Sequence record: NC_019401.1
Length of the DNA stretch: 64,000 nt
Reading direction: 5' to 3' (one strand)
The notes beneath the pieces were generated by a model. It was not told where the DNA came from, made no database searches, and saw nothing but the letters and a program-made list of their open reading frames with translations. Made by a program: the position numbers and the translations under genes. This document shows positions 1 through 64,000 of this stretch, piece by piece; the stretch's first letter is position 1; each line of letters starts with the position of its first letter.

Positions 1-126
1 TTGTGCACCAGCATTGTCTCTTATAAATGTATCACCTACATTCTGAGTACTAAAATCAATATCAAGTATTGTAGTACTAGGTGGTAATATATTTCCGTAT
101 TTTATCATCTTTACAAATGGTAACAT
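1..126 (-). CDS. MLPF-family putative virion protein, partial (runs off window), paralog of 1804..2436
   Basis: Not in ORF track. Minus strand reads MLPFVKMIKYGNILPPSTTILDIDFSTQNVGDTFIRDNAGAQ; shares LDIDFSTQxVGDT with 1804..2436. Confidence 0.8.
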   Translation of the reverse strand, partial: MLPFVKMIKYGNILPPSTTILDIDFSTQNVGDTFIRDNAGAQ

Positions 127-204
127 ATAATTTCCCTATAATGGATATAAAGTACTTAAACTATAATCCAAAGTCTATATATCAATATCTTTAATTAATA
201 TAAG

Positions 205-213
205 GTATTTACC
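205..213 (-). promoter_or_regulatory. putative late promoter GTAAATAC
   Basis: Same motif upstream of all three MLPF genes; resembles T4 late TATAAATA. Confidence 0.4.
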
Positions 214-300
214 TCATAAATGCATAAATCACAACTGTTAAGTGCACTTAAAACTTAAACATTCCTAGTACTCATAGCACTCATAGTACTACTAAAATAA

Positions 301-1458
301 TTATATCGATAATGGTAATGTAATTGGTTTGAACCTATAACTGTTAGAACCTATACCCGGTGTATGTGTTCCAATAGCCCCCGCTACGTATATCATATTA
401 TCTGTACCTAATATGTATGAATTCGACGAATTTATAAACCATCCATCATTGTATATCGTCTCATCGTGACTGAATTCCGGCAATAATACCTTATCATGTA
501 ATGTCGGTACGTTGTACGAGCTTGTGCTACCTGTACCAATCTTCCCTTGTGTATTATCACCCCAATACTTAAATTCTCCAGTACTGTTATAATAAGCCAC
601 TGCACTGTTATATGCAGAATATATATAATCTGGATTCCCAATAGATGTAACTAATGTCGGTACTGTTACCGTTCCCGCCGTACTACCATTACCATTTTGT
701 CCAGAATTATTAGTGCCCGCTACGTATATCCCATCAATCTTCTTCGTGAAGTAATTATTCGTTCCAACATAAAAATCTAGTACTTCTGTGTTCAAATTTA
801 TAAATGTGCTTCTCGTTACATTCGGATTTAATTGGAATACAGTACTGTTTCCCGATCCAGCTAATGTTCCATCTGTTCGTAAAATGTAAAATGTTCCAGT
901 AGTGTTAAACCTCGCTTTCTGTATAACTGAACCTATATCAGTCCTCAACGCAAATGTACCAAAATTCGTATTACCTAATCCTAATCTTCCATCACCGTTT
1001 GCACCACCAGTATACATAGAACCGTCTTTCATCACTATATTAATATTCTCATACGTAAGCTGTAAGTACTTAATATTATCATAAGTAACTGCACCAAATA
1101 TATTCGTCCTGTCAGTGAATACCATCACACTACTTGCATTTATTCCTAATGCCGTCGCAATCCCTGAACTAAACCATTTGTTATCGTTCGTTATATATAA
1201 CAGTACTCCACCAGGCGACGATATAGAATCACACCAAAAATTCTTTACATTCGTAGCAATCAATGTCCACTGCGTTAATGCAGTACTGCTACCAGTACCA
1301 AACATACCAGAATTGTTAGAACCTATCGCCCATAAATTTCCAGTACTAGTAAGAAATATTGTATTCGATTGATTAAACTTACTCCCCTGTACCTTAATAA
1401 TATGTCCAGGTGCCGGTGCAATATTCCCGTATTGTATTATCCTGCTAAATGGTAACAT
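301..1458 (-). CDS. RCC1-like repeat (beta-propeller) MLPF-family putative virion/fibre protein
   Basis: Repeated G-x-N-x-x-G-[QR]-[LF]-G motifs (GSNNSGMFG, GANGDGRLG, GTNNSGQNG, GDNTQGKIG); MLPFSRIIQYGN start. Confidence 0.75.
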   Translation of the reverse strand: MLPFSRIIQYGNIAPAPGHIIKVQGSKFNQSNTIFLTSTGNLWAIGSNNSGMFGTGSSTALTQWTLIATNVKNFWCDSISSPGGVLLYITNDNKWFSSGIATALGINASSVMVFTDRTNIFGAVTYDNIKYLQLTYENINIVMKDGSMYTGGANGDGRLGLGNTNFGTFALRTDIGSVIQKARFNTTGTFYILRTDGTLAGSGNSTVFQLNPNVTRSTFINLNTEVLDFYVGTNNYFTKKIDGIYVAGTNNSGQNGNGSTAGTVTVPTLVTSIGNPDYIYSAYNSAVAYYNSTGEFKYWGDNTQGKIGTGSTSSYNVPTLHDKVLLPEFSHDETIYNDGWFINSSNSYILGTDNMIYVAGAIGTHTPGIGSNSYRFKPITLPLSI

Positions 1459-1489
1459 TGTATTCCCCTATATCTTTTTTTAATATCTA

Positions 1490-1498
1490 GTATTTACC
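1490..1498 (-). promoter_or_regulatory. putative late promoter GTAAATAC
   Basis: About 35 nt upstream of the 1458 start. Confidence 0.45.
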
Positions 1499-1504
1499 CA
1501 CTAA

Positions 1505-1535
1505 AACAAAAAAAGCCCGACCTAAGTCGAACTAA
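1505..1535 (-). terminator. intrinsic terminator
   Basis: Minus strand AGTTCGAC-TTAG-GTCGGGCT followed by a T run. Confidence 0.75.
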
Positions 1536-1542
1536 TGTCTAA

Positions 1543-1803
1543 TCATGTAATCTTCTTTACTGTTCGATTCAAATCCGTCGCTGATGAACCACCAAAAAAT
1601 TGATATATCACCGTATCAGTTTCATGCAACGCACAATGCTCAGAAGCATACCATATCGTACCTTTTATATTATCAGGTGCTCGCTTAAATTGTTCAAGTT
1701 CTTCATCCCATACAAATACACAGAACCTAATGCAATAACTAAATTAGCTCCACCATTGTATGATAACTGCTGACCATAATTACTCCATGTATTGGTGCTT
1801 ATA
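1543..1803 (-). pseudogene. frameshifted 3' remnant of a kelch-like repeat gene
   Basis: Reads FNISTNTWSNYGQQLSYNGGANLVIALGSVYLYG, then in another frame VWDEELEQFKRAPDNIKGTIWYASEHCALHETDTVIYQFFGGSSATDLNRTVKKIT-stop; no start codon. Confidence 0.45.
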
Positions 1804-2436
1804 TTAAATCCTAATAATCTTGATACTCTTTAATAACCCATTCCAATATGCAGGAGTACCACCAGTATAAGAACCACCTATGCTAAAATTCGTACCAGCA
1901 CCAAATGGACTCAATGTATGCCTCTGCACTAAACCATTAACAGTAGTTGTTATTCCAGTACTATCTACCTTAAATGATACAATATCCCAACCAGTATTCA
2001 CTACCGTACCAAACTGTATAGTCCTGTAAGTACTTCCAGAATCCATAAACATCTGATACACCCCCGCTGATGGATTGTTACTCATATTCATCCCAGGTAT
2101 TCGTCCAACATTATAATCACCAGTGCAAAATATTTCTCCTACAGGAGCAGAGTTGTTATTAAGTACTAACTGAATCTCAAAACTATGTCCGGGTAATGTT
2201 AAGTACGCATTCATCGGACATATGTACTTAGTATTGTTAAAACGCATTACATTAGATCCTAGTACTTCATTATACTCAACCACCCCAGATGTAGTTCCTG
2301 ATTGTAACGAAAATATACTATGTCCAGTACGGTCTATAATAGAAGTATCTCCAACTGATTGCGTACTAAAATCAATATCAAGTACTACTTCCTTTCCTAT
2401 ATCTCCGTACCGGAATATCCTTGCAAATGGTAACAT
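1804..2436 (-). CDS. LamG/concanavalin A-like domain MLPF-family putative virion protein
   Basis: Beta-rich, with WDIVSF..TTTVNG, FSIGGS and YWNGLLKSIKI typical of LamG folds; MLPFARIFRYGD start. Confidence 0.65.
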   Translation of the reverse strand: MLPFARIFRYGDIGKEVVLDIDFSTQSVGDTSIIDRTGHSIFSLQSGTTSGVVEYNEVLGSNVMRFNNTKYICPMNAYLTLPGHSFEIQLVLNNNSAPVGEIFCTGDYNVGRIPGMNMSNNPSAGVYQMFMDSGSTYRTIQFGTVVNTGWDIVSFKVDSTGITTTVNGLVQRHTLSPFGAGTNFSIGGSYTGGTPAYWNGLLKSIKIIRI

Positions 2437-2466
2437 ATCTAACCCTCTTATTAAAATTATAATATA

Positions 2467-2475
2467 GTATTTACT
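2467..2475 (-). promoter_or_regulatory. putative late promoter GTAAATAC
   Basis: About 35 nt upstream of the 2436 start. Confidence 0.45.
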
Positions 2476-3443
2476 TAGGAGTACTACAATAACCAGTACT
2501 CCAGTACTATAGAAGAACTTATCAACTTCTCAAATATCCCCTCAATATACCCTTAGAACGCTATAGGAAACACTCAGAGAGCATATGTTTGATTCCTGTA
2601 GATAACGCTTTGCGATATCGAAAGGATTCAAACAGCCTAAAATAACGTTTACGATATGCGTCACTCTATATTATAATACTTTAAAATTATATATTATCAC
2701 TATCTTTCTAGTACTATTCAACGTATAAGATAAAAGAATATCAGTACTAATCAGTACTGACAACTATTGTTCAGTACTGTTAACCCCTTCCACTATATCT
2801 GTTCCTGAAGTCGAATGCAAACCGCACAAAAAGTACAGTAACCTTTTTTCAAAAATGATAAGATGAGGTGAGGGAAAATCTGGAAGGTACGTGAAATCAA
2901 ATACCGATCCTAAAAATTTTGGAGTACCTTCGAAAGTTTTTCTGAGATCTCAAAAGTACTCAAACGTAAAAACCAATCAGCAAAATTTCATTTGATACTT
3001 TATTTTTATTGATGATCATTACAGTACTGAACAACGATACAGTACACAGGTGGTAGGTATTATATCAGTACTTGTATATGTCAGAAAATGTAAAGAGCTT
3101 TTAAAATTATAGAATCAGCTTGACGAGAGCGGGTGGATTTAGTATTATGGATTTACACGGTGAGGGGAGGCAATTGAGCCTGGTTCTTACAAGTACTGAC
3201 ATTACTTTTGATGATGTTGGTCATGATACAATTTACCGTATCATTTTCGATCCTCTTTATTGCTTAGGAAATATTGAGTACTAAGTATATTGTAATAATT
3301 GAGTACTTTGTATAGTACTATGTAGTATGCATTTATATTTGACGGTGTACGCCAATATGAATGGATAATGCTAGTACTATACAGTTTTAATTGAGAAAAG
3401 GTACAGATACAGTAACAGTACTGTTACCCTGAATTTTGGGTGT

Positions 3444-3590
3444 ACTATCCCTATCTGCTATCGTTAGATGGATAGACTTCTGGCAGTGTAGATGGATAGA
3501 TGTTTATACGTCTGGACTGCTATCCTTCTGGATGGCTAAACGGCTAGATGGCTACCCATCTGGATGGATAGACGTTTAGACGGCTAAATG
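3444..3590. repeat. cluster of short GATGG[AC]TA repeats with partial inverted CTATC copies
   Basis: GATGGATA at 3467, 3491, 3563; GATGGCTA at 3531, 3547; related GACGGCTA near 3579; CTATC x3 at about 3446-3462. Confidence 0.75.
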
Positions 3591-3770
3591 ATTTTTTCTG
3601 TCAAAATTCCATTAGCTCCCCTTCCGCGACTGGATGGAACCAGGCAGAATCGAAAGTCGTCTTTTCGTGTTGACAGGGATATAATACCACACTGAAAAAC
3701 AATTGCAAGGGATTTTTTGCAGAAAAATAAATTTGACAAGTGATTCAGGATTATAGTACTATATAAGCAA

Positions 3771-3803
3771 GCCAGAGAAATGGCGTCGCCCACAGGGTGC
3801 GGA
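3771..3803 (+). ncRNA. two-hairpin element E1+
   Basis: TTGACA(3733)-18-TACTAT, then GCCA-GAGAAA-TGGC, GTC, GCCCACAGGGTGCGG. Confidence 0.55.
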
Positions 3804-3842
3804 GATCTGCCTATTGATATTTAAATGAATTTTGGATACAAT

Positions 3843-3875
3843 TCCGCACCCTGTGGGTCAAGGAGTTCCGCCTCC
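3843..3875 (-). ncRNA. two-hairpin element E1-
   Basis: Minus strand TTGCAT-17-CATAAT, then GGAG-GCGGAA-CTCC, TTG, ACCCACAGGGTGCGG. Confidence 0.55.
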
Positions 3876-4124
3876 ATGTAAGATATTATGCCAGTACTGC
3901 GATCATAATGCAAGTACTTTTTGTGATTTTCTTTAAAAAAGTTTCCCCTTCTATATACGTATAAAGGAAGCGTTTAGAGCGTGTCAGATCCTGGGGCTTA
4001 CAGTTTTGTACTTTATACTTTATAAAGCCGTGTAAAGCGTCCTATGCGTTCTATGTTTGCGTATGTGTATATAGAGAAGAAAAAGGCTGTTAGAAAGAAT
4101 TTTATAAAAACTTGTATAAAGTAC

Positions 4125-4152
4125 TTGCAAGGTTTTTTCGGTGTGATAGTAT
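4125..4152 (+). promoter_or_regulatory. sigma70 promoter with AGTACT overlapping -35
   Basis: TTGCAA-16-TAGTAT. Confidence 0.55.
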
Positions 4153-4256
4153 TAACCACGTCGAACAGGACAACGCTCTTTAAAAACTTGCTGGTGAATA
4201 CTTAAACATGCCTCCAGGTACTTTGAAAAAAGAATCTGAGAGAATGAAAAAAGTAC

Positions 4257-4284
4257 TTGACGGCAAGATTAGAAAGTGTAGAAT
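4257..4284 (+). promoter_or_regulatory. sigma70 promoter
   Basis: AGTAC-TTGACG-16-TAGAAT with TG extension. Confidence 0.6.
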
Positions 4285-4290
4285 GTTCAA

Positions 4291-4440
4291 TATCGAAAGG
4301 CGGCAAGGTTCGCCGGATGGTAGGAAACGGTGGCGGGGCGATTCAGTACTGCTACAGTGATAAGCGAAAAGAGCTATCACAGCGTTATAAAGGTTAACAT
4401 AACTGTTAACGTCCTATCTGCCGCCCGACGATGCTTTCTG
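4291..4440 (+). ncRNA. candidate structured small RNA
   Basis: Promoter upstream, no ORF; GGCG/CGCC, GGTAGGA/TCCTATC, GTGAT..AGC/GCT..ATCAC and GTTAAC/GTTAAC stems. Confidence 0.4.
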
Positions 4441-4582
4441 TACTGTAAAAGGTACGAAAGAAAAAAGATTCAGAAAGTTATCAAAAAGTACTTGACTGCC
4501 TGAATCGCACGATGTAAGATGTTAAGCAAGCCAGATGGCTAACCCAAAATTCAAAATTTAACTTTTAAGAAGGTATATAATC

Positions 4583-5257
4583 ATGACTACTACTAACACC
4601 ACTAAAGCCGCAAAAGTTACTCTGAACTCTATCGTGTTCGCTGCCGCCCCGGTTCTGCGTGAACTGAAAGAAGGTGAGTCTTACACCAAAACCGAAATGA
4701 AGCAGTTTGAAAAAGAACTGGCCGAACATGTTCGCACTACGTCGCTGGATCTGGCACGTTACATCGTGAACAAAACCGAAAACACCGACCTGATTTCCAA
4801 ACTGCTGGCGGCGACGGTGGAAGCGATTCCTTCTGTGGTTGATGAAGTGCTGAAAGCGAAACAGGAAGAAGAAGCCCGCAAAGCGGAAGAAAAACGCAAA
4901 GCGGAAGAAGAACGTCAGGCCCAGCTCCAGGCCGCCGCTGAAGAACTGGAGAAGAAAAAACAGGATATGCTTAAAGTTCTGACTGATAACGGCGTGGATC
5001 TGGAAGTCGCCAAAGCGATGGTAGCCGCTGGTGCGAAAAACCTGGCTCCGGCTCATGCGGTGAAAAACTCTTACGAACGTGTATCCTGCACTATTGAAGG
5101 CAATCAGTACGATGTTCCGGTGCGTGGCAACATGTCTCAGGCACTGAAAGACCTGGCAGCGAAATACGGTTTCGCCGATGACCGCGAAGGCTTTATCGAA
5201 AAATTCCGCGATGAACCTGCAACGGCGAACGCTGAAGAAAACACCGCCGAAGCGTAA
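4583..5257 (+). CDS. highly expressed early coiled-coil protein, C-terminus resembles H-NS/MvaT DNA-binding domain
   Basis: Strong host-like codon bias; coiled coil; RGNMSQALKDLAAKYG resembles MvaT-type GGNHKTLKEWKAKWG. Confidence 0.75.
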   Translation: MTTTNTTKAAKVTLNSIVFAAAPVLRELKEGESYTKTEMKQFEKELAEHVRTTSLDLARYIVNKTENTDLISKLLAATVEAIPSVVDEVLKAKQEEEARKAEEKRKAEEERQAQLQAAAEELEKKKQDMLKVLTDNGVDLEVAKAMVAAGAKNLAPAHAVKNSYERVSCTIEGNQYDVPVRGNMSQALKDLAAKYGFADDREGFIEKFRDEPATANAEENTAEA

Positions 5258-5404
5258 TACCAAAAGTAATACGGCAAGGGGGCTAGAAAGCCCCCTAAGC
5301 CTTTCTAACAGTACTGTAATACATTTCCTCAAAAGTACTGTTAGAAACGCTTAGAATCAATCCTACAGCGTTTTACGATACATTTTTAATTGAGAGTAAA
5401 CGCT

Positions 5405-5674
5405 ATGGAACTAAAACCACTTTCTGAACTCCGCGATAAAAAAACCATTGTCGCCAGGACAATGATCCACACTTCCCCACGTCAAAAGGTTTTATCTGGC
5501 TATCTGGTTTTTGTGCTGGATGGTAAACTAATACAACGCCGGATCTATGATATGGCTTATAATAGTACTTTTAATAGTGCTATGTATATAGTTTACAAAG
5601 GCGTAAACTATGCCGTAGATCTTGCCTGTAAGACGATTAGCGGGGCTTTCAGTGTTCAAACGTTGAAAGTATAA
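5405..5674 (+). CDS. hypothetical early protein
   Basis: ATG 5405 preferred over TTG 5390; followed by terminator. Confidence 0.7.
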   Translation: MELKPLSELRDKKTIVARTMIHTSPRQKVLSGYLVFVLDGKLIQRRIYDMAYNSTFNSAMYIVYKGVNYAVDLACKTISGAFSVQTLKV

Positions 5675-5685
5675 GCCTACAATCA

Positions 5686-5720
5686 AAAGCCCTTAGAGAA
5701 CGTGCTAAGGGCTTTATATT
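5686..5720 (+). terminator. intrinsic terminator
   Basis: AAAGCCCTTAG/CTAAGGGCTTT stem. Confidence 0.7.
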
Positions 5721-5796
5721 TGATTTTAAAAAATCCTTGCAATAAACTTTCAAACGTGTAGAATTACTTATATCGAAAGAATGTGGAGTAAACAAG

Positions 5797-6189
5797 ATGG
5801 AAAGTAAAGCTAAGTTTGAACAATACAGATTAGTTTTGGATGTACTGATTCAAATGAAAGATTGTATTGACCGCGATGATACTTATACTACAGTACTGGA
5901 TAAGTCATTCAATCTTACCCGATCCCTGGGTATCTGCTGGCATGTATATGTTCACACTCCACCAGCGGAGATCACTGGTATCGGATCGGACTATCTTGAA
6001 CCTGCATTCATTGCGTTAGGGCTTGATCGTGAATATCCGGTTGAAAGCCAGGTTGATACTGATTCGCCGCGAATCCTGCACTTTTCACAGCGTAACCTGT
6101 ACGATCCTGATAACGAGTGCGGAAAGTTACGGATCAAGTTGGTTAATGATTTGATTCAGTACTTTGAAACAGAATTACAAAAGTCTTAA
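5797..6189 (+). CDS. hypothetical early protein
   Basis: GGAG RBS and own promoter. Confidence 0.8.
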   Translation: MESKAKFEQYRLVLDVLIQMKDCIDRDDTYTTVLDKSFNLTRSLGICWHVYVHTPPAEITGIGSDYLEPAFIALGLDREYPVESQVDTDSPRILHFSQRNLYDPDNECGKLRIKLVNDLIQYFETELQKS

Positions 6190-6258
6190 AAAGTACTTGT
6201 ATATTAATTTAGAATCTGTATAATACGTAAGTATAGAGAAACAACAGAGATTAAGAAA

Positions 6259-6543
6259 ATGCAAATTACACTTAACGGATTTACTTTTGTTAAGAACGCA
6301 AATGGTACTGATAACATCCAATCAGTACTTAAAAACAAAGACAATAAAGCATTAGGCGGCATTGTCAAAGAAGGTAACAAGATGGCGAAGCTTGAACGTC
6401 TGAAACAATCGCCGGAAACGTTAGATTTCCTTTGTAAAGTACTGGAAGAAACAAATCAAGTTTATTCAGTACAGAAAGCGGCGAAACCACGTAATAAGTA
6501 CAAAGGTAAATTTAATCCCAACATTCATTCAGTTGGTGCATAA
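6259..6543 (+). CDS. hypothetical basic early protein
   Basis: Own promoter at about 6197-6223. Confidence 0.75.
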   Translation: MQITLNGFTFVKNANGTDNIQSVLKNKDNKALGGIVKEGNKMAKLERLKQSPETLDFLCKVLEETNQVYSVQKAAKPRNKYKGKFNPNIHSVGA

Positions 6544-6555
6544 ATCTTTACAAAA

Positions 6556-6591
6556 CGGGGGTTGACATCAGCCCCCGAAAAATGCAATAAT
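6556..6591 (+). promoter_or_regulatory. terminator-promoter fusion cassette A1
   Basis: CGGGGGTTG-ACAT-CAGCCCCCG hairpin containing TTGACA; AATAAT at 6586. Confidence 0.7.
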
Positions 6592-6599
6592 GTTTACAA

Positions 6600-6633
6600 G
6601 CCGGAACAAAGGCGTAGCCCATAGGATGCGGAG
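6600..6633 (+). ncRNA. two-hairpin element E2+
   Basis: GCC-GGAACAAA-GGC, GTA, GCCCATAGGATGCGG. Confidence 0.55.
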
Positions 6634-6671
6634 ATCTATCTATTGTTTTTTATTTTAATTTTAGATAGATC

Positions 6672-6704
6672 TCCGCACCCTATGGGTTAGGACGTTTCGC
6701 CGTC
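6672..6704 (-). ncRNA. two-hairpin element E2-
   Basis: Minus strand TTGACA-17-TATTAT, then GACG-GCGAAA-CGTC, CTA, ACCCATAGGGTGCGG. Confidence 0.55.
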
Positions 6705-6879
6705 TTGATAGTAATAATAGCAGTACTGAAAAGCCTTGTCAAGCAAAAAAATGGGGAACTTTCCTTGCTCCCCTGTAAATGTTTCAAAGGCATATATTAG
6801 ACTACTGCGAAGCGTTGTTAATCGCAGGTAGTACTATAACAGAACGTGGCAGAGATCGCAAATATATTTTGATGCTTAA

Positions 6880-6966
6880 TATACTTTTAAACGTGAAAAG
6901 TACTTGCAAAGAATGATTAAAAGAGTATACTTAACTTATCGAAACAAACGAGAGGATTTAAAAATG
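6880..6966 (+). repeat. promoter-RBS-ATG cassette, copies at 9235-9321, 14429-14515, partial 7213-7303
   Basis: TATACTTTYAAACGWGAAAAGTACTTGCAAAGAAT...TATCGA..AACGA..AGGATTTAAAAATGG repeated ahead of unrelated ORFs. Confidence 0.8.
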
Positions 6967-7236
6967 GCTAGTTACAGTGCGTCAATGATTGTTAAGGATT
7001 TAGCTGGAAAGCCGTGTTTAGCTTGCGGTTCCTTTGGTAACATTGCGATAGATGGTAGATTATCTATTTCCAGGGCGATAGAGATCGCGGAGGAAAGTTT
7101 TAAGAAAGAATCCAAATTTCAAAACAGCGAATACTTGGGATTTGTAATTGAGAAAACTTCTCGATTCGTTGAATATCGTAAACCGAGTATTATCGGTAAT
7201 AAAGAAGTAAAAACTTTTAAAGAACTTGAACGATAA
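6964..7236 (+). CDS. hypothetical early protein
   Basis: Start reassigned to ATG after GAGGA RBS. Confidence 0.75.
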   Translation: MASYSASMIVKDLAGKPCLACGSFGNIAIDGRLSISRAIEIAEESFKKESKFQNSEYLGFVIEKTSRFVEYRKPSIIGNKEVKTFKELER

Positions 7237-7300
7237 TACTTGTAAAGTGGGTAATGGTTTAGTACTGTTACCCTATCGAAACGAACTTGAGGATTTAAAA

Positions 7301-7747
7301 ATGGGAACTCCAGCATGTATCGCAGTAATGAACGATAAGAAAGAAGTTACCTGGACTTATGTTAACTATGACGGGTATTTAAACGGCGTAGGCAGAATGT
7401 TGAACGAGTATTACAACGATCTGATAATGGCTAAAAAATTGATTTCGATGGGTGATATTTCAGTACTGAAAAAGACGATGGATTGCCCGGTCGGTCACTC
7501 ATTCGCTACACCTGCCCCGGATTGCACAGTATTCTATGAGCGTGATCGAGGTGAAGATAATGTAAAACCACGTCACGGCGATTATGCTATGTTCCTGCGT
7601 TGTAATAAGGGGACAATTAGTTATATCTACACGGATGGACAATGGCATATAGTACGAGAAACAAGTAAACGCGGGGCAATTTTAGACCGTCATAAATTGT
7701 TAGTACTTGGCGAAGTGTTATCCGGTTTATATGATTTTTCGCGTTAA
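7301..7747 (+). CDS. conserved phage hypothetical protein (YDGY / HSF / RDRGE motif family)
   Basis: YVNYDGYLNGVG..GDIS..HSF..YERDRGE pattern; start reassigned after GAGG RBS. Confidence 0.8.
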   Translation: MGTPACIAVMNDKKEVTWTYVNYDGYLNGVGRMLNEYYNDLIMAKKLISMGDISVLKKTMDCPVGHSFATPAPDCTVFYERDRGEDNVKPRHGDYAMFLRCNKGTISYIYTDGQWHIVRETSKRGAILDRHKLLVLGEVLSGLYDFSR

Positions 7748-7760
7748 TTAAATTGCATAT

Positions 7761-7793
7761 AGTACTTGCAAAATTCTGCGAGTACTATATAAT
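7761..7793 (+). promoter_or_regulatory. AGTACT-paired promoter B1
   Basis: AGTACT at 7761 and 7781; TTGCAA..TATAAT. Confidence 0.75.
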
Positions 7794-7823
7794 TACTTAT
7801 ATCTTAAACGGGAGAACAAAGAA

Positions 7824-8279
7824 ATGAAAGCTAACGAATTTGAACAGAAAGTAAGAGAATCCTTTTTGAAGTACTTTCCAAACGGTCATATTCGTTTATC
7901 TAAACTTGCGTTAGGTGGCGGCTTACATATTGCTTGTGGCCTGATTGCAAACGTTAAAGAGATCACCGCCACTATTCGCGAAAATGATCCGTTAAACGTT
8001 TCTATCTTTATTCATGATAACTATGTTTTCAATGATTCAGAAACGGATCTTGATAATGTAGTACTTGAATTTGACAATTCGCATATATCGGTTATTCCTG
8101 ATAATCCGCATATGTACAGCCAATCGCACAAGATCGCCGCACGTAAAATTAACGCTGCACCAGAAAAAGCACTGCAAAACCTGGATAAGTATTTTAAACG
8201 TGTTAAAGATGTTGTATCCGAGCAAGCGGCATTAAATCGGATTATCAAACAAGATACAATTGATCCGAAATATCTGTAA
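7824..8279 (+). CDS. hypothetical early protein
   Basis: GGAG RBS, promoter B1. Confidence 0.8.
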   Translation: MKANEFEQKVRESFLKYFPNGHIRLSKLALGGGLHIACGLIANVKEITATIRENDPLNVSIFIHDNYVFNDSETDLDNVVLEFDNSHISVIPDNPHMYSQSHKIAARKINAAPEKALQNLDKYFKRVKDVVSEQAALNRIIKQDTIDPKYL

Positions 8280-8290
8280 AGTTATTAATC

Positions 8291-8326
8291 AAAGTACTTG
8301 CAAAATGAATGCGAGTACTTTATAAT
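8291..8326 (+). promoter_or_regulatory. AGTACT-paired promoter B2
   Basis: AAAGTACTTGCA-7-TGCGAGTACTTT inverted repeat, then TATAAT. Confidence 0.8.
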
Positions 8327-8356
8327 TAACTTATATTAAGTAAGAGAGAAAACAAA

Positions 8357-8779
8357 ATGAAATTAGATGTAAGAGGTTATTCTGAAGGTGGCTACTGTTT
8401 CCTGTACGATGGTAAGCCGGTTTCCATTCATGAAGCAATGGTCGCGAACGGCGGGAAGTTTTCAAAGCGTACTACTAACGCCTTGAACCGTAGAAATCTG
8501 CCTAGTGTTGAATGGCTAAAAGTGTTTGAAAAAGATGTAGCCACGTTACATACTGGCTTAGATGCTCCTGGTGCCCGTAAAGTACTGAGGGATCATTATA
8601 ACATCGATGTACTTAAACGTGACTATTATCATTTGTCAAGTTCAGAAGTATACGATCTTAAAACTGTATACAAAATGTGCAAATATAAAGTAACAGTTAA
8701 AGAACCTGCACACTCTGAGATGTACTACTTTTTCCAGTACTTGTCAAGGAAAGATGTGCATCCACTCGAAAAGAATTAA
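8357..8779 (+). CDS. hypothetical early protein
   Basis: Promoter B2, GAGAG RBS. Confidence 0.8.
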   Translation: MKLDVRGYSEGGYCFLYDGKPVSIHEAMVANGGKFSKRTTNALNRRNLPSVEWLKVFEKDVATLHTGLDAPGARKVLRDHYNIDVLKRDYYHLSSSEVYDLKTVYKMCKYKVTVKEPAHSEMYYFFQYLSRKDVHPLEKN

Positions 8780-8784
8780 TTAAA

Positions 8785-8821
8785 GAAAGGGGTTGACTTC
8801 GGTTAGCCCCTTCTGTATACT
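8785..8821 (+). promoter_or_regulatory. terminator-promoter fusion cassette A2
   Basis: GGGGTTGAC-TTCG-GTTAGCCCC; TTGACT-17-TATACT. Confidence 0.75.
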
Positions 8822-8830
8822 GTATTCATT

Positions 8831-8862
8831 GGCAGATAAAGCCGCAAGCCCATAGGGTGCAT
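8831..8862 (+). ncRNA. two-hairpin element E3
   Basis: GGC-AGATAAA-GCC, GCAA, GCCCATAGGGTGC. Confidence 0.55.
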
Positions 8863-8942
8863 AATTGTATCTATAATATTAAGAATAAAAAAAAGATAAA
8901 ATAATCCTTGCAATCAAACGATGAATAGATTAATATGTAGTT

Positions 8943-9228
8943 CTCGACACGCAATAACGCGATAACCTAAAAGAAGGAAAGCAGATATTCTATCAGGCTC
9001 ATATCCTGATAGCAGTACTAATAACCTGAGACACATAGCACACCGATAAGTCTATGTTAGGATGCATTAGCGAAAGCACATCACTGGATGAATGCATAGT
9101 ACTGGTAGAATATGCGGTATTATCTTTATAAGAGAATATATGAGATAAACTTAATGCGGCCTTAATGGGCGTGGCGTGTATCAAAAGCCACCGTTAAACG
9201 CTCCCTTAATGGGGGCGTTTTTCGTTTT
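8943..9228 (+). ncRNA. candidate 285-nt structured RNA with own promoter and terminator
   Basis: TTGCAA-17-TAATAT at 8908-8936; nested stems; ends in AAACGCTCCC/GGGGGCGTTT terminator; no plus-strand ORF of 60 aa or more. Confidence 0.65.
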
Positions 9229-9318
9229 GGATAATATACTTTTAAACGAGAAAAGTACTTGCAAAGAATGATAAAAGTAGTATACTTATCTATATCGAAA
9301 ACGAAAGAGGATTTAAAA

Positions 9319-9675
9319 ATGGTAGATATGTTCTGGAGTAGTTCGTGCGGCAGAATTGAACTTGAGTTCAAAGATCCTGAGCAGGTATTCACTATGTTTC
9401 ATAGTGGCGATTGTGAGGATTCTGTTAAGGCACAGATTCCGTACTTCCTTCCTCAATTGCAGAACATTGATCGTTCGCGTATTATTTCAGTACTAAATGA
9501 ATATTCTGGTGATTGGACAATTGGGGAGTTATTGGAACTTACACAGGAAGATCTTTACATTAAACTGTTATGGATCGCTGCTGGTGATAAACACGACGAA
9601 ATCAATATGGATGAATTGTGTGAATGGCAGAATGATTTTTTGGCAGAACGTGAACGCGAAAAACACGGCGAATGA
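9319..9675 (+). CDS. conserved phage hypothetical early protein
   Basis: HSGDC..QL..ID..L.EY..W..LLWIAAG pattern; start reassigned after cassette RBS. Confidence 0.8.
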   Translation: MVDMFWSSSCGRIELEFKDPEQVFTMFHSGDCEDSVKAQIPYFLPQLQNIDRSRIISVLNEYSGDWTIGELLELTQEDLYIKLLWIAAGDKHDEINMDELCEWQNDFLAEREREKHGE

Positions 9676-9681
9676 TCATTA

Positions 9682-9716
9682 AAAGTACTTGCAATAACAT
9701 GCGAGTACTTTATAAT
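9682..9716 (+). promoter_or_regulatory. AGTACT-paired promoter B3
   Basis: AAAGTACTTGCA-6-TGCGAGTACTTT, then TATAAT. Confidence 0.8.
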
Positions 9717-9748
9717 GATTGTACTTATTAAGTGAGAGGAAAAACAAA

Positions 9749-10129
9749 ATGAATCCAGTTTATGACGTTCACGCTGATATTGTAACCACGATGGAAAAAG
9801 TTTTTGCTGGTGGTTATGATGCACTCGCTTTTCGTAAAGAGCATGACAGATTACAAAAGCGAATTGATAACCTCAAATTGGTTAGGGATCGTTATGCTAC
9901 CAACACACTACTTACCAGTATGATTGGTAATGTAATGATGAAAAAACTGTGCCTGGCATATGAATTTGAAAAAACTCTGTATTGTACTGCCAATAACGTT
10001 CCGGGTCGTCCCAATACTGATTTTCTTCATTCATTGAATTTGTCAAGTGCTGAATGGGATGCTTTACCACAATATCACGTGTGGATTGCATCGGGTAAAA
10101 TTTACAGTACTGTGCATAAATCCAAATAA
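9749..10129 (+). CDS. hypothetical early protein
   Basis: GAGG RBS; start reassigned. Confidence 0.75.
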   Translation: MNPVYDVHADIVTTMEKVFAGGYDALAFRKEHDRLQKRIDNLKLVRDRYATNTLLTSMIGNVMMKKLCLAYEFEKTLYCTANNVPGRPNTDFLHSLNLSSAEWDALPQYHVWIASGKIYSTVHKSK

Positions 10130-10135
10130 ACAAAT

Positions 10136-10160
10136 AGGGGAACTATATGTTCCCCTTTTT
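10136..10160 (+). terminator. intrinsic terminator
   Basis: AGGGGAAC-TATAT-GTTCCCCT plus T run. Confidence 0.8.
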
Positions 10161-10175
10161 AAGTGAGATATTCAT

Positions 10176-10430
10176 ATGAATATTTTTTACCAAACTAACA
10201 GGTTATGTGTTGTATTTGATTGTGATTCTGATAAAATACAATGCGTAATATACAGGAAAGGAACGGCAGTATATGATAACTGGAAAGTACTACAATCATA
10301 TACAATGCGGCGTAAAGGTTTTAAACGCCTGGATAATCGAACACAGAAAGCGGCCTTGCGACAAATGATCAAGGCAATGCGGAACCGTCAAACAATGGCG
10401 TTAAACGTTGTACTTAACAGTAAGGAATGA
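10176..10430 (+). CDS. hypothetical basic protein
   Basis: ORF with phage-like spacing. Confidence 0.65.
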   Translation: MNIFYQTNRLCVVFDCDSDKIQCVIYRKGTAVYDNWKVLQSYTMRRKGFKRLDNRTQKAALRQMIKAMRNRQTMALNVVLNSKE

Positions 10431-10434
10431 TACA

Positions 10435-10644
10435 ATGGAACCAGAATTTAAGCCAGAACAGAAAGTAATTTTTCGCAGTACTGACAGCGGGCCAGAATAT
10501 CAAAAGCCATATGACGCTGTAGTTAATCGCTTACTTACAAGTGATGAATACGATATTCAGGACGTTGGATATATGTATGAGATCCAATTCTCTGATGGTT
10601 CTACAAAACATGCTTTTGAAGATGAATTGTCGGTACAGCAATAA
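10435..10644 (+). CDS. hypothetical small SH3-like beta protein
   Basis: AAGGA RBS; FKPEQKV..YEIQFSDG..HAFEDEL pattern. Confidence 0.7.
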   Translation: MEPEFKPEQKVIFRSTDSGPEYQKPYDAVVNRLLTSDEYDIQDVGYMYEIQFSDGSTKHAFEDELSVQQ

Positions 10645-10652
10645 TTAAAAAA

Positions 10653-10685
10653 GGGGTTGACATATGTTAGCCCCGTCTGTATACT
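10653..10685 (+). promoter_or_regulatory. terminator-promoter fusion cassette A3
   Basis: GGGGTTGAC-ATAT-GTTAGCCCC; TTGACA-17-TATACT. Confidence 0.75.
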
Positions 10686-10691
10686 GTATTC

Positions 10692-10722
10692 ATTGAAACA
10701 AATTAGCCCACAGGGTGCGGAG
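10692..10722 (+). ncRNA. two-hairpin element E4
   Basis: ATT-GAAACA-AAT, TA, GCCCACAGGGTGCGG. Confidence 0.5.
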
Positions 10723-10933
10723 GTGTATCTATTAAAAAAGTACTGTACATGTATCCAGTACCTATCAAATATAAATTCAAACGAAAAAAGTACTTGCAAT
10801 GGATGATAAAAGGAGTATAATTGTTTACATGGAAGGGCAAGAGGTGAAAGGTAATGAGTCGCAGTACTGAAATAGCTCTGTTTATCTTTGTACTAGTAGC
10901 ACTATCTATTAATTTTAATTGAGAGGATTCAAA

Positions 10934-11167
10934 ATGTCTTTATATGATGTAACTGTAAACAGTACTGGTATTGGTCGTTCTGGTACTACTAAGATGCTGG
11001 CTGTTGCTTTCTTTCCTCATATGAATGAAGCAAGACAAGGTATCAATGAGTGGGTATCAGAGAACTTTGTTGCTCCGGTAACTGTGAGTGTTGAATTAAA
11101 ATCTCACTCAAATATTATCTATCCATCAGAAGTTCAGGGATATGAGCGTATTGTAATTATTGAATAA
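10934..11167 (+). CDS. hypothetical early protein
   Basis: GAGG RBS; start reassigned. Confidence 0.7.
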   Translation: MSLYDVTVNSTGIGRSGTTKMLAVAFFPHMNEARQGINEWVSENFVAPVTVSVELKSHSNIIYPSEVQGYERIVIIE

Positions 11168-11174
11168 TTCATTA

Positions 11175-11211
11175 AAAGTACTTTGACAAAATGGTTAGAG
11201 TACTTTATAAT
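11175..11211 (+). promoter_or_regulatory. AGTACT-paired promoter B4 (identical to B5)
   Basis: AAAGTACTTTGACAAAATGGTTAGAGTACTTTATAAT. Confidence 0.8.
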
Positions 11212-11324
11212 GTAGTTATATTAAAGGCCAGCTTTCTGACAATATCAGTACTGAGCATGATCTAGAAGATCATGAAGGCACAGAATATAAAGGCTAGTGG
11301 TCTATGGATCAGGAGAACTCATAA

Positions 11325-11558
11325 ATGTTTTATATTGCAGAAGTAAAACGTAATGGCGTAGTTGTTGAAAAATCGTTAGTATGTACCAGTAATGAAATTG
11401 CTGGATATTCTTATGCTGAAGATCGTTTTAATACAGTACAAGATAATACTCCAGGTGAATACAACATTACTTTTGATTTTTATCAGCTTGATAATCGTTC
11501 TATTGTTCCGGTTATACAAATGCCGGAAGATATTAAATTTATTGTCCAATTAGATTAA
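11325..11558 (+). CDS. hypothetical early protein
   Basis: AGGAG RBS after a structured leader. Confidence 0.75.
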   Translation: MFYIAEVKRNGVVVEKSLVCTSNEIAGYSYAEDRFNTVQDNTPGEYNITFDFYQLDNRSIVPVIQMPEDIKFIVQLD

Positions 11559-11566
11559 CAACATTA

Positions 11567-11603
11567 AAAGTACTTTGACAAAATGGTTAGAGTACTTTAT
11601 AAT
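11567..11603 (+). promoter_or_regulatory. AGTACT-paired promoter B5
   Basis: TTGACA-17-TATAAT with AGTACT at 11569 and 11591. Confidence 0.8.
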
Positions 11604-11629
11604 GTAGTTATTGAGTAGGAGGAAACAAA

Positions 11630-11740
11630 ATGCAATTTGTTTTCGGTGCAATTAGCGGTATACTGATTTATCTGAATTGGGATGTTATCAGTCCCTGGAT
11701 TGAATCAGTACTGAAATTTACATTAACCTTTTTTAATTGA
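11630..11740 (+). CDS. 36-aa small membrane protein
   Basis: Not in ORF track. AGGAGG RBS; MQFVFGAISGILIYLNWDVISPWIESVLKFTLTFFN. Confidence 0.65.
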   Translation: MQFVFGAISGILIYLNWDVISPWIESVLKFTLTFFN

Positions 11741-11752
11741 GAGAAACAAAAA

Positions 11753-11956
11753 ATGGCACAGAAAGATCGTCGTTATGCAATCAATGCGGAGTTCACTGGT
11801 CACATTTCCGGTAAGAAACGTTTTGTACTGCGTTTTGAAGGTACTCGCGTATCTGATCACGGTTCCCGCTATGAGGCGGAACAGGAGATCGCGAAGTACA
11901 AGAAAGCGGGTACTATCCCTAATGTAAATGGAACACGTGTTGCAGTGGAGGCATAA
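11753..11956 (+). CDS. hypothetical early protein (paralog-like to 15384..15575)
   Basis: FEGT..EA...IAK motif. Confidence 0.75.
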   Translation: MAQKDRRYAINAEFTGHISGKKRFVLRFEGTRVSDHGSRYEAEQEIAKYKKAGTIPNVNGTRVAVEA

Positions 11957-12132
11957 TGCGGGAGTTTGCATTGTATGACAAGGTACATTTAGAACGGGAA
12001 TATCCGTTAAGTACTAAGAAAGTACTTGATACGTTGCCGGTTCTTACTGATTTAGAGGTTGAAATTATTATTAACCTCAAGGTATCAGAAAGTATTGAGA
12101 TTAATAATACTGTTATCATCCGTACAATGTAA
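11956..12132 (+). CDS. 58-aa hypothetical protein
   Basis: Not in ORF track. GGAGG RBS, start overlaps upstream stop; MREFALYDKVHLEREYP. Confidence 0.6.
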   Translation: MREFALYDKVHLEREYPLSTKKVLDTLPVLTDLEVEIIINLKVSESIEINNTVIIRTM

Positions 12133-12142
12133 AAACATTATC

Positions 12143-12179
12143 AAAAGTACTTGCAAATAGAAAGCGGGTACTTTATAAT
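12143..12179 (+). promoter_or_regulatory. AGTACT-paired promoter B6 (drives RHH gene)
   Basis: AGTACT at 12146 and GGTACT at 12167; TTGCAA-17-TATAAT. Confidence 0.75.
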
Positions 12180-12208
12180 GTACTTATATTAAGCGAGAGA
12201 ATAAAGAA

Positions 12209-12412
12209 ATGAAAAGACTTCAAATTGACGTATCGGAACAAGCATTCAATCAACTGAAAGAATTGAAGGGTAAATGTGAAAGTGCTAGTTACGCAGATGT
12301 TACCCAAAAAGCATATAAAGTACTCGACTTCTTTATGAATGCAAAAGCTGATGGCAAATCTATAATTGTCGTAGATAAAGATGGTAAAGAAACGATAGTA
12401 GAAATGCTTTAA
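12209..12412 (+). CDS. ribbon-helix-helix (CopG/Arc-like) DNA-binding protein
   Basis: Alternating N-terminal strand RLQIDVS, helix A (EQAFNQLKELK), helix B (SYADVTQKAYKVL). Confidence 0.7.
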   Translation: MKRLQIDVSEQAFNQLKELKGKCESASYADVTQKAYKVLDFFMNAKADGKSIIVVDKDGKETIVEML

Positions 12413-12422
12413 CTATATTATC

Positions 12423-12459
12423 AAAAGTACTTGCAATTAGAAAGCGAGTACTTTATAAT
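12423..12459 (+). promoter_or_regulatory. AGTACT-paired promoter B7
   Basis: AGTACT at 12426 and 12447. Confidence 0.8.
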
Positions 12460-12490
12460 GTAGTTATTGAATCAAACAGAGGTTAACGAA

Positions 12491-12793
12491 ATGAAAACTC
12501 CACATCATAAAGCGTATGAATACGATTATTACTTTGTTGGTACTGATGGTATTCCTTATGTAGCAAAAAACTATCTCGCTGTAGTTCCTGGCGTTAATGT
12601 TGAAATGCTGATTAAACGCTGGAACCTTGCGGCTGGTCATGGTCGGAAGTATGTTCTTAAAGGTGAAGTGGATCTCAAAACAGCATTATACACTCCAGGT
12701 ACTACTGGTGCGATGATTGCCACCGATTGGAAGTTACTCGATCATATGCAATTTCACGGCGTCGAATATGAAGTAAAACGCATCGCCGCATAA
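12491..12793 (+). CDS. hypothetical early protein
   Basis: GAGG RBS; start reassigned. Confidence 0.75.
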   Translation: MKTPHHKAYEYDYYFVGTDGIPYVAKNYLAVVPGVNVEMLIKRWNLAAGHGRKYVLKGEVDLKTALYTPGTTGAMIATDWKLLDHMQFHGVEYEVKRIAA

Positions 12794-12808
12794 TCAAAAA
12801 GTACTCTA

Positions 12809-12840
12809 GTACTGGTGTAATAGCCAGTACTGTTTTTTTA
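12809..12840 (+). terminator. intrinsic terminator with AGTACT stem
   Basis: AGTACTGG-TGTAATAG-CCAGTACT plus T run. Confidence 0.7.
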
Positions 12841-12870
12841 TGTACAGTACTATATCTCATAGACAGATCT

Positions 12871-12903
12871 CTGCACCCTATGGGCTTGAGCATTGTTCTT
12901 GCT
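12871..12903 (-). ncRNA. two-hairpin element E5-
   Basis: Minus strand TTGACA-17-TATATT, then AGCA-AGAACAA-TGCT, CAA, GCCCATAGGGTGCAG. Confidence 0.55.
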
Positions 12904-13029
12904 ATGTGTTAATAATATACCAGTACTTATATAATGTCAATGAAATAATTATACTTTCAAACGTGAATTTCCCCTTGCATTTATGGTTGAGTACTGTATA
13001 ATACTTGTATTGAATCGGGAGCATGAACA

Positions 13030-13275
13030 ATGAACAAAGATTTAGTACTATACAGTATTGCAATATCCCTTGCAACTGTTGTCGTATCTTTCGGAATTGA
13101 TGAAGCGAGATCTGGTATATTTTGGCAAGCTACTGTTATTGCAGAAGGGCTTGACAATTCGTTATATACATTTGTATCATATGGCCTGAATCCTGTTTTT
13201 TATATGTTGTTATGGATTGGGTTAGGTTCAATAATAGCATTTATTTTTCATTTATTTGTTGACACAGACAAATAA
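13030..13275 (+). CDS. hypothetical membrane protein
   Basis: Two hydrophobic segments; GGAG RBS. Confidence 0.7.
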   Translation: MNKDLVLYSIAISLATVVVSFGIDEARSGIFWQATVIAEGLDNSLYTFVSYGLNPVFYMLLWIGLGSIIAFIFHLFVDTDK

Positions 13276-13312
13276 AGCAGGTATAGTATTCTTATTGAAA
13301 CGGAGAGATACT

Positions 13313-13513
13313 ATGAAAGTTCAACCGATTTCTGCGATGTATAAGAATACAAATGATACCCGTCGTGAGGGTAAACCTGTAACGAAAGAAAGTGTACTTG
13401 AGCAAATTAAGTTATTCAAAGAACTGAATGGGGAAGATAGCAGTACTGTAGTTAATTTGAGTACTGATAAACTTCCTGAATTTTTGTACAATAAAGATGG
13501 TAAAATCAAATGA
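13313..13513 (+). CDS. hypothetical protein
   Basis: GGAG RBS; start reassigned. Confidence 0.65.
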   Translation: MKVQPISAMYKNTNDTRREGKPVTKESVLEQIKLFKELNGEDSSTVVNLSTDKLPEFLYNKDGKIK

Positions 13514-13522
13514 GGGTTTATA

Positions 13523-14380
13523 ATGGGTAAGTATATTAGTTTGGGTTTTGTTGGTGTTCTGGTACTGTTTTTGCTGATTACTGGTTTGAGTTCGTTCTAT
13601 ACCATTGACCAGCAAGATCGCGGTGTCATTCTGACCAACGGCAAAATCACAGGGATCGCAAATCCGGGTATGAACTGGAAAAAACCATTTATCGATAGCG
13701 TGGTTGAAATTCCGGTAACTGGTCAAAACAAAAGTTATCAGGGCTTGCAAGCGTATTCCCGCGATCAGCAAGTAGCAAACATGAACGTATCCGTATCGTT
13801 TTCCGTACCGGAAGGTAAAGTCGGCGAACTGTATAGTACTTTCGGTACTATTGAAAACCTAACTGCTCGCGTTATGGATCGCCAGATTCCACAAGCGATG
13901 GAAAACGTATTTGGGCAATACAATGCGATCTCTGCGGTCCAAGACCGTGTTAAGCTGGTGGCTGATCTAAACACCGCCGTTAAAAAAGCGTTGGAAGCTT
14001 ATCCGGTATATGTTGAAAGTGTCCAACTCGAAAACGTATCATTCAGCGACGCATATGATAAATCGATTGAAGCACGTATGCAAGCCGAAGTAGCAGTACT
14101 GAAACGCCAGCAAGATCTTGCATCCGAAAAAGTATCTGCACAGATTCAGGTAACACAGGCACAAGCGAAAGCTGATAGCCAACTTGCCGAAGCGAAAGCA
14201 GCAGCAGAAGCAACACGCCTTCAGGGTGAAGCAGATGCAGCAGCGATCAAAGCAAAATCTGATGCACTTAACAGCAATCCGCAACTGGTTCAGCTTGCCG
14301 CTGTTGACAAATGGAATGGCGTACTGCCTACTCAAATGGTTCCTGGTTCGACCGTTCCATTCGTGAATCTTAATAAGTAA
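13523..14380 (+). CDS. SPFH/band 7 (prohibitin-like) membrane protein
   Basis: N-terminal TM, YTIDQQDRGVILTNG..PG..WKKPFI, coiled coil with AEA repeats, KWNGVLP. Confidence 0.92.
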   Translation: MGKYISLGFVGVLVLFLLITGLSSFYTIDQQDRGVILTNGKITGIANPGMNWKKPFIDSVVEIPVTGQNKSYQGLQAYSRDQQVANMNVSVSFSVPEGKVGELYSTFGTIENLTARVMDRQIPQAMENVFGQYNAISAVQDRVKLVADLNTAVKKALEAYPVYVESVQLENVSFSDAYDKSIEARMQAEVAVLKRQQDLASEKVSAQIQVTQAQAKADSQLAEAKAAAEATRLQGEADAAAIKAKSDALNSNPQLVQLAAVDKWNGVLPTQMVPGSTVPFVNLNK

Positions 14381-14387
14381 GTACTAC

Positions 14388-14416
14388 AAAAGCCTAGCAA
14401 TGTCTAGGCTTTTTTA
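14388..14416 (+). terminator. intrinsic terminator
   Basis: AAAAGCCTAG/CTAGGCTTTT plus T run. Confidence 0.8.
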
Positions 14417-14512
14417 TATTTCAAAAAATATACTTTCAAACGTGAAAAGTACTTGCAAAGAATCGTACAGAGTAGTATTATCTTTATATCGACAACGAAC
14501 AAGGAAAATCAA

Positions 14513-14707
14513 ATGGAACAACATTTCGTACATATCCCTAGCCCTCTGATGTTTTCGAGAGACGCTAGATTGTCTCGCATTAAGTACTTGAAAAAGGCAA
14601 AGGCAAGTACTGATAAAGAAGGCCGTAAATGGAACTTCACTATGGCGAAGATGATGAAACGCCATGAGAAACAATGGATGGAAACTTATCAGCAGGAATA
14701 CATGTAA
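14513..14707 (+). CDS. hypothetical basic protein
   Basis: AAGGA RBS in repeated cassette; start reassigned. Confidence 0.7.
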   Translation: MEQHFVHIPSPLMFSRDARLSRIKYLKKAKASTDKEGRKWNFTMAKMMKRHEKQWMETYQQEYM

Positions 14708-14716
14708 ACATTATCA

Positions 14717-14753
14717 AAAGTACTTTGACAAATATGTTAGAGTACTTTATAAT
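14717..14753 (+). promoter_or_regulatory. AGTACT-paired promoter B8
   Basis: TTGACA-17-TATAAT, AGTACT at 14719 and 14741. Confidence 0.8.
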
Positions 14754-14784
14754 GATTATATCAAAAAACGAACTGGTGATTATT

Positions 14785-15021
14785 ATGGTTATCGAACATA
14801 ATGCATATATTCCAAAAGCAGTACGCCAAGCTTTTGATATGGTGAAGCGTGTGTATCCCAACGTTACACAAGTCGAATATGATGATAACGGTAATTGGCT
14901 TTACTCTGACGGCAAAAGCTTTTTTCCTTCATTCAATAATATTAATATTGATGTTGGAGTACTTGAACACGCCGCTGATGCCGCCTATAATGTAGGCATT
15001 CCAGTTACGTTTAAAATTTAA
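14785..15021 (+). CDS. hypothetical early protein
   Basis: Start reassigned downstream of promoter B8. Confidence 0.7.
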   Translation: MVIEHNAYIPKAVRQAFDMVKRVYPNVTQVEYDDNGNWLYSDGKSFFPSFNNINIDVGVLEHAADAAYNVGIPVTFKI

Positions 15022-15033
15022 AAAGGTAATTGT

Positions 15034-15321
15034 ATGCCGTCAATGTTCAGAAATTCAAAGAAGGTACAGACTGCATTAAAAGTAATGGATATTGTTAAAA
15101 CAAAAAACAATACCAACAATGCACCAACTTCTAAAACAAAGAAAGTAAAATCTACTAAGCAAAGTACTGTAGTTACTCTTTCTGTTATGATACAATTCCT
15201 GAAAGATAACGATGGCGATTTAGATTTGCTTTACAAAACATATGTTGGCGATCTTGAATATCGCAAACAGATGGCTGATGAAGCATATATGTTGTTCAAA
15301 AAGAATTTGAATAGCATTTAA
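15034..15321 (+). CDS. hypothetical protein
   Basis: AAGG RBS. Confidence 0.7.
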   Translation: MPSMFRNSKKVQTALKVMDIVKTKNNTNNAPTSKTKKVKSTKQSTVVTLSVMIQFLKDNDGDLDLLYKTYVGDLEYRKQMADEAYMLFKKNLNSI

Positions 15322-15357
15322 AAAGTACTTGCATTATCAATCACAGTACTATATAAT
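15321..15357 (+). promoter_or_regulatory. AGTACT-paired promoter B9
   Basis: TTGCAT-17-TATAAT, AGTACT at 15324 and 15345. Confidence 0.75.
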
Positions 15358-15383
15358 AATTATATTCAACTGAGGAAATAATC

Positions 15384-15575
15384 ATGAGTAGACGATTTAG
15401 TTATGCAGCGAAAGCTGATGGTGGTTATCAAGTACTGTTTGAAGGTACTGTAATTGATAATGCAAGTACTGTCAAAGAAGCACGTAATAAAATTGCAAAG
15501 ATAAAACGTGATGCAAAGCACAGTAATTTAGTTAATAAGTTTTTTAGTTACAGCAAAGATTTTAAACAAAAATAA
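15384..15575 (+). CDS. hypothetical early protein (paralog-like to 11753..11956)
   Basis: GAGG RBS; FEGT..EA...IAK motif. Confidence 0.75.
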   Translation: MSRRFSYAAKADGGYQVLFEGTVIDNASTVKEARNKIAKIKRDAKHSNLVNKFFSYSKDFKQK

Positions 15576-15636
15576 CTTGCATTAAACCTGAATAGAAAGT
15601 ATAATCTTTATATCAACCAAACAGAAGGGATATACC

Positions 15637-16002
15637 ATGAAAGCAGTTTACTTTGCAACCAGAACTCTCGCTCGCAACGCTGTTGAAGAACTGAACGGTA
15701 AGTTCAAAGATTTTGGTACTGACGCCCCGAAAGGTGAACGCTGGGCAGTGCTGGTGGAAGAAACTGTACAGAACAATCAACTGTCTGTACAGGAAGAAAT
15801 TAACACTGCTCCCACAACTCCGGTACAGCAGATCACTGAAAGTCTTATTGACTATTCAGAAGCAATCACAGTACTGGATCGTCCGGGTTCCATTATTGGG
15901 GAACAAACTTTACGTACCCCAAATAACAAGCCTGTACGTACTTTGTGGCGTCGTAACAAAACGGCAATGCGTTTGGCTGCTCATATGGAAGCAACCGCTT
16001 AA
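15637..16002 (+). CDS. hypothetical early protein
   Basis: AAGGG RBS, host-like codon bias. Confidence 0.8.
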   Translation: MKAVYFATRTLARNAVEELNGKFKDFGTDAPKGERWAVLVEETVQNNQLSVQEEINTAPTTPVQQITESLIDYSEAITVLDRPGSIIGEQTLRTPNNKPVRTLWRRNKTAMRLAAHMEATA

Positions 16003-16010
16003 AACTCGGT

Positions 16011-16037
16011 TGGGGCATTATATGATGCCCCTTTTTT
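16011..16037 (+). terminator. intrinsic terminator
   Basis: GGGGCAT/ATGCCCC plus T run. Confidence 0.8.
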
Positions 16038-16050
16038 AAGGTTAATCCAT

Positions 16051-16293
16051 ATGAAAAAGTTAACAATTGATAATACACAATTGCGTGTGCATTTCAAAGC
16101 AAGTACTAAAATACTTGATAGAGCATTACGTGTTGTGAAAGATTTCAATAGTGGGCAAATAAGACCGCGAAGATTAGGTTGTGGATTGTTTGAAGTTCTG
16201 GATGTTTCGCGTAACGAAAGAATCGTTATTAAAGATCGCAAACTTAATCTAATGACGCATGAACAATATAACAAGTTCGTTGAACGCCGTTGA
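16051..16293 (+). CDS. ParE/RelE-like toxin-fold small protein
   Basis: F..G.IRPRRL..L.V...RI...LMTHEQYN matches the enterobacterial ParE-like family pattern (from memory). Confidence 0.55.
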   Translation: MKKLTIDNTQLRVHFKASTKILDRALRVVKDFNSGQIRPRRLGCGLFEVLDVSRNERIVIKDRKLNLMTHEQYNKFVERR

Positions 16294-16347
16294 CAGAATC
16301 CCCTAAATATGAATATAATAAATTTATAGTCATTAGGGGATTTTATT

Positions 16348-16869
16348 ATGCCTGGAACATTTAGAAGTAAAAACGGGGCAACACTATCTGGACACTCAGA
16401 TAAATGGAGTAATGCTAACCGTAGTCCTAACAGTCATGATGCAGGACAAGGATCAAAAGGTAAACGCAATCAAGGAACCGGTATTCAAGGGAAACTAAAC
16501 ACTATGCCATCACAAGGCGTAGATACTTCCAAAATGAAGCCGGAACAAAAGTTAAAGTACTTTCAATCTTTAGGGTTAATGCCTGGCGTGGCTCCTGAAC
16601 CAGAACCAGAAGTTAAGCCAGAACCTGCACCAGACCAACGCAACAAAGTACAAGCTCTTACTCAAGACCTACAGAAAGTATTCGCGAACAATCCAAACTA
16701 TCTACACAGTATTGTACAGCAATTAAAAGAAGTGCCACCAGCACAATTTAAAAAAGCGGTATTCGCTGCTTACAGAGCTATGCAAGAAAGTACATCACAA
16801 CAAAATGTAGATCCTAAAGAAGTACTAACTCATATACAAGATGCAATTAATCAAAGTATATACGATTAA
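16348..16869 (+). CDS. hypothetical protein with disordered N-terminus and PEPE linker
   Basis: ORF with own promoter TTGACA-18-TATAAT. Confidence 0.75.
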   Translation: MPGTFRSKNGATLSGHSDKWSNANRSPNSHDAGQGSKGKRNQGTGIQGKLNTMPSQGVDTSKMKPEQKLKYFQSLGLMPGVAPEPEPEVKPEPAPDQRNKVQALTQDLQKVFANNPNYLHSIVQQLKEVPPAQFKKAVFAAYRAMQESTSQQNVDPKEVLTHIQDAINQSIYD

Positions 16870-16933
16870 TATTTGACAGAACAATTTTCGTCTGATAGTA
16901 TTAAGTTATCAAACACAAACAGGGTACTATCAA

Positions 16934-17278
16934 ATGAAAAGGATTATGTTAGTAGGATTGATGTTCGCATGTGTCAGTACTGTACAGGCTGAAATGCTTA
17001 CCTGTACTAGCTCGACACTTTCTTTCCGTAACAACGATGGAAGTTACTCGGAAAAGGCAGGTACTAAACTTACCGATATTTCCATTGAAGTACAGGAACA
17101 ATCGATCACTATGTACGCTGGTGGATTAGACCGCCTGGAATTCTGGAAAGATTATAATGAGTACCGCAATGATAGCGGGAAGATCGTTCGTAATGGTAGT
17201 ACTTTCTCTATGTATACTACTATTCCAACCGATACAAACAACATGCAGCCAATCAAAGTTGATTATATCTGCAAATGA
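16934..17278 (+). CDS. exported/periplasmic protein with Sec signal peptide
   Basis: MKRIMLVGLMFACVSTVQA cleavage-like motif. Confidence 0.75.
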   Translation: MKRIMLVGLMFACVSTVQAEMLTCTSSTLSFRNNDGSYSEKAGTKLTDISIEVQEQSITMYAGGLDRLEFWKDYNEYRNDSGKIVRNGSTFSMYTTIPTDTNNMQPIKVDYICK

Positions 17279-17285
17279 TTCAAAT

Positions 17286-17321
17286 AAAAGGTTGACTACG
17301 GTCGGCCTTTTTTGTTATACT
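17286..17321 (+). promoter_or_regulatory. terminator-promoter fusion cassette A4
   Basis: AAAAGGTTGAC-TACG-GTCGGCCTTTT; TTGACT-18-TATACT. Confidence 0.75.
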
Positions 17322-17330
17322 TCTTTCATT

Positions 17331-17362
17331 GGCAGATAAGCCGTTAGCCCATTGGGTGCATA
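17331..17362 (+). ncRNA. two-hairpin element E6
   Basis: GGC-AGATAA-GCC, GTTA, GCCCATTGGGTGC; about 55 nt identical to the E7 locus. Confidence 0.55.
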
Positions 17363-17527
17363 GTTGTATCCTTTTTAAGTACTTTCTACTTTGAAAATAT
17401 TATACAAAAACTTGTAATTTCTTCTTGCAGATTAATCTGAATTTGGTATTATATACACATCGAGACGGGGCAACGTCTTAGATAAACTAAGCGAGCGAGA
17501 AAGAAAATGCGGCGTAAATGAATTTAT

Positions 17528-17564
17528 AAAAGGAGTTGACAGCGGTTGACTCCTTTAGTATAAT
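17528..17564 (+). promoter_or_regulatory. terminator-promoter fusion cassette A5
   Basis: AAAGGAGTTGAC-AGCG-GTTGACTCCTTT; TTGACA-17-TATAAT. Confidence 0.7.
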
Positions 17565-17609
17565 CATCCCATTCAAACAAATGTAGTACTTTCTAAAAGG
17601 CATAATATC

Positions 17610-17837
17610 ATGAGAAACATCGTCGAAGTACTGTTTAACGCATCAAGAGAAGTTTCCGAAGAAGAACGCCAGGCTTCCGAAGTCATTAGCGATCTTTGCC
17701 AAAAGCATGAGCTTGTCTTACCTGAACAACTTATGGCTATGAATTACTTTTCAGGTATTGACTTCAATCTGATTGTATCAAAGGTTAGTACTCTTAACAC
17801 GCCGTTGATACCCGAAGCAATGTTTTATACACATTAA
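17610..17837 (+). CDS. hypothetical early protein
   Basis: AAGG RBS, promoter A5. Confidence 0.7.
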   Translation: MRNIVEVLFNASREVSEEERQASEVISDLCQKHELVLPEQLMAMNYFSGIDFNLIVSKVSTLNTPLIPEAMFYTH

Positions 17838-17845
17838 TAAGTAAT

Positions 17846-17882
17846 AAAAGGCTTGACACGTTCGAGCCTTTTTTGTTATACT
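17846..17882 (+). promoter_or_regulatory. terminator-promoter fusion cassette A6
   Basis: AAAAGGCTTGA..TCGAGCCTTTT; TTGACA-18-TATACT. Confidence 0.75.
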
Positions 17883-17891
17883 TCTTTCATT

Positions 17892-17922
17892 GGCAGATAA
17901 GCCGTTAGCCCATTGGGTGCAT
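17892..17922 (+). ncRNA. two-hairpin element E7
   Basis: GGC-AGATAA-GCC, GTTA, GCCCATTGGGTGC. Confidence 0.55.
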
Positions 17923-18055
17923 AATAGTACTAGTACTATAAGAAAATAAAAATATAAATTCAAACGAAAAAAAACTTGCATTCAAATAACAGTACTGGCA
18001 TAATACTTACATGGATTAGGGAATGGCCTTAATCATTTTAAGCGAGAATACTATC

Positions 18056-18631
18056 ATGAAATTCGAAGAACTGAACGAAGAACAAAAAGCTAGAGCAATT
18101 GAAAAACATCGCGATATCAACGTTGACTATGACGAATGGTATGATTTTGTAAAAGAAGAACATCATTCTAAACTGGAAGAAGTTGGTTTTTCTGGTGTAG
18201 AGTCTGCATATTCTGGATTCTGGTCACAAGGTGACGGTGCAAGTTTTACTGCTGATAGCCTGGATATTGAGAAGTTTTTACGTGCAACTAAACGCTGGAC
18301 TTATTATCGTCCGTTGCATGAAATGATCCGTATTAATGAAATATGGGCTAAAGTAGTTCGTACTACTCACCGCTACTGTCACGAAAACACAACTCAAGCA
18401 GAGTTACACGGTGAACATTACCTTAATTTAACATCGCGTCAAGAATCTTTGTATGAAGAACTTGAAAAGGAAATTGATGAATATATCACACGTGCAGGTC
18501 AAGAGTACTATCGCGATCTGAATACTGCATATGATGATTTAACTTCTGACGAACAAGTTAAACTATCAATCATTGCAAATGATATGGACTTTGAAGAAGA
18601 CCCACGTGAATCAGGCATAACTTATCTTTGA
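18056..18631 (+). CDS. conserved MGE protein (family often auto-annotated as antitoxin of toxin-antitoxin stability system)
   Basis: F.EL.EEQK.RA..W..YSGFWSQGDGASF..Y..LTSDEQV..IIAND.DF pattern; start reassigned. Confidence 0.75.
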   Translation: MKFEELNEEQKARAIEKHRDINVDYDEWYDFVKEEHHSKLEEVGFSGVESAYSGFWSQGDGASFTADSLDIEKFLRATKRWTYYRPLHEMIRINEIWAKVVRTTHRYCHENTTQAELHGEHYLNLTSRQESLYEELEKEIDEYITRAGQEYYRDLNTAYDDLTSDEQVKLSIIANDMDFEEDPRESGITYL

Positions 18632-18640
18632 CAAGTACTC

Positions 18641-18678
18641 AAAGGGGATTGACTAGTTCAATCCCTTTGTTGTATAAT
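18641..18678 (+). promoter_or_regulatory. terminator-promoter fusion cassette A7
   Basis: GGGATTGA-CTAGT-TCAATCCC; TTGACT-18-TATAAT. Confidence 0.7.
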
Positions 18679-18698
18679 AACAATACGGAGACAATAGA

Positions 18699-18797
18699 AT
18701 GGTTGAGTATACAACTATCAATCCGGTATATGAAGAAGGGAAAGCAATGAACAAAATTGCTTTATGTTTTATACTTTTTATAGTACTTTTATTATGA
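18699..18797 (+). CDS. possible 32-aa membrane peptide
   Basis: GGAG RBS after promoter A7; MVEYTTINPVYEEGKAMNKIALCFILFIVLLL. Confidence 0.35.
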   Translation: MVEYTTINPVYEEGKAMNKIALCFILFIVLLL

Positions 18798-18945
18798 GAC
18801 TACTTAAACAGCATAGCGAAGTATCTTTGTATAGTAGTATGGGATTGTTTTTAGTATCAAAAGGCCGGACAAAAATAACTTGCAAAAGTGGTGTAACTGC
18901 ATTATACTTCTTTCATCAACTAACCAATATTAAGTGAGTACTGAA

Positions 18946-19278
18946 ATGAGAAAACCTAACGTAGAAATTCTTTGTGATTCACATCACGGAATTTATATTC
19001 CGTCTATCATGATTCAACGTCTGGTAGATAATGGCTGGCGTAACATTCCTGATGATGCAGTTGAAATTCTCAAAGATCCTAATCATGAATGTTATTGGGA
19101 AACGTGGCAAGAAGTACTGGACAATGCTGAATGGCATGATGCAAGTACTAGCCAGGTTTTCAAACTGCATCATGACGGCGATCTGTTTGCAGTATGCCCT
19201 GAAAGTTGTACGCCACAAGAGTATCATCATATCTATGGTGAATATCCTGAATGGTACAACCAGGAAGAAGAAGTATGA
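18946..19278 (+). CDS. conserved phage hypothetical early protein
   Basis: HHGIYIP..YWETWQEVLDNA..HDGDLFA pattern. Confidence 0.8.
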   Translation: MRKPNVEILCDSHHGIYIPSIMIQRLVDNGWRNIPDDAVEILKDPNHECYWETWQEVLDNAEWHDASTSQVFKLHHDGDLFAVCPESCTPQEYHHIYGEYPEWYNQEEEV

Positions 19279-19411
19279 TCCAGTATTGGTGGCTTGAGCC
19301 AGTACTCTATCTGATTGTAGCACTCACCGCATTATATGTAGTTGTTACAATCTTTGGTTAAATTCAAAAAGTACTTGACTCCGGTCAGGTACTTTGCTAT
19401 TATGTATACAT

Positions 19412-19445
19412 AGCAAGAACAATGCTTTAGCCCATAGGGTGCAGC
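19412..19445 (+). ncRNA. two-hairpin element E8
   Basis: TTGACT promoter at about 19375; AGCA-AGAACAA-TGCT, TTA, GCCCATAGGGTGCAG (same hairpin 1 as E5-). Confidence 0.55.
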
Positions 19446-19565
19446 AGTGTAGCTATAGTATAAGGATGTAACTGAAACAAATATAAAGTTAAATGAAAAA
19501 TCCCCTTGCTTTCTTTCTTTCGTGTGGTATACTTTAATTATTGAAACAGAGCGGAGTAGAAAGAA

Positions 19566-19808
19566 ATGGAAAAGTCTGGAATTGAATTTAAAGTCCGTAA
19601 GTGGTCTGAACATGGTGCTCGCCGCCCATTCGACGTGGTAGCACTGGATCACGACAACAACAAACAGCACTACCAGCCAGGCTGCACTTTCAGTACTGAA
19701 GATGGGGCAAAGCGTCATCAGGCAATACTGGAAAAACGTATTAAAGATGTACCAAACAGTATTAAGTTTATTCGTGACTGCTGGCCTGTAGACGGCGGTA
19801 TTGAATAA
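19566..19808 (+). CDS. hypothetical early protein
   Basis: GGAG RBS and own promoter. Confidence 0.75.
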   Translation: MEKSGIEFKVRKWSEHGARRPFDVVALDHDNNKQHYQPGCTFSTEDGAKRHQAILEKRIKDVPNSIKFIRDCWPVDGGIE

Positions 19809-19833
19809 AGATTTAAATAAAGATTCAAATGAA

Positions 19834-19870
19834 AAAAGTACTAGACAAAAACGATTTAGTACTTTATAAT
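19834..19870 (+). promoter_or_regulatory. AGTACT-paired promoter B10
   Basis: TAGACA-17-TATAAT, AGTACT at 19837 and 19858. Confidence 0.7.
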
Positions 19871-19899
19871 TTAAAAACTAAATGAGTGGAGACACGAAA

Positions 19900-20787
19900 A
19901 TGTTAAAATTATACAAAGGTATTAACGGCCTGGCACTGAAATCAAATCGCCCTCTTAACAGAGCGGAACTTCTGGAAGTAGTCCCTTCTATCTTTGCAAT
20001 TGAAGGGCATTCTTCACGTAGCTCCCGTTTCGCACCAGTTGCAACGATTGATGTACTGGATCGCCTGGCACAAGAAAACTACTTTCCGATGTTTGCTATT
20101 CAGTCGCAAACACGCGATGCATCAAAACGCGATTATACTAAACATATGATCCGTTTGCGTCAGCCGGGTAAGCAGGAAGGTGAAGCAAACGAAATCATCC
20201 TGGTAAACGCCAATGATGGCACAAGTGCATATCAGTTGATGGCAGGTCAATTCCGTTTTGTATGTTCTAACGGTTTAGTTATGGGTGATATGTCTCATAA
20301 CACGAAGATCTACCACAAAGGCACTGACATTATGGACGATGTTATTGAAGGTGTTTACACGGTGGTTAAAGACTTTGATGAAATCGAACGCTACAAAAAG
20401 GAAATGAAGCAGATTCAACTTAGTACTGAACAACGCGATTCCTTTGCAATCGCCGCCTATATCATGAAAGAAGGTTTACCGGAAAACGGCGATTGGGCGA
20501 ACGCAGTATATCAGCCACGAGCATTACTTTCTACGAAAGACCTGAACACGCTGGATCGTTATGATAACAGTCTGTACAGTACTTTTAACACTGTACAGCA
20601 ACATATGATGGCTGGTGGGCAACGTGGCTATAATCCACATACTGGCCGCCGTCGCTCAAGTCGTGAAGTAACGAACATCGACAAAAACATTGATCTGAAT
20701 AGTACGTTGTGGCGTACTGCGATGAAAATGGTAGACCAATATAGTCTACTGAAAAACGCAGAACCTGAAGAATTAATTCAGTTCTAA
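19900..20787 (+). CDS. DUF932 (DUF945/YubP-like) protein
   Basis: PSIFA..HSSRS.RF..T..L..E.YFP..QS.TRD..KR.YTKHMIRLR; NANDGTSAYQLMAGQFRFVCSNGLV; LYSTFNTVQ. Confidence 0.88.
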   Translation: MLKLYKGINGLALKSNRPLNRAELLEVVPSIFAIEGHSSRSSRFAPVATIDVLDRLAQENYFPMFAIQSQTRDASKRDYTKHMIRLRQPGKQEGEANEIILVNANDGTSAYQLMAGQFRFVCSNGLVMGDMSHNTKIYHKGTDIMDDVIEGVYTVVKDFDEIERYKKEMKQIQLSTEQRDSFAIAAYIMKEGLPENGDWANAVYQPRALLSTKDLNTLDRYDNSLYSTFNTVQQHMMAGGQRGYNPHTGRRRSSREVTNIDKNIDLNSTLWRTAMKMVDQYSLLKNAEPEELIQF

Positions 20788-20794
20788 GTCAAAT

Positions 20795-20830
20795 TGGGGG
20801 TTGACAACGATTAGCCCCCTAAGCTATACT
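20795..20830 (+). promoter_or_regulatory. terminator-promoter fusion cassette A8
   Basis: GGGGGTTGA..TTAGCCCCC; TTGACA-18-TATACT. Confidence 0.7.
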
Positions 20831-20863
20831 TGCATTTGACAACGTAAACGGAGTAACGGAACC

Positions 20864-21202
20864 ATGAGCATGAATTTTTTCATCATGACCAGTACAACGC
20901 AAGACGGTCACACCGAGTACGGCAAAACTGAATACGTTATCGTAGGTCAGGATAAAGCGGGCCGCCGTTTCCGCCTTGATACTTCTGTATTATACAATGA
21001 CGATAAAACAGACCGTGAATGCCGCGATATTCAAAATCGTCGTATTATGCGTATGCTGCAAAGTATCGCGTATGGTCAGAAGATCGATATGCAATTCTGG
21101 AAAGAAATCGAACCTGCATACGAATCTGAGGCGTTTTATAAGTTAGATACTAAGCAACGCATGAAGATCGAACAGGAACATGTCGATATGTATGGCGTTT
21201 AA
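20864..21202 (+). CDS. hypothetical early protein (paralog of 21787..22134)
   Basis: KTEY.IV....G.R.RL..W.EI.P.Y.S shared. Confidence 0.8.
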   Translation: MSMNFFIMTSTTQDGHTEYGKTEYVIVGQDKAGRRFRLDTSVLYNDDKTDRECRDIQNRRIMRMLQSIAYGQKIDMQFWKEIEPAYESEAFYKLDTKQRMKIEQEHVDMYGV

Positions 21203-21227
21203 CTTATAGTACTGCGTAACGTAATAC

Positions 21228-21258
21228 AAGGGCAACCATTCAACGGTTGCCCTTTTTT
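21228..21258 (+). terminator. intrinsic terminator
   Basis: AAGGGCAACC/GGTTGCCCTT plus T run. Confidence 0.85.
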
Positions 21259-21465
21259 AATTCATTTTTTTTTAAATTAACACTTGACAAATCAAATTTA
21301 ATAATAATTTGTACAAACCTATACACGAGTACTGTACAATTTTTTTATATTTTTCAGATAATTATGTGATGCAAGTTTTGTAAATGATGCTAAGGAACGA
21401 TTGACAGGCATAGGATAATTCCGATACAATAGCCCTAAGTTAACAAGCGAAGCGAGTATAATAAT

Positions 21466-21687
21466 ATGAGTAGTTCAGTTAATAGCAGTGAATTGGAAGC
21501 ATTGAAAATCCGTTGGTATCAATTAGCCATTGAAGGCAAGCCAGTGATCGGCGAAGATGAAAAGTTGTTCAACTCCCTCCCCCGCTACGTTCAAGAGGAA
21601 CTAAAGAAGGCATATCTTTTCGGCGTGAACGATGAATGCGAAACCTGGATGATCCCACAACAAGTAACGGCAAAAGTCAAAAACTAA
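21466..21687 (+). CDS. hypothetical early protein (paralog of 22592..22768)
   Basis: L..L...WY.L..EG..I.G.D..LFNSL....EL..AY..G shared. Confidence 0.8.
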   Translation: MSSSVNSSELEALKIRWYQLAIEGKPVIGEDEKLFNSLPRYVQEELKKAYLFGVNDECETWMIPQQVTAKVKN

Positions 21688-21718
21688 TCCAGTACTATCA
21701 CGCATATAAACATACTCC

Positions 21719-21754
21719 AGGGGGTTGACTTTGGTCAGCCCTTTTTGCTATACT
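21719..21754 (+). promoter_or_regulatory. terminator-promoter fusion cassette A9
   Basis: GGGTTGAC-TTTG-GTCAGCCC plus T run; TTGACT-18-TATACT. Confidence 0.75.
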
Positions 21755-21786
21755 TCTATTACACCAAAGCAAGAGAGTACAAAACC

Positions 21787-22134
21787 ATGTTAGACGTTTA
21801 TATCAGAAGTGATTTAGTATCAGATGGCGTTGATGAATGCGGTACTCCAAAAGAAAAGACAGAGTACTACATCGTAGCAGAATCTGAAACAGGTCAGCGT
21901 ATCAGATTGGAAAATGCTTCTATCGTGAACCGCGATTTTTCCGATGAACAATGTGTCGCGTACTTAGAACCAACAGTTAATAAAATCAAAAATCATTTGG
22001 CTGGTGGCGGTAAACTTAATCCAGATCTATGGTACGAAATCGATCCATGCTACGGGTCACAACGTTACATGGATTTAGATAGTTCTGGCTTCTTCTACCA
22101 CCGCGAGAAACGAGAAGATACCTATCGCAATTAA
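21787..22134 (+). CDS. hypothetical early protein (paralog of 20864..21202)
   Basis: Start reassigned downstream of promoter A9. Confidence 0.8.
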   Translation: MLDVYIRSDLVSDGVDECGTPKEKTEYYIVAESETGQRIRLENASIVNRDFSDEQCVAYLEPTVNKIKNHLAGGGKLNPDLWYEIDPCYGSQRYMDLDSSGFFYHREKREDTYRN

Positions 22135-22336
22135 GTAAACACCAATTCAAGAAAATTTCGAGTACTTGTCAAATCAAATACAAGTATTCGAAAATTTAGT
22201 TTAGTGTCGAGTACTTGTATAAATTTTCGCGTATGCACCAGCGTATACATATATGCACATATAATGCGTAATATGTACTTGCATACGCCTACACATACAT
22301 GTATACTATCATTGTCAACTACAGAGGATCTATATC

Positions 22337-22531
22337 ATGAATGCACAAATTAGACTCTTAGCGAATCAAGTACTGAACAAACGTTACTTGGGCATTGAAG
22401 AAGCAATGGAGCGTATCATCGGCAAATACACTGAACAAAACGCTGATGTACACGCCGCCGTATTCAATGAGATTCAAGATATTCTGAATCCTCATGGTAC
22501 TGGTGAAGATGAAGTTTATTGCGAAAGTTAA
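22337..22531 (+). CDS. hypothetical early protein
   Basis: GAGG RBS. Confidence 0.75.
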   Translation: MNAQIRLLANQVLNKRYLGIEEAMERIIGKYTEQNADVHAAVFNEIQDILNPHGTGEDEVYCES

Positions 22532-22591
22532 TTTGACAACGCGATGTAAGTACTGATATACTTACTACACATTAATCGAGAGGGTAACAAC

Positions 22592-22768
22592 ATGGTACAG
22601 GTAGACTTAGCAGAACTCAGAACTAAATGGTACAACCTGGGGAAAGAAGGTACTGAAATCTCAGGTGATGATGCAGTACTGTTTAACTCCCTCGATCCGT
22701 GGCAAAAGCGGGAACTCCACAATGCCTACGTTGAAGGAACTACGGAAGCCCTTGCAACCGTAGCATAA
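22592..22768 (+). CDS. 58-aa hypothetical protein (paralog of 21466..21687)
   Basis: Not in ORF track. GAGG RBS; MVQVDLAELRTKWYNLGKEGTEISGDDAVLFNSLDPWQKRELHNAYVEG. Confidence 0.8.
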   Translation: MVQVDLAELRTKWYNLGKEGTEISGDDAVLFNSLDPWQKRELHNAYVEGTTEALATVA

Positions 22769-22790
22769 CCCTAACAGGCTATCGTATCAT

Positions 22791-22822
22791 AAAAGTGTTG
22801 GCAAAGTCCAGCACTTTTTTTC
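22791..22822 (+). terminator. intrinsic terminator
   Basis: AAAAGTGTTGG/CCAGCACTTTT plus T run. Confidence 0.75.
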
Positions 22823-22880
22823 GTTTTTAAGCAAATAAATTCCTTGACCTTCCCTGCGATATTTGAGAGAATACCCACAA

Positions 22881-22912
22881 GCCAGAACAAAGGCGTAGCC
22901 CACAGGGTGCAT
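22881..22912 (+). ncRNA. two-hairpin element E9+
   Basis: TTGACC promoter; GCC-AGAACAAA-GGC, GTA, GCCCACAGGGTGC. Confidence 0.55.
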
Positions 22913-22952
22913 AGGCACGTCCAAAATTCAGTACTCAAATTTTAGATAGATC

Positions 22953-22985
22953 TCCACACCCTGTGGGTCAGACCGTTACACCGGT
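22953..22985 (-). ncRNA. two-hairpin element E9-
   Basis: Minus strand TTGCAT-16-TATAAT, then ACCG-GTGTAA-CGGT, CTG, ACCCACAGGGTGTGG. Confidence 0.55.
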
Positions 22986-23167
22986 TTATGTACTTATTAT
23001 ACATCAACCACGGATCAATGCAATACCCTGGAGAAAATAAAATTATAAATTCAAACATAATATTCGCTTGAATTCTTTGTTCAGTTTGATAATATACCTA
23101 GACCAAAACAAACAACGGCAAGACTATACCGCCTAAATCGTCAGGCCGGATTATACCCAAAACCCTG

Positions 23168-23533
23168 ATGGAGTATCAAAAAATGAGATTAAGTGAGCTT
23201 CGCGGTATCCTGACAGTACTGGAATATCAGGCACATCAAAAGGGAAACATTGATCCGCTGGTGGAGTTATTCAGCGTTGAATTAGATGGCGATGTTTTCC
23301 TTACTGTAGATATTAATGCTATCCAGGCAGATCCAGCAGGTCAGTTAACCCCAGGTGGATCTATTCACCTGCCATTAAAAGAAATTACTACTCGTGGATT
23401 CGTGGTAGTGTATGGTGATAAAGGCCGTGAGGATTGTATTGTGATTCAGGCCACAAATAAGAAAGAAGCTGAAAGATTGTTCTTGAAACATTTCAGTACT
23501 TATGAACTGAAAACAATCAACGAAGAAATCTAA
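23168..23533 (+). CDS. hypothetical early protein
   Basis: ORF; start may be ATG 23183 after GGAG. Confidence 0.75.
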   Translation: MEYQKMRLSELRGILTVLEYQAHQKGNIDPLVELFSVELDGDVFLTVDINAIQADPAGQLTPGGSIHLPLKEITTRGFVVVYGDKGREDCIVIQATNKKEAERLFLKHFSTYELKTINEEI

Positions 23534-23545
23534 ATCTTTACAAAT

Positions 23546-23581
23546 CGGGGGTTGACATTAGCCCCCGAAAAATGCAATAAT
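23546..23581 (+). promoter_or_regulatory. terminator-promoter fusion cassette A10 (near-identical to A1)
   Basis: About 50-bp direct repeat of 6541-6592. Confidence 0.75.
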
Positions 23582-23589
23582 ATGATCAA

Positions 23590-23621
23590 GCCAGAAAATT
23601 GGCGTGACCCATAGGGTGCGG
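23590..23621 (+). ncRNA. two-hairpin element E10
   Basis: GCCA-GAAAAT-TGGC, GTG, ACCCATAGGGTGCGG. Confidence 0.55.
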
Positions 23622-23772
23622 AATTGTACCCATAGCTTTTGTAATATAAATTCAAATGAAAAAAGTCCTTGCAAAGCTCATTCGTGTGTATTACTATTAC
23701 CTCATCGAAACAAGAAACGGCAAGACGAATCAGCCGAGAACGTCATGCCCCACTACGCCCAAAGGATTTATC

Positions 23773-24042
23773 ATGAAAGTACAAACATTAATTAAAAAGC
23801 TTTTTGGTGAAAACGCTATCCAGGACTATATGGATACTTTGGACGAAGAAGAACAATATTCAGTTCTTGAATACTATTCAATCCAGCGTAATGAAGATGA
23901 TTCTGAACCAGACTACTTTGTTAAACTATTTGTAGATGGTCTGTACACTATCAAAGATATCAATGGTAATGTGCTTATTCATACATATGAAACACCAGCA
24001 TTAAAAAATAAATTAAAAGTACTTGCACAATCTTCTAACTAA
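23773..24042 (+). CDS. hypothetical early protein
   Basis: AAGGA RBS; start reassigned. Confidence 0.75.
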   Translation: MKVQTLIKKLFGENAIQDYMDTLDEEEQYSVLEYYSIQRNEDDSEPDYFVKLFVDGLYTIKDINGNVLIHTYETPALKNKLKVLAQSSN

Positions 24043-24112
24043 TAGTATCTTATCTGTGTCGGACGGGAACAGGGTTACATAGTGTAACCCGCTCGCTCCA
24101 GGGAGATTTACA

Positions 24113-24406
24113 ATGGCTACTTCTACTCCTTTCGTTAATGTTTCTGTTAACCGTTTTGGCTTCAATATCCTGGACGTTAAAATGAATCTCGTCGGTACTG
24201 AAGAACCAAGACGCCTGGCAATCATGATGGTACTGATGGCTTGCGGTATCACTGACCCACAAGACCAGGCAGATAACATGCAATGGTTAGAAGATAACTA
24301 TACTCAGTCTGTGACTAATCATGAGACTGTTAAACCGGGTCACACGTCCTTCTACCTGAACGATGATCTCGTGTCCTTCACTTATGAAGTGCAGCACGAC
24401 ATGTAA
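24113..24406 (+). CDS. hypothetical early protein
   Basis: GGAG RBS. Confidence 0.75.
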   Translation: MATSTPFVNVSVNRFGFNILDVKMNLVGTEEPRRLAIMMVLMACGITDPQDQADNMQWLEDNYTQSVTNHETVKPGHTSFYLNDDLVSFTYEVQHDM

Positions 24407-24487
24407 TAATATAAAGTACAATAGTACTTGACAAATACGAAAGGCCGCTGTCATAATGATGGCGGCTTACTTTATGGGATTAACTTT

Positions 24488-24688
24488 ATGTTTAATGTGA
24501 TTGGATGTTTAGGCGTCAGTGTTGGACAGGCTGACAGTATTGATATGGCTACGCTGTTAGTACTGCGACAGATAGCAATAGGAGCTAAGAAGGTACGCAC
24601 CATGCGTAACGCTCTCTCACGCCTTACCACAGGGCAGGAATACCACGTGGAATACGGTGGCTCAGGCTGTACCATACGCCGCTTATAA
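24488..24688 (+). CDS. hypothetical early protein
   Basis: The TTG start at 24428 is the -35 box; ATG 24488 preferred. Confidence 0.6.
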   Translation: MFNVIGCLGVSVGQADSIDMATLLVLRQIAIGAKKVRTMRNALSRLTTGQEYHVEYGGSGCTIRRL

Positions 24689-24733
24689 GTGCTTACAGAA
24701 AGGATTTAAGTACTTTTATCTAAGGTCAAAAAA

Positions 24734-24880
24734 TACCTCACGCAGAAAAAAACTAAGCGAGTTTTAATCTGCGTAGGTAATCCATTGACATTTACCAAAT
24801 GAAATAGTTTACCCTGTGATTATATATCGTCAGGGTAAAGGTGCGGTAATGCTTAGCCGAACATAATTCCGGTATTACCT
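24734..24880. other. three consecutive long hairpins at the early/middle boundary
   Basis: TACCT-C-ACGCAGA/TCTGCGT-AGGTA; TTTACCCTG/CAGGGTAAA; GGTAATGC/GTATTACC. Confidence 0.6.
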
Positions 24881-24916
24881 TATACATATAGAACATTCGG
24901 GGAAATTTGGAGAACT

Positions 24917-25498
24917 ATGGACATACAAAAATACGAAGTACTGAAAAAGATATACTTGAATACTTGGGAGCATATTGTTCCCATGATGCCAGTACAGCGT
25001 GATATAGCAAGACGCAAACTTGATGAAAGATACTCTGCTGATTACAGTACTTGGAGAGATGGAGAAGGATATAATCACTTTTTCCGTCTATACGATATAG
25101 ACTACGGTGAATTCAATTCTGGTTTAGTATTTGAGATGAGTTACAATACTAGTACTAAGTACTTCAGTACTTTCAGTACCAACAGTATTCGCATTGCTCA
25201 CTGGAAACCTGATCATCCACGATTCTATGCACTGTACGATCCAGAGAATGCTAACGATGGTTATATTCATACTTTCATTCAATTTCCTTGTGATACTGAT
25301 TACTTCTTTCAACGTATGCTTGTACAGGAAACATTGGAGTACGAGGATTACGAACTGTGGGATACAGAGGTACAGGTAATGCGTGAAGTACTGAAAGATC
25401 ATCCAGCACTAAGTGTAGGTATGATGTGTAATGACCCTGATTTACATCCTGACGTAGTAGTGTACTTCGCACAACAATTTTTTCAAAGAGAGTACTGA
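24917..25498 (+). CDS. FQL-motif paralog family protein
   Basis: DYFFQRMLVQETL motif. Confidence 0.8.
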   Translation: MDIQKYEVLKKIYLNTWEHIVPMMPVQRDIARRKLDERYSADYSTWRDGEGYNHFFRLYDIDYGEFNSGLVFEMSYNTSTKYFSTFSTNSIRIAHWKPDHPRFYALYDPENANDGYIHTFIQFPCDTDYFFQRMLVQETLEYEDYELWDTEVQVMREVLKDHPALSVGMMCNDPDLHPDVVVYFAQQFFQREY

Positions 25499-26122
25499 AT
25501 GATAGAAGAACTACAATTTCAAACCACGATAATCAAAGAATTATGTACTATGTACAAAACAATACTACCATTGTTACAGAAGCAAGAGGAAGCTGGATAC
25601 ACTGGTTCACGAAGGTACTTTAATAGTTTTCACAGTACTGTATTCAATGCACAACTTGAATGTACTGTGACGTTGAATCCTACAGCAGCAAGCATTACTT
25701 ACATTAGTCCTAAATTATACAAAAGTGTATCTCAAACTTTTTGTACTGTTTATAACAAGAGAATGAATGAACGTATTACGAGTATGTACAATTCATTTTC
25801 ATTACTACGAATGTATGGTTCTGTGGATGATTCTATGCTATTAGTTAAGGATGATCATGACAGTATAATCAAGTTAGCTGATTCGTATGACGATGATATA
25901 CTTGAAGCTATGGCATTTCAATTACTGACAAAGTATGATCCAGTGCGGGTACAAGCTATCTTACTTGATCAGGTTTTGTACTGTGATATAAAGGATTTCA
26001 AAAGGATAGTTGTACAGATGGTTCCATTTAGTGGTTTAGGCACTGATAAAGAGAATGAATTAATAAAGGCGTTTAACCATACAGTACTAGGATTGCAGCA
26101 TGAAATTGAAAATCTTTCTTGA
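25499..26122 (+). CDS. FQL-motif paralog family protein
   Basis: EAMAFQLLTKYD motif. Confidence 0.8.
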   Translation: MIEELQFQTTIIKELCTMYKTILPLLQKQEEAGYTGSRRYFNSFHSTVFNAQLECTVTLNPTAASITYISPKLYKSVSQTFCTVYNKRMNERITSMYNSFSLLRMYGSVDDSMLLVKDDHDSIIKLADSYDDDILEAMAFQLLTKYDPVRVQAILLDQVLYCDIKDFKRIVVQMVPFSGLGTDKENELIKAFNHTVLGLQHEIENLS

Positions 26123-26672
26123 GTTATATAAGATATTCGAAGAAATTTACCGAAACGTGAAGAATAATTCTCATATTCGTTTTCACCGTCTTGGACGGTT
26201 AAGTACTGGCAGGGAGTTTGTTATAAGTGCTGATCGAGTATATGTTTACATGGAATTGCAGGATGGTAATTCTATGTTAGATTTTATCAAGATTACTGAC
26301 AGTGATGGTACTCAGATACACAGTACTTTAAGGGATGACAGACTCTTTCGTTATCCTACTAAGTACGCAACAACATTAAGGCATGGTATCTACCGTGAGA
26401 GTTCTGGAGTGTTATTCAAAGCACCTAACACGTTTCCTTTCCTTAATAATGTACCGATGGATGAAGATGTTTTAGAGCCTCTTATGTTCCAGTTAAGTAC
26501 AAAGTACACTATCAATGAAGTTAATGCTATGGTACTGGCTAATGCATTTGAGGAAATTCACAAGGGTCGTTATCATCAGCCTGGTATTAGCATTGATTTC
26601 AATTCATTTGATATGTTAACGGATGAAGAACTTTTAGAATTAACTTCACTAATACCACTGATGGTAAGTTAA
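26100..26672 (+). CDS. FQL-motif paralog family protein
   Basis: EPLMFQLSTKYT motif. Confidence 0.8.
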   Translation: MKLKIFLELYKIFEEIYRNVKNNSHIRFHRLGRLSTGREFVISADRVYVYMELQDGNSMLDFIKITDSDGTQIHSTLRDDRLFRYPTKYATTLRHGIYRESSGVLFKAPNTFPFLNNVPMDEDVLEPLMFQLSTKYTINEVNAMVLANAFEEIHKGRYHQPGISIDFNSFDMLTDEELLELTSLIPLMVS

Positions 26673-26673
26673 C

Positions 26674-27291
26674 ATGGGATATACAATTCAAAAGTACGAG
26701 TACTTTAAAGAAGTACTGGCAATGATTGGAACATTTGAGCAGGGTTTGTTTGGTGATTTAGAGTATAACGACCACGATGTAGTACGTTTACGTTTAGTCA
26801 GAGCCAGGGATGATCGAATGACATTTAATGCTTATGTAATTGGTCACGATTATGATTATAATATTTTCAGTTCAACGTGGTTGTATCGTGATTGTTTAAC
26901 TAACTTTACTAATTATAGTATTACTCAGCGTGAAGTACTGAGTACTACATATTACCAGTACAGGGATAATGAATTCATTGTTAAATCTCAGGATGGGTTA
27001 TTTGATTCAAAGGTATCGACGCTGCAATATCCTATACAAGAGGATGAGTACTTTCAGCAATTGACCCGAATCGATTTACCGCCGGAAGATGAGATTGAAC
27101 GTTTCATGACAGTTTCTAAAGAAATCATTTCTCGGTATCCTGAATTTGTAGGATTCACATTTCACGGTGGAACAATGATGCAAGAAATAAATGAAACGAA
27201 CCATGAAAATATGGTACAATCAGTTATGGATTGCATGAATGAGTTGGTTAAGCTTGAGATGGAACGTAAAAATGGTGGCATTTTAGAATGA
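26674..27291 (+). CDS. FQL-motif paralog family protein
   Basis: EDEYFQQLTRIDLP motif. Confidence 0.8.
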   Translation: MGYTIQKYEYFKEVLAMIGTFEQGLFGDLEYNDHDVVRLRLVRARDDRMTFNAYVIGHDYDYNIFSSTWLYRDCLTNFTNYSITQREVLSTTYYQYRDNEFIVKSQDGLFDSKVSTLQYPIQEDEYFQQLTRIDLPPEDEIERFMTVSKEIISRYPEFVGFTFHGGTMMQEINETNHENMVQSVMDCMNELVKLEMERKNGGILE

Positions 27292-27385
27292 TAAATAAGT
27301 GTTATCCAAAAATTAATTGGTCAAAAAATAGTCAAAAAAATTTCCGCTTCTCATTATAGTTATCAAGATAAAATGGCGGCGGCAC

Positions 27386-28009
27386 GTGGCGACGGGGAAA
27401 GGTACGAGCAGGATGATTCATTGTGTGTTATTAAAAGAGTTTCATGAAAAGTACTCAGATTTTATTGCAGTTGCTGAGTCTTTCCGTGTACCGCTTATAA
27501 AAAGAAATTTCGATACACAGCATAAGTTATGTAATATGGGCGGGTCACATGGTCAGTACAGTGCACGTTTTAAAGTACATGACGATTCGGTGGCTATTCA
27601 GGTTAACGGTAATAATTTTAGTCTAACGTACTGTTCAATGTTCTATAAGGATATAGTGAACAAAAATGTTTTTTTCAGTACTGATACTACTGCTGAGATT
27701 GAATTTGGTAATCCACAAATAAAAGATGAATTTAAAGTTTGTGGCGGCGGGTTCGAGCGGAATATGTCATACCCTATTCTTGAAGAACAGTACTTTCAGT
27801 ACTTGACAAGTGCACCTTTAAGTAGTGAAGAAGTGTATAATTATTTTAATAGTATTGATATTGATCATAATTGTACTATTCAACTTATTGCACAGAATAA
27901 TGGTATTCAAGATTTCAAAAATGTAATGCAAGATGTTACCGCAATGAAAGAGCTAAAACGGCATCTGGACTTGGTTAGTCATGCATATAAAATGACGAAT
28001 GGATTATGA
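27386..28009 (+). CDS. FQL-motif paralog family protein
   Basis: EEQYFQYLTSAPL motif; start may be ATG 27413. Confidence 0.75.
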   Translation: MATGKGTSRMIHCVLLKEFHEKYSDFIAVAESFRVPLIKRNFDTQHKLCNMGGSHGQYSARFKVHDDSVAIQVNGNNFSLTYCSMFYKDIVNKNVFFSTDTTAEIEFGNPQIKDEFKVCGGGFERNMSYPILEEQYFQYLTSAPLSSEEVYNYFNSIDIDHNCTIQLIAQNNGIQDFKNVMQDVTAMKELKRHLDLVSHAYKMTNGL

Positions 28010-28509
28010 GTAAGAAGATATTCGAACAAGCAAAGAGATATGTTGATAAAGTACTTTATATATTTTCGGTAATGGACAAATGTGAACGCTTACCCGAAAG
28101 TGATATGTATTACTACAAAAAGTACAAGTTCCAAAAAAATGACATATGCTGGCGTAGTAGTTCTGCCTACGCTTTTACAGTACTGGCAAGTCGTCGGGAT
28201 ACTTGGAGAAAATCAAAAGTTAATTTGTGTATTGACAGTACTGGTCGAAATTCTATGGTCAATTCTGATAGACCATTTATGGGTATTACTGAATATTCAG
28301 ATGATGTTGATTTTCAGTTAAGTACTTTATACGACGATAAAGAATTGTATGAGTATTATGTAGGTTCATTATTGTATACTGCTGGTTTCCGTGGATTTGT
28401 AAAAAAAGATATTAGCCATAATACATTGAATGCATTTATGAGAAACGCTGATGACATGTATAAAAATCGAGATAAGTTATGGTACAATCGCAGATCATTC
28501 GCCTCCTAG
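28006..28509 (+). CDS. FQL-motif paralog family protein
   Basis: DDVDFQLSTLYD motif. Confidence 0.75.
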   Translation: MSKKIFEQAKRYVDKVLYIFSVMDKCERLPESDMYYYKKYKFQKNDICWRSSSAYAFTVLASRRDTWRKSKVNLCIDSTGRNSMVNSDRPFMGITEYSDDVDFQLSTLYDDKELYEYYVGSLLYTAGFRGFVKKDISHNTLNAFMRNADDMYKNRDKLWYNRRSFAS

Positions 28510-29072
28510 AAATAGTTAAGATGTTACACAAAATTCGCGGCAAACGTCTCAGTTATAACTGGAGTGATGGTGCTGCACGTGATTACTTCCATAAAAAGTG
28601 TGATACTTTTTACGAGTCGTTATCATTCAATGTAGACGAAACGATTACTTACAATACACCCCATACAAGATTCAAGCTAACAAATTGTTATATATCAAGT
28701 ACTGGCGTTGCTTTTGGTGAAAGTTGTGTTATGGATGTTTGCTTTGATACTGCATGGTTTCTTAATGGTATAGATAAACATTCTAAAAGAATCGTACTGA
28801 ACAACATAGAACAAGATGAAATGCAATTAGTTGTTGATGAACAAAAAAATTGTATAATTTTAAAAGAAGTTCAGCTTACTGAAGAATGGTTATTCCAGCT
28901 TATGACATTGTATGATATTCCTTCATACAGTGACATTCTAATCTTTAAAGAAATAAGAGAACATATGATGCAGTACTCATACCCTATGAGTTTTTCTGTA
29001 TCTTATAACAACGTAAATCATTTAGATTTATTCTTCGAAAAAATACATGGCTATCTGGAAGAACTTATATGA
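28479..29072 (+). CDS. FQL-motif paralog family protein
   Basis: EEWLFQLMTLYDIP motif. Confidence 0.8.
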   Translation: MVQSQIIRLLEIVKMLHKIRGKRLSYNWSDGAARDYFHKKCDTFYESLSFNVDETITYNTPHTRFKLTNCYISSTGVAFGESCVMDVCFDTAWFLNGIDKHSKRIVLNNIEQDEMQLVVDEQKNCIILKEVQLTEEWLFQLMTLYDIPSYSDILIFKEIREHMMQYSYPMSFSVSYNNVNHLDLFFEKIHGYLEELI

Positions 29073-29497
29073 TCGTATTCCATGCAAGTACTGTAAAAAT
29101 TAATGACTTTTATATTCCGTATGGTGGTTTACATTTTGGCGGGATGCATAGTGCATTGGAATGTGCACTAAGAAAATTATACCAGGGGAAAGAAGCTGGA
29201 TACGACATAGATACTATTCATATTCACCGTTGTGAATTGACTGGTTCGAAGTACTATGAATCTGATGATTTAGGTTCTGATGTGGGCTGGAGAAAGCTTT
29301 ATAATAATTTAACCAAAAATAATGTTGATTTTCAAATTGTTAAATATATCAACAAATATGAGCCTGACGTATTACCATCATATTGTGTATTCGATACAAG
29401 TATGGTGAAGATTCTCGACCACAGTACTATGCATATTGACCGAGTAGAAGATATTCTAAATGGAGTTTTCAGTGATGAATACCGATATAATTATTAA
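29069..29497 (+). CDS. putative ADP-ribosyltransferase-fold protein (ART-PolyVal-like)
   Basis: FHAS, GLHFG, and C-terminal YINKYE....SYCVFD...VKIL. Confidence 0.5.
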   Translation: MIVFHASTVKINDFYIPYGGLHFGGMHSALECALRKLYQGKEAGYDIDTIHIHRCELTGSKYYESDDLGSDVGWRKLYNNLTKNNVDFQIVKYINKYEPDVLPSYCVFDTSMVKILDHSTMHIDRVEDILNGVFSDEYRYNY

Positions 29498-30011
29498 AAT
29501 GTTGAAGTTGATGGAACGTGCAGAACGGGTTGAGAAGTCAATTGATTCCAGCGAACTTATGTTGTCTAAAGAATTGGCTGGTTTTGAAAATCACTATGAT
29601 ATAAGTTTTGATAAAGGGAACCGAATTATTTGTCATTTCTGGTACATGAATGACGGGGATAAGTTCTGGCGTTCACATGAAATATTCAAGATTTCATTTT
29701 CTGACATTGATGCATCAAGTAATATTCACACGTACTGTTTAACGTATTCCCCATTAAACAAAAGTTGTTCAGTTCATGGAGTTCAACATTTTAAAATTGT
29801 AGAACCTTATGAGTTTGATGAAGCATTATATTTTCAAAAGTTAACCCAACATAATTTACCGGATGAACAAGATTACATTGATGCCTGTGAAATTTTAAAA
29901 TCCATATGGAAAGGAAATTTCGTATATCTGTATCTTAATTTCCATGAACTGGAAACTCATATTAAACATGTTGAAAATTTAATTTTACAATCGGAGAGTT
30001 TACATGCTTAA
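29460..30011 (+). CDS. FQL-motif paralog family protein
   Basis: DEALYFQKLTQHNLP motif; start may be 29475. Confidence 0.75.
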   Translation: MEFSVMNTDIIIKMLKLMERAERVEKSIDSSELMLSKELAGFENHYDISFDKGNRIICHFWYMNDGDKFWRSHEIFKISFSDIDASSNIHTYCLTYSPLNKSCSVHGVQHFKIVEPYEFDEALYFQKLTQHNLPDEQDYIDACEILKSIWKGNFVYLYLNFHELETHIKHVENLILQSESLHA

Positions 30012-30447
30012 TATTATTGAAAACATTGATCCTATTAATTACATCATCCAAGATGTACTAAGTAAAATCAACGGACTTGATTTAGCTCCGCGTAACAACT
30101 TTTACATCGGTGATGGATACTCACTGGACGTACAAGAAGTAAGAAAGAATTCATACAAGTTAAAAGTACGGACACAGAACTTACAGGATCTTTGTAACAT
30201 CGGGATCGATAAGAAGAATATGATTATTCGATACAGTCCTGAATTTTTCTTTATCCACGATGGTAAAGAGTTAAGTACTAATCTGTTTGATGGTACTTTT
30301 TGTATAGAAGATTTGCCCCAGGTGTTTGATAAGAATGGTGCTGTTTTTGGCTTGCCAGTCGATTTCGACTATGATACAATGCAGCAGACGATACAAATGT
30401 GCCGTAGAGTTCACGAAGAATTCTTGCGGAAACTCGCTTCATCATAA
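30004..30447 (+). CDS. hypothetical protein
   Basis: Overlapping-start ORF in operon. Confidence 0.75.
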   Translation: MLNIIENIDPINYIIQDVLSKINGLDLAPRNNFYIGDGYSLDVQEVRKNSYKLKVRTQNLQDLCNIGIDKKNMIIRYSPEFFFIHDGKELSTNLFDGTFCIEDLPQVFDKNGAVFGLPVDFDYDTMQQTIQMCRRVHEEFLRKLASS

Positions 30448-30470
30448 TAAAAGTACTGCTCATGGATGAG

Positions 30471-30478
30471 TATAAATA
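30471..30478 (+). promoter_or_regulatory. T4-type late promoter TATAAATA
   Basis: Exact T4 late consensus in intergenic gap about 50 nt before ATG. Confidence 0.55.
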
Positions 30479-30526
30479 CTTTTAGAGCACTGGAGAGTGC
30501 ATAAAAGAGTTCAAGGGAGTGAACAC

Positions 30527-31003
30527 ATGAATATTATTCAAAAAGAGAATGGGCCGATTGATGATGTGATCACTAATGACGCCTTTGAAGTACATGGGCT
30601 AATGTTTTCTATTAAAGATATTGTACAATGTCTTTTTCTATGTAGTTCTACAATGCACGAATTTTTCAATAATCCAATGTGCAATTGTTTTGCAGTTACA
30701 GTAAACAGTACTGATAAGTGGATTATGGCAACTCCGATGACCATGAATACTGAATTTAATGAATGTGTCATGCGAAATAACAAGGGTAAAACCCCACAAT
30801 CTGAAGTAGAAAAGCTTCGGAATACTTATACTAAACCTGACGATAAACATATTTTAATGTTCTTATCTAAAGGGTACGTTATGGATAACTTTACAGTACG
30901 TGAAAGTTATCATGATTTCCTCTTTACTGAGGGCGAGCCTCATGTTATGATTACTTCAGAAGACATAGAGAGCTTAACACTAAAGAACCCATATTTGGAG
31001 TAA
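30527..31003 (+). CDS. hypothetical protein (possibly late)
   Basis: GGAG RBS; start reassigned. Confidence 0.75.
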   Translation: MNIIQKENGPIDDVITNDAFEVHGLMFSIKDIVQCLFLCSSTMHEFFNNPMCNCFAVTVNSTDKWIMATPMTMNTEFNECVMRNNKGKTPQSEVEKLRNTYTKPDDKHILMFLSKGYVMDNFTVRESYHDFLFTEGEPHVMITSEDIESLTLKNPYLE

Positions 31004-31006
31004 TAA

Positions 31007-31177
31007 ATGGCTAAGTCTAAGAAGACTGAAAAGTTAGTTGTGAATAATCCGGTTGCAAAGCACATGGAAACGTTCAACAAACCTAAAACTTTTGTTGATC
31101 AGAAGAAAGAATCTAAAAAGGGTAAGACCAAACATAAAGGACGCTATGATGCGTCCTTTGACGTTTCTGGAAAGTAA
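31007..31177 (+). CDS. 56-aa basic ArfA-like protein
   Basis: Not in ORF track. GGAG RBS; MAKSKKTEKLVVNNPVAKHMETFNKPKTFVDQKKESKKGKTKHKGRYDASFDVSGK. Confidence 0.7.
   Translation: MAKSKKTEKLVVNNPVAKHMETFNKPKTFVDQKKESKKGKTKHKGRYDASFDVSGK
31136..31166 (+). terminator. terminator-like hairpin inside the ArfA-like ORF, upstream of its stop codon
   Basis: AAAGGACGC-TATGAT-GCGTCCTTT, perfect 9-bp stem; tail TTTGACGTTT is an imperfect U tract. Confidence 0.55.
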
Positions 31178-31180
31178 TAA

Positions 31181-32068
31181 ATGTTGGATTTTAAACAGTA
31201 CTCGATAAAAGAATGTATTGAACAAGCATGTTTTGGAAAGTGGCATTCGCCTTTAATAATTGGAACTACTGAAAACAAATTCGATTCATATATCGGTCAA
31301 ACAAGTTTTACACAGTACTACACATATAATGATGAAAAATTTATGGCGTGGAGTACATGGTATGATGGTAGAGAATATGAACCGAATAAAGAATTTGAAT
31401 TCACTGTTAAAACACAAGAACCAGATTTTCGTGATCGTTCATATCATTTGCATTATATACTTCGACGATTCGATGAAATATTAGAATTAAAGAATATCGG
31501 CTTCGCATATAAAATTAAGAAAGATGGTTCAAAATATCTTAGTAAGAAACGTTACGAATTTAAAAACAAAACACTAAGAATGGATGTATTACGCAATGAA
31601 TATACTTGGTACTACGAATCTCATCAATATATGAAGAAGATTAATAAAAATAAAACATCTGAACATTATGTTAGATTCAAAGGTACTGAATTAGAAATTC
31701 GCGAGAACTATAATTCCAAGGGTGTTTGCACGAGAAGTTTGCTGCATATAGGTGATGGTAGATCCATTCAGATTCATTTGAAGAAAGGCGTGGTTTCTGC
31801 TTACTGCCAATGTGAATTTGGTACATTAAAAAATTGTACTATTAACTTGCCGTACTTAAATGATGCGTCAGTACTTAATTTGTATGATACTACGAATTGT
31901 TTTAATCTGGATTTAATGATTCCTCACAATGAATTATTTGAAGCATATACTAGTTCATTGAAATTATTAAAGCATAATATAACACGATGTGTGTATAACG
32001 ATGAACATGTAAATCCAGTACTTCGAACTATGATGGAACATATACAAGAATATGAAAAGAAAAATTAA
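31181..32068 (+). CDS. hypothetical protein
   Basis: Long ORF, Y/K-rich. Confidence 0.8.
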   Translation: MLDFKQYSIKECIEQACFGKWHSPLIIGTTENKFDSYIGQTSFTQYYTYNDEKFMAWSTWYDGREYEPNKEFEFTVKTQEPDFRDRSYHLHYILRRFDEILELKNIGFAYKIKKDGSKYLSKKRYEFKNKTLRMDVLRNEYTWYYESHQYMKKINKNKTSEHYVRFKGTELEIRENYNSKGVCTRSLLHIGDGRSIQIHLKKGVVSAYCQCEFGTLKNCTINLPYLNDASVLNLYDTTNCFNLDLMIPHNELFEAYTSSLKLLKHNITRCVYNDEHVNPVLRTMMEHIQEYEKKN

Positions 32069-32372
32069 ATTCAAAGATGGTATTCCAAAATTCATATGGT
32101 TAGGTTCACGAGGATACCCACGTGATTCAGAAAAGATGCAATACAATGATGGGTCAACTATTCATATAAGTACTGCTCCTAACTACAAGGCTGCACTAGA
32201 AAGAATTTACACATCATCTATTCATCTAAATGAAAAAGACAGTGAAAAGTATTTCTTTGCATTGTTGCAGTACTTAGATGATGAGGACGAGGATACCTTT
32301 TATCTTATGTTTGAAGATTTTAAAGAATGGCATAAGGTAATAGATATGGATCATAAAAGTGAAACAGAATAA
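32052..32372 (+). CDS. hypothetical protein
   Basis: Overlapping-start ORF. Confidence 0.7.
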   Translation: MKRKIKFKDGIPKFIWLGSRGYPRDSEKMQYNDGSTIHISTAPNYKAALERIYTSSIHLNEKDSEKYFFALLQYLDDEDEDTFYLMFEDFKEWHKVIDMDHKSETE

Positions 32373-32388
32373 AAATTTATGGTATAAT
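32361..32388 (+). promoter_or_regulatory. putative phage middle promoter GAAACR-N13-TGGTATAAT
   Basis: Identical spacing at 35079 and 58485. Confidence 0.6.
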
Positions 32389-32415
32389 GTACGCACCTAA
32401 ACGAGAGGGTTAATA

Positions 32416-32811
32416 ATGAACAAATCACATTCAGGTTTTCTAAAAGCAATTACTGGTGTAGTACTAATCAGTAAAGATGGCGAAGATATGCTTTGCTGCT
32501 TAGAAGATATGCAAAGCACTAAACATTTTACTATTGGACAGATTTTTACAGCAGTTCGTGTTCTGTACGGTAAAAGTGTTAATGATTATGGTACTCTATG
32601 GCCTAAGTTCCGGGTACATTCAAATGGTCCAATTTCTAATGATTGGATTGCACTACAACAGATCCATGATAATTGTGAATCGGACTACGAATTTTTAGTA
32701 GCAGCGTGTGAGCAATTAAAAGAAGAAGTACCAGATGTTGTGCCACGTGCTGAAGTAGAAAAACAACTTCAAGTATTCAAAGGCGTCATCACGGATCTAG
32801 CAACAAATTAA
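32416..32811 (+). CDS. hypothetical protein
   Basis: GAGG RBS. Confidence 0.8.
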   Translation: MNKSHSGFLKAITGVVLISKDGEDMLCCLEDMQSTKHFTIGQIFTAVRVLYGKSVNDYGTLWPKFRVHSNGPISNDWIALQQIHDNCESDYEFLVAACEQLKEEVPDVVPRAEVEKQLQVFKGVITDLATN

Positions 32812-32833
32812 TGTAATATAAAGGGATTAAATT

Positions 32834-33184
32834 ATGTCAAACGGAAATGACAAATTCAACATGTTCGAAGACTTCGAAGAAGCAAAAGTAAGAAAAGTAC
32901 TTCATGATGATTCACAAGACGAGAATGATGTTGATAATGAATACAATGATGACGTTGAGATTGTTAGCGTCACAATGAAAACTGAAAGTCGTAAGAAATT
33001 CGCTGCATCAGTAGTTTCGCGTTCACAAGAAGATTACGAAACATTTATTGAATCAGTGCATTACGAAACTCTAACTCATCCAGTTAGTGGTGTTCAATAT
33101 CAGGTCAAAGTAACTGTACTAAAACCAGAAATTAACCCACAAGAGCTACTTCGTCCTGCTTACGCTTACAGTACTAACCATTAA
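32834..33184 (+). CDS. hypothetical acidic protein
   Basis: AAGGG RBS. Confidence 0.75.
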   Translation: MSNGNDKFNMFEDFEEAKVRKVLHDDSQDENDVDNEYNDDVEIVSVTMKTESRKKFAASVVSRSQEDYETFIESVHYETLTHPVSGVQYQVKVTVLKPEINPQELLRPAYAYSTNH

Positions 33185-33189
33185 TTATT

Positions 33190-33211
33190 AGGGGCTTCAA
33201 TGCCCCTTTTA
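33190..33211 (+). terminator. intrinsic terminator
   Basis: AGGGGC-TTCAAT-GCCCCT plus T run. Confidence 0.7.
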
Positions 33212-33226
33212 TATAGGAATAACATA

Positions 33227-33553
33227 ATGTCAGCAGGATTTATTGCGTTTTTACTATACGTAGCAGTAGGAGTTTTATTTGCACTGTATATTGGCATATA
33301 CCATTTCGTATCGCTATGGCAATATATCAAACAGCTTTACACTGCACGATATTTAACTCCAACAGAAATCAAAACATATTTTGGTTTTAAGTTTTGGTGG
33401 GATCGTGATTGTGATAGTTGGATTGAAATTTCAATTATGAGTCTACTTCGCACACTCTTGCTGATGCTTATTTCGATATTTATTTGGCCTATTTGCGTTT
33501 TCTTTGTTCTAAACATGAGCATTCAACGAGCACGTGAGAGATTGGAAAATTGA
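33227..33553 (+). CDS. hypothetical membrane protein
   Basis: Two hydrophobic helices; start reassigned. Confidence 0.75.
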   Translation: MSAGFIAFLLYVAVGVLFALYIGIYHFVSLWQYIKQLYTARYLTPTEIKTYFGFKFWWDRDCDSWIEISIMSLLRTLLLMLISIFIWPICVFFVLNMSIQRARERLEN

Positions 33554-34308
33554 ATATACAAGAAATCTGTAAAGAACAATCTGTATGGAATGACAAGATA
33601 ATTAGTGCTGCTAATCACATCGACCCCAAACTACTTGGTGTTTTGTCTTTTCAGGATTTGTTTAATGACAAATATGGTGATAATTCACTATTGGAGCGAT
33701 ACAACAATGAAGTATACCCATTAATTCACCAGTATAAAGTTTTCATGCAAGATAAAACTGAAAAGTACTTACTGAATTTTATCAATGATATTTCGTGTCT
33801 AGTTGATAGTACTGGATACGATTCTCGTACTGGTGAGGATACTACTTCATTTAATTGTTTCCATGATATACCAGAGACATATATACCTTCACTGGAAATT
33901 GAATTTATATGGCACTCAGTAATGGAGATGCGATATATTTCATATAAACCATTCTGGTGTAATCACGGTTATACCCTACATGGTAATAACGAAACTATTT
34001 GTGTGTCTAGTTATTCAACACCTAAAGAATTCATCACAGAAAACCGTAAATTGTTCCAAAGAAGTTTTGGTGATACAAACTTAGGTCGTCTTGAGAGAGC
34101 AGTACTATGGAAAGACAATATATTTGATTATCCAGTGTATATGCCAGCATTATCAAGTTACGAAGACCGTGCAATACCTGCATCGTATGAAGAATCAATC
34201 CGTCGCCATCTAATTCTTAAACATGCAATAGAACATAATATTGATGGCATTGTGTATAATTCAATAATTGATGGCGATGGTAGCATAACTCTAGTGAGTA
34301 TAGAATAA
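33550..34308 (+). CDS. hypothetical protein
   Basis: TTG start overlapping upstream stop. Confidence 0.75.
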   Translation: MNIQEICKEQSVWNDKIISAANHIDPKLLGVLSFQDLFNDKYGDNSLLERYNNEVYPLIHQYKVFMQDKTEKYLLNFINDISCLVDSTGYDSRTGEDTTSFNCFHDIPETYIPSLEIEFIWHSVMEMRYISYKPFWCNHGYTLHGNNETICVSSYSTPKEFITENRKLFQRSFGDTNLGRLERAVLWKDNIFDYPVYMPALSSYEDRAIPASYEESIRRHLILKHAIEHNIDGIVYNSIIDGDGSITLVSIE

Positions 34309-35090
34309 TGTTTTTTAATTTCTTTTTATCATTTGAATCATTCCGTTCAGGTTTCAGTGGTTCAGCAAGTAAATCTCAAGCAACGGATGCAAATCAATAT
34401 GTCATTCCGAGGAAACAAAGAACAACATTTAATGCATTATTAGGTTCATTAGCTGCGGTTATGAATAGAGAATCACAATTTCTCTATACAAGTTATGCAA
34501 CTCGCACAGTACTAGTGAATCTTTCTGATGAATCTATGTTCCAGTTAGAGACACTTTGTGTTCCTGAGTACTGTTACTGTACTTATAACCTTGATACTAA
34601 AATTATTGGGTTCGGTAATAGTGTTCTAGAAGCATATGAAGCCACTCGTGAAGACAATATGAAAAGTGGTAATGTTGGTTACGGAGGAAAAGCTAATTAT
34701 AATTACATGATTCAGTTCTTTCCACTGAAAGAAGAAGATGAACCATTTGAATTCACTTGTCCATATGCTTTTTACGAACAAGTTCTGGCTGAATTAAAAC
34801 CATACATTAAGTATGAGAAGAACGCAATGTTCAAGAATTGCACTGATATACTTGAGCGGGAGCAACCTTTTCTTAATAAATTCTTTGAAAGTTATTATGA
34901 AGAAGGTCGTGACCGTTCTGAAAAGTACTATGGTTCGCCCATAAGAACTTATGAGTTCAAACATACTGTTAAGATGTTTATGGAAGACGATCCTGACATT
35001 CTTGAGAAGAAAGATTTTCATGAATCAGGTCTACAGTTTCTAGGTAGTTTGTGTTTTAAAATGATGCAAATGACAGATGAAACGTTTTAA
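34308..35090 (+). CDS. hypothetical protein with FQL-like motif
   Basis: DESMFQLETL motif. Confidence 0.75.
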   Translation: MFFNFFLSFESFRSGFSGSASKSQATDANQYVIPRKQRTTFNALLGSLAAVMNRESQFLYTSYATRTVLVNLSDESMFQLETLCVPEYCYCTYNLDTKIIGFGNSVLEAYEATREDNMKSGNVGYGGKANYNYMIQFFPLKEEDEPFEFTCPYAFYEQVLAELKPYIKYEKNAMFKNCTDILEREQPFLNKFFESYYEEGRDRSEKYYGSPIRTYEFKHTVKMFMEDDPDILEKKDFHESGLQFLGSLCFKMMQMTDETF

Positions 35091-35106
35091 TTTTTTATGG
35101 TATAAT
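35079..35106 (+). promoter_or_regulatory. putative phage middle promoter GAAACR-N13-TGGTATAAT
   Basis: GAAACG 35079-35084, TGGTATAAT 35098-35106. Confidence 0.6.
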
Positions 35107-35110
35107 GTAT

Positions 35111-35138
35111 AGGACAGTATGATGTACTGTCCTTTTTT
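35111..35138 (+). terminator. intrinsic terminator or 5' hairpin
   Basis: AGGACAGTA-TGATG-TACTGTCCT plus T6. Confidence 0.75.
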
Positions 35139-35139
35139 A

Positions 35140-35800
35140 ATTGAGAAAAACTCTGAATGACCTTGAAGAACAAGGATAGTTTTGAACCTGGACTGATGAA
35201 AAGTAATCGGTCAGATGAGTAGTTCATTCAGTACGAACAGCAAAAGAAACCCGTTAGAGTACTAGCAGTCATACAAACGCGACATAAGACTACGAATCAC
35301 GGCAATGCGGCTGTATAAAGCATGACAGCACTACATAAGTTCATGCCTTGATAGACATATAGGATCGCACCTACCTAATGTATAAGGGAGTTAAATTTTG
35401 CGATTGGATTTGTACAATATAGATCCGTCTAAAATTCGTGAAATTTAACAAGTACTGAAGCTGTTCATGTGGCTTTGGTACTCAGTGTAGTAAGACTACG
35501 ACCGTTGTATAGAACCGCGATAGGGAGAAACCGGACAACCCGCTTCCGCTCTTTTAAGAAATTCGTGACATGAAACTGCTATGACTATCATCGTCAGATT
35601 TGTTCTTCCCTCCCTGTGGGGGGATGAAAATGCATCAACAAATCTCGTCAGTAATAATAGTGTTAAACATATTATAGTTAAGTGAGAACGTAAATCACCG
35701 AAGAACGAAACGTCAGTTGAGTTCAAAAGTGATTTACTGGAACATCGTTAGATGTTCCTTGTATAACGAATCAGCGATGAACTGATTCCTAAAGTGAGAT
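35140..35800 (+). ncRNA. candidate large (about 650 nt) structured RNA, class unassigned
   Basis: ORF-free gap in an otherwise gene-dense block; at least 12 hand-found stems including 14-bp 35390-35403/35436-35449 and long-range 35263-35269/35575-35581; strand assumed from G-U pairs and the upstream promoter. Confidence 0.7.
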
Positions 35801-35804
35801 GTAA

Positions 35805-36329
35805 ATGAAGATCGTGTACAAATGTAAGCATACAGGTGAAGTAAGTAGTACTGTAAATTTGGATGAGTTTGAAGGGTATTGTATTAAACTGGAAAATAAT
35901 AAGCTTAGCAAGATAACAGAGTTATTATATAGCATTGTTATTGCAAAGATTGATTATCGACCTACTAAAACTACCCTAATCCATAAAATTGAATACAATG
36001 GACACGTTGAATACAGGTACAGTAACAATAAAGTACAATCATTGTACTATGAATTTGATAATAAAAAATACGGTGAATATAAAAAATTCAGTCCTTCAGG
36101 TGAACTGACTGAAAGGAAATTCTACTTTGAGAATATAGATATTACTGATGATGTTATGAATTTTATTCAGTACAATGGTGACCCTAAAGACTTTAAAGAT
36201 TATTCTTTTAAAGAAGATGAACTGTTTAATTTGATGATGAAATATGGATATTATTTCAGGTTTTGTTACGAATCAGGAAGGGATAGCACTGAGTTTGACT
36301 TTATAACAGAGTACTGTCAAAAAATATAA
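35805..36329 (+). CDS. hypothetical protein with MORN-variant-like repeats
   Basis: YSNNKVQS..KKYGEYKKFSPSGELTERKFY. Confidence 0.7.
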   Translation: MKIVYKCKHTGEVSSTVNLDEFEGYCIKLENNKLSKITELLYSIVIAKIDYRPTKTTLIHKIEYNGHVEYRYSNNKVQSLYYEFDNKKYGEYKKFSPSGELTERKFYFENIDITDDVMNFIQYNGDPKDFKDYSFKEDELFNLMMKYGYYFRFCYESGRDSTEFDFITEYCQKI

Positions 36330-36341
36330 AAAGGAAAAATC

Positions 36342-36884
36342 ATGGAAGATAACAATATGTCCGTACACTTTAGTTCTGCATCGAATACTTGGGATACTCC
36401 CGATGACTTCTATCAGAAACTACATGCTGTATGGAACTTCACATTAGATCCTGCTGCAATGGATGAAACCGCTAAATGTGAAAAGTACTACACTCCTGAA
36501 ACTGATGGACTAGCACATTCATGGGCTGGTGAAACTGTTTGGTGCAATCCACCTTATGGTCGTGAAATCAGTAAATGGTTTAAGAAATTCGATGAAGAAT
36601 TTAAACAAAATGGAACAACAATTATTGCTCTACCACCAGCACGAACTGATACCACGTACTTCCACAAGTATGTTCGTGACTCTGCTACTGCGATATGTTT
36701 TGTTAAAGGACGTTTAAAATTTGATAACCGTAGTCTTCCATCATGGAAAGAAGATGGTTCTCATAAGAAAACTGGTGCTCCATTCCCAAGTATGATTGTC
36801 ATCTATGACAATAACATTACTCAGGAAAAGTATGAAGTACTTAATAGTCTTGGTTTCGTAGTTCAACCGTTTTTACTTGGATAA
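36342..36884 (+). CDS. dam: phage DNA N6-adenine methyltransferase (PF05869-type)
   Basis: W.TP..FTLDPAA..DGL..W.GE.VWCNPPY..PARTDT. Confidence 0.9.
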   Translation: MEDNNMSVHFSSASNTWDTPDDFYQKLHAVWNFTLDPAAMDETAKCEKYYTPETDGLAHSWAGETVWCNPPYGREISKWFKKFDEEFKQNGTTIIALPPARTDTTYFHKYVRDSATAICFVKGRLKFDNRSLPSWKEDGSHKKTGAPFPSMIVIYDNNITQEKYEVLNSLGFVVQPFLLG

Positions 36885-36887
36885 TAA

Positions 36888-37445
36888 ATGAAAAAGACTT
36901 GTATCATGGTGTACGGAAGATTTAATCCAGTACATATCGGCCACGCCAATATATTTGGTACTGGATTGACAATGAGTTATAGTATTCCGAATTCAGAATT
37001 AAAAATATTTGTCAGTACTACGCAAGATAAAGGTAATAATCCATTACCTTACGAAATAAAAGTGCAAATGATAAAAGATTATTTTCCTGCGTTTCGTCAG
37101 TATATTCAGGCGGAGCAAGGCGAAACATTATTCACTACTCTTGAAATATTGAATGCTGAGTATGATAATTTAATTCTTTTATGTGGTTCAGACCGTTTTG
37201 TACATTTTGAGTCAGTACTGAAAAAATACAACGGTACATTATATTCATTTGATAATATTGATGTTATCAACATGGGTGAGCGTGGTACAAGTCCATACAG
37301 CAGCACTGTAATGCGTGACGCAGTTAAAAGAAATGATATTGAAACCTTCAGTTATTGTCTTCCTGGTAATGACATTAAACTCAATATGGAGTATTTTGAT
37401 ATTATATCTACATATATGGGAGTAAAAAATGTTATTCAAAGTTAA
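36888..37445 (+). CDS. cytidylyltransferase-like (HIGH-motif) nucleotidyltransferase
   Basis: GRFNPVHIGH, NPL, GSDR, SST.MR motifs. Confidence 0.85.
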   Translation: MKKTCIMVYGRFNPVHIGHANIFGTGLTMSYSIPNSELKIFVSTTQDKGNNPLPYEIKVQMIKDYFPAFRQYIQAEQGETLFTTLEILNAEYDNLILLCGSDRFVHFESVLKKYNGTLYSFDNIDVINMGERGTSPYSSTVMRDAVKRNDIETFSYCLPGNDIKLNMEYFDIISTYMGVKNVIQS

Positions 37446-37710
37446 CACTATGTTTTGGGATCAGAATGAAGGTACTGGTTATCGTCATGTGTCAGTAGAA
37501 TATAATGACCGTGTTCTGCTCTCTGTAACGGCTCACAACGTGTCGGGGGCGTGGCAAGCACAGGTCATCCCAATGGGCTTTTCATTCAATCTGGATGAGA
37601 TACAGGCGTTCTCAGACATGTTCTCTGTACTGCCAGGACTGATGAAATTTTTGTGCAAAGAGAGCATGACTGTTGAAGAAATTCAAGAATATCTCTTGAC
37701 AATTCAATAA
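37429..37710 (+). CDS. hypothetical protein
   Basis: GGAG RBS. Confidence 0.7.
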   Translation: MLFKVNTMFWDQNEGTGYRHVSVEYNDRVLLSVTAHNVSGAWQAQVIPMGFSFNLDEIQAFSDMFSVLPGLMKFLCKESMTVEEIQEYLLTIQ

Positions 37711-37754
37711 AGCCTCGATAGCATCAAATTTTCAACCAAGAAGGAAATAATAAT

Positions 37755-38330
37755 ATGTCGAGTTTTTTGACTAATACCTTCGCGAAGTACTTACGCTTAG
37801 GTGTTATTCCCCGTCCAGTCCGTGGTAACTGGAAAGGTGGGGAATTTATGTACAGTTTTTATCATGACGATGTTCAATACACTATTGATGATGATGGTGA
37901 TTATGAATATTACGCTAATGTAGATTATATTCTCGAATGCCTAGAGGCACGTGATATTATCATTCAGCGTAATCATGATATTGTTCGTGCAGTTTATGAG
38001 TACTTAGTAAATGAACTTGATACTGACATTTGGGTACGTGTTGGTTCAGGAATGCAATTGAACTGTACTTTCGGTGATAGTCATGGTGAATTTGCACATC
38101 TAATGATGGATTTTGTTGATCCTGAACAGTTCGATGATGCAGTTGAAAAACTTCGTGCACTAATAACAGAGGAAACTGGATTGGAACCAGATTTTGAACC
38201 AGTAACTAACTTTGTTCTTATGGTTGTAGATAAAGAAAATATTGAGTTATTTGATAAATTCGAACATCCAAAAATCGATGTACTTAATCTTGACGATATG
38301 GATGATGATATTGATGAAGAAGACGAATAA
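37755..38330 (+). CDS. hypothetical acidic protein
   Basis: AAGG RBS; TTGACA-17-TAGCAT upstream. Confidence 0.8.
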   Translation: MSSFLTNTFAKYLRLGVIPRPVRGNWKGGEFMYSFYHDDVQYTIDDDGDYEYYANVDYILECLEARDIIIQRNHDIVRAVYEYLVNELDTDIWVRVGSGMQLNCTFGDSHGEFAHLMMDFVDPEQFDDAVEKLRALITEETGLEPDFEPVTNFVLMVVDKENIELFDKFEHPKIDVLNLDDMDDDIDEEDE

Positions 38331-38463
38331 TGATGAGCAGCACCTAGAAAGTGCTGCCAATATGATTAATAAGATCGAAGAAATACTTGCACGTATCAAC
38401 GAAAAGCTTGATTTAATGTTGAAAATTATAGAGGAACAAGATGATGAAAAGCCGAAAGAATGA
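38314..38463 (+). CDS. small coiled-coil hypothetical protein
   Basis: Start reassigned to ATG 38314. Confidence 0.5.
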   Translation: MKKTNNDEQHLESAANMINKIEEILARINEKLDLMLKIIEEQDDEKPKE

Positions 38464-38593
38464 AGACCGAGATTATCTGAAACAATTTCAGTCCAACGAA
38501 CAACTCAGTAAAGCACTTCAATTTTTAAGTACTGAAGCATCTAAACTTAAAAAATTAATTCAAGATATTGTTGAACGAGCTAAAGGCAAATAA
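38441..38593 (+). CDS. 50-aa hypothetical protein
   Basis: Not in ORF track. GAGG RBS; stop overlaps next ATG; MMKSRKNEDRDYLKQF. Confidence 0.55.
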   Translation: MMKSRKNEDRDYLKQFQSNEQLSKALQFLSTEASKLKKLIQDIVERAKGK

Positions 38594-39237
38594 TGGAAAA
38601 AACAGAATACAGTAAACTACGTACTAAAGTACTAGGAATTATTGAAGGGCTAACTCTACTTGACCCGAAATACTTTAATGTTCGTCGTGTCATTACGTAT
38701 GCAGAACAAATTCACAGCAATCAACGGCGTGATGGTAATCCTGAGTTTTCTCACCAACTGGAAATGCTTAGTCTAGCATTAGGACTACACAATTCACTGT
38801 TAGACCCATATTCTGTTTATATGGCAATTGTGACCCATGACCTTATTGAAGATTACCCTGAGTATCAGCAAGAACTTGCTCAGATGTTTCCTGATAGTGT
38901 TAAGTACAGTCGTACTTTATCTAAATTTGTTGACAGTGATTCAAGTGAAGGTAAAACTTACTACGATTACTTTGAACAAATTGCTCATTGTGCAGTATGT
39001 TCAGTTGTTAAGCTAATTGACCGTATTCACAATTTAAGTACTGCTGTTGGTGTATTCAGTATTGCTAAACTTGCTGAGTACTGCGATGAAGTAGAGAAAT
39101 ACTTCCTTGATATGATGCGTACTGCTAAAAACCAATTCAATCAACGTGAAGTTTATGAAGTACTTAAATTTATGCTTCAGACTGAAGTACGTACAATTCG
39201 TGCGTTTCTTACTATTCTAGAATCAAAAGGTTCTTAG
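38593..39237 (+). CDS. HD-domain RelA/SpoT-type small alarmone hydrolase (Mesh1/SAH-like)
   Basis: AEQIH..Q.RDG.P...H; HDLIED; VKLIDRIHNL. Confidence 0.8.
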   Translation: MEKTEYSKLRTKVLGIIEGLTLLDPKYFNVRRVITYAEQIHSNQRRDGNPEFSHQLEMLSLALGLHNSLLDPYSVYMAIVTHDLIEDYPEYQQELAQMFPDSVKYSRTLSKFVDSDSSEGKTYYDYFEQIAHCAVCSVVKLIDRIHNLSTAVGVFSIAKLAEYCDEVEKYFLDMMRTAKNQFNQREVYEVLKFMLQTEVRTIRAFLTILESKGS

Positions 39238-39238
39238 T

Positions 39239-39457
39239 ATGAATGATTTGAAAAGTTTAAAAAAGATAATGGTATGTGTTGAAGTACTGACATTACTGTT
39301 ACTATGGGTATGTGCATTCTATTTGAATGCAACTACCCAATCATTGGGAATCACAGTACTGACTAGTATCGCAATGAGTATTGGCTCGTTTGGGACGGGT
39401 TTTATATTGTATGAAATTATAAAGGAATGGAAAGCAATTGAATCTAGTAAAACATAA
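39239..39457 (+). CDS. hypothetical membrane protein
   Basis: Two hydrophobic segments. Confidence 0.7.
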   Translation: MNDLKSLKKIMVCVEVLTLLLLWVCAFYLNATTQSLGITVLTSIAMSIGSFGTGFILYEIIKEWKAIESSKT

Positions 39458-40535
39458 AAATATTCTCCTACGTAGTCTAGGGGAAGACGCAGTAAAATTA
39501 TTAAAAACCACAAATGCTATTATTGCTGGTGGAGCTATTACTTCTATTTTCACTGGTGCAGAAATTAATGACTATGACATTTATTTTCGTTCCAAGAAGG
39601 ATATAGTCACTTTTATTCGCAATACTTTTAACGAAGAAGGCGAAGAAGGTGAGCCATTCATTTTATCAGAAGAAGACTTTCTTGATGTTGGTTCTTTTGA
39701 ATTTGTATGTCTAAATCAAACATCACGTAGTATTACATATTCTCATAATGGATTGAATCTACAATTAATCCACTTTGACTATTTTGAAACTGCACATGAT
39801 ATTTTCGAAAGCTACGATTTCCATATTAATATGGCAGCTTATGATTTCAAAATAGATGATTTCGTATTGCACGATTATTTTATAACTGCTGTTGCTGCAC
39901 GTCGCCTTACCTTTAATGCGGGAACCCGTTACCCTATTATGAGTTCACTACGTGTTTCCAAGTACTTAGAACGTGGATATAATATCTCTAAAAAAGAGAT
40001 GTTTAAAATTGGTATTGCTACTGCTAATCTGAACATTGATTCATGGGATGCGTTAGAAGATCAGCTAAGTGGATTCTATGGAATTGATGTAAGTAATATG
40101 TTCGACCGTTCTAAACCTTTTAGTATTGAGCTTGCAATCGAAATGATTGATGAAGTACAGGATATGATCACACCACAACGTCCTAACTCACCAACTATTG
40201 ATCAACTTCTTTTCAACATTGTAGGTAATCCATTCAAAGAACAACGTTTATTCTTTAAACGCATAACTCTTGATAAAGATGGAACGTACTATAATTTTAT
40301 TGACCGTGATGAACGCTATACATTGAATGAATCCACGGCAGTTAAGAATTCATTATTTGACACTGATCATGAAGAACTACTATCTAAGCCAAGTTACTTT
40401 TGGGGTTATGGTTCGAACACTTCAGTACTAGGCATCTTCCTTCTCGAAGAAGAAGGCCATAAGATGACTATGGGTTATTCTGGATTAGAATTGACAGGTA
40501 ATGTCAAGCTAATTGCAGTAAGAGAAAATAATTAA
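39438..40535 (+). CDS. Pol-beta superfamily nucleotidyltransferase (CCA/poly(A) polymerase-like head)
   Basis: IAGGAITS....INDYDIYF; YDFHINMAAYD; R..KY..RGY. Confidence 0.75.
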   Translation: MNLVKHKNILLRSLGEDAVKLLKTTNAIIAGGAITSIFTGAEINDYDIYFRSKKDIVTFIRNTFNEEGEEGEPFILSEEDFLDVGSFEFVCLNQTSRSITYSHNGLNLQLIHFDYFETAHDIFESYDFHINMAAYDFKIDDFVLHDYFITAVAARRLTFNAGTRYPIMSSLRVSKYLERGYNISKKEMFKIGIATANLNIDSWDALEDQLSGFYGIDVSNMFDRSKPFSIELAIEMIDEVQDMITPQRPNSPTIDQLLFNIVGNPFKEQRLFFKRITLDKDGTYYNFIDRDERYTLNESTAVKNSLFDTDHEELLSKPSYFWGYGSNTSVLGIFLLEEEGHKMTMGYSGLELTGNVKLIAVRENN

Positions 40536-40576
40536 GGGAGAAGTAAAGCAGATTTATTCACAAGGAGTGTGGAGCG

Positions 40577-41308
40577 ATGGTAGATCGTATTAAATTTGCA
40601 ACTGAAATGGCTAACGAACTCAACATGTCAAACTTTCAAACATTAACCTCCGTTATGGCAGAATACGCGACTGCTGGGGCTGTTGATGGTGTTCAGTGTG
40701 GACAAGCCAATATGTTAGCTGATGTATTCAGTGCTGTAAACAGTACTCAGTACTCAGTAAAAACATATAAGGATGATTTCGTTGCCTTATATATGAACGG
40801 TAAAGTTCAGGAAGAAAGACGTTATACCGACCCTATAATAGAACGTAGGATTAGTGGTGTAACAAATCCAAATGGCGATCCAGTACAAGTACTGCGTGAA
40901 GTCATTGAGGATATAAAAGATAATGAGTTTAAGAGTTTACAACATTATGGTGTCAGCAATACAGAAACAGTATTAGTTGGATATTCGGAAGATGAAACTC
41001 ATTATTATTTTAGACTAACTGAAATGCCTTATGTTTATGAAGAACCTGCTATAGTAGAAGTGAAGTACTTTACTGAACGTAGCAAGAATTATAACAGACA
41101 TGATGGGAACCGTACATCTATTGTTGGTTACAATGATGAGGGTATACAAATTTACGAATGGGTACACCCAAACAATTCAACCTACACCAGATGTTTGAAA
41201 AAGCGTTATTGTTTAGAAAATGCTGATTCATTCTATTTCAAAATTGAGAAACAATCATATTCACGTCCTGATGATTCAGTACTAATGGGTATGGTACAAC
41301 TGTTCTAA
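40577..41308 (+). CDS. hypothetical protein
   Basis: GGAG RBS. Confidence 0.8.
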   Translation: MVDRIKFATEMANELNMSNFQTLTSVMAEYATAGAVDGVQCGQANMLADVFSAVNSTQYSVKTYKDDFVALYMNGKVQEERRYTDPIIERRISGVTNPNGDPVQVLREVIEDIKDNEFKSLQHYGVSNTETVLVGYSEDETHYYFRLTEMPYVYEEPAIVEVKYFTERSKNYNRHDGNRTSIVGYNDEGIQIYEWVHPNNSTYTRCLKKRYCLENADSFYFKIEKQSYSRPDDSVLMGMVQLF

Positions 41309-41312
41309 TTAT

Positions 41313-41338
41313 TTGCCCCGAAATTCGGGGCATTATTT
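41313..41338 (+). terminator. intrinsic terminator
   Basis: TGCCCCGAA-A-TTCGGGGCA then T-rich. Confidence 0.65.
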
Positions 41339-41350
41339 TAAAGGATTTTT

Positions 41351-41644
41351 ATGGCTATTAATGCACGTGGTATTAGTTCTATGAAAGTAATTGTAGAGGC
41401 CAACTACATTGAAGATGGAACTACTGTTACAAAAGTAAAAGGCACTAAAGAATATACACTACGCCGAAGCATTAAGATTTATGGTGAAAATCACCGAGAA
41501 ATTAAATGTGATGAAGATTGTGTATTCCTAGTAGATAGTACTGGAAATATTAACATGATTTCACAAGATACTGAATTAGTAGCTCATGTTCATCCAGAAG
41601 ATTTAATGTATGATATACAAGATTCTTTGGAAGAAAACAAATGA
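41351..41644 (+). CDS. hypothetical protein (paralog-like to 41641..41937)
   Basis: EA..I.DGT.V.K..G...Y.L shared. Confidence 0.75.
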   Translation: MAINARGISSMKVIVEANYIEDGTTVTKVKGTKEYTLRRSIKIYGENHREIKCDEDCVFLVDSTGNINMISQDTELVAHVHPEDLMYDIQDSLEENK

Positions 41645-41937
41645 TAAATTTGAATAACAATGACTACATCAACGTACTTATAGAAGCATATAAGATTGCT
41701 GATGGTACAATAGTCTATAAACCAATGGGTGATGTAGCTTATATTCTATGCACAGAAGAACCTACTTTTAGTTCCATAATTTATACTGATACGCGAAGAT
41801 ATGGAACGTCTAAAGGCATGGTTTATCTCAGACACAATAATGACAAGTACTATGCTTATCCGGCGAATAAAACTTTGAGAGTCCGTATTGATAAGTACGA
41901 TTTGCAACGAATAATTGACGAAAGTAGTGAATATTAA
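41641..41937 (+). CDS. hypothetical protein (paralog-like to 41351..41644)
   Basis: ATGA overlap. Confidence 0.75.
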   Translation: MINLNNNDYINVLIEAYKIADGTIVYKPMGDVAYILCTEEPTFSSIIYTDTRRYGTSKGMVYLRHNNDKYYAYPANKTLRVRIDKYDLQRIIDESSEY

Positions 41938-42000
41938 GTTGACAAAATATAAATGTGATGCTATATTTCACCTCTGTCCAATTACAAGAGAATTAAAAAC

Positions 42001-43152
42001 ATGTCTAAAACAAAAAAGATTTTTGATGACCTGATGAATCTTACTTCTGTGAATGATGCGTTCATGTGGAAAGATTTTGAAAGTACTGCTGGTGGTATTT
42101 TTCGTATTTTCTCTTATCGCCTGGCAAGTTATTCCGACTTCTTAGCACCGAGTGCATTGGAATGTCGCGGTACTATGTTTCAGGTAAGCGAAACTGGTGA
42201 ATTCATTGGTATGGCTTCACGTACACCGATGAAGTTTTTTAATGCATATGAAAATCCATTCACTATGTATGATAAAAGTACTTTAAGTTCTGAAATTGCA
42301 GTTGTGATGGATAAACTTGATGGTTCCATTATTAGTACTTTTATGGATGTTGATTATGAAGTACGCACTAAATCACATGCATCACTGAATTCAGATCATG
42401 CGAAAAATAGTACTGCAATGTTGCATAATGATCGTGATTTGTACAATGAAGTTCATTACGCAGAAAGCATGGGTTATACGGTGAATATGGAATACACTTC
42501 ACCTGAATATCGTATTGTTCTTCCGTACCAGGAAGATAATTTAACAGTACTGAATTTGCGTCATCGCATGACTGGTGAACTTTTAATTGGTCACCGTCTG
42601 AAGGGCTTTAGTCCGTTGCTTTACAGCCGTTCTGTATTTGCTAAGTACGGCGAAATTGATCCAACGTTTCCTATGAAAGAAACTTTGTATGATAGTATTG
42701 AAGCAACTCGTTCAATGCAGGATATTGAAGGTTTTGTTTTAATCCTAAAAGATGGACGTATGTGTAAGATTAAAACTGACTGGTATTGTGCACTGCACTT
42801 TACTAAAGACAGCATTAATGTTGATTCTCGCTTATATGAGGCAATCATTACTGGTGCGTCAGACGATCTTAAACAAATGTTTAGTACTGATCTGTACTCC
42901 ATCAAGAAGATTGAAAAAATGGAACAGCTTGTTTTTTCATGCTATAATAAGCTTGTACATGATAGTGAGTCGTTTTACGAAGCGAACAAACATCTTGACC
43001 GTAAAGAATATGCTTTAAAAGTTCAATCAGACGTACCTAACGAACTTGGTAAGCCTGGTATTGCGTTCAGTCTTTATAACTCTAAGCCCGTAGATTATAA
43101 AGCGATGATGTTAAAATACATGAAGGACGTTCTTGTAAACTTCGAAGTTTAA
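42001..43152 (+). CDS. rnlA: RNA ligase 1 (T4 Rnl1 family)
   Basis: IFSYRLASYSDF..ALECRG.MF; KFFN; motif I KLDGS; EG(F)VL..KIKTDWY..LH. Confidence 0.95.
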   Translation: MSKTKKIFDDLMNLTSVNDAFMWKDFESTAGGIFRIFSYRLASYSDFLAPSALECRGTMFQVSETGEFIGMASRTPMKFFNAYENPFTMYDKSTLSSEIAVVMDKLDGSIISTFMDVDYEVRTKSHASLNSDHAKNSTAMLHNDRDLYNEVHYAESMGYTVNMEYTSPEYRIVLPYQEDNLTVLNLRHRMTGELLIGHRLKGFSPLLYSRSVFAKYGEIDPTFPMKETLYDSIEATRSMQDIEGFVLILKDGRMCKIKTDWYCALHFTKDSINVDSRLYEAIITGASDDLKQMFSTDLYSIKKIEKMEQLVFSCYNKLVHDSESFYEANKHLDRKEYALKVQSDVPNELGKPGIAFSLYNSKPVDYKAMMLKYMKDVLVNFEV

Positions 43153-43178
43153 AGAATGTAATAGCCTAACAAGGAGTA

Positions 43179-43418
43179 GTGATGGCTAAACCGAAGTATA
43201 AATCGAAAAAGGGCGAAGTACGAACTCCTGAAGAACATAGAAAGATACTACAAGAAATTGACGCTTTGCAGAGTGAACGCTCAAGGAAAGGGGTTCAGAA
43301 ATCAGTAAAGCGTCTCAAAAACACTTTTGGTGTCAGCAGTACTATGTACAAGAAGGAACGTAAGCCCAAAAACAAAAAACCAAAAATTTATGATTTAGGA
43401 CGATACGCACGTGAGTAA
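43179..43418 (+). CDS. hypothetical highly basic protein
   Basis: AGGAG RBS; K/R-rich. Confidence 0.75.
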   Translation: MMAKPKYKSKKGEVRTPEEHRKILQEIDALQSERSRKGVQKSVKRLKNTFGVSSTMYKKERKPKNKKPKIYDLGRYARE

Positions 43419-43635
43419 TTTAGTTACAATAACGACCGTTAAAGTACTATATAAAAATCATGAATTTTCCCTAATCCCTAAAGGAGTTGTACCATTCAAT
43501 AAACTAATTGAAATGGTAAGATATGTAAAAGAAATTGGCGACATTGCTTTTATCGTTGATGGTGATATGTACTTCGACGAAGGTGCATTCTTTAATCTAA
43601 CGATGAAGTACTGTAATGAGTACGTTATAATCTAA
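43411..43635 (+). CDS. hypothetical protein
   Basis: GTG start overlapping upstream gene. Confidence 0.6.
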   Translation: MSNLVTITTVKVLYKNHEFSLIPKGVVPFNKLIEMVRYVKEIGDIAFIVDGDMYFDEGAFFNLTMKYCNEYVII

Positions 43636-43647
43636 TCGGAGAATCCC

Positions 43648-43872
43648 ATGAAAGTAGAAATGCAACACAGCATAGTGCAAGATATGACAGTAATTAAATT
43701 TATTTCTTTAAAAGATTACTTCCGAGCACTTGACTTTTTGGATTCGAGTGGGTTAGAATGGACGCCACTAAAATATAGTTCTAAAAATGATACTGCAAGT
43801 ATTCGTTTATCAGAGAACGTTTTGAAAATTTTTAGCAATAAATTTGGGATAGGAAAATCATGCCAGTATTGA
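43648..43872 (+). CDS. hypothetical protein
   Basis: GGAG RBS. Confidence 0.7.
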   Translation: MKVEMQHSIVQDMTVIKFISLKDYFRALDFLDSSGLEWTPLKYSSKNDTASIRLSENVLKIFSNKFGIGKSCQY

Positions 43873-44783
43873 CATTAACAGTAGGATTGCCAGGGTGTGG
43901 TAAAACCACATGGGCGAATGAACAAGTAAAGAAAGCACGGTCGAAGACTGTTATTGTAAACTTGGATGATATTCGCCAGACTATGGCAGGTTCACACAGC
44001 AACTATAAATTCCGCAAAGATAACGAACAGTACGTGCAAAACGCACAGTACAGTGCAGCAACACATGCGGCAGCGAACAACTGGAACATCATCGTTGGTG
44101 ATACCAACTTGAATCCAAGCGTTCGTAATAAATGGAAAGAGTTTGCAAAAACTCATGGTTATACTTACAAAGAACAAAACTTCTTTGAAGAATTCAAGAA
44201 AGATAAAACTTTCGTACATGATTTCTTTGCAGTAAAAGAGTACGTTAAGCTTTGTAAAGAACGTAACCTTCTTCGTGAAAAATCTGTACCAGAAGAAGTT
44301 ATTGATGGTATGGCTGAAAAGTACTTGTACAATTTCGATGTAGTTGGTAATTCAAATTCTGATTTACCAGAAGCTATCATTGTTGATATTGATGGTACTT
44401 TGGCTCACATGAATGGTAAACGTGGTCCATATGAAGAAAATAAAGTTCTTGTTGATGATCCAGATCCTGAAGTTATTTTGTCAGTACTGGCTGAAAAGAA
44501 CTATTTAAATCGTACTGTGATCATCATGAGTGGTCGTCATGAAACATGTCAAGAAGATACTGAAGCATGGTTACAGAAGTACGGTGTACCATACGATCAT
44601 ATCTTCATGCGTGGTGCAGATGATAACCGTTCTGATGACATTGTAAAGTACGAACTTTATATGAACCATGTACTTGGTAATTATAAAGTAGTTAAAGTAT
44701 TCGACGACCGCCAGAAAGTAGTTGAAATGTGGCGTAAACTTTTAAAACTTAAAGTTTATGCAGTTGCGGAAGGAAACTTCTGA
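43860..44783 (+). CDS. pseT: polynucleotide 5'-kinase / 3'-phosphatase
   Basis: P-loop GLPGCGKTT; HAD DIDGTLA; SGR; R..DD..DD.VK; DDRQ.VV.MWR. Confidence 0.95.
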   Translation: MPVLTLTVGLPGCGKTTWANEQVKKARSKTVIVNLDDIRQTMAGSHSNYKFRKDNEQYVQNAQYSAATHAAANNWNIIVGDTNLNPSVRNKWKEFAKTHGYTYKEQNFFEEFKKDKTFVHDFFAVKEYVKLCKERNLLREKSVPEEVIDGMAEKYLYNFDVVGNSNSDLPEAIIVDIDGTLAHMNGKRGPYEENKVLVDDPDPEVILSVLAEKNYLNRTVIIMSGRHETCQEDTEAWLQKYGVPYDHIFMRGADDNRSDDIVKYELYMNHVLGNYKVVKVFDDRQKVVEMWRKLLKLKVYAVAEGNF

Positions 44784-44787
44784 TAAT

Positions 44788-44816
44788 AAGGGATACTTCG
44801 GTATCCCTTCTTTTTA
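44788..44816 (+). terminator. intrinsic terminator
   Basis: AAGGGATAC-TTCG-GTATCCCTT plus T run. Confidence 0.88.
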
Positions 44817-44839
44817 ATTAAGAAAAAAAGGAGTCAATT

Positions 44840-45049
44840 ATGGCTATTAGTGTTGTTTATACAATTAAGAAAAAAGGTACATCTGAAGTGCGTGATATTA
44901 TCACCCATACTGATGAGTACTGGTTCAATTCAGGTTCATATTATGTGAATGGTGGTATTCGTACTGAACTTGAAAAAACTTATCCAGAAAGTGAGTTTGA
45001 TATTGAAGTTCAAGTATTAACACATTCTGGATCTCAATCTAATGAATAA
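44840..45049 (+). CDS. hypothetical protein
   Basis: AGGAG RBS. Confidence 0.7.
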   Translation: MAISVVYTIKKKGTSEVRDIITHTDEYWFNSGSYYVNGGIRTELEKTYPESEFDIEVQVLTHSGSQSNE

Positions 45050-45245
45050 GAATGTTTACTTATTTTATTACACTTCATATGAAATTGTCGATCATGATGA
45101 AGACGGTGCAGTATATGAAGATGTTCGATATAATTTAAGTGCATTCGTTGATTTAAAAAAAGGATTAGAGTACTACAAATCTAAGTACCCTTCTAAATCT
45201 ATACAATATGAATCCATAATAGTTATGGATTTTAACGAGGAATAA
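45042..45245 (+). CDS. hypothetical protein
   Basis: Overlapping start. Confidence 0.65.
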   Translation: MNKNVYLFYYTSYEIVDHDEDGAVYEDVRYNLSAFVDLKKGLEYYKSKYPSKSIQYESIIVMDFNEE

Positions 45246-45248
45246 ATT

Positions 45249-45416
45249 ATGGAAATCATTTTTACTGTACTTTGGTTGTTCGCGTTCATTTGGACTTTAA
45301 CAACTGCTCGCGATAATAATCGCTCAATGTTTATTTGGGGTGTAGTTGCACTTGTATTCTCCCCACTACTAGCACTAGTTTGTCTATGGTTGTTAGGTAA
45401 GAATTATGGAAACTAA
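45249..45416 (+). CDS. 55-aa membrane protein
   Basis: Not in ORF track. GAGG RBS; MEIIFTVLWLFAFIWTLTTARDNNRSMFIWGVVALVFSPLLALVCLWLLGKNYGN. Confidence 0.7.
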   Translation: MEIIFTVLWLFAFIWTLTTARDNNRSMFIWGVVALVFSPLLALVCLWLLGKNYGN

Positions 45417-45687
45417 TAAAGAAAAATACGCATTACCTGAAGGTTCAGAAGAAGTACAATTCGATTACATTGCAAATATGATGGATGAAATCGAAGAAAG
45501 TACGTTCAATGAGTTAGTGTTTAAAATAGATACTAACTACAAAAATGAATGGATGGTTGAAATATATGAACATGCAGACGAAGATGAAACCGATGACTGT
45601 TCATTTGATGATTTAGAAATGGTTGACTGGTATACAGGAAAATCATTGAAAGATGTATTTGATTTTCTTATGGAGCGGTATGTATGA
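45406..45687 (+). CDS. hypothetical acidic protein
   Basis: Operon ORF. Confidence 0.7.
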   Translation: METNKEKYALPEGSEEVQFDYIANMMDEIEESTFNELVFKIDTNYKNEWMVEIYEHADEDETDDCSFDDLEMVDWYTGKSLKDVFDFLMERYV

Positions 45688-46022
45688 GTGAACGTGAATT
45701 TGGAAAACATCAACGCGATCTGGAAGTAACTGGTATTTGTACTGATCCTGATTTTATGTTTGAACTTCGCACGATGTATAATATGGTAGTAGAGTTTGAC
45801 CGCGAATACTGGAGCGATGATCCAGACGCAGATCCAAATGACCTATTTGAGAATTTTACACCACTTACTCTTGAAGTACTACAAAATATCGAAAACGGTA
45901 TTAAAGTTGATGGTGAAATGGTTTCTGGTGAGATTGATTTCATTATCGATGTTCTTGAAGGTGGTGACCAAAATGATTCATTTGGTTCTGAAGGCTGGCG
46001 TCATCAGTTAGGGTGGGATTAA
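45684..46022 (+). CDS. hypothetical acidic protein
   Basis: GGAG RBS, ATGA overlap. Confidence 0.75.
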   Translation: MSEREFGKHQRDLEVTGICTDPDFMFELRTMYNMVVEFDREYWSDDPDADPNDLFENFTPLTLEVLQNIENGIKVDGEMVSGEIDFIIDVLEGGDQNDSFGSEGWRHQLGWD

Positions 46023-46023
46023 T

Positions 46024-46251
46024 ATGTTAGAAGTACTTGCATATATTTCTCTTGTTTATTGTATTGGGGCAGTTATCACATTCTGTGGATTCGCATTATG
46101 GCACGGTGGTGTATCAGATACTTTTGGTATCGGTCTGGCGATCACCGCAGCATTAGCATTTTTCTGGCCTGTGTCAATACCAGTTATGATAAAAGAAGAA
46201 TGGGAAGAACGAAAGAAAAAAGGGAAGAAAAATGGAAAGAACAGGAATTGA
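46024..46251 (+). CDS. hypothetical membrane protein
   Basis: Two TM segments, FFWP motif. Confidence 0.7.
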   Translation: MLEVLAYISLVYCIGAVITFCGFALWHGGVSDTFGIGLAITAALAFFWPVSIPVMIKEEWEERKKKGKKNGKNRN

Positions 46252-46480
46252 GTTCACCTTACTAGACTCATGGGAAGGTTGGGATGAACATGGCGTAGCC
46301 GATTTATATTTTTATGATGTTAAACTAAAACCTGAAGTATTCGGCGAAGATTTCATGAAACAATACGAAGGTAAACGTATGGATTTAGGTATGTACCTTT
46401 CTATTTCTGTTATCGAAGTTTATGTTGAAGGTATCGAAGAACCAGTATTAATTAAAGATGTTAAATTGAGTATTCTATGA
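46232..46480 (+). CDS. hypothetical protein
   Basis: Operon ORF. Confidence 0.7.
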   Translation: MERTGIEFTLLDSWEGWDEHGVADLYFYDVKLKPEVFGEDFMKQYEGKRMDLGMYLSISVIEVYVEGIEEPVLIKDVKLSIL

Positions 46481-46833
46481 CAGATAAAGTTTACGTAGCA
46501 TTTGATGGTACAGAATTTAGCACCAAAAAAGCATTGTTGGAGTATCATGAGATACTTAAACTTGGTGATGAAAAATTTGCTGAAAAACGTAAGCAGTACT
46601 TAGTACTAAAAGAAGCACAAGTGAAAGCACTTGGTGACGTTTTGCAATTTCGTCAAGATTGTGAACATGAATATGTAAAAATTAAAGCGTGTTCAGATAC
46701 TGGAAACTATGATCGTTCACAGGATTCTTATTGGTACGAGATTGAATGTAAGTGCTGTGAAGAAAGATGGAATGAAGATCAGAGTACAAGTAAGTACAAA
46801 ACATACGATAGAAATACAGAGTGGATTAGATAA
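46477..46833 (+). CDS. hypothetical protein with possible Zn site
   Basis: CEH..CKCC motif. Confidence 0.7.
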   Translation: MTDKVYVAFDGTEFSTKKALLEYHEILKLGDEKFAEKRKQYLVLKEAQVKALGDVLQFRQDCEHEYVKIKACSDTGNYDRSQDSYWYEIECKCCEERWNEDQSTSKYKTYDRNTEWIR

Positions 46834-47078
46834 TGATTGTAGCAATTTATATTCAAAGTGAATCTTGTGACAAATATCTTGAATTATTTGTTAATGAAAG
46901 TGTTCACGAAATCAAAGAAAAATTATATGAAAACATGGAAATGTATGAGCCTGTTTGCGAATATGATGTAGTCTTTGATGAAAGTACTACTGATAAAGAA
47001 AAACTTTCTGTCCATGAAATGTTGTCTGATTGGTATGACGATTCTTGGAATAGTGACGACGAAGAAGAAGATTATTAA
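46833..47078 (+). CDS. hypothetical acidic protein
   Basis: Start adjacent to upstream stop. Confidence 0.7.
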   Translation: MIVAIYIQSESCDKYLELFVNESVHEIKEKLYENMEMYEPVCEYDVVFDESTTDKEKLSVHEMLSDWYDDSWNSDDEEEDY

Positions 47079-47084
47079 GTTCGT

Positions 47085-47108
47085 GGGGAACAGTAGTTCC
47101 CTATTTTA
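47085..47108 (+). terminator. intrinsic terminator
   Basis: GGGGAAC-AGTA-GTTCCCC then T-rich. Confidence 0.7.
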
Positions 47109-47122
47109 ATTGAGGAAAACAC

Positions 47123-47764
47123 ATGACTACTATTGAAGCAATTGAAGCACGTATTGAAGAATTAGCAAGCAAACGTGCGGCGAACCAAGCACTAATGCAG
47201 CCCATGTTCAAAGAAAACAGTGCACTTACTGACGAGATTCAAGAACTGCAAGCTCAAGTACTAAAACTAAAAAGCGAAGCGATTGAAACTGAAGAAGATA
47301 TGATTAAGTTCTATATCGTGAACGATGGTTGTTCTAATGGTATGGATCATTATCATGCACGTAATCGTTTCTTTGAATCTATCGGGCTTCGAACTTGCGG
47401 TTATTTTCCAGCAACTAATCAATGTGGATTTGAACTGATGTTATATAAGGACGGTTCTAATCTTGAACAAACATTGAGCGGGATTGAAAAAGTACTACCA
47501 TATATCATCCCAATTGATGGGGAAGAATATGACCGTAATAAAGTAATTACCATGTCCATTTTTGAACGAACCTGCTCAGAGTACGGTTGCTATTCATTGG
47601 TATATGATGTTGAAAGTATTGAATGGATATTGTCAAAGATTGCATGGCATCGTCGTAGTGAACTTAAAGTGTTTAAAACTTTACGTGAAGCACTTGAATA
47701 CATTAGTGCTAATCATTATTACGGATATGATGACGAAGAACAATCTGATGAAGAAGAATATTAA
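47123..47764 (+). CDS. hypothetical protein, N-terminal coiled coil
   Basis: GAGG RBS. Confidence 0.8.
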   Translation: MTTIEAIEARIEELASKRAANQALMQPMFKENSALTDEIQELQAQVLKLKSEAIETEEDMIKFYIVNDGCSNGMDHYHARNRFFESIGLRTCGYFPATNQCGFELMLYKDGSNLEQTLSGIEKVLPYIIPIDGEEYDRNKVITMSIFERTCSEYGCYSLVYDVESIEWILSKIAWHRRSELKVFKTLREALEYISANHYYGYDDEEQSDEEEY

Positions 47765-48543
47765 TGACACATGTAAAGATAATTAATGTTCCCGATGATA
47801 AAGATTTATATATCATCGGAGATATTCATGGAAACTATAATTTCTATGAAGCAACCTTACGAGAATTAGGAATCACTGATGACGATGTAATAATCAGCGT
47901 GGGTGATTTGGTTGATCGCGGCACAAATAATGCAAAAATGTTGCATGAATTTTTAACTAAAGAAAATCGATACATGGTACTTGGTAATCATGAATCGATG
48001 ATGATTCAGGCACAATCAAGTCGTGAATGGAATTTGAATTGGCTTCATAATGGCGGTACTACTACGCTTGAAGAAATTGGACAAGCAGGTATTTCACATT
48101 TTTGTGAAATGCTTTCAGATATTCCACATCTTATTGAAGTGAATCATCGTGGATATAAATTGGGTATTGCTCATGCAGGAATCCCACATTATCCAAGTGT
48201 TAGCGATTGGGATACAATCAAAGAATGGGCTGAAACAAATGCAGAGTACCGACACCAGTTAATTTGGGATCGTGATGCTATTCAGTACGCAATGTTTGAT
48301 TATGATGTTCCTGAAGCAGAGAAACTAGAACGTATTATTAATGGTGTTGATTATGTTATTCATGGTCATACTGGAGTTCCTAATAAATTCCAGTTCGGAA
48401 ATCGTGTTTGGATTGATACTCAATTCAGAGCTAATAAATTCACTCTAGCATATATGGACACGGAAACACATTTCATGAAATTTAAATCAGTACTTCCCGA
48501 TCTGTGGGGTGCAGATCAAGGATATACAATAGAGGAACTATAA
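47764..48543 (+). CDS. Ser/Thr protein phosphatase (lambda NinI/PPP family)
   Basis: GDIHG, GDLVDRG, GNHE, HAG, HGHT, IDT motifs. Confidence 0.92.
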   Translation: MTHVKIINVPDDKDLYIIGDIHGNYNFYEATLRELGITDDDVIISVGDLVDRGTNNAKMLHEFLTKENRYMVLGNHESMMIQAQSSREWNLNWLHNGGTTTLEEIGQAGISHFCEMLSDIPHLIEVNHRGYKLGIAHAGIPHYPSVSDWDTIKEWAETNAEYRHQLIWDRDAIQYAMFDYDVPEAEKLERIINGVDYVIHGHTGVPNKFQFGNRVWIDTQFRANKFTLAYMDTETHFMKFKSVLPDLWGADQGYTIEEL

Positions 48544-48848
48544 TGAAAGAATTAAAAGTACGATCAAAGTTGCAAGAAGAACCATATTTCCAACCATTTA
48601 TTATCACCAATCCTGAAATTATAGAAGAAGTCGATTTTACTATGAACACAGTACTAATCGCATTCGATAATGATACATACCATTCAGAAACGTTAATTTT
48701 AGGTAAACCAATTATCCATATCGATGGAACAACGACTACCATCATTGATTATTACTACACAATCAAAGATGATAAATTTAACCGCCGTACCACATTGTCA
48801 ACATTAATTGCTGGCGGCGTTACTGTTTTTGTAAAGGAAGCTTATTAA
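48543..48848 (+). CDS. hypothetical protein
   Basis: GAGG RBS; start reassigned. Confidence 0.7.
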   Translation: MKELKVRSKLQEEPYFQPFIITNPEIIEEVDFTMNTVLIAFDNDTYHSETLILGKPIIHIDGTTTTIIDYYYTIKDDKFNRRTTLSTLIAGGVTVFVKEAY

Positions 48849-49306
48849 TGCGTTTATATAGTATTACAAACATGTACATGGCTGGTGTTCATGCTGGTAT
48901 TCAAACACAACACAGTACTGGTGAGATGTTTCTAAAATATCCACACACTACACCACAACATAGTACTATTATGACATATCTTCAGTTCCATAAAACAACG
49001 ATTGTTGTAAATGGTGGAATGCACGATAATCTAATGTCAATTTTGGCGTTGATGGAAAAATGGGAAGCAGAAGAAGAATATGAAGTACTTCCATTTGCAC
49101 CATTCTTCGAGCCAGGCGTAAATAACGCACTAACAAGTATCAGTATAATTATGCCACAAGATGCGGTTGATTATATGGATGCAATTCGCAAAACTGCACC
49201 AGATTCTGAAGAATATAGTAAATTAAAACTCGCCATGTATAATTCATATGGTCGTTATGGCATTCCAGTTTTGGAAACATTAGCATTCTTACCACTAGCA
49301 AAATAA
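48848..49306 (+). CDS. peptidyl-tRNA hydrolase II-like protein
   Basis: G..AGIQTQHS; HKTTIVVNGG; LPFA.F.EP..NNALTSI..IMP. Confidence 0.55.
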   Translation: MRLYSITNMYMAGVHAGIQTQHSTGEMFLKYPHTTPQHSTIMTYLQFHKTTIVVNGGMHDNLMSILALMEKWEAEEEYEVLPFAPFFEPGVNNALTSISIIMPQDAVDYMDAIRKTAPDSEEYSKLKLAMYNSYGRYGIPVLETLAFLPLAK

Positions 49307-49316
49307 GAGAAAAACA

Positions 49317-50537
49317 ATGGTAGCTATTCCAGAGAAATTTTATGTAACACGTGTATATCGGTCAGCAGAAGAAGTACTAGGATGGATGGTGGTTGCTGAT
49401 AAAGAGCACACGAAAGCATTCAAAGATGCAAAAGTCAAAGCTGATGCTTGGGCTACTCCATACCGCCGTTATGGTCAAACCACTGAAGACCCAGGAATGG
49501 AACCAATTTATGTTGATAATAAACCACGTAAGGGTTTCCGAATGGTTACTAATGTTAGCCGTTACAGTACTTCTAACGTTGTTTGGCGTATCATGCATCC
49601 AGAAGGTTTCGAGTTTGAAATCACTTCAGACAATCTATGTGATCTTCTGGAAACTAATACGATTGTAGAAGGTGAATTTCAGGATGAACTTTTCTTCACT
49701 CACAATAAAAAATTAGTCAATGAAAAAACAAAATTATTTGCTGACCTAATCGCACGTGAAGAAAAGAAAAAAGAACAGAAAGAAAAAGCCAAAGAAATGT
49801 TCATCGGCACTCGCCTGGTTTATGAACATTATAAAGGAAATAGAACTTTCATTTATTGTGGCAAAGCACATGCTATTACTGTGAATAACAACAAGCCATT
49901 CCAGTTAAGTGCAAAAAGTTCTTTGCGTTTTGTTGTTCAGGAAGTAAGTACTGGTAATTATCATATGCTTAGTTCAATTTCTGACGATTATAAAATTGTT
50001 GAACAATATGAAAATGACAATATCGATATGTCAGATGTTGTTCAAAAGTTTAATGAGCAAATAAAAGATTCAACAAAGAAAAAGTCGCAGTACTATGACC
50101 CTAGCTATATTCCTAATGCTGTTGTGCCTATTTTTGCTTCGGTTAAACCATACAAACGTGAACAACTGAAGATTGAATATAATCCAGTAGACCCAAAAGA
50201 AATCCAATATATTGGTGGGGATAAGATTTATCTTCATAATAATTCTATGATTTTCGGATTCGCATGGAATAGTCATTATAATTGGGAAGAAACTTCAGAC
50301 CAATCATATTACGGCACACATCATACTATGACGCATTTACGCACTTATCCAATTGGTGGAGTAGATGATAAGGGTTATCCAGCACTTGATATTGATATTA
50401 CCAATCATCGTCAGATTGGGTCTTATCGTAGTGATAATATTTTTGCACCAATCCGCCGTGATTATCAGGGAATTAGGCTAGACACTGTACCAATGCCAGA
50501 AGAAGTTCTTATGGGTCATTATGTAATCGGGGAATAA
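49317..50537 (+). CDS. hypothetical protein
   Basis: Long ORF; N.P..GFR..W.I.HPEGFEFEI..NL pattern. Confidence 0.85.
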   Translation: MVAIPEKFYVTRVYRSAEEVLGWMVVADKEHTKAFKDAKVKADAWATPYRRYGQTTEDPGMEPIYVDNKPRKGFRMVTNVSRYSTSNVVWRIMHPEGFEFEITSDNLCDLLETNTIVEGEFQDELFFTHNKKLVNEKTKLFADLIAREEKKKEQKEKAKEMFIGTRLVYEHYKGNRTFIYCGKAHAITVNNNKPFQLSAKSSLRFVVQEVSTGNYHMLSSISDDYKIVEQYENDNIDMSDVVQKFNEQIKDSTKKKSQYYDPSYIPNAVVPIFASVKPYKREQLKIEYNPVDPKEIQYIGGDKIYLHNNSMIFGFAWNSHYNWEETSDQSYYGTHHTMTHLRTYPIGGVDDKGYPALDIDITNHRQIGSYRSDNIFAPIRRDYQGIRLDTVPMPEEVLMGHYVIGE

Positions 50538-50562
50538 TATTCCCCTTGTTAAAGGATATAAC

Positions 50563-51978
50563 ATGTCTGTTTTAGATATTATTTTAAAAATTAAAGAAAC
50601 TGCTAGTACTAACGCAAAGAAAGATATTCTGTCAGAAAACATTAATAATGATGATTTGAAACGTGCAATTAAATTAGCACTTGAACCATCTATTGTTAGC
50701 GGTATTAAAAAGATTCCAGAACCAATTAGTACTGACAAAAAACTAACTCTTTCAGAAGCACTTGACGCACTTGACGCACTATACACTCGTTCAGTTACAG
50801 GTAATGCCGCTCGGCAATTCCTTGGTGAATTACTTGGTTCTGTAAGTGAAGATGATGCTGATGTTGTTCGTCGCGTCGTACTGAAAAATCTTGACTGTGG
50901 TATTCAAGAGAAAAATGCAAATGACGTATTCGGTAAGAACTTTATTAAAGATGAACCTTACATGCGTTGTTCTCTAGTGACTGAAAAAACCATTCCAAAT
51001 ATTACATCTTTCAAAACTCATGGTTATGCAGTTGCTGAAATTAAAATGGATGGTCAGTATTTAAACAGTGCTGTTGTCAATAATACATTGCTTTGTACGT
51101 CACGAAATGGTAAAATCTATGACTTCTTGGGTCATAAAGATGATGACATGATTTTCCTTGCACAAAATGTGCAGCGTCTAGATGACCGATTTGAAAATGG
51201 TGTTGTTTTCAATGGTGAATGTTTAGTACTGGATACTGATGGTAATATTCTACCTCGTGAAACAGGTAATGGTATTATTCAGAAAGCTGGTAAAGACAGC
51301 ATCACCAATTCAGAAGCAATGCGTGTAGTATTTGTTCTATGGGATGTATTGCCATATGATGCATATATGGATGGTATTTGGGAAGTAGAACGTAAAGAAC
51401 GTCGCGAACTTCTTGAAAACGCAATCAGTGCGTTGGATTCTGAATATGTACGATTAGTTGAATATCGTAAAGTACAAGATATTGGTGAAGCCTTTGATTA
51501 TAATACTGAAGCTATTGAACGTGGTGAGGAAGGTGTTATTCTTAAATGTGAAAGTGCTATCTGGAAATCACATACATCACCAAAACAATTAAAACTAAAA
51601 TTAAAAATGCAGTTCGATCTTCGCGTTATTGGTTATCGTCCAGGTGAAGGTAAACGTGCTGGTTTGATTGGTGCATTAATTCTACAATCCGAAGACGGGA
51701 TTATCGAAGTAGGATGCGGAACTGGTATCAAAGAAAAAGACCATGAATGGACATTCACAACCATGATGGAGCGTTGGGATGAAATTGATGGTGGTATTGC
51801 TACTGTAGAAAGTACTGCATTAACTCGTGATAAACGTACTGGAAAAATGAGTATATTCTTACCAGTATTTGTTGAATTCCGTTTTGATAAAGATACGGCT
51901 GATACATATGAACGTATTCTTGAAATAAAAGAATCAGCAGTGCATGTACTTCGTGAGAAATTGGCTCGTCTAGAATGA
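50563..51978 (+). CDS. lig: ATP-dependent DNA ligase
   Basis: Motif I KMDG, FNGE, WD, EEGVILK, K.K, LDCG N-domain, PVF..FR.DK. Confidence 0.96.
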   Translation: MSVLDIILKIKETASTNAKKDILSENINNDDLKRAIKLALEPSIVSGIKKIPEPISTDKKLTLSEALDALDALYTRSVTGNAARQFLGELLGSVSEDDADVVRRVVLKNLDCGIQEKNANDVFGKNFIKDEPYMRCSLVTEKTIPNITSFKTHGYAVAEIKMDGQYLNSAVVNNTLLCTSRNGKIYDFLGHKDDDMIFLAQNVQRLDDRFENGVVFNGECLVLDTDGNILPRETGNGIIQKAGKDSITNSEAMRVVFVLWDVLPYDAYMDGIWEVERKERRELLENAISALDSEYVRLVEYRKVQDIGEAFDYNTEAIERGEEGVILKCESAIWKSHTSPKQLKLKLKMQFDLRVIGYRPGEGKRAGLIGALILQSEDGIIEVGCGTGIKEKDHEWTFTTMMERWDEIDGGIATVESTALTRDKRTGKMSIFLPVFVEFRFDKDTADTYERILEIKESAVHVLREKLARLE

Positions 51979-52397
51979 TTATCTATACAAACTTTGGTAC
52001 AAATGAAGAAGTTGTGTTTATTGTTCCTCCTATTGTGGAGGAATATAATAGTTCTTCAGTCTTTGACCGTTTTAATGAGCGTATGTCAAATGGAATGTCC
52101 CGCTATTTTTCAAGCACATTCGTCTTACACTGTAATGAAATTACGGTGTATGATTGTTGTACAGAACAGTACCTTGAATTAAAAAACAGAAGAAGACCAC
52201 TTGACACAGGATGGCAACGTGGTACAATAGCAGCACGGTTGAAAAACAACTTTAAACTTGGAACTTTTCATAATGGAGAAGAATTTTCCCCATTTGGACA
52301 TAGAACTGATTTTCGTACAATAACGGTCTATCCAGAAAGTACTGAAAATCTGGAAGAATATTTAAGGAATTTAGATGAAATTTATCACTTTTTCTGA
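51975..52397 (+). CDS. hypothetical protein
   Basis: ATGA overlap. Confidence 0.7.
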   Translation: MIIYTNFGTNEEVVFIVPPIVEEYNSSSVFDRFNERMSNGMSRYFSSTFVLHCNEITVYDCCTEQYLELKNRRRPLDTGWQRGTIAARLKNNFKLGTFHNGEEFSPFGHRTDFRTITVYPESTENLEEYLRNLDEIYHFF

Positions 52398-53166
52398 TAC
52401 GCATGATTCGGTTGATTTTATTAATAATGTTACTGGAAATAAAGATGCTATTCTTTTACTTCCTGGTGATATTGGTGAAGTTCGCCGTTTTAATAAGTAC
52501 AGAAATATGATTGAAATACTTTCTTCTAAATTCAAAGAAGTGCTTTTGGTTCCTGGTAATCATGAGTACTATCGTTCAAATATAACAAAAACGCATCGAG
52601 TACTTAAAGAACTCGACGAAGAAATTTCTAATTTTCATTTCCTTCAGAATGACTTTCGTATATTTGATGATGTATTAATATTGGGCGGTACTTTGTGGAC
52701 AGATTATGATAACGGTAATCCTCTTACTAAGCTACATGCTCGGTTGGGAATGAACGATTATAAATGCATCAGGCATGGCGATCCATCAACGTACTGGCAT
52801 CATCGGATTACACCTGAAGAAATTGAATTTTTTCATTACGAAACAAAAACTTTTTTGCAGAAATGCCTTGACAAACAGCGTGAAGTATGTCAAAATACAA
52901 AAACGGTGATAATGACGCACCACGCTCCAAGTTTTAACAGTGTAGATCCGCTCTACCGTGATGATAATTTGAATGGTTGCTACTGTTCAAATATGGATTA
53001 TTTTGTCGATAGTTTAGGTGCAGACGTTTGGGTACATGGTCATATTCATGCATCACATGATTACATGATAGGCGATACTCGCGTGATATGTAATCCACGT
53101 GGATATACCTTTGGTGTACAACATGAAAACAGTGCATTTAATAGTACTATGACATTTGAGGTGTAA
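52375..53166 (+). CDS. calcineurin-like metallophosphoesterase
   Basis: SDTH, PGD, PGNHEYY, GGTLWTD, THHAP, HGHIH, NPRGY. Confidence 0.92.
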   Translation: MKFITFSDTHDSVDFINNVTGNKDAILLLPGDIGEVRRFNKYRNMIEILSSKFKEVLLVPGNHEYYRSNITKTHRVLKELDEEISNFHFLQNDFRIFDDVLILGGTLWTDYDNGNPLTKLHARLGMNDYKCIRHGDPSTYWHHRITPEEIEFFHYETKTFLQKCLDKQREVCQNTKTVIMTHHAPSFNSVDPLYRDDNLNGCYCSNMDYFVDSLGADVWVHGHIHASHDYMIGDTRVICNPRGYTFGVQHENSAFNSTMTFEV

Positions 53167-53167
53167 T

Positions 53168-53608
53168 ATGGCAGGGAATGATGCACTAACAAGACTTATG
53201 TCTATGGTTGCTAACAATACGAAAGTGACCATAAATGATCAAACCATGTCTTTCAGTGAGATGGTTATCAAGAAAACATCCGATGGGGGAACTGTTGTAA
53301 TGGTCGATGGTTTGCCTGTCGTGGGTGATGAAATTGAGATCAATATAGAAGTAAATGGTGATGTTGAATCTATCATATTAGGTTCAGGTACTGTTACTTG
53401 TATTAATGTAAACAACGGCGTTAAAACCGTCTCTGGTGATGTTATGTGTGAAGATGTTCATGGAAACATATCAACAACATCAGGCGACGTTAAATGTAAA
53501 GATGTTGCGGGGAACGTATCAACTGTTTCTGGTGATGTTAATGGTAACACAATTGGTGGTAACGTAAGTACCATTTCTGGTAATATTTCACATAAGGGTA
53601 AAGCTTAA
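53168..53608 (+). CDS. beta-solenoid repeat protein (DUF4097-like)
   Basis: Repeated [VI].T.SG[DN][VI] units. Confidence 0.7.
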   Translation: MAGNDALTRLMSMVANNTKVTINDQTMSFSEMVIKKTSDGGTVVMVDGLPVVGDEIEINIEVNGDVESIILGSGTVTCINVNNGVKTVSGDVMCEDVHGNISTTSGDVKCKDVAGNVSTVSGDVNGNTIGGNVSTISGNISHKGKA

Positions 53609-53609
53609 T

Positions 53610-54302
53610 ATGTTCAATAATTCAATTCTCGACACAACTGATACTACTCCATCCAACTACAGCATTCCTATTGTTCTGGAACGTTCTGCTGATGGTGAAC
53701 GTTCTTACGATCTAGCATCTCGCATGATGGCAGAACGCATCATTATGATTGATTCTGATTTCAATGCACAGATGGCACACATTATCAAAATGCAACTTAT
53801 GTATCTTGATTCACGTGATAAAAAACCAATTACCATGTATGTAAGCTCCCCAGGTGGTTCTGTACACGATGGTCTAGGTATTAAAGATGTAGCTAAGAAC
53901 TGCCGCTCACCAATTAAAACTATCGTAATGGGTTATGCTGCAAGTATGGGTTGCTACACTCAATCCGTAATGGGTACACCTGGTATGCGTTTGATGGGTG
54001 CAGATTCCTTTATTATGGCACACCAAGTATCCTCTGGTACTAAAGGTCTAATTACTGATCAGAAAATTGCATTACAACATTCTGAACGTTTGAATGAACT
54101 TCTAACTAAACAGATTGCTGAAGCAGTTGGTGTTTCTCACGAAGACTTCCTAAAAGATGTTGATCGTGATTTGTGGCTAAATGCTGAAGAAGCACTTAAC
54201 TACGGTACTAAAGGTTTTGTAGATGGTATTCTTGTTGGCGAACGTAACGAGAAAGGTCAATACAAAGTAAAACGTCGCGATGGTTCTTTTGATTGGGTAT
54301 AA
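53610..54302 (+). CDS. clpP: ClpP-family protease subunit
   Basis: ERS.D..SR.M.ERII; LMYL; SPGGSV; catalytic G.AASMG and MAHQ; DRD.WLNAEEAL.YG..D. Confidence 0.93.
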   Translation: MFNNSILDTTDTTPSNYSIPIVLERSADGERSYDLASRMMAERIIMIDSDFNAQMAHIIKMQLMYLDSRDKKPITMYVSSPGGSVHDGLGIKDVAKNCRSPIKTIVMGYAASMGCYTQSVMGTPGMRLMGADSFIMAHQVSSGTKGLITDQKIALQHSERLNELLTKQIAEAVGVSHEDFLKDVDRDLWLNAEEALNYGTKGFVDGILVGERNEKGQYKVKRRDGSFDWV

Positions 54303-54318
54303 TTTAAAAATTTAACTT

Positions 54319-54606
54319 ATGAATAAGATTCTAGTACGGGGGAACGAGGTTCCCCAAAACTCTGAAGAAATTAGTACTTCAGAATTCATGAATGTAGCAC
54401 TAGCTCAAATTGCTAGTACTGCATTATCAGTACAAAGTTCTGATGAAGCGGAACCAGTACTAACCGCAATGTCCGATATTTTGGAGTTGATGTGCGAGTA
54501 TTTAAAAGCTAAAAATATCGCACCAGATTCATTATTTGAACATGTAGAAGAATTACGAAATACACAAGGAGCTTTCAACAAGAAAGTTGCAGTACTAAAG
54601 GACTGA
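54319..54606 (+). CDS. MazG-like/PRA-PH-like NTP pyrophosphohydrolase homolog, acidic catalytic residues apparently degenerate
   Basis: NKILVRGNEVP and SDILE..I.P..L....R...GAFNKKV align with YNKLVRDKIP / ADILE..GIS...R..RGGF.K. Confidence 0.55.
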   Translation: MNKILVRGNEVPQNSEEISTSEFMNVALAQIASTALSVQSSDEAEPVLTAMSDILELMCEYLKAKNIAPDSLFEHVEELRNTQGAFNKKVAVLKD

Positions 54607-54610
54607 TTTA

Positions 54611-55069
54611 ATGGCTGGAAACAACAATCAATACAATCTTGGCTACGCTTTTTTCCAAGATAAAAATAACGAAGTTCTTTCGAATGATCAACTAAAGCAG
54701 ATGCACCCACTTTTCCGTGTTGGTTATCGTGCTGCTCAAGAAGATTACATGAAGAAGAACAATCGTAATTTCCCAACGGTACTAGCAGATATTCCTAAAC
54801 GGAATGAAGTGTTTGTACCTGACTGGAATGATATTCTTGCAGCAACTCGTCGCCCACGTTTTGATAAGCTTCATAATGTACCAGAGCTTGCTCCAGTACT
54901 GAATGAGATTATTAAATCCGTTGAGAATAAAAAGAATCAAATTAAACGTTATTCTGATGTAGTGCGTTTGGTTAATGAAGCTTTTGACGTAGTGCTTCAA
55001 TATGGATACGAAAGTGGTATTCTAGATGAACACGATCTAAGCAAATACAACTATTCTCCAAAGAAATAA
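54611..55069 (+). CDS. hypothetical protein
   Basis: Operon ORF. Confidence 0.75.
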   Translation: MAGNNNQYNLGYAFFQDKNNEVLSNDQLKQMHPLFRVGYRAAQEDYMKKNNRNFPTVLADIPKRNEVFVPDWNDILAATRRPRFDKLHNVPELAPVLNEIIKSVENKKNQIKRYSDVVRLVNEAFDVVLQYGYESGILDEHDLSKYNYSPKK

Positions 55070-55074
55070 AATTC

Positions 55075-55102
55075 AGGCCACTTAATTGTGGCCTTTTCTT
55101 TT
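55075..55102 (+). terminator. intrinsic terminator
   Basis: AGGCCAC/GTGGCCT plus T run. Confidence 0.75.
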
Positions 55103-55113
55103 AAGGAACACTT

Positions 55114-55677
55114 ATGAAATTAAAGGCTTATACACCAGAAGAAACTGATGAACTTCTGTACAAATTTATCGTGATTGCAACGTATGTTAAGGACATTAAC
55201 GAACGTGCTTACCAGATCATGAGTGGTCGTTATGCTGAATACCTTGAAAACTTTTCGTGGTCAATATTCAAATGGACTCCCGTAGAGTTTGAAGAATTTA
55301 CTAACAAACTAAGCTGCTGGGATAAACCGCACTTTCAACGCAGTTATATAGATCCACGCTTTGATACGAATGATCTTTTCAAAAATAATTTATTTAACGA
55401 AGAAATGCAAATCTTTCGTGGTTCATCCTGGACAAAATATTATGATGATTTTATGGTTAAAAAAGGTTGCAAGAAGCTTTCTGAAGAAGAATTCAATATT
55501 TTGTATGAATCTGCTGATTGTGTGAATTCTTTTGTCATCGATTATGATTTACGTAAAAAATACACTGCACTAATAAAATACGCACACAAGCCGTTTGAAT
55601 TTGATGAATCAGATATTCCGTGGTTAGAACGCATTGATAACCTATATAAAAAGGCGATAGCATGGAATTCAAATTAA
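55114..55677 (+). CDS. tandem paralog 1 of 3 (KY..KPF..ESD family)
   Basis: LIKYAHKPFEFDESDI. Confidence 0.8.
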   Translation: MKLKAYTPEETDELLYKFIVIATYVKDINERAYQIMSGRYAEYLENFSWSIFKWTPVEFEEFTNKLSCWDKPHFQRSYIDPRFDTNDLFKNNLFNEEMQIFRGSSWTKYYDDFMVKKGCKKLSEEEFNILYESADCVNSFVIDYDLRKKYTALIKYAHKPFEFDESDIPWLERIDNLYKKAIAWNSN

Positions 55678-56189
55678 CAGAAAGACAATCTTACGAAATC
55701 CTAAAACATTTAGGTAACTATCGTTCTATTATTGAGAAGGTTAATGCTGAAGCTTATGATATTTTAGAACGATATTATGAGCGTTATATATCTTCGCCAA
55801 AAAATTATTGGTTTAAACCAATGAGTAAGCGAAAGTTCCTTGACAAAATATGCAAAGGTTCTAGTAACATTAATACTCGAACTGATTTCGGCTGGAGAAA
55901 AGAAATTTACTCTTATAATTTTGCTGAAATTAATATTGAGTATCTACGCAAATTTGGTATTGCAGTTGAACCAATTGCTAATATGATTATTGATGAAGCA
56001 TTAGCATGTCCATCTATTAGTTCAAGTTGTGTTGAAGATGTAGATAATATGTATAATCTTTTGATGACATACAGTACTCCACCATTTATTGCAGATACTG
56101 AACTGTTAAATATGTTTCATGAAGTAAAAGAATGCAATGAAAAACGAATTCAATTACTGGAAAATATCGGAATAAAATATGAACTTTGA
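55662..56189 (+). CDS. tandem paralog 2 of 3
   Basis: LMTYSTPPFIADTELL. Confidence 0.75.
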   Translation: MEFKLTERQSYEILKHLGNYRSIIEKVNAEAYDILERYYERYISSPKNYWFKPMSKRKFLDKICKGSSNINTRTDFGWRKEIYSYNFAEINIEYLRKFGIAVEPIANMIIDEALACPSISSSCVEDVDNMYNLLMTYSTPPFIADTELLNMFHEVKECNEKRIQLLENIGIKYEL

Positions 56190-56673
56190 AACTTTGAGTG
56201 TTGAACAAACAAAAGTGTGGATTGAGAACATTCAAAAAACAATTGCTCTTGCAACTGCACTTGAAGATTACATGGATAAGCGTATGACTCAAATGGATGA
56301 AGAATACGCAGCAACATATCATAATGGCTGGCGAAAGTTCTTTTATGATAAAGATTACTGGATTAGTTCTTCTGGTTATGCCTATGCTATGGGTGGAATG
56401 CGTAAGGCTCGTCATGTTACCAGTTTGACCTATGCAGAAGTACTGTTACGGTACTTTGTGCATACGTATAATAAAGGTGAAAAAACTGAGTATGATGAGA
56501 CGTATGAACGTTGGTCTAAATATGCTAAGAAACCATTTGAAGTTCATGAAAGTGATATTATGTTTTATCAAAAGATGAAACGTTTTCATCATGAAGCACA
56601 AGAACTAGCAAAAAAATTAGGGATGGAATATGAAGCATTCAACTTGGATGAAGATTGCAAAGATCGTAGCTGA
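56179..56673 (+). CDS. tandem paralog 3 of 3
   Basis: WSKYAKKPFEVHESDI. Confidence 0.8.
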   Translation: MNFETLSVEQTKVWIENIQKTIALATALEDYMDKRMTQMDEEYAATYHNGWRKFFYDKDYWISSSGYAYAMGGMRKARHVTSLTYAEVLLRYFVHTYNKGEKTEYDETYERWSKYAKKPFEVHESDIMFYQKMKRFHHEAQELAKKLGMEYEAFNLDEDCKDRS

Positions 56674-57103
56674 TGAAAGTAAATGTGTATCACAACATGT
56701 GGGTGCGGTGATTGTAAAAAATGATCGCATTGTAAGTACTGGATATAATGGTACACCATCAAAACAAGAAAACTGTTGTGATGCAAATGCACATTTAGTA
56801 CACAATGGTGAATTTCAAAATTGGGTATCAGATGATGCAAAACATGAGCATCATACCTGGAGCCAGTTACATGAATTACATGCTGAACACAATGCTCTTT
56901 TATTTGCAAATCCCCTTGACAGGGAAGGAGCAACATTGTATTGTACACTACAGCCATGTTTCGTGTGTTCACTACTAATTGCTGGATCTGGTATTAAGCG
57001 TGTGATCTATGAAACTGAATATCACCGTACACCAACAGAAGCACTTGATGTTTTGAAAAATGCTGGTATAATTGTACAAAGATTATCAGATGTTGAGGAA
57101 TAA
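56630..57103 (+). CDS. cd: dCMP deaminase
   Basis: S.C....VGAVIV..GYNG.P; HAE; PC..C Zn motif. Confidence 0.93.
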   Translation: MKHSTWMKIAKIVADESKCVSQHVGAVIVKNDRIVSTGYNGTPSKQENCCDANAHLVHNGEFQNWVSDDAKHEHHTWSQLHELHAEHNALLFANPLDREGATLYCTLQPCFVCSLLIAGSGIKRVIYETEYHRTPTEALDVLKNAGIIVQRLSDVEE

Positions 57104-57106
57104 AAA

Positions 57107-57373
57107 ATGAAATTTTTAGTTATTTTAATTTTTCTTACTTTTGCAGTGGCATTCACAAGCGTTGTACTATATTCATTATTTGGTCGTGGTAATTCAGCAC
57201 CACGGAAAAATATTCGCAATTATAAAGTACGTTTTGATGCAGCAAAAGAAAAGTACTATATTGTAAATCAGCTTGATACGCACGATGAACCAGTAACAAA
57301 CAGTTTAGGTTTTCGTGTTATGTATAAAGACAAACCTAAAGCAGAGTTTGTTGCTGAAAAATACAATGCATAA
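57107..57373 (+). CDS. hypothetical protein with N-terminal TM helix
   Basis: GAGG RBS. Confidence 0.75.
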   Translation: MKFLVILIFLTFAVAFTSVVLYSLFGRGNSAPRKNIRNYKVRFDAAKEKYYIVNQLDTHDEPVTNSLGFRVMYKDKPKAEFVAEKYNA

Positions 57374-57402
57374 AAAAAGGAGCCAGTTGGCTCCTTTTTG
57401 TT
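57373..57402. terminator. bidirectional intrinsic terminator
   Basis: A7-GGAGCCA/TGGCTCC-T5 between convergent genes. Confidence 0.88.
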
Positions 57403-57415
57403 TTTATACTTTTAA

Positions 57416-58327
57416 TTAAGCAGTTACAGTTACAACAACGGTATCGGTTTTAGAACCGTCAGCAGTTGTTACAGTAATGGTTGCAGTACCAGCTTTAACA
57501 CCAGTAATTACTGCGATATGAGTTGCACCAGCTTTAGGTGCTACAGTAGCAACAGTTGGGTCAGATGAAGTAAATGTACGATTCAAGTTACTTGCATTAC
57601 TTGGAGTAATCGCAGTACTATCTTCAACAGTTGCACCTACTGCTACAGTTGCAGTCTTGTTAGCAAACGCAACACTTTGTACAGCAGTAGATACTGTGTA
57701 TGCACATGTTGCAGTTTTAGATCCATCAACAGTTGTTACAGTAATAGTAGCAGTACCATTAGCTACACCAGTAACTAAACCAGTAGAACTAACGGACGCA
57801 ATTGATGGTGCACTTGATGACCATGTAACATTCTTATTAGTTGCACCAGCAGGAAGTACTGTAGCAGTTAGTTGTTCAGTACCGTTAACAAATAGTGCAG
57901 AAGTGATTTTGTTAAGTGATACACTCGCTACACTAATAGTACCTTGGCCTGAATAACTATCCAAAAACACAACAGAGCCATCTTGTAAAACAACTTTGTT
58001 TAGTAGTAAACGAACAGCGAAACCAACAACAGCACCACTTGAATTTGAAATACTAATGCAGAAAGTACCGTTTGGTAGAGCATCAGCCAATGCAGAAGCA
58101 GAGGAAGCAGGGTTAAGATTCGCACCATTTTTATCTACACCAGTAATTTTTACGAAAGGATATAGAGTCGCCCCATCAGCACTGATCAAATCAAATACAT
58201 TGATTGAACGTTGTTTACTGATACGGACGTTTGTTAATTTAGTACCATTCGATAAAACAGCAGCATCAACATTGATGCCATCAAGACCGAATGGTGATTT
58301 ATTACGACCGGCAATTGGTTTTCCCAT
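57416..58327 (-). CDS. virion-type protein with two C-terminal Ig-like (Big_2) domains
   Basis: LTATVLP..ATNKNVTWSSS.PSIASVSSTGLVTGVA.GTATITVTT.DG repeated. Confidence 0.9.
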   Translation of the reverse strand: MGKPIAGRNKSPFGLDGINVDAAVLSNGTKLTNVRISKQRSINVFDLISADGATLYPFVKITGVDKNGANLNPASSASALADALPNGTFCISISNSSGAVVGFAVRLLLNKVVLQDGSVVFLDSYSGQGTISVASVSLNKITSALFVNGTEQLTATVLPAGATNKNVTWSSSAPSIASVSSTGLVTGVANGTATITVTTVDGSKTATCAYTVSTAVQSVAFANKTATVAVGATVEDSTAITPSNASNLNRTFTSSDPTVATVAPKAGATHIAVITGVKAGTATITVTTADGSKTDTVVVTVTA

Positions 58328-58484
58328 AATTATAATCTCCTAGAGAATCATTTATATATTAATATTTATCCAGTACAAGCCCGAAAATGTATTAATTATC
58401 ACTTGACACGAAAACAATAAGCTGCTATACTTTTCAAAGATTTATGAATTTTATATAGTTCAAAATATTTACCTGAAAATTATT

Positions 58485-58512
58485 GAAACGTAAGAAATTT
58501 TTCTGGTATAAT
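58485..58512 (+). promoter_or_regulatory. putative phage middle promoter GAAACR-N13-TGGTATAAT
   Basis: GAAACG 58485-58490, TGGTATAAT 58504-58512. Confidence 0.6.
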
Positions 58513-58520
58513 GAACACAT

Positions 58521-58568
58521 CAAGGTGAAGTAGCCTTGCAATCACAATGACTAAGGGAGTCTTAGATT
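58521..58568 (+). promoter_or_regulatory. two-hairpin 5' leader of NadM-Nudix gene
   Basis: CAAGGT-GAAGTA-GCCTTG, then ACTAAGGGAGTCTTAGAT (58550-58567). Confidence 0.6.
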
Positions 58569-59666
58569 ATGAAAAATGAAAAAGTTTATGTATATATTGG
58601 TCGTTTTCAAATGGCACATGCTGGACACGAAGCGACAATCAAACATGCACTTGAAAATGCAGACCGTTTGGTAATTCTTGTTGGCAGTTCTGAACTTGCA
58701 CGTGATCCTAAAAATCCGTTCACCTTTGAAGAACGTCACCAGGTACTGGATGCTATGAGTAGTCGTTTAGCACAGGAAGAATGGGCTAAAGGGCGTTCGG
58801 TAAAGATTAACATCTTACCAATCCACGATTACGTTTATAACAACAGCAAATGGTTGAAAGAAGTACACGAAAAAGTCAAATCTGTAACCAGTTCTTCAAA
58901 TATCTTTATCACTGGTTGTCAGAAAGAAGCTGATGAAAGTACTTTCTATCTGAACTTCTTCCCACAATGGCAACAGGATTTTATTTCTGAGCAAAAAGTA
59001 ATGTCTTTAGATACTCGTGGTGTTCCAACTCCAATGAGTACTATCAACAGTACTGAAATGCGTAATCAATTCTTCAGTACTAAACAAATTCCTGAAGAAC
59101 TGCCAGAAGAAACCAAAGAGTTTCTACAGAAGTTTATGCACACTAAACCAATTGTGTTTGATACGTTGATTGGTGAATTTAATTTCGTACAACGTTATCG
59201 TGCACAAATGAAAGAACAACTACCATATGACAACATTCCGTTCTTAACTGGCGATTCAATGGTCGTATGTGCTGGTCATGTTCTTGTAGTTAAACGCCGC
59301 ACTTTCCCAGGTAAAGGTTTATACGCACTTCCTGGTGGTTTCTTTGATGCGTGGAAAGATAAAGACCAAATTCAAACTGCACTACGCGAATTGAAAGAAG
59401 AAACGAAAATCGATGTTCCACTAAAAGTACTTGAAGGTTCAATCCGTGAAAGTATGGAATTCGGTGATTTCAATCGTTCCTTACGCTGGCGTATTATCAC
59501 CAAATGTGCTTACATCCAACTTCAGGACAATACTTTACCAAAAGTAAAAGGTGCTGATGATGCAGAAAAAGCATTCTGGATGCCACTTGGTGAAATTGTT
59601 CAGAACCGTGATAAGTTCTTTGAAGACCATCTAAGTATCATCGATACTTTCTTGGGTATTCTTTAA
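58569..59666 (+). CDS. natV: bifunctional NMN adenylyltransferase / Nudix ADP-ribose pyrophosphatase (NadM-Nudix)
   Basis: IGRFQ..H.GH, KNPFTFEER, STEMR; Nudix box PGGF...ALRELKEET; DDAEKAFW; FFEDH. Confidence 0.93.
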   Translation: MKNEKVYVYIGRFQMAHAGHEATIKHALENADRLVILVGSSELARDPKNPFTFEERHQVLDAMSSRLAQEEWAKGRSVKINILPIHDYVYNNSKWLKEVHEKVKSVTSSSNIFITGCQKEADESTFYLNFFPQWQQDFISEQKVMSLDTRGVPTPMSTINSTEMRNQFFSTKQIPEELPEETKEFLQKFMHTKPIVFDTLIGEFNFVQRYRAQMKEQLPYDNIPFLTGDSMVVCAGHVLVVKRRTFPGKGLYALPGGFFDAWKDKDQIQTALRELKEETKIDVPLKVLEGSIRESMEFGDFNRSLRWRIITKCAYIQLQDNTLPKVKGADDAEKAFWMPLGEIVQNRDKFFEDHLSIIDTFLGIL

Positions 59667-59672
59667 TAGTTT

Positions 59673-59698
59673 TGGAGTACTTCGGTACTCCAATTTTT
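59673..59698 (+). terminator. intrinsic terminator
   Basis: TTGGAGTAC-TTCG-GTACTCCAA plus T run. Confidence 0.88.
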
Positions 59699-59712
59699 AA
59701 GTAAGAGGGATT

Positions 59713-60228
59713 ATGTTGTACTGTCAACCGGAAAGTTTTTACAATGAAATGAAATATATTTCTGATAATAAAGAAGACTTTCCAAAGAAACTAAAAGCTG
59801 CGAATTACAATATACCAAATGAACTTTCAAATATCGACCCTATATCATTTTTGATTAAAATGGTATTAACTGAACCTGAACCTGATGAGAATTCTATATA
59901 TGCACTAAGAACGTATGGCACTTACAATTCAACTCAGGTTAACAGTACTGATAGGATAATGCAGGTATATTACGCAACAGTGAGTGATGGTTGTCTTTTT
60001 GTATCTAATCCAAGCGTTGCAAGTATTACATTTGAAGATTCTAAAATGTATTTTACATCATCTGATGAATACGGTGATGAGTACTGGTTTACATTGGAAG
60101 ATATAGCAGAAAATAAACATAATAATCCTTATGCAGAAAGTTCGTACATACGGTACGGAAAAGATATTTTTAATCCTAATAATTTAATGGCTAAAATACC
60201 ACTTAATTTATTACAGAATTTGGTATAA
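59713..60228 (+). CDS. hypothetical protein
   Basis: GAGG RBS. Confidence 0.75.
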   Translation: MLYCQPESFYNEMKYISDNKEDFPKKLKAANYNIPNELSNIDPISFLIKMVLTEPEPDENSIYALRTYGTYNSTQVNSTDRIMQVYYATVSDGCLFVSNPSVASITFEDSKMYFTSSDEYGDEYWFTLEDIAENKHNNPYAESSYIRYGKDIFNPNNLMAKIPLNLLQNLV

Positions 60229-60239
60229 CCAAAATAACC

Positions 60240-60287
60240 GAAAGCGTTGTAGCTTTCATAAAACTTAATACTAAGGGAGTCTTAGAT
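60240..60287 (+). promoter_or_regulatory. two-hairpin 5' leader of NAMPT gene
   Basis: TGGTATAAC at 60221; GAAAGC-GTTGTA-GCTTTC, then ACTAAGGGAGTCTTAGAT (60270-60287). Confidence 0.6.
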
Positions 60288-61775
60288 ATGAACACAATTA
60301 TTAATGACAATGTAAACTTTATTCTCAACGTTGATTCTTACAAAACTGGTCACGGCTTTATGATGAAAGAGGGTGTTGTAGCTCTTGAATCAAATATCAT
60401 TGCTCGTAAACCATCTAAGTACACGACTCATGTTGTAATGGCTGGTCTTCAGTACTACATTCAGAAGTACTTGAATATTACCATTACCGTTGATGATATT
60501 GATGAAGCAGAACTTGAAACAGAACAACGTGGCGATGATTTTGATCGCGGCTTTTGGGAACATATTGTTGAAGTACATGGTGGTAAAATTCCAGTACATA
60601 TTCGTGCAGTTCCAGAAGGTACTGTTGTTCCGGTTGGCTGTCCGTTGGTGCGTTCTTTCAGTACTGATCCTCGTGTTTGCGTAATCGCAAGTTATATCGA
60701 GACTCAGTTACAACGTGCAGTATGGTTCCCAACTACTGTAGCAAGTAATGCACGTAGCATTAAAGAATTTTTAGCAGATACAATGGAGCGTCATGCAGGT
60801 CATCGCTTTGTTGATTACCAGCTTCATAACTTCGGAGATCGTGGTGCGTCAAGTTTTGAATCAGCAATTCTTGCTGGTATGTCTCACGCAATGATTTTCA
60901 GTGGTTCTGACTGTTTATCTGCGAACCGTTATATTAAACGTTACTTCCACACTGATAAAGCATATTTGAGCAGTGTGACTGCAAGTGAACATAGTGCAAC
61001 ATGTTCAAACTCAGATGCGGATCGCCGCGATGATTTCAACATGGCTGTAAAAATGGTTCGTTTGTGGGAGAAGAAAGTCAATAAATTCATTGCTAATGGT
61101 TCAGTCGGTGTTCCACCAATTGTTTCCGTTGTAATTGATACTTATGATGCGTACCGTTTTGTCCGTGAATTTATGGGTACTCGTCTTAAAGCGACCATTG
61201 AAGAAATCGGCAAACGTTGCCCAGGTGCTAAATTAGTTATGCGTCCTGACAGTGGCGACCCAACTACTATGCCTATCGAAATTATCGAAATTTTGATGGA
61301 GAAATTTGGTTTCACTGTAAATGACCAAGGATATAAAGTACTTCCATCTTATATCGGTGTTATTCAGGGTGATGGTATTAACGAAGATAGCATTCGTCAA
61401 ATCGTAGCTAATCTTGATGCTAAACGTCTTTCTGTTGAAAACTTAGCATTTGGTATGGGTGGTAAACTTGTACATCCAGAAAAAGGCCGCGATACTTATA
61501 GCTTTGCTATGAAAGGTTCTGCACAGCAATTAGCTGACGGTACTTGGGAAGACCTTTTCAAAGACCCAATTACTGATGTTGGTAAACGTTCTCTCCGTGG
61601 GCGGGTAACCACTTATGAGTGCACTAATACTCATAAAATTATTGCAGAACGTATTGAACTACAAGAAGTCAATCCATTCCTACGTGATATGATGGTTGAC
61701 GTATACGTTAACGGTGAGATCATGAATCTCAGTAACTTCGATGAAGTGCGTGAGCGTGCAAACAAAGGTTTGTAA
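60288..61775 (+). CDS. nadV: nicotinamide phosphoribosyltransferase (NAMPT)
   Basis: DSYK..H; GLQYYI; WFPTTVAS; LHNFGDRG; SEHS; VIDTYD; RPDSGDP; IQGDG; FGMGG; KDP.TD.GKRS.RG. Confidence 0.96.
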   Translation: MNTIINDNVNFILNVDSYKTGHGFMMKEGVVALESNIIARKPSKYTTHVVMAGLQYYIQKYLNITITVDDIDEAELETEQRGDDFDRGFWEHIVEVHGGKIPVHIRAVPEGTVVPVGCPLVRSFSTDPRVCVIASYIETQLQRAVWFPTTVASNARSIKEFLADTMERHAGHRFVDYQLHNFGDRGASSFESAILAGMSHAMIFSGSDCLSANRYIKRYFHTDKAYLSSVTASEHSATCSNSDADRRDDFNMAVKMVRLWEKKVNKFIANGSVGVPPIVSVVIDTYDAYRFVREFMGTRLKATIEEIGKRCPGAKLVMRPDSGDPTTMPIEIIEILMEKFGFTVNDQGYKVLPSYIGVIQGDGINEDSIRQIVANLDAKRLSVENLAFGMGGKLVHPEKGRDTYSFAMKGSAQQLADGTWEDLFKDPITDVGKRSLRGRVTTYECTNTHKIIAERIELQEVNPFLRDMMVDVYVNGEIMNLSNFDEVRERANKGL

Positions 61776-61780
61776 TTTTT

Positions 61781-61806
61781 AGGGGGCTTTATGCCCCCTT
61801 CTTTTT
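61781..61806 (+). terminator. intrinsic terminator
   Basis: AGGGGGC-TTTAT-GCCCCCT plus T run. Confidence 0.8.
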
Positions 61807-61817
61807 AAGGTAGATAA

Positions 61818-62030
61818 ATGCTGGAAGTAATGAAGTGTATTGCATTAAGTATAGCTGTAATTGGTTTTGGCTTATCAGTACTTGCACCATTATTTCTACA
61901 TTTTAAAACTGAAGTACAGAATTCTTCAAACATAATAAAAGTACTTGTGTTGTGTATTTCAGTAATAGTTCTTGTACTATATTTTACAATTTTATTTTAT
62001 TTTATTTGGATATATAATGGGTTCATTTAA
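61818..62030 (+). CDS. hypothetical membrane protein
   Basis: Two TM segments. Confidence 0.65.
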   Translation: MLEVMKCIALSIAVIGFGLSVLAPLFLHFKTEVQNSSNIIKVLVLCISVIVLVLYFTILFYFIWIYNGFI

Positions 62031-62955
62031 CACAACATGTTCGGTTTCTCGCCTACCTATTGGTATGGGTGATGAAGTAAAGATTTTCTTTCTAATTAAA
62101 AATCCATACAATGATACGCACAAATGCTATATTAATGATAACTGGAATTTATTTGGTCTTCCGCTAGATGCAATCTATGATGATTATGGCAAATATGAAT
62201 TAGTAGAAAATGAAAAAAATATACGTATTTGGGAAACATACGCACGAGAGTTTAAAAAACGTATCGTAGAGCGTGAACAGGGTCCAAACCAATTTCATGA
62301 TTGTCCGGTATCTCGCAGCGACATTACTTTTAGTACTATTCAAGACGCCATTTGGGAAAGTCGTGCTAATCTAGAGCATAAATTTTTGGATGATAATTCT
62401 GTTGATCTGAAAATCGAAATCATGGCTATTCATAAAAAAGTATATGATTCTATTAGTACTGAATTTGATTGTTGGCGTGGTAAAATTGTCCTTGAAGATA
62501 AAATCAAAGAAATACAAAGCGAACACCGCTTCCCATATTATTTGAACTGCACTGAATTTTTGGAATCATTCGATGAAGATGATGAAAAATTATATGATGG
62601 TGATGAATTAACAGAAGAAGGCAATAAACTACTAAGCCTAAAAATCGAATTAGAGTGGACGATTGATGGACTGATAAAAACACCTAGAATATATGAAGAT
62701 GTTAACATTTATATCAATCACAGCATGGGAATCTACAATCTTGTCGAATACACAGTGCCAGAATATGCAGATTTTGCTCCAGAATTTATTCAGAAATATT
62801 TGTTCGAATGTAACATGACCATGTTGAATATTGAGTATTGTCCAGCAATTACATCAGGCCAATCTTACAATTTTATGAAGCAGGTTGCATTTCATGAAAG
62901 TATTGTTGAACTGGCAAAAGAACTACATCAAACACACGACAATTGGGATGATTAA
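62017..62955 (+). CDS. conserved phage hypothetical protein
   Basis: MGSFNTTC.VS.LPI..GD..F.L..LP..A.YDDYG pattern; start reassigned. Confidence 0.8.
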   Translation: MGSFNTTCSVSRLPIGMGDEVKIFFLIKNPYNDTHKCYINDNWNLFGLPLDAIYDDYGKYELVENEKNIRIWETYAREFKKRIVEREQGPNQFHDCPVSRSDITFSTIQDAIWESRANLEHKFLDDNSVDLKIEIMAIHKKVYDSISTEFDCWRGKIVLEDKIKEIQSEHRFPYYLNCTEFLESFDEDDEKLYDGDELTEEGNKLLSLKIELEWTIDGLIKTPRIYEDVNIYINHSMGIYNLVEYTVPEYADFAPEFIQKYLFECNMTMLNIEYCPAITSGQSYNFMKQVAFHESIVELAKELHQTHDNWDD

Positions 62956-62957
62956 AT

Positions 62958-63158
62958 ATGTTAAAATTGATACTAATTATATCCGTTATTGCATACATCA
63001 TTGTGGGATTTTTAACTTATACTGAATATAAAAAGAAGTTTAATTCAGAAGAAAAAATCTCAACCAAAAAAGTTATCTATATAGTCATTCATGGTTTTTT
63101 ATATGTATTGATTGGATTACTAATTGCAGTACTAGGATATTTGATTTTAACTATGTGA
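62958..63158 (+). CDS. hypothetical membrane protein
   Basis: Two TM segments. Confidence 0.65.
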   Translation: MLKLILIISVIAYIIVGFLTYTEYKKKFNSEEKISTKKVIYIVIHGFLYVLIGLLIAVLGYLILTM

Positions 63159-63165
63159 GGAAATT

Positions 63166-63612
63166 ATGGCTGGCAAAGGATTCGTCGGCCTTTCCCTTGA
63201 TAAAGAACAGGGAAAGGAAATACAAAAAATATTTAAACTAGCAGGGATCGACTGCTTGACTCCATCAAAATTTCATGTTACAGTGATGTACGATGAAAGT
63301 GAACCTGAAATAGAACTACTTTCTAATGATAAGACTTATAAAGCGAAAATCACTGGAGTAGAGCGTTTAGGTAAACCAGGTGGTGAGTGGGAAGCAATTG
63401 CTCTTTTACTTGATTCACCAGAAATTGAGAAGCGGCATAAAGAGTTGCAAAATGCAGGGTTCAAGCACAAGCATCCTAGTTTTAAATGCCATATGAGTAT
63501 CGTATATAAACCAAAAGATACTGATGAAGATTTAATTGAGTTGATTTATAAATTGGGCGTTCTACCAGAAGAATTAATCTTTGGTGATGAACATTTAGGC
63601 ACAACTGTTTAA
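63166..63612 (+). CDS. acb1: Acb1-like (T4 gp57B) 2H phosphoesterase, putative anti-CBASS nuclease
   Basis: HVTVMY and HMSIVY 2H motifs; LLLDS..EKRH...GFKH pattern as in T4 57B. Confidence 0.82.
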   Translation: MAGKGFVGLSLDKEQGKEIQKIFKLAGIDCLTPSKFHVTVMYDESEPEIELLSNDKTYKAKITGVERLGKPGGEWEAIALLLDSPEIEKRHKELQNAGFKHKHPSFKCHMSIVYKPKDTDEDLIELIYKLGVLPEELIFGDEHLGTTV

Positions 63613-63624
63613 TTGGTATAAAAA

Positions 63625-63861
63625 ATGAAAAACGACAAAGACTTAACCAAAAATGAAAAACGGCTTTATAGTGGTTCTTGGGTTGATGAGCAAGAAAACG
63701 CTAAAAAAAATGTGGTATGTACTCGTTGTTTTTCAACATACTTTCTCCAATCAGCACCGAGGACTGTACCCGGTACTGATGGATATTATACAAAGGAGCC
63801 TCAATGTCCGAATTGTGGTTGCCGACTATATTTTACGCATTTAACAGGGAAACATGAATGA
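63625..63861 (+). CDS. Zn-ribbon protein
   Basis: CTRC...CPNC. Confidence 0.7.
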   Translation: MKNDKDLTKNEKRLYSGSWVDEQENAKKNVVCTRCFSTYFLQSAPRTVPGTDGYYTKEPQCPNCGCRLYFTHLTGKHE

Positions 63862-64000
63862 ACCTAAATGGTTTTTTATCTAATAATGGGATTCCACGAC
63901 TAATTTTTTGTACTGGTGCTGGACTTTCAAAAGAATCTGGTATTCAGACTTTCCGTGATGCGGCTGGTGAAGGTCTATGGGATGATGTAAGTATTGATGA
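63858..64000 (+). CDS. Sir2/CobB-family NAD-dependent deacylase, partial
   Basis: Not in ORF track. MNLNGFLSNNGIPRLIFCTGAGLSKESGIQTFRDAAGEGLW. Confidence 0.9.
   Translation, partial: MNLNGFLSNNGIPRLIFCTGAGLSKESGIQTFRDAAGEGLWDDVSID

Follow-up and report, generated by a model that had tools for sequence, protein, structure and literature searches.

The palindrome AGTACT is a recurring DNA-level signal in the genome of Cronobacter phage GAP32. Amino-acid and codon usage do not account for it, and selection acting on the DNA itself maintains it. We propose, with a probability of roughly 0.45, that this word (M-AGTACT-K with its flanks) is positively selected and recognized in duplex DNA by a reader of two-fold symmetry, most likely a homodimeric DNA-binding protein that the phage encodes. 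The searchable literature holds no mention of AGTACT enrichment in these phages.

Abundance of AGTACT

The window analyzed comprises bases 1-64,000 of the 358.7-kb GAP32 genome. AGTACT is dispersed along its full length (1..64000, no strand assigned) in 290 copies sharing the weak extended consensus M-AGTACT-K, and ranks first among all 4,096 hexamers. Base composition predicts 21.4 copies, an order-2 Markov model 44, and 100 dinucleotide-preserving shuffles yield 17.3 ± 3.9 with a maximum of 28. In the whole genome, AGTACT is again the top hexamer by frequency, with 1,011 copies for 121 expected. This ~8-fold enrichment belongs to the exact hexamer, whereas its one-mismatch variants are enriched just 1-3-fold. 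The remaining 15 NGTACN hexamers, which might have been equally common, number 0-47 copies each, GGTACC and CGTACG being absent. An earlier note on this DNA had claimed a more than 10-fold enrichment from hand counts of about 30 sites in the first 3.5 kb and about 17 in 40.4-43.7 kb. The counts are 33 (bases 1-3,500) and exactly 17, and the signal is even stronger than stated.

Coding counts rely on our own map of 548 ATG-started ORFs (at least 40 aa, greedy choice) and not on the GenBank table. In the window, 206 sites lie inside ORFs (3.9/kb) and 84 outside (8.0/kb). The former are divided among the three frames as 82 AGT-ACT, 77 xAG-TAC-Txx, and 47 xxA-GTA-CTx, the genome-wide split being 409/298/153. 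Non-coding DNA of the complete genome harbors 148 copies for 13 expected (11-fold). Shuffling synonymous codons within each gene leaves 55 ± 6 of the 206 copies in the window ORFs and 223 ± 13 of the 860 found in CDS genome-wide, while shuffling codon order leaves 23 ± 5 and 127 ± 11, respectively. The excess thus persists under the Markov and codon-preserving nulls alike and is not a coding artefact. The note's statements that the word occupies all frames as well as intergenic DNA, and that amino-acid bias does not suffice to explain it, are therefore borne out.

Selection, Flanks, and Spacing

Of the Ser-Thr dipeptides, 59% are encoded by AGT-ACT, for 15% expected, and the dipeptide itself is in excess (689 vs. 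463 expected). Positional conservation of AGTACT reaches 71% between GAP32 and phage CBB, compared with 40% for all hexamers, and 52-58% compared with 21-23% for phages of other genera. The sites are hence kept 2-2.5 times better between phages than average hexamers. Synonymous third positions within AGTACT are conserved at 0.95, as against 0.68-0.75 for the same codons elsewhere. Sites that are lost between relatives mostly show C>T at position 5 or G>A at position 2.

The flanks of the hexamer are mirror-symmetric, with C or A favored and G disfavored at position -1, and the same M-AGTACT-K consensus is observed in coding and non-coding DNA. These features imply a two-fold-symmetric reader. 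Spacing is under-dispersed, that is, more even than random (variance/mean 0.76, P=0.001), and the widest gap free of AGTACT measures 2.5 kb in 358 kb; this even spread counts toward a coverage function. The metagene profile is flat, and the lowest density (1.4/kb) is found in recently mobile genes (HNH and similar).

The Left Arm

The left arm of the genome (1..30000) displays 6-8 AGTACT/kb, and 10/kb in its non-coding DNA, dropping to ~2.4/kb beyond. This arm shares homology with the early region of phage CBB and with the 22.5-kb direct terminal repeat of that phage. Near what is probably the genome's physical left end, a mostly non-coding stretch (2437..4330) contains 20 solitary AGTACT, which sit in otherwise unrelated sequence and are thus not parts of a longer repeat. 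The clade's first conserved gene, GAP32_005 (4583..5257, + strand), is a local minimum with 0 sites. The earlier note had singled out this gene for lacking the word; the gene is real and the count holds, but it is not special, being GC-rich (51%) and having orthologues with 0-2 sites. Directly downstream, a hairpin (5295..5354, + strand) possesses 21-nt arms each ending in AGTACT, so that the sites serve as stem ends, and a similar AGTACT-cornered terminator is located at about 12800-12851. The Chi octamer proper has its own enrichment in the window, and it is oriented: 14 copies lie on the + strand for 1.5 expected and 8 on the - strand for 0.9. The idea that AGTACT is itself a Chi-like mark is not supported, as a palindrome carries no orientation.

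Two-Box Early Promoters

In the window, two AGTACT boxes are present in each of nine early sigma70 promoters: one box directly adjoins the -35 element, and its partner lies in the spacer, right next to the -10. The boxes are 20-22 bp apart, approximately two helical turns. These elements combine a TTGACA-like -35, a 17-bp spacer, a TATAAT -10, and an upstream A-tract, and each sits immediately upstream of a same-strand ORF, as sigma70-type promoters do. All are on the + strand, at 7761..7793 (AGTACT-TGCAA(-35)-N-AGTACT-A-TATAAT), 8293..8326, 9684..9716, 11177..11211 (AGTACT-TTGACA-N10-AGTACT-T-TATAAT), 11569..11603, 12426..12459, 14719..14753, 15324..15357, and 19837..19870, the last with a degenerate -35. 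GenBank annotates promoters at two of these nine places: the element at 11177..11211 includes the sigma70 promoter 11183-11211, and that at 11569..11603 includes the promoter 11575-11603.

The same architecture is found in seven relatives, namely CBB (14 promoters), BF (11), Yen9-04 (7), XbC2 (4), XaC1, RaK2, and 121Q, and in every case it lies on the gene strand. Among IMG/VR sequences, it is limited to genomes of ~350-378 kb and two fragments. In the nine window promoters and in the seven relatives, dyad-symmetric sites thus overlap core promoter elements, as operators do. Unlike operators, however, the sites are not confined to regulatory regions, ~85% of them lying within ORFs genome-wide. 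Since just 18 of the 290 window sites belong to two-box promoters, a promoter role cannot account for the bulk of them.

Distribution and Palindrome Avoidance

The AGTACT trait is found in five lineages of ~350-kb jumbo phages, the Mimas-, Eneladus-, Alcyoneus-, and Asteriusvirus lineages and that of XaC1. Their hosts are Cronobacter, Pectobacterium, Serratia, Erwinia, Yersinia, Klebsiella, Escherichia, and Xanthomonas. No enrichment is seen in the related outgroup PA5oct, in T4 (12 copies for 17 expected), or in an rV5-like coliphage (0 for 17 expected). The signal, called phage-specific in the earlier note, is indeed recurring, but it is conserved across a clade and is not the property of one phage. 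Because the trait spans many host genera and PA5oct is devoid of it, a reader would probably be encoded by the phages.

Phages are normally depleted in restriction targets. The AGTACT-rich jumbo phage genomes lack GCGC altogether, and 23-30 palindromic hexamers are wholly missing from them. Strong avoidance of other palindromes is thus seen in GAP32, and AGTACT runs against this trend, as had been suggested. A 50-kb sample of E. coli K-12 DNA holds 3 AGTACT sites. With one site per ~355 bp genome-wide and one per 130-180 bp terminally, the word is ~50-100 times denser in phage DNA than in this host sample.

A Proposed Reader of AGTACT

The candidate reader would bind AGTACT-dense phage DNA and thereby tag it. 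The word has accumulated to ~1 copy per 355 bp genome-wide, rising to 1 per 130-180 bp where the terminal genes are expressed first, and it is hard-wired as two boxes into the earliest sigma70 promoters; under this reading, box occupancy would gate early transcription. In the simplest form of gating, early transcription would be shut off once the reader accumulates, a direction of effect that we purely infer. Equally inferred are the existence of the reader, its origin in the phage genome, its action by binding and not by modification, and the consequences of that binding.

Among the functions put forward in the earlier note, a binding site for a genome-organizing protein is the best fit in view of the symmetric flanks, even coverage, and operator-like placement in early promoters; no such protein was found. 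A search among conserved left-arm proteins returned no recognizable DNA-binding domain and no regulator. GAP32_030 and GAP32_067, the latter adjoining a Dam-like gene, were modeled as candidates, and neither displays a DNA-binding or nuclease fold. Transcription-factor sites are usually degenerate, and the sharpness of AGTACT is more typical of restriction or modification enzymes. Besides, ~1,000 sites would demand an abundant protein.

Alternative Explanations

In a less likely account, an enzyme encoded by the phage modifies AGTACT, by methylation or some other base modification, and the dense modified sites would form an epigenetic self-mark. The promoter boxes could then act as a switch, for example between fully modified infecting DNA and newly replicated DNA. 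The exact-hexamer sharpness recalls enzyme recognition, GAP32 encodes five methyltransferases, and the C>T / G>A losses at positions 5 and 2 point the same way. Orphan methyltransferases are associated with HIP1, the nearest known parallel (PMC4390886, PMC13756078). Furthermore, the purge of AGTACT from the rV5-like coliphage and its scarcity in E. coli DNA suggest that the word is under restriction pressure in these hosts, in which 1,011 unprotected copies would be a liability.

The points against modification come from the enzymes themselves. GAP32_140, GAP32_152, and GAP32_519 are each absent from some AGTACT-rich phages (PMC5259590), and the only methyltransferases common to all AGTACT-rich lineages are a C5 enzyme and a Dam-like enzyme of the PF05869 family (GAP32_068; 36342..36884, + strand). 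RaK2 has two methyltransferases only; the presence of 5mCpG in its DNA, and a behavior typical of Dam, Dcm, and CpG methylation, have been reported without the data being shown (PMC3622015). CpG and GATC, the reported or likely targets of the shared enzymes, are both missing from AGTACT, and the rV5-like phage possesses homologues of both families, yet zero AGTACT. GAP32_068 was considered as the modifier, and nothing ties this enzyme to the site. An R-M pair of the ScaI/Eco255I type was also considered, but the model of GAP32_067, whose gene is the conserved neighbor of GAP32_068, is that of a MORN/Rhs-like beta-repeat protein without a nuclease fold. Moreover, modifiability alone does not explain why the sites are selected for. 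The self-marking modification site of the earlier note retains some plausibility, although no methyltransferase tracking the trait was found.

A broader proposal, which we consider unlikely, dispenses with base modification and lets sequence words alone separate self from host DNA. AGTACT-dense DNA would count as self, to be bound, organized, or protected by a dedicated reader also timing the early promoters, while GCGC and the purged palindromes would denote host DNA, open to phage or host nucleases. If true, a two-word, sequence-encoded self/non-self system would have shaped codon choice, and even Ser-Thr usage, over 350 kb.

It is distinctly unlikely that AGTACT is the action site of a phage DNA-transaction enzyme, either a topoisomerase II gate site or the site of a specific nickase. 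Cleavage as A|GTAC|T would yield the canonical 4-base stagger of T4-type topoisomerase II, and nicks could seed clamp loading, late transcription, or recombination-dependent replication. Gap-free, even coverage of a very large genome suits such an enzyme, and the clade encodes topoisomerase II, a clamp loader, a gp55-like late sigma factor, gp46/47, UvsX, and many HNH endonucleases. Type IIA gate sites are commonly dyad-symmetric and have a G at +1 and a C at +4, but they follow a degenerate ~12-bp consensus explicitly unlike restriction-type words (PMC3814380), whereas the AGTACT signal is an exact hexamer with weak flanks. T4, equipped with the same enzyme classes, exhibits no enrichment; the ends of GAP32-CBB HSPs (homology blocks) are only marginally nearer to AGTACT than random points are (median 45 vs. 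67 bp); and the fixed two-box positions in early promoters are left unexplained.

Highly improbable is a functionless origin, in which near-matches are turned into AGTACT by a drive of mutation or repair, either one resembling very-short-patch repair or biased gene conversion. Such a drive would likewise enrich all frames and non-coding DNA and mimic site conservation, and the low density in mobile genes is expected if sites accumulate with residence time. One-mismatch neighbors are not depleted, however (ratios 0.87-3.1), save AGGACT (0.35) and AGTCCT (0.5), which are transversion neighbors. Neither under-dispersion, nor symmetric flanks past the hexamer, nor invariant boxes at fixed promoter positions are predicted by a drive.

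Lastly, a site for a host protein such as the nucleoid-occlusion factor SlmA, whose consensus is the 12-bp palindrome GTGAGTACTCAC with AGTACT as its core, or an RNA-level signal AGUACU, which a palindrome would present in mRNA whichever strand is transcribed, is very improbable: flanks of the SlmA type are rarer than expected (6 sites differ from them by no more than 2 mismatches vs. ~24 expected), GAGTACTC is found just twice, the hosts extend from Escherichia to Xanthomonas, and reverse-complement-symmetric flanks, together with boxes upstream of the transcription start, point to duplex DNA and not to RNA.

Comparison with Known Systems

The recognition site of ScaI/Eco255I consists of the same six bases as AGTACT, and GAP32 avoids other palindromes of the restriction type to an extreme degree. 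Such targets are normally depleted in phages, whereas here AGTACT is the most abundant hexamer and no cognate enzyme was found. Chi, DNA-uptake sequences, and KOPS are exact oligomers present at high density and selected because a protein reads them. They are asymmetric and strand-oriented, in contrast to the palindromic AGTACT. In enterobacteria, GATC (Dam/SeqA/MutH) is a palindrome occurring every few hundred bases with few long gaps; it is also clustered in regulatory DNA, and there the state of the sites controls the activity of promoters or origins. AGTACT resembles it as a frequent short palindrome with few long gaps and clustering in regulatory DNA. GATC, however, is a tetramer of near-random frequency with a known methyltransferase and readers, while AGTACT is ~8-fold enriched.

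For a self-tag combined with early shut-off, the closest functional analogy is TF1 of phage SPO1. This phage protein prefers phage (hydroxymethyluracil) DNA and, by binding early promoters in the terminal redundancy, turns them down. TF1 recognizes a modified base, whereas an AGTACT tag would consist of sequence only, in DNA that seems ordinary; the analysis turned up no TF1/HU-like protein.

HIP1 (GCGATCGC) of cyanobacteria, the function of which is still debated, is likewise a short, many-fold over-represented palindrome present in all frames and in intergenic DNA, conserved past codon-matched controls and spread more evenly than random (PMC5861425, PMC4390886, PMC13756078). AGTACT shares several hallmarks of HIP-type words: over-representation against null models, occurrence in all frames and non-coding DNA, and conservation above background. 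HIP1 is an octamer of cellular genomes, and AGTACT a hexamer of phage genomes. No cognate methyltransferase was found for AGTACT, which coexists with the total purge of 23-30 other palindromic hexamers and is built into early promoters at fixed positions.

AGTACT in the GAP32 genome

The enrichment of AGTACT in Cronobacter phage GAP32 is real, extreme, selected on DNA, conserved in a clade of ~350-kb jumbo phages and wired into their early promoters. Bases 1-20,000 of the window are 100% identical to bases 1-20,000 of vB_CsaM_GAP32 (JN882285 / NC_019401; 358,663 bp, genus Mimasvirus), and the first 64,000 bases of the full record match the window exactly. The window holds 290 copies, against 21 expected from composition and 17.3 ± 3.9 (maximum 28) in dinucleotide-preserving shuffles, and the whole genome 1,011 against 121 expected; by count, AGTACT ranks first among all hexamers in both. 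The hand counts of an earlier note, made from the sequence alone, hold well: 33 copies fall in bases 1-3,500, 17 at 40.4-43.7 kb, and 0 in the gene at 4583-5257. That note had left room for other GTAC-centred hexamers being equally frequent, but the other fifteen NGTACN words reach only 0-47 copies each in the window. Genome-wide, TGTACA is as frequent as expected and neither GGTACC nor CGTACG occurs, which rules out a general GTAC effect.

Codon or amino-acid usage does not account for these numbers either, as the earlier note had argued for amino-acid bias. In a self-made ORF map (ATG-only starts, 548 ORFs in the GAP32 genome), sites occur in all three frames (409 AGT-ACT, 298 xAG-TAC-Txx, and 153 xxA-GTA-CTx genome-wide), and non-coding DNA carries 148 copies against 13 expected. 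The 860 copies in ORFs compare with 223 ± 13 after synonymous shuffling within each gene, which preserves both the proteins and per-gene codon usage, and with 127 ± 11 after shuffling codon order. AGT-ACT spells 59% of all Ser-Thr dipeptides, versus 15% expected from codon usage. Ser-Thr dipeptides are themselves over-used (689 vs 463 expected; Thr-Ser, 449), and AGTACT has therefore shaped protein sequence too. The sites are solitary and their contexts unrelated, which rules out pieces of a longer dispersed repeat.

Other palindromes have been purged from the same genome. Not one copy of GCGC (353 expected) is present in 358 kb, and 27 of the 64 palindromic hexamers, among them CTTAAG (121 expected), are missing as well. 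AGTACT is therefore a single, extreme exception in a genome strongly pressed against restriction-type palindromes, in keeping with the opposite trend pointed out in the earlier note. All enriched relatives show the purge (GCGC = 0, with 23-30 hexamers missing per 50 kb), and it is not seen in the samples of PA5oct or T4. The purge may be why RaK2 DNA was reported to withstand many restriction enzymes, with no need for modification, and missing restriction sites may likewise account for earlier reports of digestion-resistant DNA in these phages.

Distribution along the genome

AGTACT density is 6-8 per kb over the first ~30 kb (10 per kb in non-coding DNA there) and then levels at about 2.4 per kb, the largest gap being at most 2.5 kb. 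Beyond 64 kb the sites are spread significantly more evenly than random, with a variance/mean of 0.76 (1-kb bins, P=0.001) and 0.72 (2-kb bins, P=0.005), and 15 empty one-kb bins versus 26 expected. Against a chance expectation of 0.34 per kb, mobile HNH-type genes carry 1.4 per kb, major virion genes 1.7, the bulk of the genome ~2.5, and the early terminal region 5.5. No helical periodicity or clustering is seen, apart from a small excess at 20-22 bp that stems from the two-box promoters described below. The profile around gene starts and stops is flat, without positional preference, and density does not correlate with GC content (r=0.05). A role as marker of mosaic junctions between GAP32 and Pectobacterium phage CBB was discarded, the association being merely marginal.

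Relatives and outgroups

Every relative sampled is enriched. In one 50-kb sample per relative (46.8 kb for phiKp_21), for which about 15-17 copies are expected, AGTACT occurs 312 times in XaC1, 266 in CBB, 246 in BF, 244 in pEa_SNUABM_12, 215 in Yen9-04, 214 in XbC2, and 140 in phiKp_21. For RaK2 the counts are 119 at 1-50 kb and 147 at 240-290 kb, and for 121Q 76 at 1-50 kb and 162 at 150-200 kb. The phage-specific signal proposed in the earlier note is thus a DNA-level signal, as it had supposed, but one that belongs to a whole group rather than to one phage. Enrichment is absent from the nearest outgroup, PA5oct (3 vs 17 expected), from T4 (12 vs 17), and from an rV5-like coliphage (0 vs 17); a 50-kb sample of E. 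coli K-12 holds 3 copies.

Selection and shape of the site

When the window is aligned with four relatives, AGTACT is conserved far more often than hexamers in general: 71% vs 40% in CBB, 55% vs 23% in XbC2, 52% vs 22% in BF, and 58% vs 21% in Yen9-04. Each lineage has a similar number of private sites, hence turnover at constant density. In every comparison, synonymous third-codon positions are better conserved within AGTACT than in the same codons elsewhere; for CBB, the values are 0.95 vs 0.68 for GTA and 0.95 vs 0.75 for ACT. The flank preference is mirror-symmetric, with C/A at -1 (G disfavoured) and G/T after the hexamer, and is the same in coding and non-coding DNA. This symmetry points to duplex DNA being recognised over about 8 bp by a putative protein with two-fold symmetry, hereafter the reader.

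Two-box early promoters

Nine early sigma70 promoters in the window, on the gene strand, combine one AGTACT abutting the -35 with a second abutting the -10; they start at 7761, 8293, 9684, 11177, 11569, 12426, 14719, 15324, and 19837. Their order is A-tract, AGTACT, -35, a spacer ending in the second AGTACT, one base, and TATAAT. The -35 is either TTGACA or TGCAA, the latter sharing the box's final T; 17 bp separate it from the -10, and the boxes lie 20-22 bp apart, about two helical turns. Most of the nine are located ~30 bp upstream of an ORF of the ATG-only map, and two coincide with GenBank-annotated promoters. A dimer on each box would cover the contacts of sigma region 4 and alpha-CTD and those of the spacer and -10, and the layout appears operator-like.

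The same architecture is found in CBB (14), BF (11), Yen9-04 (7), XbC2 (4), XaC1, and RaK2; the promoters tabulated in the CBB paper belong to another class, without AGTACT boxes. A scan of 2.9 million viral contigs found the pattern in only 12: GAP32, CBB, BF, Yen9-04, 121Q, five uncultivated genomes of 355-371 kb, and two fragments. Taken together, the loci from these contigs have a density of 5.4 AGTACT per kb, and their 148 kb contain no GCGC. AGTACT density together with GCGC absence provides a clean criterion for placing metagenomic contigs in the clade.

Terminal region

CBB bases 617-8,250, which fall within the annotated 22,456-bp terminal repeat of that phage, align to window bases 3,397-14,503; the window's left part can therefore be identified as the terminal region carrying the early genes in this type of phage. 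The preceding ~3.4 kb (1-3400) do not align to the CBB start, and two minus-strand genes there carry on the gene block of the right end. GAP32 probably has its physical left end and the boundary of its terminal repeat near 2.5-3.4 kb of the record, the repeat having probably been collapsed during assembly. Non-coding DNA of this region contains an iteron-like array of imperfect ~16-bp repeats at 3467-3590, with units of the GATGGATAGAC type, that could be an origin or packaging signal, and a perfect 15-bp inverted repeat with a 39-nt loop at 3789-3857. GAP32_005 (4583-5257), the first conserved gene in every relative, is atypical in composition (51% GC vs about 38% in its surroundings; GC3 0.52); its product is Ala/Glu/Lys-rich and an antisense ORF covers the entire gene. 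Farther right, only two pairs of a "paralogue array" at 24.9-31 kb are upheld by BLASTP. About 660 bp without annotated gene (35143-35804) precede the trio of GAP32_067, Dam-like methyltransferase, and cytidylyltransferase genes, and RaK2, 121Q, and XaC1 have a gap of 600-870 bp in the same position. This gap has no match in Rfam, and no Rfam family was found in the whole window.

Search for a reader or a modifier

No DNA-binding domain was found in ten early or virion proteins, nor in ten left-arm proteins conserved in RaK2, 121Q and/or XaC1. In the region 15637-16293, GAP32_030 is the upstream neighbour of GAP32_031 (16051-16293), which has a ParE-like toxin domain (PF24732, E=1e-11). GAP32_030 is conserved across the clade; its N-terminal F-x-T-R-x-x-A-R motif is invariant, and its C-terminal segment is basic. 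Its AlphaFold2 model (mean pLDDT 73) gives no Foldseek hit at E ≤ 0.001, and GAP32_030 was rejected as candidate reader, being without fold match and not ribbon-helix-helix. GAP32_067, the conserved neighbour of the Dam-like gene, is modelled (pLDDT 86.5) as a MORN/Rhs-like beta-hairpin repeat with helices, a predicted fold that speaks against a nuclease.

That AGTACT is instead the target of a DNA modification is unlikely. Exact AGTACT is enriched far above any variant, a sharpness that restriction or modification enzymes show more typically than transcription factors do, and GAP32 encodes five DNA methyltransferases. Three of them are not common to all AGTACT-rich phages and were discarded: GAP32_519 is missing in CBB (PMC5259590), close copies (>80% identity) of GAP32_140 are confined to GAP32 and Yersinia phages, and the N4/N6 enzyme GAP32_152 has close copies in only 18 records. 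Only two families extend to all lineages: a small C5 enzyme (GAP32_390, with 67-75% identity in jumbo phages of Escherichia and Klebsiella) and the PF05869 Dam-like enzyme (GAP32_068), whose gene is syntenic with the cytidylyltransferase gene in every lineage sampled. Both families also have homologues in the rV5-like phage with zero AGTACT, which speaks against them as modifiers of the word. For RaK2, only two methyltransferases were reported, along with 5mCpG in its DNA and cleavage limited to enzymes unaffected by Dam, Dcm, CpG, and EcoKI methylation (all of this data not shown there; PMC3622015); AGTACT contains neither CpG nor GATC. Given the methyltransferase distribution, the RaK2 report, and the rV5-like phage, a link to methylation is unsupported.

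Interpretation

Of the readings weighed, the best supported is that AGTACT is the site of a phage-encoded, symmetric reader of duplex DNA, to which we give a probability of about 45%. Such a reader would mark phage DNA densely and evenly and, through the same word, would gate the earliest promoters. An enzyme acting at AGTACT is improbable: gate sites of type II topoisomerases have been published as a degenerate 12-bp consensus (PMC3814380), unlike the exact hexamer, and T4 lacks the enrichment that a topoisomerase II reading would call for. A functionless mutational drive is more doubtful still. A Vsr-like precursor sink was looked for among the one-mismatch neighbours of AGTACT; none is depleted, hence no sign of a repair "sink" feeding the word. 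Host-factor or RNA-level readings are hardly credible. The hosts of AGTACT-rich phages span Enterobacterales and Xanthomonas, which makes a phage-encoded reader more likely than a host one.

Two described signals were also set aside. Flanks fitting the 12-bp SlmA site are under-represented around AGTACT, and the Chi-like mark suggested in the earlier note fails, since a palindrome has no orientation. The E. coli Chi octamer GCTGGTGG is enriched separately: it occurs 14 times on the GAP32 + strand, versus 1.5 expected from composition and 6.3 from an order-3 Markov model, and ranks first of 168 same-composition octamers. Seven copies, all in + orientation, lie in the terminal early region (9806, 13954, 15750, 17117, 20611, 22000, and 23257), and the window holds further ones at 39525 and 42088.

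One six-base word has reshaped synonymous sites, dipeptide usage, non-coding DNA, and promoter design in a 350-kb genome, and this is seen in at least five phage lineages with many hosts. Such a genome-wide constraint implies a strong, so far unrecognised function. A dedicated reader, if it exists, would be a phage system of a new kind, for genome organisation or self-recognition, and an entry to early-transcription control and host-nuclease survival in jumbo phages with ordinary DNA. AGTACT sites should be respected when these therapeutic-candidate phages are recoded or engineered. The literature searched, which did not include the original GAP32 paper (Virology 2014), holds no description of the signature in these phages; the nearest described phenomenon is cyanobacterial HIP1.

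Follow-up and report, generated by a model that had tools for sequence, protein, structure and literature searches.

A promoter-coupled, multicopy RNA element with covarying hairpins in RaK2-like jumbo phages

Phages are known to place small structured RNAs close to their early promoters, and several such systems resemble the element described here. Among them are the nut sites of lambdoid phages, where boxA and boxB are bound by N, and the boxB-boxA-boxC leaders of rrn operons. In these promoter-proximal RNAs, a small hairpin with a free stem and a purine-rich loop adjoins a conserved segment. The put RNAs of HK022 are two adjoining stem-loops in nascent early RNA that may act on polymerase without any factor; they are about 70 nt long, have long stems, and occur twice per phage. 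Lambda 6S (PR'-tR') and StxS follow a different plan, in which a strong promoter is followed by a short transcript lacking an open reading frame (ORF) and then by a terminator. The RNA anti-CRISPRs (Racrs, solitary repeat units) are also small phage RNAs with their own promoter and a short GC hairpin, possibly serving as protein decoys. RNA-seq of PA5oct, a distant relative of the phage considered here, found two ORF-less RNAs of the 6S plan from its terminal repeat, each accounting for 1-5% of phage reads (PMC7318152). Last, the PeSLs of T4-like phages join a stem-loop or terminator to a near-consensus sigma-70 early promoter; they are repeated in a plastic early region, with breakpoints and indels at the cassettes (PMC2839356, PMC4122927), and have a Shine-Dalgarno sequence and start codon directly after the promoter (PMC4122927).

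The DNA analysed here, called the window, is nt 1-64000 of the Cronobacter jumbo phage GAP32. RaK2-like jumbo phages, among them GAP32, CBB, RaK2 and 121Q, are candidate agents of phage therapy and biocontrol, yet their early programme is almost wholly unannotated. An earlier note on this DNA had claimed 13 copies of a hairpin-forming element, each tied to a sigma-70 promoter, as a candidate undescribed system. The count was confirmed in two ways. The motif RCCCAYWGGGTGC, allowing at most one mismatch, has 13 matches, at the positions given in that note, where 0.12 are expected, and none of 100 shuffles reaches 13. Scanning the 64 kb, filters off, with a covariance model trained on 21 uniform copies recovers the same 13, with E-values from 5.5e-18 to 1.4e-9; the next best match has E=0.17. 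All 13 lie within 3.77-23.64 kb, and the model finds no copy in the remaining 335 kb of the genome. The cassettes, in positions of the window, are these:

3733-3816, + strand: cassette 1; promoter 3733-3762, element 3769-3816; plus member of face-to-face pair 1
3830-3913, - strand: cassette 2; element 3877 down to 3830, promoter about 3885-3913 (limits approximate); minus member of pair 1
6557-6645, + strand: cassette 3; stem-loop at the -35 box 6557-6577 (which reads as a minus-strand terminator), promoter 6562-6591, element 6598-6645; plus member of pair 2
6659-6773, - strand: cassette 4; element 6706 down to 6659, promoter 6742-6714, upstream stem-loop 6773-6753; minus member of pair 2
8789-8876, + strand: cassette 5; stem-loop 8789-8810, promoter 8793-8821, element 8828-8876
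10657-10734, + strand: cassette 6; promoter 10657-10685, element 10692-10734, with a minimal hairpin 1, UUG-AAA-CAA
12807-12940, - strand: cassette 7; promoter 12940-12912, element 12905 down to 12857, bidirectional terminator 12832-12807; solitary antisense copy
17286-17375, + strand: cassette 8; terminator/-35 stem-loop 17286-17311, promoter 17292-17321, element 17328-17375; UUUUU after hairpin 3
17846-17936, + strand: cassette 9; stem-loop 17846-17872, promoter 17853-17882, element 17889-17936
19368-19458, + strand: cassette 10; stem-loop 19368-19395, promoter 19375-19403, element 19410-19458
22844-22926, + strand: cassette 11; promoter 22844-22872, element 22879-22926; plus member of pair 3
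22940-23024, - strand: cassette 12; element 22987 down to 22940, promoter about 22996-23024 (limits approximate); minus member of pair 3
23547-23635, + strand: cassette 13; stem-loop around the -35 box, promoter 23552-23581, element 23588-23635

The module is the initial 48-60 nt of a predicted transcript that starts from a strong, near-consensus sigma-70 promoter of host type. Counts of promoters, stems and pairings were made on 76 copies from 10 sources, these being the window and nine related loci. A promoter scoring at least 9/12 stands in register before 72 of the 76 copies, against 2.6% of random positions, which bears out the proposed coupling. Because the -10 hexamer lies exactly 6 nt from model position 1 in 55 of the 76, that position is the canonical +1. 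The first base is A in 72 copies, and 46 have a TGn extended -10. Several cassettes also carry a stem-loop around or overlapping the -35 box, which in several serves as terminator of upstream transcription as well. After the conserved leader comes a second promoter, ahead of the next gene.

The first hairpin (H1) begins at +3 and is followed by a 3-nt linker to the invariant segment. Its stems, 3-5 bp long, are of 39 distinct kinds. Each of four pairs is altered on both sides in 23-32 sequences, 93% of the H1 cells are paired, and the observed covariation score is reached by none of 500 shuffles. An alignment-free control, which scores hairpins at 8.83 in the copies and at 6.16 +/- 0.26 in shuffles, gives the same answer. 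The loops are purine- or A-rich and usually 6-7 nt (GNGAAA, GAGAAA, GCGAAA, AGAUAA, AGAACAA). The earlier note had described this hairpin as freely covarying, and the covariation is real; the description does not extend to about 12 of the 76 copies (about 15%), including 10692+ in the window, which have an A-rich stretch in place of H1.

The segment that follows, RCCCAYAGGGUGC, is invariant. It folds on itself as a second hairpin (H2); alternatively, it pairs with a downstream Y/R block to form a third (H3). The near-invariant, hairpin-forming core of the earlier note gains two details. H2 is extended by an R-U pair (44 copies with A-U, 31 with G·U). In three copies with differing H1 stems and loops, the CCC/GGG pairing has become CCU/AGG, a compensatory change. 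The loop of H2 is 3 or 4 nt long. What had been called a weaker third block is also present, and is redefined here as a 6-nt purine-rich spacer ending in T, then N-Y-R-T-C-Y-R, which is able to pair with GGGUGC and is thus the potential partner in H3. This third hairpin spans 18 nt. Its columns hold 77 transitions and 13 transversions, against about 157 and 158 in unpaired variable columns.

Which strand carries the function is indicated by the mismatches that are tolerated. G·U outnumbers A·C by 247:1 in total (11:0 in H1, 32:1 in H2, 204:0 in H3), and therefore the transcribed strand is the functional strand. Together with the covariation of H1, this asymmetry supports the earlier suggestion that the element acts as RNA or single-stranded DNA. 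RNAalifold, as an independent method, predicts H1 together with H2. Folding energies are no better than those of shuffles (z from -1.4 to +0.6), and a comparison of the core with the phage genome gave antisense matches at chance level only.

The region from 3.77 to 23.64 kb of GAP32 is syntenic with the terminal repeat of phage CBB, a repeat that has experimental support. Relatives in at least four genera have 9-12 copies per phage, and where the terminal repeat is defined (CBB, Kae01, fEgEco12), all copies lie inside it. Rfam at gathering thresholds has no match over the 64 kb; in E-value mode it gives only miRNA-precursor matches far under threshold, at the palindromes of the pairs. The linker-core-block pattern TARCCCAYAGGGTGCNNNNNTNYRTC has a single match in 185,579 species genomes (one per bacterial or archaeal species); that match is in a Dehalococcoidia MAG, and enterobacteria have none. 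No earlier description of the element was found in the literature searched. The element is a real, conserved RNA family of RaK2-like phages, and apparently one not described before. These phages thereby gain a robust, covarying, strand-specific, promoter-coupled RNA motif, confined to the repeat, that identifies its immediate-early transcription units as a class of their own.

The contexts of the copies differ with their orientation. Four of the 13 GAP32 copies are antisense to all genes. Solitary antisense copies, six in five phages, all end at a strong terminator between +86 and +106 without an ORF, and past these terminators lies only the antisense of the upstream gene; cassette 7 is such an ORF-less unit, of about 106 nt. 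In the face-to-face pairs, the two start sites are exactly 109 nt apart, and several members have a terminator at +107 to +174. In cassette 11, a terminator-like reverse complement of the partner's H1 ends at +108; in cassette 4, the first terminator-like site ends at +151. Cassette 5 (8828+) heads an ORF-less unit from 8828 to about 9220, with a terminator at 9196-9220. For most sense copies, the first 350 nt contain no terminator-like site, and transcription presumably continues through the second promoter into the next gene. The claim that no ORF follows the element thus holds for the antisense copies, the paired copies and 8828+, and fails for most sense copies. The features expected of a small-RNA gene (own promoter, no ORF, a terminator at about 50-400 nt) divide in a similar way, being found in the solitary antisense copies, several pair members and 8828+, and not in most sense copies. 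Such an asymmetry, with antisense copies terminated and sense copies not, is expected if only the 5' RNA matters. With most sense copies lacking a terminator, the element may instead have a purely cis role on early mRNAs.

These observations favour the idea of a decoy or small RNA and make antitermination less likely; in appearance the element is closer to a protein-binding small RNA or leader than to a classic antitermination site. The reading preferred here is a small RNA or 5' leader, multicopy and immediate-early, that works as a handle for a protein. As the whole explanation, we put this tentatively, at somewhat under an even chance. Here, host sigma-70 RNA polymerase would transcribe each module from the early, host-takeover part of the genome, and the product would be the RNA itself. 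Pairing in H1 would shield the triphosphate 5' end from 5'-end-dependent decay, and the invariant H2/H3 segment may be the specific handle for a phage or host protein. Thirteen copies, or 26 if the repeat stands at both genome ends, could supply the RNA at high dose in the first minutes of infection, and that dose might titrate or recruit the bound factor. In sense orientation, the module would simply be the 5' leader of early mRNAs, since read-through is harmless there. Against this reading count the folding energies, the antisense matches at chance level, the copies without H1, and the Pfam results for the repeat region given below, which point to no binding partner; moreover, the paired RNAs, complementary over 109 nt, could neutralise one another.

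Compared with lambda 6S, StxS and the abundant PA5oct RNAs, the element has no homology in sequence or structure (PA5oct ncRNA001 lacks the core), and it is a multicopy family whose members have a single 5' domain in common. Racrs copy the CRISPR repeat of the host, and the absence of an enterobacterial match to TARCCCAYAGGGTGCNNNNNTNYRTC rules against a mimic of that kind. A more specific version of the protein-handle reading makes the cassettes immediate-early factories of one decoy RNA, which up to 26 consensus promoters on the repeat would produce in abundance within minutes. The RCCCAYAGGGUGC hairpin or switch would capture a host RNA-binding regulator or defence protein, as an RNA-based counter-defence or takeover, and the 109-nt pairs would be collision- or partner-terminated units that release just the element. 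This is a speculation, and in its full form unlikely to be right. Were the RNA a protein decoy or a polymerase modifier, its multicopy, promoter-fused design would join the few functional RNAs known in phages.

On a rival reading, the element works in cis to bring about processive antitermination, like nut or put: H1 would correspond to boxB and the core to boxA or a polymerase-binding segment, allowing polymerase to pass the terminators of the repeat. The element does come first in the early transcripts of a region crowded with intrinsic terminators, most sense copies lead into genes, and the short free stem and purine-rich G..AA loop of H1 resemble the boxB of lambda and P22. However, boxA is absent from every copy. 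No boxA (CGCUCUUA or UGCUCUUUAACAA) was found adjoining a hairpin, and the 11 window matches to YGCTCTTTAA with at most one mismatch are at chance level, with none in or beside an element. Its single exact match, at 4174, belongs to a separate leader, where a canonical rrn-type boxB-boxA occurs once (4158-4189), with conserved counterparts in CBB, Yen9-04 and Serratia BF (two genera). The phage, then, already owns a Nus-type signal. The cassettes re-initiate behind their own stem-loops, and about 15% of copies have no H1. Placement on the same strand, before terminators that guard genes, is loosely true of sense copies and fails for the antisense ones, which enter only the antisense of upstream genes and stop at strong terminators; these contexts argue against read-through as the purpose. 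Among the 46 proteins of the repeat region, Pfam matches only DUF932, Band_7 and ParE-like families, and no N-like protein is recognisable, N proteins being so short and diverse that homology cannot rule one out. The element also differs from nut and rrn sites in its usual 6-7 nt loop, where the nut boxB has a GNRA-like pentaloop, and in its copy number of 9-13 per genome, with every copy joined at +1 to a promoter of its own and a third of the copies antisense and terminated. From put it differs in its much shorter helices, of 3-6 bp, and its unexceptional folding energy. Antitermination, which the earlier note had put forward, is thus not borne out and must be considered doubtful.

A role as a PeSL-like cassette for regulation and recombination is a weaker candidate, and we think it quite unlikely. 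Here, a terminator-promoter unit would punctuate early transcription and drive gene shuffling, the leader being a generic 5' stabiliser homogenised by recombination. The 53-nt upstream half does resemble cassettes of KVP40-like, Aeromonas and many other phages and fits the published definition of a PeSL (PMC4122927), with a stem-loop by a sigma-70-like early promoter, overlapping the -35 box in several cassettes (6557-6577, 8789-8810, 17286-17311, 17846-17872, 19368-19395). Positions 8790-8860 of GAP32 are 100% homologous to 6492-6562 of CBB, with a breakpoint exactly at the end of the 13-mer, and cassette 13 and the adjacent gene GAP32_045 are both missing from CBB, as a single indel. However, no Shine-Dalgarno sequence and start codon directly follow the promoter; a structured leader and a second promoter intervene, and antisense copies have no gene. 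Further, twelve of the 13 copies have a syntenic counterpart in CBB, and therefore the cassettes are not highly mobile. Recombination also leaves unexplained why 13 bases are invariant in at least four genera beside 39 kinds of H1 stem, and why changes are compensatory and wobble-restricted. Unlike PeSLs, the element has a conserved, strand-specific, structured leader of 48-60 nt, and its inverted and face-to-face copies give ORF-less units.

Very unlikely, in our view, is a signal in DNA or in the transcription bubble. This would make RCCCAYAGGGTGC, at +20 to +32, an operator or roadblock for a repressor that silences these promoters, or an ops-like non-template hairpin or pause that recruits a factor. 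The 13 bases are indeed invariant and always stand in one orientation at one distance from +1, the core is a CCC-N3-GGG partial palindrome with a TG end as in ops, and unrelated GC-rich phage contigs have ACCCAYTGGGTGC arrays that resemble protein-binding iterons. By inspection, the core matches 8 of the 12 positions of the ops consensus, GGCGGTAGCGTG. RfaH contacts G5 and T6 of ops, however, and their equivalents in the element are A and Y, with the next position varying among A, T, C and G. Loop length is not fixed (3 or 4 nt), and what the double changes to CCU/AGG preserve is pairing, not the sequence of a half-site. The excess of G·U over A·C, above all the 204 G·U cells of the 18-nt H3, is impossible in duplex DNA or a transcription bubble, and the covariation of H1 would go unexplained.

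R-loop primers, also raised in the earlier note, or origins of replication within the terminal repeat can hardly be the answer: a strong promoter followed by a G-rich RNA segment and AT-rich DNA recalls T4 oriF/oriG and T7 origins in outline only, hairpins in nascent RNA oppose R-loop formation, the 13 copies point both ways and crowd into 6% of the genome, and no sequence evidence in favour was found.

An oriented cluster of Chi sites was encountered in passing. With the RNA motif and the boxA leader, it offers a testable handle on transcription of the terminal repeat, its protection, and its use in host takeover.

Over its full length, the window is identical (100%) to nt 1-64000 of Cronobacter phage vB_CsaM_GAP32, a Mimasvirus and RaK2-like jumbo myovirus with a genome of 358,663 bp. 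Between 3147 and roughly 26 kb, the GAP32 record has coding sequences on the + strand only, nearly all of them for short hypothetical proteins. At the elements themselves, only a few ARNold stem-loops or terminators are annotated.

The earlier note reported 13 copies of a promoter-coupled RNA element between 3771 and 23621, and this count was borne out in two ways. The 13-mer at the core of the element, RCCCAYWGGGTGC, occurs 13 times in the 64-kb window with one mismatch at most, at the positions reported, where 0.12 occurrences are expected. A covariance model (R1), built from 21 gap-free copies (alignment A2) and run with filters off, returned the same 13 copies (E<=1.4e-9) and no other credible match. 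In the other 294.7 kb of the GAP32 genome, the best R1 match reached only E=0.31. Thus, all GAP32 copies fall within 3,769-23,635, a span of 5.5% of the genome.

This region has a counterpart in CBB, a close relative (88% identity), whose terminal repeat of 22,456 bp is backed by read depth and PFGE (PMC5259590). By gene-by-gene synteny, the CBB repeat maps to about 2.8-24.7 kb of the GAP32 record, with an offset of 2781 at the first face-to-face pair of copies. The defined repeats of Kae01 (19,736 bp) and fEgEco12 (20,993 bp; PMC13070987) are similar in size to that of CBB. Synteny suggests that GAP32 itself carries a CBB-type terminal repeat, probably collapsed in the deposited sequence. The record seems to open about 2.8 kb left of the CBB-defined terminus, with a single copy of the repeat region shown (window 1-2800 and the record end). 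In CBB, Kae01 and fEgEco12, every match to the element lies inside the defined repeat, though each locus reaches 3-20 kb past it; in Yersinia phage Yen9-04, the copies are confined to the first 12.2 kb.

Beyond these phages, a first scan of IMG/VR with a loose, promoter-anchored pattern gave mostly chance matches and unrelated GC-rich contigs. A tighter, promoter-independent pattern found 21 stretches, all but one of which (a 5.8-kb fragment) came from RaK2-like contigs of 109-378 kb, including genomes the size of GAP32, CBB and BF. The same tighter pattern found one chance-like match in 185,579 bacterial and archaeal species genomes; mimicry of a CRISPR repeat or of a host RNA is disfavored by this lack of a bacterial counterpart. 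The unrelated GC-rich viral contigs (L024, L038, L052, L058, L074, L095) carry arrays of palindromic ACCCAYTGGGTGC, 8-11 copies per 0.5-1 kb, which look like iterons or protein-binding sites and whose likeness to the core appears to be coincidence.

The element had been proposed as a candidate undescribed system, and this stands: Rfam gave nothing relevant at gathering or permissive thresholds, and no description was found in the papers searched on GAP32, CBB, fEgEco12, PA5oct or jumbo-phage transcriptomics.

The coupling to a dedicated sigma-70 promoter, also claimed earlier, is tight. Among 76 copies from the window and nine related loci, 72 have such a promoter (at least 9/12 matches, spacer of 16-18 nt), compared with 2.6% of random positions, and 46 have a TGn. 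The first position of the model is A in 72 of the 76 and is the seventh base after the -10 hexamer in 55. This fixed register means, in turn, that the element is the first 48-60 nt of the predicted transcript.

The 5' hairpin, H1, begins at +3 and occurs with 39 distinct stems of 3-5 bp, its loops being mostly GAGAAA, GCGAAA, AGAUAA or AGAACAA(A). On the 76-copy alignment (A3), each of the four pairs differs at both bases in 23-32 sequences, pairing holds in 93% of cells, and neither shuffles nor register slides approach the pairing score. As A3 was fitted to the model, an alignment-free control was added; here, the hairpin score was 8.83, against 6.16 +/- 0.26 in shuffles. The freely covarying stem of the earlier note is therefore upheld for most copies, but not for about 12 of the 76 (10692+ among them), which have only an A-rich stretch (CAUNGAAACAANCUA) where H1 would be.

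After a linker that is mostly YUA or YUG comes the invariant core, RCCCAYAGGGUGC, with the second hairpin, H2 (RCCC/GGGU), also as described before. H2 is 99% paired; 44 copies have A-U at its R-U pair and 31 have G·U. In three copies from three phages with differing H1 stems and loops (CBB 16112, L030 6358 and Yen9-04 4523), U-A replaces the inner C-G pair, and the loop may be AYN (3 nt) or UAKA or UUUA (4 nt) while the stem is kept. RNAalifold, unaided, gives H1 and H2. Downstream of the core, a 6-nt purine-rich spacer ending in U precedes N-Y-R-U-C-Y-R, which can pair with GGGUGC to form an alternative helix, H3. This is 89% paired, and its variation is one-sided only and wobble-compatible: the paired columns show 77 transitions and 13 transversions, against about 157 and 158 in neighboring unpaired columns, counts in which the copies are related and the events not independent. 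H2 and H3 share the GGG and are mutually exclusive; among the minimum-energy folds of the 13 leaders, the two are about equally frequent. Exceptional thermodynamic stability was ruled out, the energies being no better than those of shuffles (z from -1.4 to +0.6).

The ratio of G·U to A·C combinations is 11:0 in H1, 32:1 in H2 and 204:0 in H3. These structures are therefore confined to the transcribed, RNA-like strand, the level at which function had been proposed.

Other accounts of the core were tried. Reverse-complement 9-mers of the core occur outside the elements of the phage genome only at chance level, giving no base-pairing targets. A sigma-70-dependent pause at a -10-like YAGGGT was ruled out, since all four bases occur where an A would be required. 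A likeness by eye to 16S rRNA helix 45 or to a type I-F repeat hairpin was dropped, as it holds for some copies only. At 17415-17480 (+), an H1-like hairpin (GACG-GGGCAA-CGUC) comes after a TTGCAG-N17-TATTAT promoter, without the RCCCAYAGGGUGC core; this may be a degenerate or different type of leader.

What the predicted transcripts would do next depends on their orientation. Downstream of each sense copy lies a gene-proximal promoter of a second class, TTGCAA-N16/17-TATAAT, usually preceded, before repeat genes, by AAATTCAAAYGAAAAAAGTAC. Such promoters, without the element, stand directly before most repeat-region genes (e.g., 5737, 6904, 7766, 8298, 9259, 9689, 10794, 12151 and 12431). Most sense copies lack a terminator-like site within 350 nt, and transcription from them would therefore continue into the following gene. 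In GAP32, four copies are antisense to all genes. In five annotated phages, each of the six solitary antisense copies runs into an A-run, hairpin and U-rich tail that end at +86 to +106; this is the bidirectional terminator of the upstream gene. Copy 8828+ opens an ORF-less stretch of about 400 nt (8828-9225, +) closed by a terminator at 9196-9220, a candidate long ncRNA. This unit is nearly restricted to GAP32; Erwinia phage Kaldavass and Xanthomonas phage XbC2 share partial similarity with it. The earlier statement that no ORF follows is right for the antisense and paired copies and for 8828+, but probably not for most sense copies.

Start sites in the three face-to-face pairs of GAP32 are exactly 109 nt apart, a distance shared by the three pairs of CBB. 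Yen9-04 has 110 nt, fEgEco12 has 97 nt, and Kae01 has 115 and 128 nt, its added DNA being a Fur-box-like palindrome. In relatives, pairs spaced 115-128 nt (Kae01, L003, 7258-7372 and 981-1108; Yen9-04, L125, 285-412; L011; L066) have a central palindrome, AATGATAATCATT or AATGAGAATCATT, that is closely similar to the Fur-box core of enterobacteria. In four pair members, a terminator is predicted at +107 to +109, made up of the partner's H1 in reverse complement and the T-rich complement of the partner's -10 region. Other members meet their first terminator-like site only at the partner's promoter or past it:

6706, minus strand: first terminator-like site at +151, the partner's -35 stem-loop
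3877, minus strand: first terminator-like site at +174, further upstream, beyond the partner's promoter

Because antisense copies always meet a strong terminator within about 100 nt while sense copies keep none, we tentatively favor the view that the RNA module is itself the product of these cassettes, a view we hold at somewhat below even chances. Read-through from an antisense copy would do harm, and a strong terminator would be kept; from a sense copy it would be harmless, and none would be maintained. A 5'-terminal hairpin is, of course, an established stabilizer of E. coli mRNA. H1, only two unpaired bases from the predicted triphosphate end, has the geometry of a putative 5' stabilizer. 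The invariant H2/H3 segment looks like a putative protein recognition handle, and the many copies of the element in the region expressed earliest suggest a possible need for high dosage.

Homology searches found no RNA-binding partner among the 46 repeat-region proteins (3147-24685). Pfam recognized a ParE_like toxin domain (E=1.2e-11) in one, DUF932 in GAP32_039 and Band_7 in GAP32_025, and no family in the remainder. RNA-seq of the distant relative PA5oct has shown abundant ORF-less RNAs from its terminal repeat (PMC7318152); its ncRNA001 lacks the core, and the PA5oct ncRNAs are not homologous to the element.

A cis antitermination site of the nut or put type, suggested earlier from the geometry of the hairpins, is unlikely. 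No element contains a boxA, and antitermination would make no sense in antisense copies that face strong terminators. Further, an rrn-type boxA leader lies elsewhere. At 4128-4190 (+), a small covarying hairpin (GUC-GAACAG-GAC, about 4158-4170) and then boxA-like CGCUCUUUAAAAACUU (4173-4189) come after a TTGCAA-type promoter. Its 10-mer, CGCUCUUUAA at 4174, is an exact and single occurrence in the window. The syntenic site is conserved in CBB, Yen9-04 and Serratia phage BF, with the reading CGCUCUUUAACAACUU; the GCUCUUUAACAA in it matches the E. coli rrn boxA. The phage therefore uses a canonical Nus-type signal a single time, where the first rightward operon of the repeat region begins, as against a different element used 13 times.

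It is distinctly doubtful that the cassettes are like the promoter-early stem-loop (PeSL) cassettes of T4-like phages with a merely generic leader. The upstream half does resemble cassettes of KVP40-like, Aeromonas and many other phages, and its stem-loop and promoter fit the published PeSL definition; the transcribed element, however, falls outside it (PMC4122927). In the cassettes at 6557, 8789, 17286, 17846 and 19368, the stem-loop overlaps the -35 box and doubles as a terminator for upstream or opposite-side transcription. A PeSL-like role in recombination can, of course, coexist with an RNA product. The perfect match between GAP32 8790-8860 and CBB 6492-6562 breaks off with the final base of the 13-mer, and cassette 13 with gene 045 is a single indel relative to CBB. 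What is new is the conserved, structured, strand-specific leader on a PeSL-type half, which is multicopy, restricted to the terminal repeat and in part set out as antisense and face-to-face ORF-less units. The motif itself is solid; its function is putative.

A signal read in DNA, as a duplex operator or an ops-like bubble, is improbable, being disfavored by the change of loop length and the compensatory change in H2 and by the G·U-rich H3. R-loop priming we regard as very improbable indeed.

The repeat region has other sequence features. Chi sites, GCTGGTGG, occur at 9806, 13954, 15750, 17117, 20611, 22000 and 23257, all on the + strand; these are 7 of the 14 + strand copies in the genome, in a region of about 22 kb where some 0.08 are expected. 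Clusters on the + strand are also present in CBB (7), Kae01 (12), fEgEco12 (10) and Yen9-04 (6), each stopping at the repeat boundary. This orientation would be readable by RecBCD entering from the right end. The self-complementary AGTACT, which builds the stems of numerous stem-loops at terminators and promoters (e.g., 12807-12832 and 19368-19395), is found 5.8 times per kb in the repeat region (2800-24800) and 2.6 times per kb in the rest of the genome; composition predicts about 0.34 per kb. Finally, iteron-like GATGGATAGAC and CTGGATGGCTA repeats at 3385-3640 (TRF array 3508-3586) lie just to the left of the first face-to-face pair, some 600-860 nt in from the putative left genome terminus, and could be tied to packaging, end recognition or an origin.

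Follow-up and report, generated by a model that had tools for sequence, protein, structure and literature searches.

Paired AGTACT boxes at early promoters of Cronobacter jumbo phage vB_CsaM_GAP32 are copies of a palindromic word that saturates the phage genome

In this study, we analyzed a window of 64,000 nucleotides, bases 1-64000 of the Cronobacter jumbo phage vB_CsaM_GAP32 (NC_019401.1), and found that the AGTACT boxes paired at its early promoters represent, within promoters, a word with which the entire genome is saturated. Positions 7761-19870 are the early-gene island of GAP32, lying in a region that matches the long terminal repeat of its sister phage CBB. This island has ten predicted near-consensus promoters of the host (sigma-70) type, each of them driving a single small gene or a few. 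We tentatively read the boxes as putative operators for an AGTACT-reading factor acting genome-wide, most likely by shutting off these promoters, and give this reading a probability of about 45%. No description of the genome-wide word or of the paired promoter boxes was found in the literature searched.

AGTACT is the top hexamer of the whole GAP32 genome, with 1011 copies against ∼121 expected (an 8-fold excess), and the window holds 290 copies compared with 17.3 ± 3.9 in shuffles. The motif is thus spread genome-wide and not special to positions 7761-19870. Specifically, 872 of the 1011 copies lie within ORFs, in all three frames (418/153/301), so the local regulon of early promoters put forward in the initial annotation does not fit and is too narrow. 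The flanks of the sites are symmetric (not G before, not C after) with no further context, which gives an 8-bp site, HAGTACTD, in a genome purged of GCGC and 27 other six-base palindromes. Approximately the first 24 kb of GAP32 match the 22.5-kb terminal repeat of CBB, and in GAP32, RaK2 and 121Q the zone of highest AGTACT density is the same zone that holds the two-box promoters. Public sequencing runs with GAP32 DNA are metagenomes, kept as contigs.

AGTACT behaves as a DNA-level signal genome-wide. It resembles the highly iterated palindrome HIP1 (GCGATCGC) of cyanobacteria, a single palindrome many-fold over-represented across the genome, within genes and in all frames; the AGTACT excess likewise covers coding and non-coding DNA independently of frame. 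Unlike HIP1, AGTACT belongs to lytic jumbo phages and to a small family of proviruses and not to a cellular genome, GAP32 is otherwise purged of palindromes, and the word is locked at fixed promoter positions.

Within positions 7761-19870, nine promoters carry two perfect AGTACT boxes and a tenth has a degenerate second box, GGTACT (Table 1), in agreement with the earlier proposal of at least 10 promoters with paired boxes 20-22 bp apart. The 80 AGTACT sites of this region form 10 pairs at that spacing, while random placement of the same 80 sites gave a mean of 1.56 pairs, a maximum of 8, and never 10 in 20,000 trials. Two further pairs are not at promoters, one in a terminator stem (12808/12826) and one, 23 bp apart, in a gene (14583/14606). 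Box 1 touches the -35 hexamer or overlaps it, and a single nucleotide separates the end of box 2 from the -10 hexamer; since box 1 is tied to -35 and box 2 to -10, the box spacing tracks the promoter spacer. All ten are predicted to be strong promoters of the sigma-70 type and show TATAAT, a -35 hexamer with 0-2 mismatches and a spacer of 16-17 bp, with core elements near consensus (TTGACA or TTGCAA at -35), and a Shine-Dalgarno sequence and start codon follow 25-40 nt downstream of the predicted promoters. GenBank annotates two of the ten as promoters. For gp027, the true start is probably an ATG ∼30 nt downstream of the -10 hexamer of the 14719 promoter.

Table 1. Features of the GAP32 window. 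For the nine promoters with two perfect boxes, the first position given is the start of box 1.
Feature	Position	Strand	Details
AGTACT hot zone	1..30000	.	47-68 sites per 10 kb vs ∼24 elsewhere
Two-box promoter before gp011	7761..7793	+	box 1 7761-7766, -35 TTGCAA 7766-7771, box 2 7781-7786, -10 TATAAT 7788-7793
Two-box promoter before gp012	8293..8326	+	box 1 8293-8298, box 2 8314-8319, -10 8321-8326; 12-bp inverted repeat
Two-box promoter before gp014	9684..9716	+	box 1 9684-9689, box 2 9704-9709, -10 9711-9716; 12-bp inverted repeat
Two-box promoter before gp018	11177..11211	+	box 1 11177-11182, -35 TTGACA 11183-11188, box 2 11199-11204, -10 11206-11211; GenBank promoter 11183-11211
Two-box promoter before gp018A	11569..11603	+	near-copy of 11177 promoter; GenBank promoter 11575-11603
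Promoter of RHH gene gp021	12146..12179	+	box 1 12146-12151, degenerate GGTACT 12167-12172, -10 12174-12179
gp021	12209..12412	+	67-aa ribbon-helix-helix protein, C-terminal beta-hairpin
Two-box promoter before gp022	12426..12459	+	box 1 12426-12431, box 2 12447-12452, -10 12454-12459
Non-promoter AGTACT triplet	12808..12851	+	copies 1 and 2 are terminator hairpin arms, then T run
Two-box promoter within annotated 5' end of gp027	14719..14753	+	
Two-box promoter before gp029	15324..15357	+	box 1 15324-15329, box 2 15345-15350, -10 15352-15357
Single-box promoter	19370..19403	+	AGTACT abuts TTGACT; spacer GGTACT pairs with AGTACT as hairpin; GenBank stem-loop 19371-19392
Two-box promoter before gp039 (DUF932)	19837..19870	+	box 1 19837-19842, -35 TAGACA, box 2 19858-19863, -10 19865-19870
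Small Dam-family N6-adenine DNA methyltransferase (PF05869)	36342..36884	+	candidate modifier

An unbiased search for -35/-10 pairs, with AGTACT starts counted from the first base of the -10 hexamer, revealed the same placement. Among 149 unique promoter-like sites in five genomes, AGTACT started at -29 to -27 in 46 and at -8 to -7 in 36, and it was almost absent elsewhere between -50 and +20. In promoter numbering, the spacer copy, box 2, lies at -19 to -14, and box 1, in contact with the -35 hexamer, at about -41 to -36. The box 2 position of the 46 box-1 promoters held AGTACT in 29 cases, GGTACT in one and AGTAGT in one, and the word there is either perfect or unrelated. Promoters with the -35 box only, initially thought to be many, do exist but number a handful (∼4 in the window and 4 elsewhere in GAP32), and a second promoter class has its -35 hexamer within a terminator hairpin. 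As judged from sequence, these data support the earlier view that the promoters are early and of host type and that their palindromes, fixed in position, resemble operators.

Two-box promoters were also found in CBB, XbC2, BF, pEa_SNUABM_12, RaK2 and 121Q, and none was found in the AGTACT-poor relative PA5oct; the AGTACT excess is conserved in these six phages and in PHA46. Altogether, 65 unique two-box promoters from Mimasvirus, Eneladusvirus, Alcyoneusvirus and Asteriusvirus hold 54 different spacer cores, indicating that the boxes are kept while the flanking sequence drifts, and the box positions are exact to 1-2 nt over the four genera. Some of the promoter conservation is by descent, because part of the copies in a given genome arose by recent duplication (e.g., 11177 and 11569). 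It is possible, though unlikely, that the boxes have no promoter-specific role and that genome-wide selection puts AGTACT wherever short intergenic regions leave room for it, which is only in the spacer and ahead of the -35 hexamer, with cassettes spread by duplication and recombination like the promoter-stem-loop (PeSL) cassettes of T4-type phages. GAP32 does contain near-identical cassettes (11177, 11569, and 14719) and repeated promoter modules, AGTACT also occurs within terminator stems (12808-12831; the CBB orthologue of this terminator is listed as Torf26) and in coding sequence in all frames, and small AGTACT-rich proviruses carry the word and no two-box promoters. However, such passive placement is hard to reconcile with positions this exact across 54 spacer cores and with the density in the first 20 kb, which is higher between genes (12 sites per kb) than within them (4.9 per kb), and it would not predict the scarcity of AGTACT at TGAAACG-type middle promoters, where 23 windows of 110 bp held one site against ∼7 expected. 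The PeSL cassettes themselves resemble GAP32 in that many small early genes, which evolve fast, are flanked by repeated promoter modules of ∼45 bp, but they consist of a promoter plus a stem-loop, are recombination substrates, and come without a genome-wide palindrome.

The inverted repeats noticed in several promoters were confirmed at 8293, 9684 and 12426, where arms of 11-12 bp enclose loops of 6-9 nt and single-stranded DNA folds at -7.7 to -9.0 kcal/mol (z -4.2 to -5.8). These folds would suit a model that needs no sequence-specific reader, promoter activity being set by extrusion of the inverted repeat, as a cruciform or hairpin, from supercoiled or single-stranded DNA. We consider this very unlikely: the remaining promoters have AT-rich arms of just 8-9 bp that fold weakly (-3 to -5 kcal/mol, z about -2.3 to -2.7), both boxes persist at RaK2 and 121Q promoters although the extended arms are missing, and the isolated sites inside genes would be left unexplained.

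The GAP32 gene gp021, behind the promoter at 12146 (the CBB orthologue of this promoter carries two perfect boxes), encodes a genuine RHH protein with strand-helix-helix topology, as first suggested, to judge by homology and its structure model. The protein itself falls under the Pfam thresholds (VapB antitoxin match, E 0.11), and its homologs P0015, P0021 and P0036 match RHH_1 at 27.5-37.5 bits on the aligned stretch (cut-off 20.5). The AlphaFold model (pLDDT 94) has an extended N-terminus, helices at 10-23 and 28-47, and a beta-hairpin at 52-64; its best superpositions were with NikR (1.1 Å over 37 columns) and the PrpA RHH domain (2.1 Å over 49 columns), and the MazE RHH domain was also among the best geometric matches. 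Foldseek E-values were not significant because the chain is so short.

RHH dimers such as MetJ and CcdA read short palindromes of 6-8 bp, and gp021 has the boxes in its own promoter; both points favor the model of the initial annotation, in which gp021 would bind the boxes cooperatively and switch the early promoters, including its own. This role nevertheless appears highly improbable. By tblastn and profile HMM, gp021 is restricted within the clade to GAP32 and CBB, in two copies that are 100% identical, and it was not found in RaK2, 121Q, BF, pEa_SNUABM_12, XbC2 or PHA46, all of them AGTACT-rich. The first five were scanned for two-box promoters and have them, and PHA46 has the word. The boxes occur in seven genomes and gp021 in two. 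Other homologs belong to Ea35-70 and OBP, AGTACT-poor phages with 54 and 70 sites in about 270-285 kb. Given this distribution, gp021 cannot be the AGTACT reader of the clade. A partial parallel is offered by P22 Arc/Mnt and other RHH repressors of phage early promoters: there, too, a strong phage promoter has short palindromic sites both next to its -35 and -10 hexamers and between them, and the region includes a small RHH gene. In GAP32 the spacing of the two sites is 20-22 bp instead of 11 bp, the site also occurs ∼1000 times outside promoters, and the local RHH gene is missing from most site-bearing phages.

Alternatively, a DNA methyltransferase of the phage might modify AGTACT, with a mark that labels phage DNA and whose state alters early promoter activity; injected DNA would be fully modified and, after replication, unmodified or hemi-modified, as at Dam-sensitive promoters, in which GATC lies within the -35 or -10 region. 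GAP32, RaK2 and 121Q share two conserved methyltransferases that are missing from PA5oct, namely the Dam-family enzyme (PF05869, E 7e-27) and a C5-cytosine methyltransferase of 288 aa at 286477-287343. Furthermore, a phage that is purged of other palindromes and keeps 1011 ScaI-type sites would need protection from AGTACT-cutting enzymes. On the other hand, a modification target needs no 8-fold enrichment, the nearest outside relatives of the C5 enzyme (∼50% identity) occur in AGTACT-poor phages (PaulScherrer, 1 site; ICP1, 15; Saba, 1), and the third methyltransferase of GAP32 (GAP32_140) also occurs in RB49, RB43 and Aeromonas phage 65.2, all with zero HAGTACTD. A Pfam search of the six-frame translation of the GAP32 genome gave no RE_ScaI match at E ≤ 1, so a ScaI-type restriction-modification system was not recovered. 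A methylation switch is judged unlikely. GATC-sensitive promoters (IS10 transposase, P1 cre, and dnaA) likewise have a short palindrome overlapping their -35 or -10 region, one that doubles as a methylation site throughout the genome, as AGTACT would in this model, and GAP32 encodes Dam-family and C5 enzymes. GATC in those systems is not enriched as AGTACT is in GAP32.

The host nucleoid-occlusion protein SlmA was also considered, since its published site, GTGAGTACTCAC, has an AGTACT core (PMC3020112) and AGTACT is enriched in enterobacterial phages and not in the Pseudomonas relative PA5oct; recruited SlmA would block cell division or coat phage DNA. SlmA, however, requires each half-site to have G at position 1 and T at position 2 (PMC3020112), which the phage flanks do not match. 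The GT and AC flanks occur at 48 and 49 of the 1011 sites, which is chance level, full GTNAGTACTNAC sites number only 2 in GAP32, and the SlmA-like flank GAGTACTC is the rarest 8-mer context, with 2 copies. The SlmA arrangement (GT at 1-2 and AC at 11-12 around the core) is thus not that of GAP32, and this is the least probable of the explanations weighed here. As candidate AGTACT readers, the three phage methyltransferases, a ScaI-like nuclease and host SlmA were not upheld. Pfam detected no HTH or RHH regulator among 96 small proteins common to GAP32, RaK2 and 121Q and absent from PA5oct.

Returning to the boxes as putative operators, we favor repression over activation, the direction resting on general rules: near-consensus core elements are typical of promoters that need a repressor and not an activator, a site in the spacer beside the -10 hexamer is typical of repressors such as P22 Arc, and the GAP32 promoters combine both. 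A classical low-copy repressor is unlikely because ∼1000 genomic sites would compete with ∼20 promoter sites. A comparable case may be TF1 of Bacillus phage SPO1, an abundant DNA-binding protein with preferred sites at early promoters that inhibits early transcription; the model proposed for GAP32 is likewise a genome-wide binder of phage DNA that prefers early promoters. TF1 differs in recognizing hydroxymethyluracil DNA and not a defined palindrome, and no HU-like or other candidate was found in GAP32.

Selection keeps ∼1000 AGTACT copies genome-wide in every enterobacterial RaK2-like jumbo phage. A putative dimeric factor would read HAGTACTD along the whole phage DNA; it might be a phage product, a virion component or a protein of the enterobacterial host. 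At early promoters, two bound dimers would sit on the same helical face, flanking the -35 hexamer, and the factor, once present, would shut off or at least modulate early promoters that may otherwise be constitutive.

Some of the AGTACT copies in the early region of Cronobacter phage vB_CsaM_GAP32 (genus Mimasvirus, 358,663 bp) are arranged in pairs that follow promoter architecture. The window corresponds to bases 1-64000 of this genome, and the interval 7761-19870 matches it with 100% identity at the same coordinates. The window contains 290 copies against 17.3 ± 3.9 in shuffled sequence, and the interval 7761-19870 holds 80 sites with 10 pairs at a spacing of 20-22 bp, whereas random placement of the sites gave a mean of 1.56 pairs and a maximum of 8 in 20,000 trials. 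Our analysis bore out the paired boxes at early promoters reported in the initial annotation: nine promoters carry two perfect boxes 20-22 bp apart, and a tenth, located 5' of the gene gp021, has GGTACT as its second box. Promoter-like sites were also defined solely by their -35 and -10 hexamers, in GAP32 and over the initial 30 kb of four relatives. In this collection, AGTACT starts peaked at -29 to -27 (n = 46) and at -8 to -7 (n = 36), counted from the first -10 hexamer base, and the word was nearly absent elsewhere between -50 and +20. In some promoters the last T of box 1 doubles as the first base of the -35 hexamer (AGTAC-TTGCAA), and in others the two adjoin (AGTACT-TTGACA); box 2 is separated from TATAAT by one base. 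Therefore, the 20-22 bp spacing is set by promoter geometry. The box centers, near -38 and -16.5, lie on one helical face and flank the -35 hexamer, and in three promoters the boxes are extended into inverted repeats of 11-12 bp. Two further pairs in the interval do not belong to promoters, one being intragenic and the other forming the stem of a rho-independent terminator with its two copies 18 bp apart (Torf26 in the supplement of the paper on the related jumbo phage CBB), so the word has been incorporated in terminators as well.

The CBB homologues of the interval genes sit within a 22,456-bp terminal repeat, and on this basis it is very probable that the interval belongs to the long terminal repeat of GAP32, an early-gene island. 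The GenBank annotation of the interval comprises some 30 small hypothetical genes, every one on the + strand, and just three promoters, compared with at least 10 of the two-box class found here, to which a hairpin-embedded class is added. In this second sigma-70-like class, a G+C-rich terminator hairpin contains the -35 hexamer in its loop or in an arm (aaaGGGG-TTGAC-ttcggt-tag-CCCC ... TATACT), and thus the terminator and the next promoter overlap. The annotated 5' end of gp027 contains one complete two-box promoter, and the annotated start of this gene is probably too far upstream. The CBB paper lists RpoD-like promoters and does not mention the boxes; a literature search found no paper describing the word or the boxes in these phages, although the GAP32 paper, which may mention them, lay outside that search. 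Public sequencing runs with GAP32 DNA consisted of metagenome contigs only.

Coordinates of features discussed in the text (GAP32 numbering unless stated)
Feature	Coordinates	Remark
ORF of the early region	5390-5674
Hairpin-class promoter	8789-8826
Hairpin-class promoter	10650-10690
gp021	12209-12412	67 aa
AGTACT pair	12808/12826	Terminator stem
Rho-independent terminator	12808-12831	CBB 10171-10208
gp025	13523-14380	Band_7/SPFH
AGTACT pair	14583/14606	Intragenic
gp027	14674-15021
Two-box promoter	14719-14753
gp032	16348-16869
Hairpin-class promoter	17536-17564
Hairpin-class promoter	17850-17882
Hairpin-class promoter	18645-18678
Hairpin-class promoter	20795-20830
Small Dam-family adenine methyltransferase	36342-36884
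GAP32_140 (methyltransferase)	79440-80183
C5-cytosine methyltransferase	286477-287343
Hairpin-class promoters	338300-351500	Region of the genome

The initial annotation had proposed a regulon of early promoters; the word itself is genome-wide. AGTACT is the commonest hexamer of the GAP32 genome (1011 copies, about 121 expected), and 872 copies lie within ORFs, in all three frames. Its density peaks in the first 20-30 kb, with 12 per kb in intergenic sequence and 4.9 per kb in genes, compared with about 2.5 per kb in the remainder. The only context preference is symmetric (non-G on the 5' side, non-C on the 3' side), which marks AGTACT as a signal at the level of DNA rather than of RNA or protein. 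Besides, the genome has no GCGC at all, where 353 copies would be expected, and does not contain 27 of the 64 six-base palindromes. A mutational drive of the very-short-patch-repair type does not account for the excess, as neither of its near-cognates, AGTATT (ratio 1.26) and AATACT (ratio 0.98), is depleted.

Related jumbo phages displayed the same enrichment, with AGTACT counts of 1235 in CBB, 1105 in XbC2, 1078 in pEa_SNUABM_12, 1072 in BF, 937 in RaK2, 903 in 121Q and 817 in PHA46, and GCGC is likewise missing from RaK2 and 121Q. In contrast, AGTACT occurs 15 times and GCGC 337 times in the related Pseudomonas phage PA5oct, and a scan of it for two-box promoters found none. Every AGTACT-rich genome examined for the two-box promoter has it, at identical box positions (at least 11 in RaK2 and at least seven in 121Q), and the arrangement is conserved across four genera. 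A pattern search of six genomes yielded 65 unique two-box promoters with 54 different spacer cores, indicating that the boxes are retained while the intervening sequence drifts. In GAP32, RaK2 and 121Q, these promoters sit in a single segment of 20-30 kb with an AGTACT density 2.5-3 times the genome-wide mean. Middle-type TGAAACG promoters, reported for CBB and GAP32 (PMC5259590), are essentially without AGTACT. The T4-type phages RB49, RB43 and Aeromonas phage 65.2 contain no HAGTACTD, the 8-bp form of the site, against 53-73 copies of a control word; phages infecting these hosts thus differ, some purging AGTACT and others hoarding it.

The product of gp021, a ribbon-helix-helix (RHH) gene, had been proposed as one possible regulator acting on the boxes. 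Pfam gave no significant match for gp021 itself, and a word-index protein search returned only gp021. An exhaustive HMMER search recovered 38 homologs, several of which exceed the RHH_1 curated cut-off on the aligned stretch. The AlphaFold model (32 sequences, pLDDT 94) has two helices between an extended N-terminus and a C-terminal beta-hairpin, and its best superpositions were the RHH domains of NikR, PrpA and MazE, with Foldseek E-values that are non-significant at such a short chain length. The homolog matches and the model topology agree that gp021 is an RHH protein, as the initial annotation had called it, but its distribution among phages does not follow that of the boxes. By tblastn against 50,697 phage records, gp021 occurs within the clade only in GAP32 and CBB (copies 100% identical), and its profile HMM found no match in RaK2 and 121Q, searched over the whole genome, or in XbC2, BF and pEa_SNUABM_12, searched over the early region. 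The other homologs belong to Ea35-70-like phages and OBP, both AGTACT-poor. Owing to this double dissociation, of boxes without gp021 and of homologs in AGTACT-poor phages, the functional link fails and gp021 is excluded as the factor that reads AGTACT.

Several other candidate readers were considered. First, a ScaI-like endonuclease was rejected since RE_ScaI had no match in the GAP32 genome. Second, the methyltransferase GAP32_140 is 47% identical to its counterpart in an AGTACT-rich provirus (G001); yet it is also present in three phages with no HAGTACTD site (RB49, RB43 and Aeromonas phage 65.2) and in KP27, which has 17, and therefore the enzyme is not tied to the word. Third, 126 GAP32 proteins are kept in RaK2 and 121Q and undetectable in PA5oct, and a Pfam screen of 96 small ones matched a small Dam-family adenine methyltransferase, a C5-cytosine methyltransferase and an HNH nuclease, with no helix-turn-helix or RHH regulator among the 96; at least 73 of them had no Pfam family. 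The C5-cytosine methyltransferase was set aside because its closest homologs outside the clade are in AGTACT-poor phages. ESM Atlas look-ups for the conserved early-region proteins gp030, gp032 and the product of one further ORF gave nothing usable. Host factors were considered as well. Half-site arrangements of LexA and TrpR need spacings of 18 and 14 bp, respectively, neither of which is enriched. The published site of SlmA has an AGTACT core and requires GT/AC flanks (PMC3020112), which the phage sites lack. In addition, two genes midway through the early-promoter island, gp032 and gp025, carry virion-component annotation in GAP32 or CBB; only five genes of this island, gp032 among them, are kept in RaK2 and 121Q. 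Proteins injected along with the DNA would be candidate immediate readers.

Scanning IMG/VR for AGTACT triplets revealed two small proviruses, of 29.5 kb with 85 sites (G001) and 31.8 kb with 103 sites (G002), both without GCGC and with a G+C content of about 37-38%. Relatives of the latter, about 30 kb long, are integrated in Pseudescherichia vulneris, a Pseudescherichia sp. and Escherichia sp. ESNIH1, and at the prophage-host junction the signature switches within 2 kb, from 2-13 AGTACT and 0 GCGC per 2 kb inside to 0 AGTACT and 15-31 GCGC outside. Nucleotide comparison of the integrated provirus with the phage collection and with complete E. coli genomes gave no match, and no two-box promoters were found in these proviruses. 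GAP32 and the proviruses have just three genes in common, for a lysozyme, an HNH homing endonuclease and GAP32_140; the lack of any further shared gene is a weak negative given that the provirus contigs are incomplete. Another IMG/VR contig has, between 4.4 and 10.8 kb, about 50 AGTACT in one gene, each spacing being a multiple of 3, and this is a Ser-Thr-rich protein repeat, a different phenomenon.

These patterns are consistent with a dimeric factor that would read the 8-bp site. Bound to the boxes of early promoters, such a factor may act as a repressor; repression is favored by core elements close to consensus and by the position of one box in the spacer, beside the -10 hexamer. About 1000 sites would compete with about 20 promoter sites, so the factor would have to be abundant, and it may be closer to a phage nucleoid protein than to a classical repressor. 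A host-encoded or virion-carried reader is in play because the signature is confined to enterobacterial phages and has arisen convergently in an enterobacterial provirus that is unrelated and has no DNA-binding gene in common. XbC2, with Xanthomonas as its nominal host, is a weak argument for a phage-encoded reader. A more far-reaching reading, to which we give roughly one chance in four, is that AGTACT may be a new kind of sequence-encoded "self" label. Enterobacterial jumbo phages and an unrelated provirus family would have converged on one palindrome at very high density while deleting GCGC and most other palindromes; a candidate reader from the host or the virion would see the label from the onset of infection, protecting, organizing or licensing the DNA, and the early promoters of the first-entering terminal repeat would be wired to that reader.

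The two-box promoters are compact elements of 35 bp whose boxes can be mutated without altering the -35 or -10 hexamers, and they could be used as bait for the reader. A factor reading AGTACT, if there is one, would control the first genes expressed by an entire clade of 350-kb phages, among them candidates for phage therapy and biocontrol of Cronobacter, Klebsiella, E. coli, Erwinia and Pectobacterium. If the label reading is true, the word would represent self-marking of viral DNA by sequence instead of base modification.
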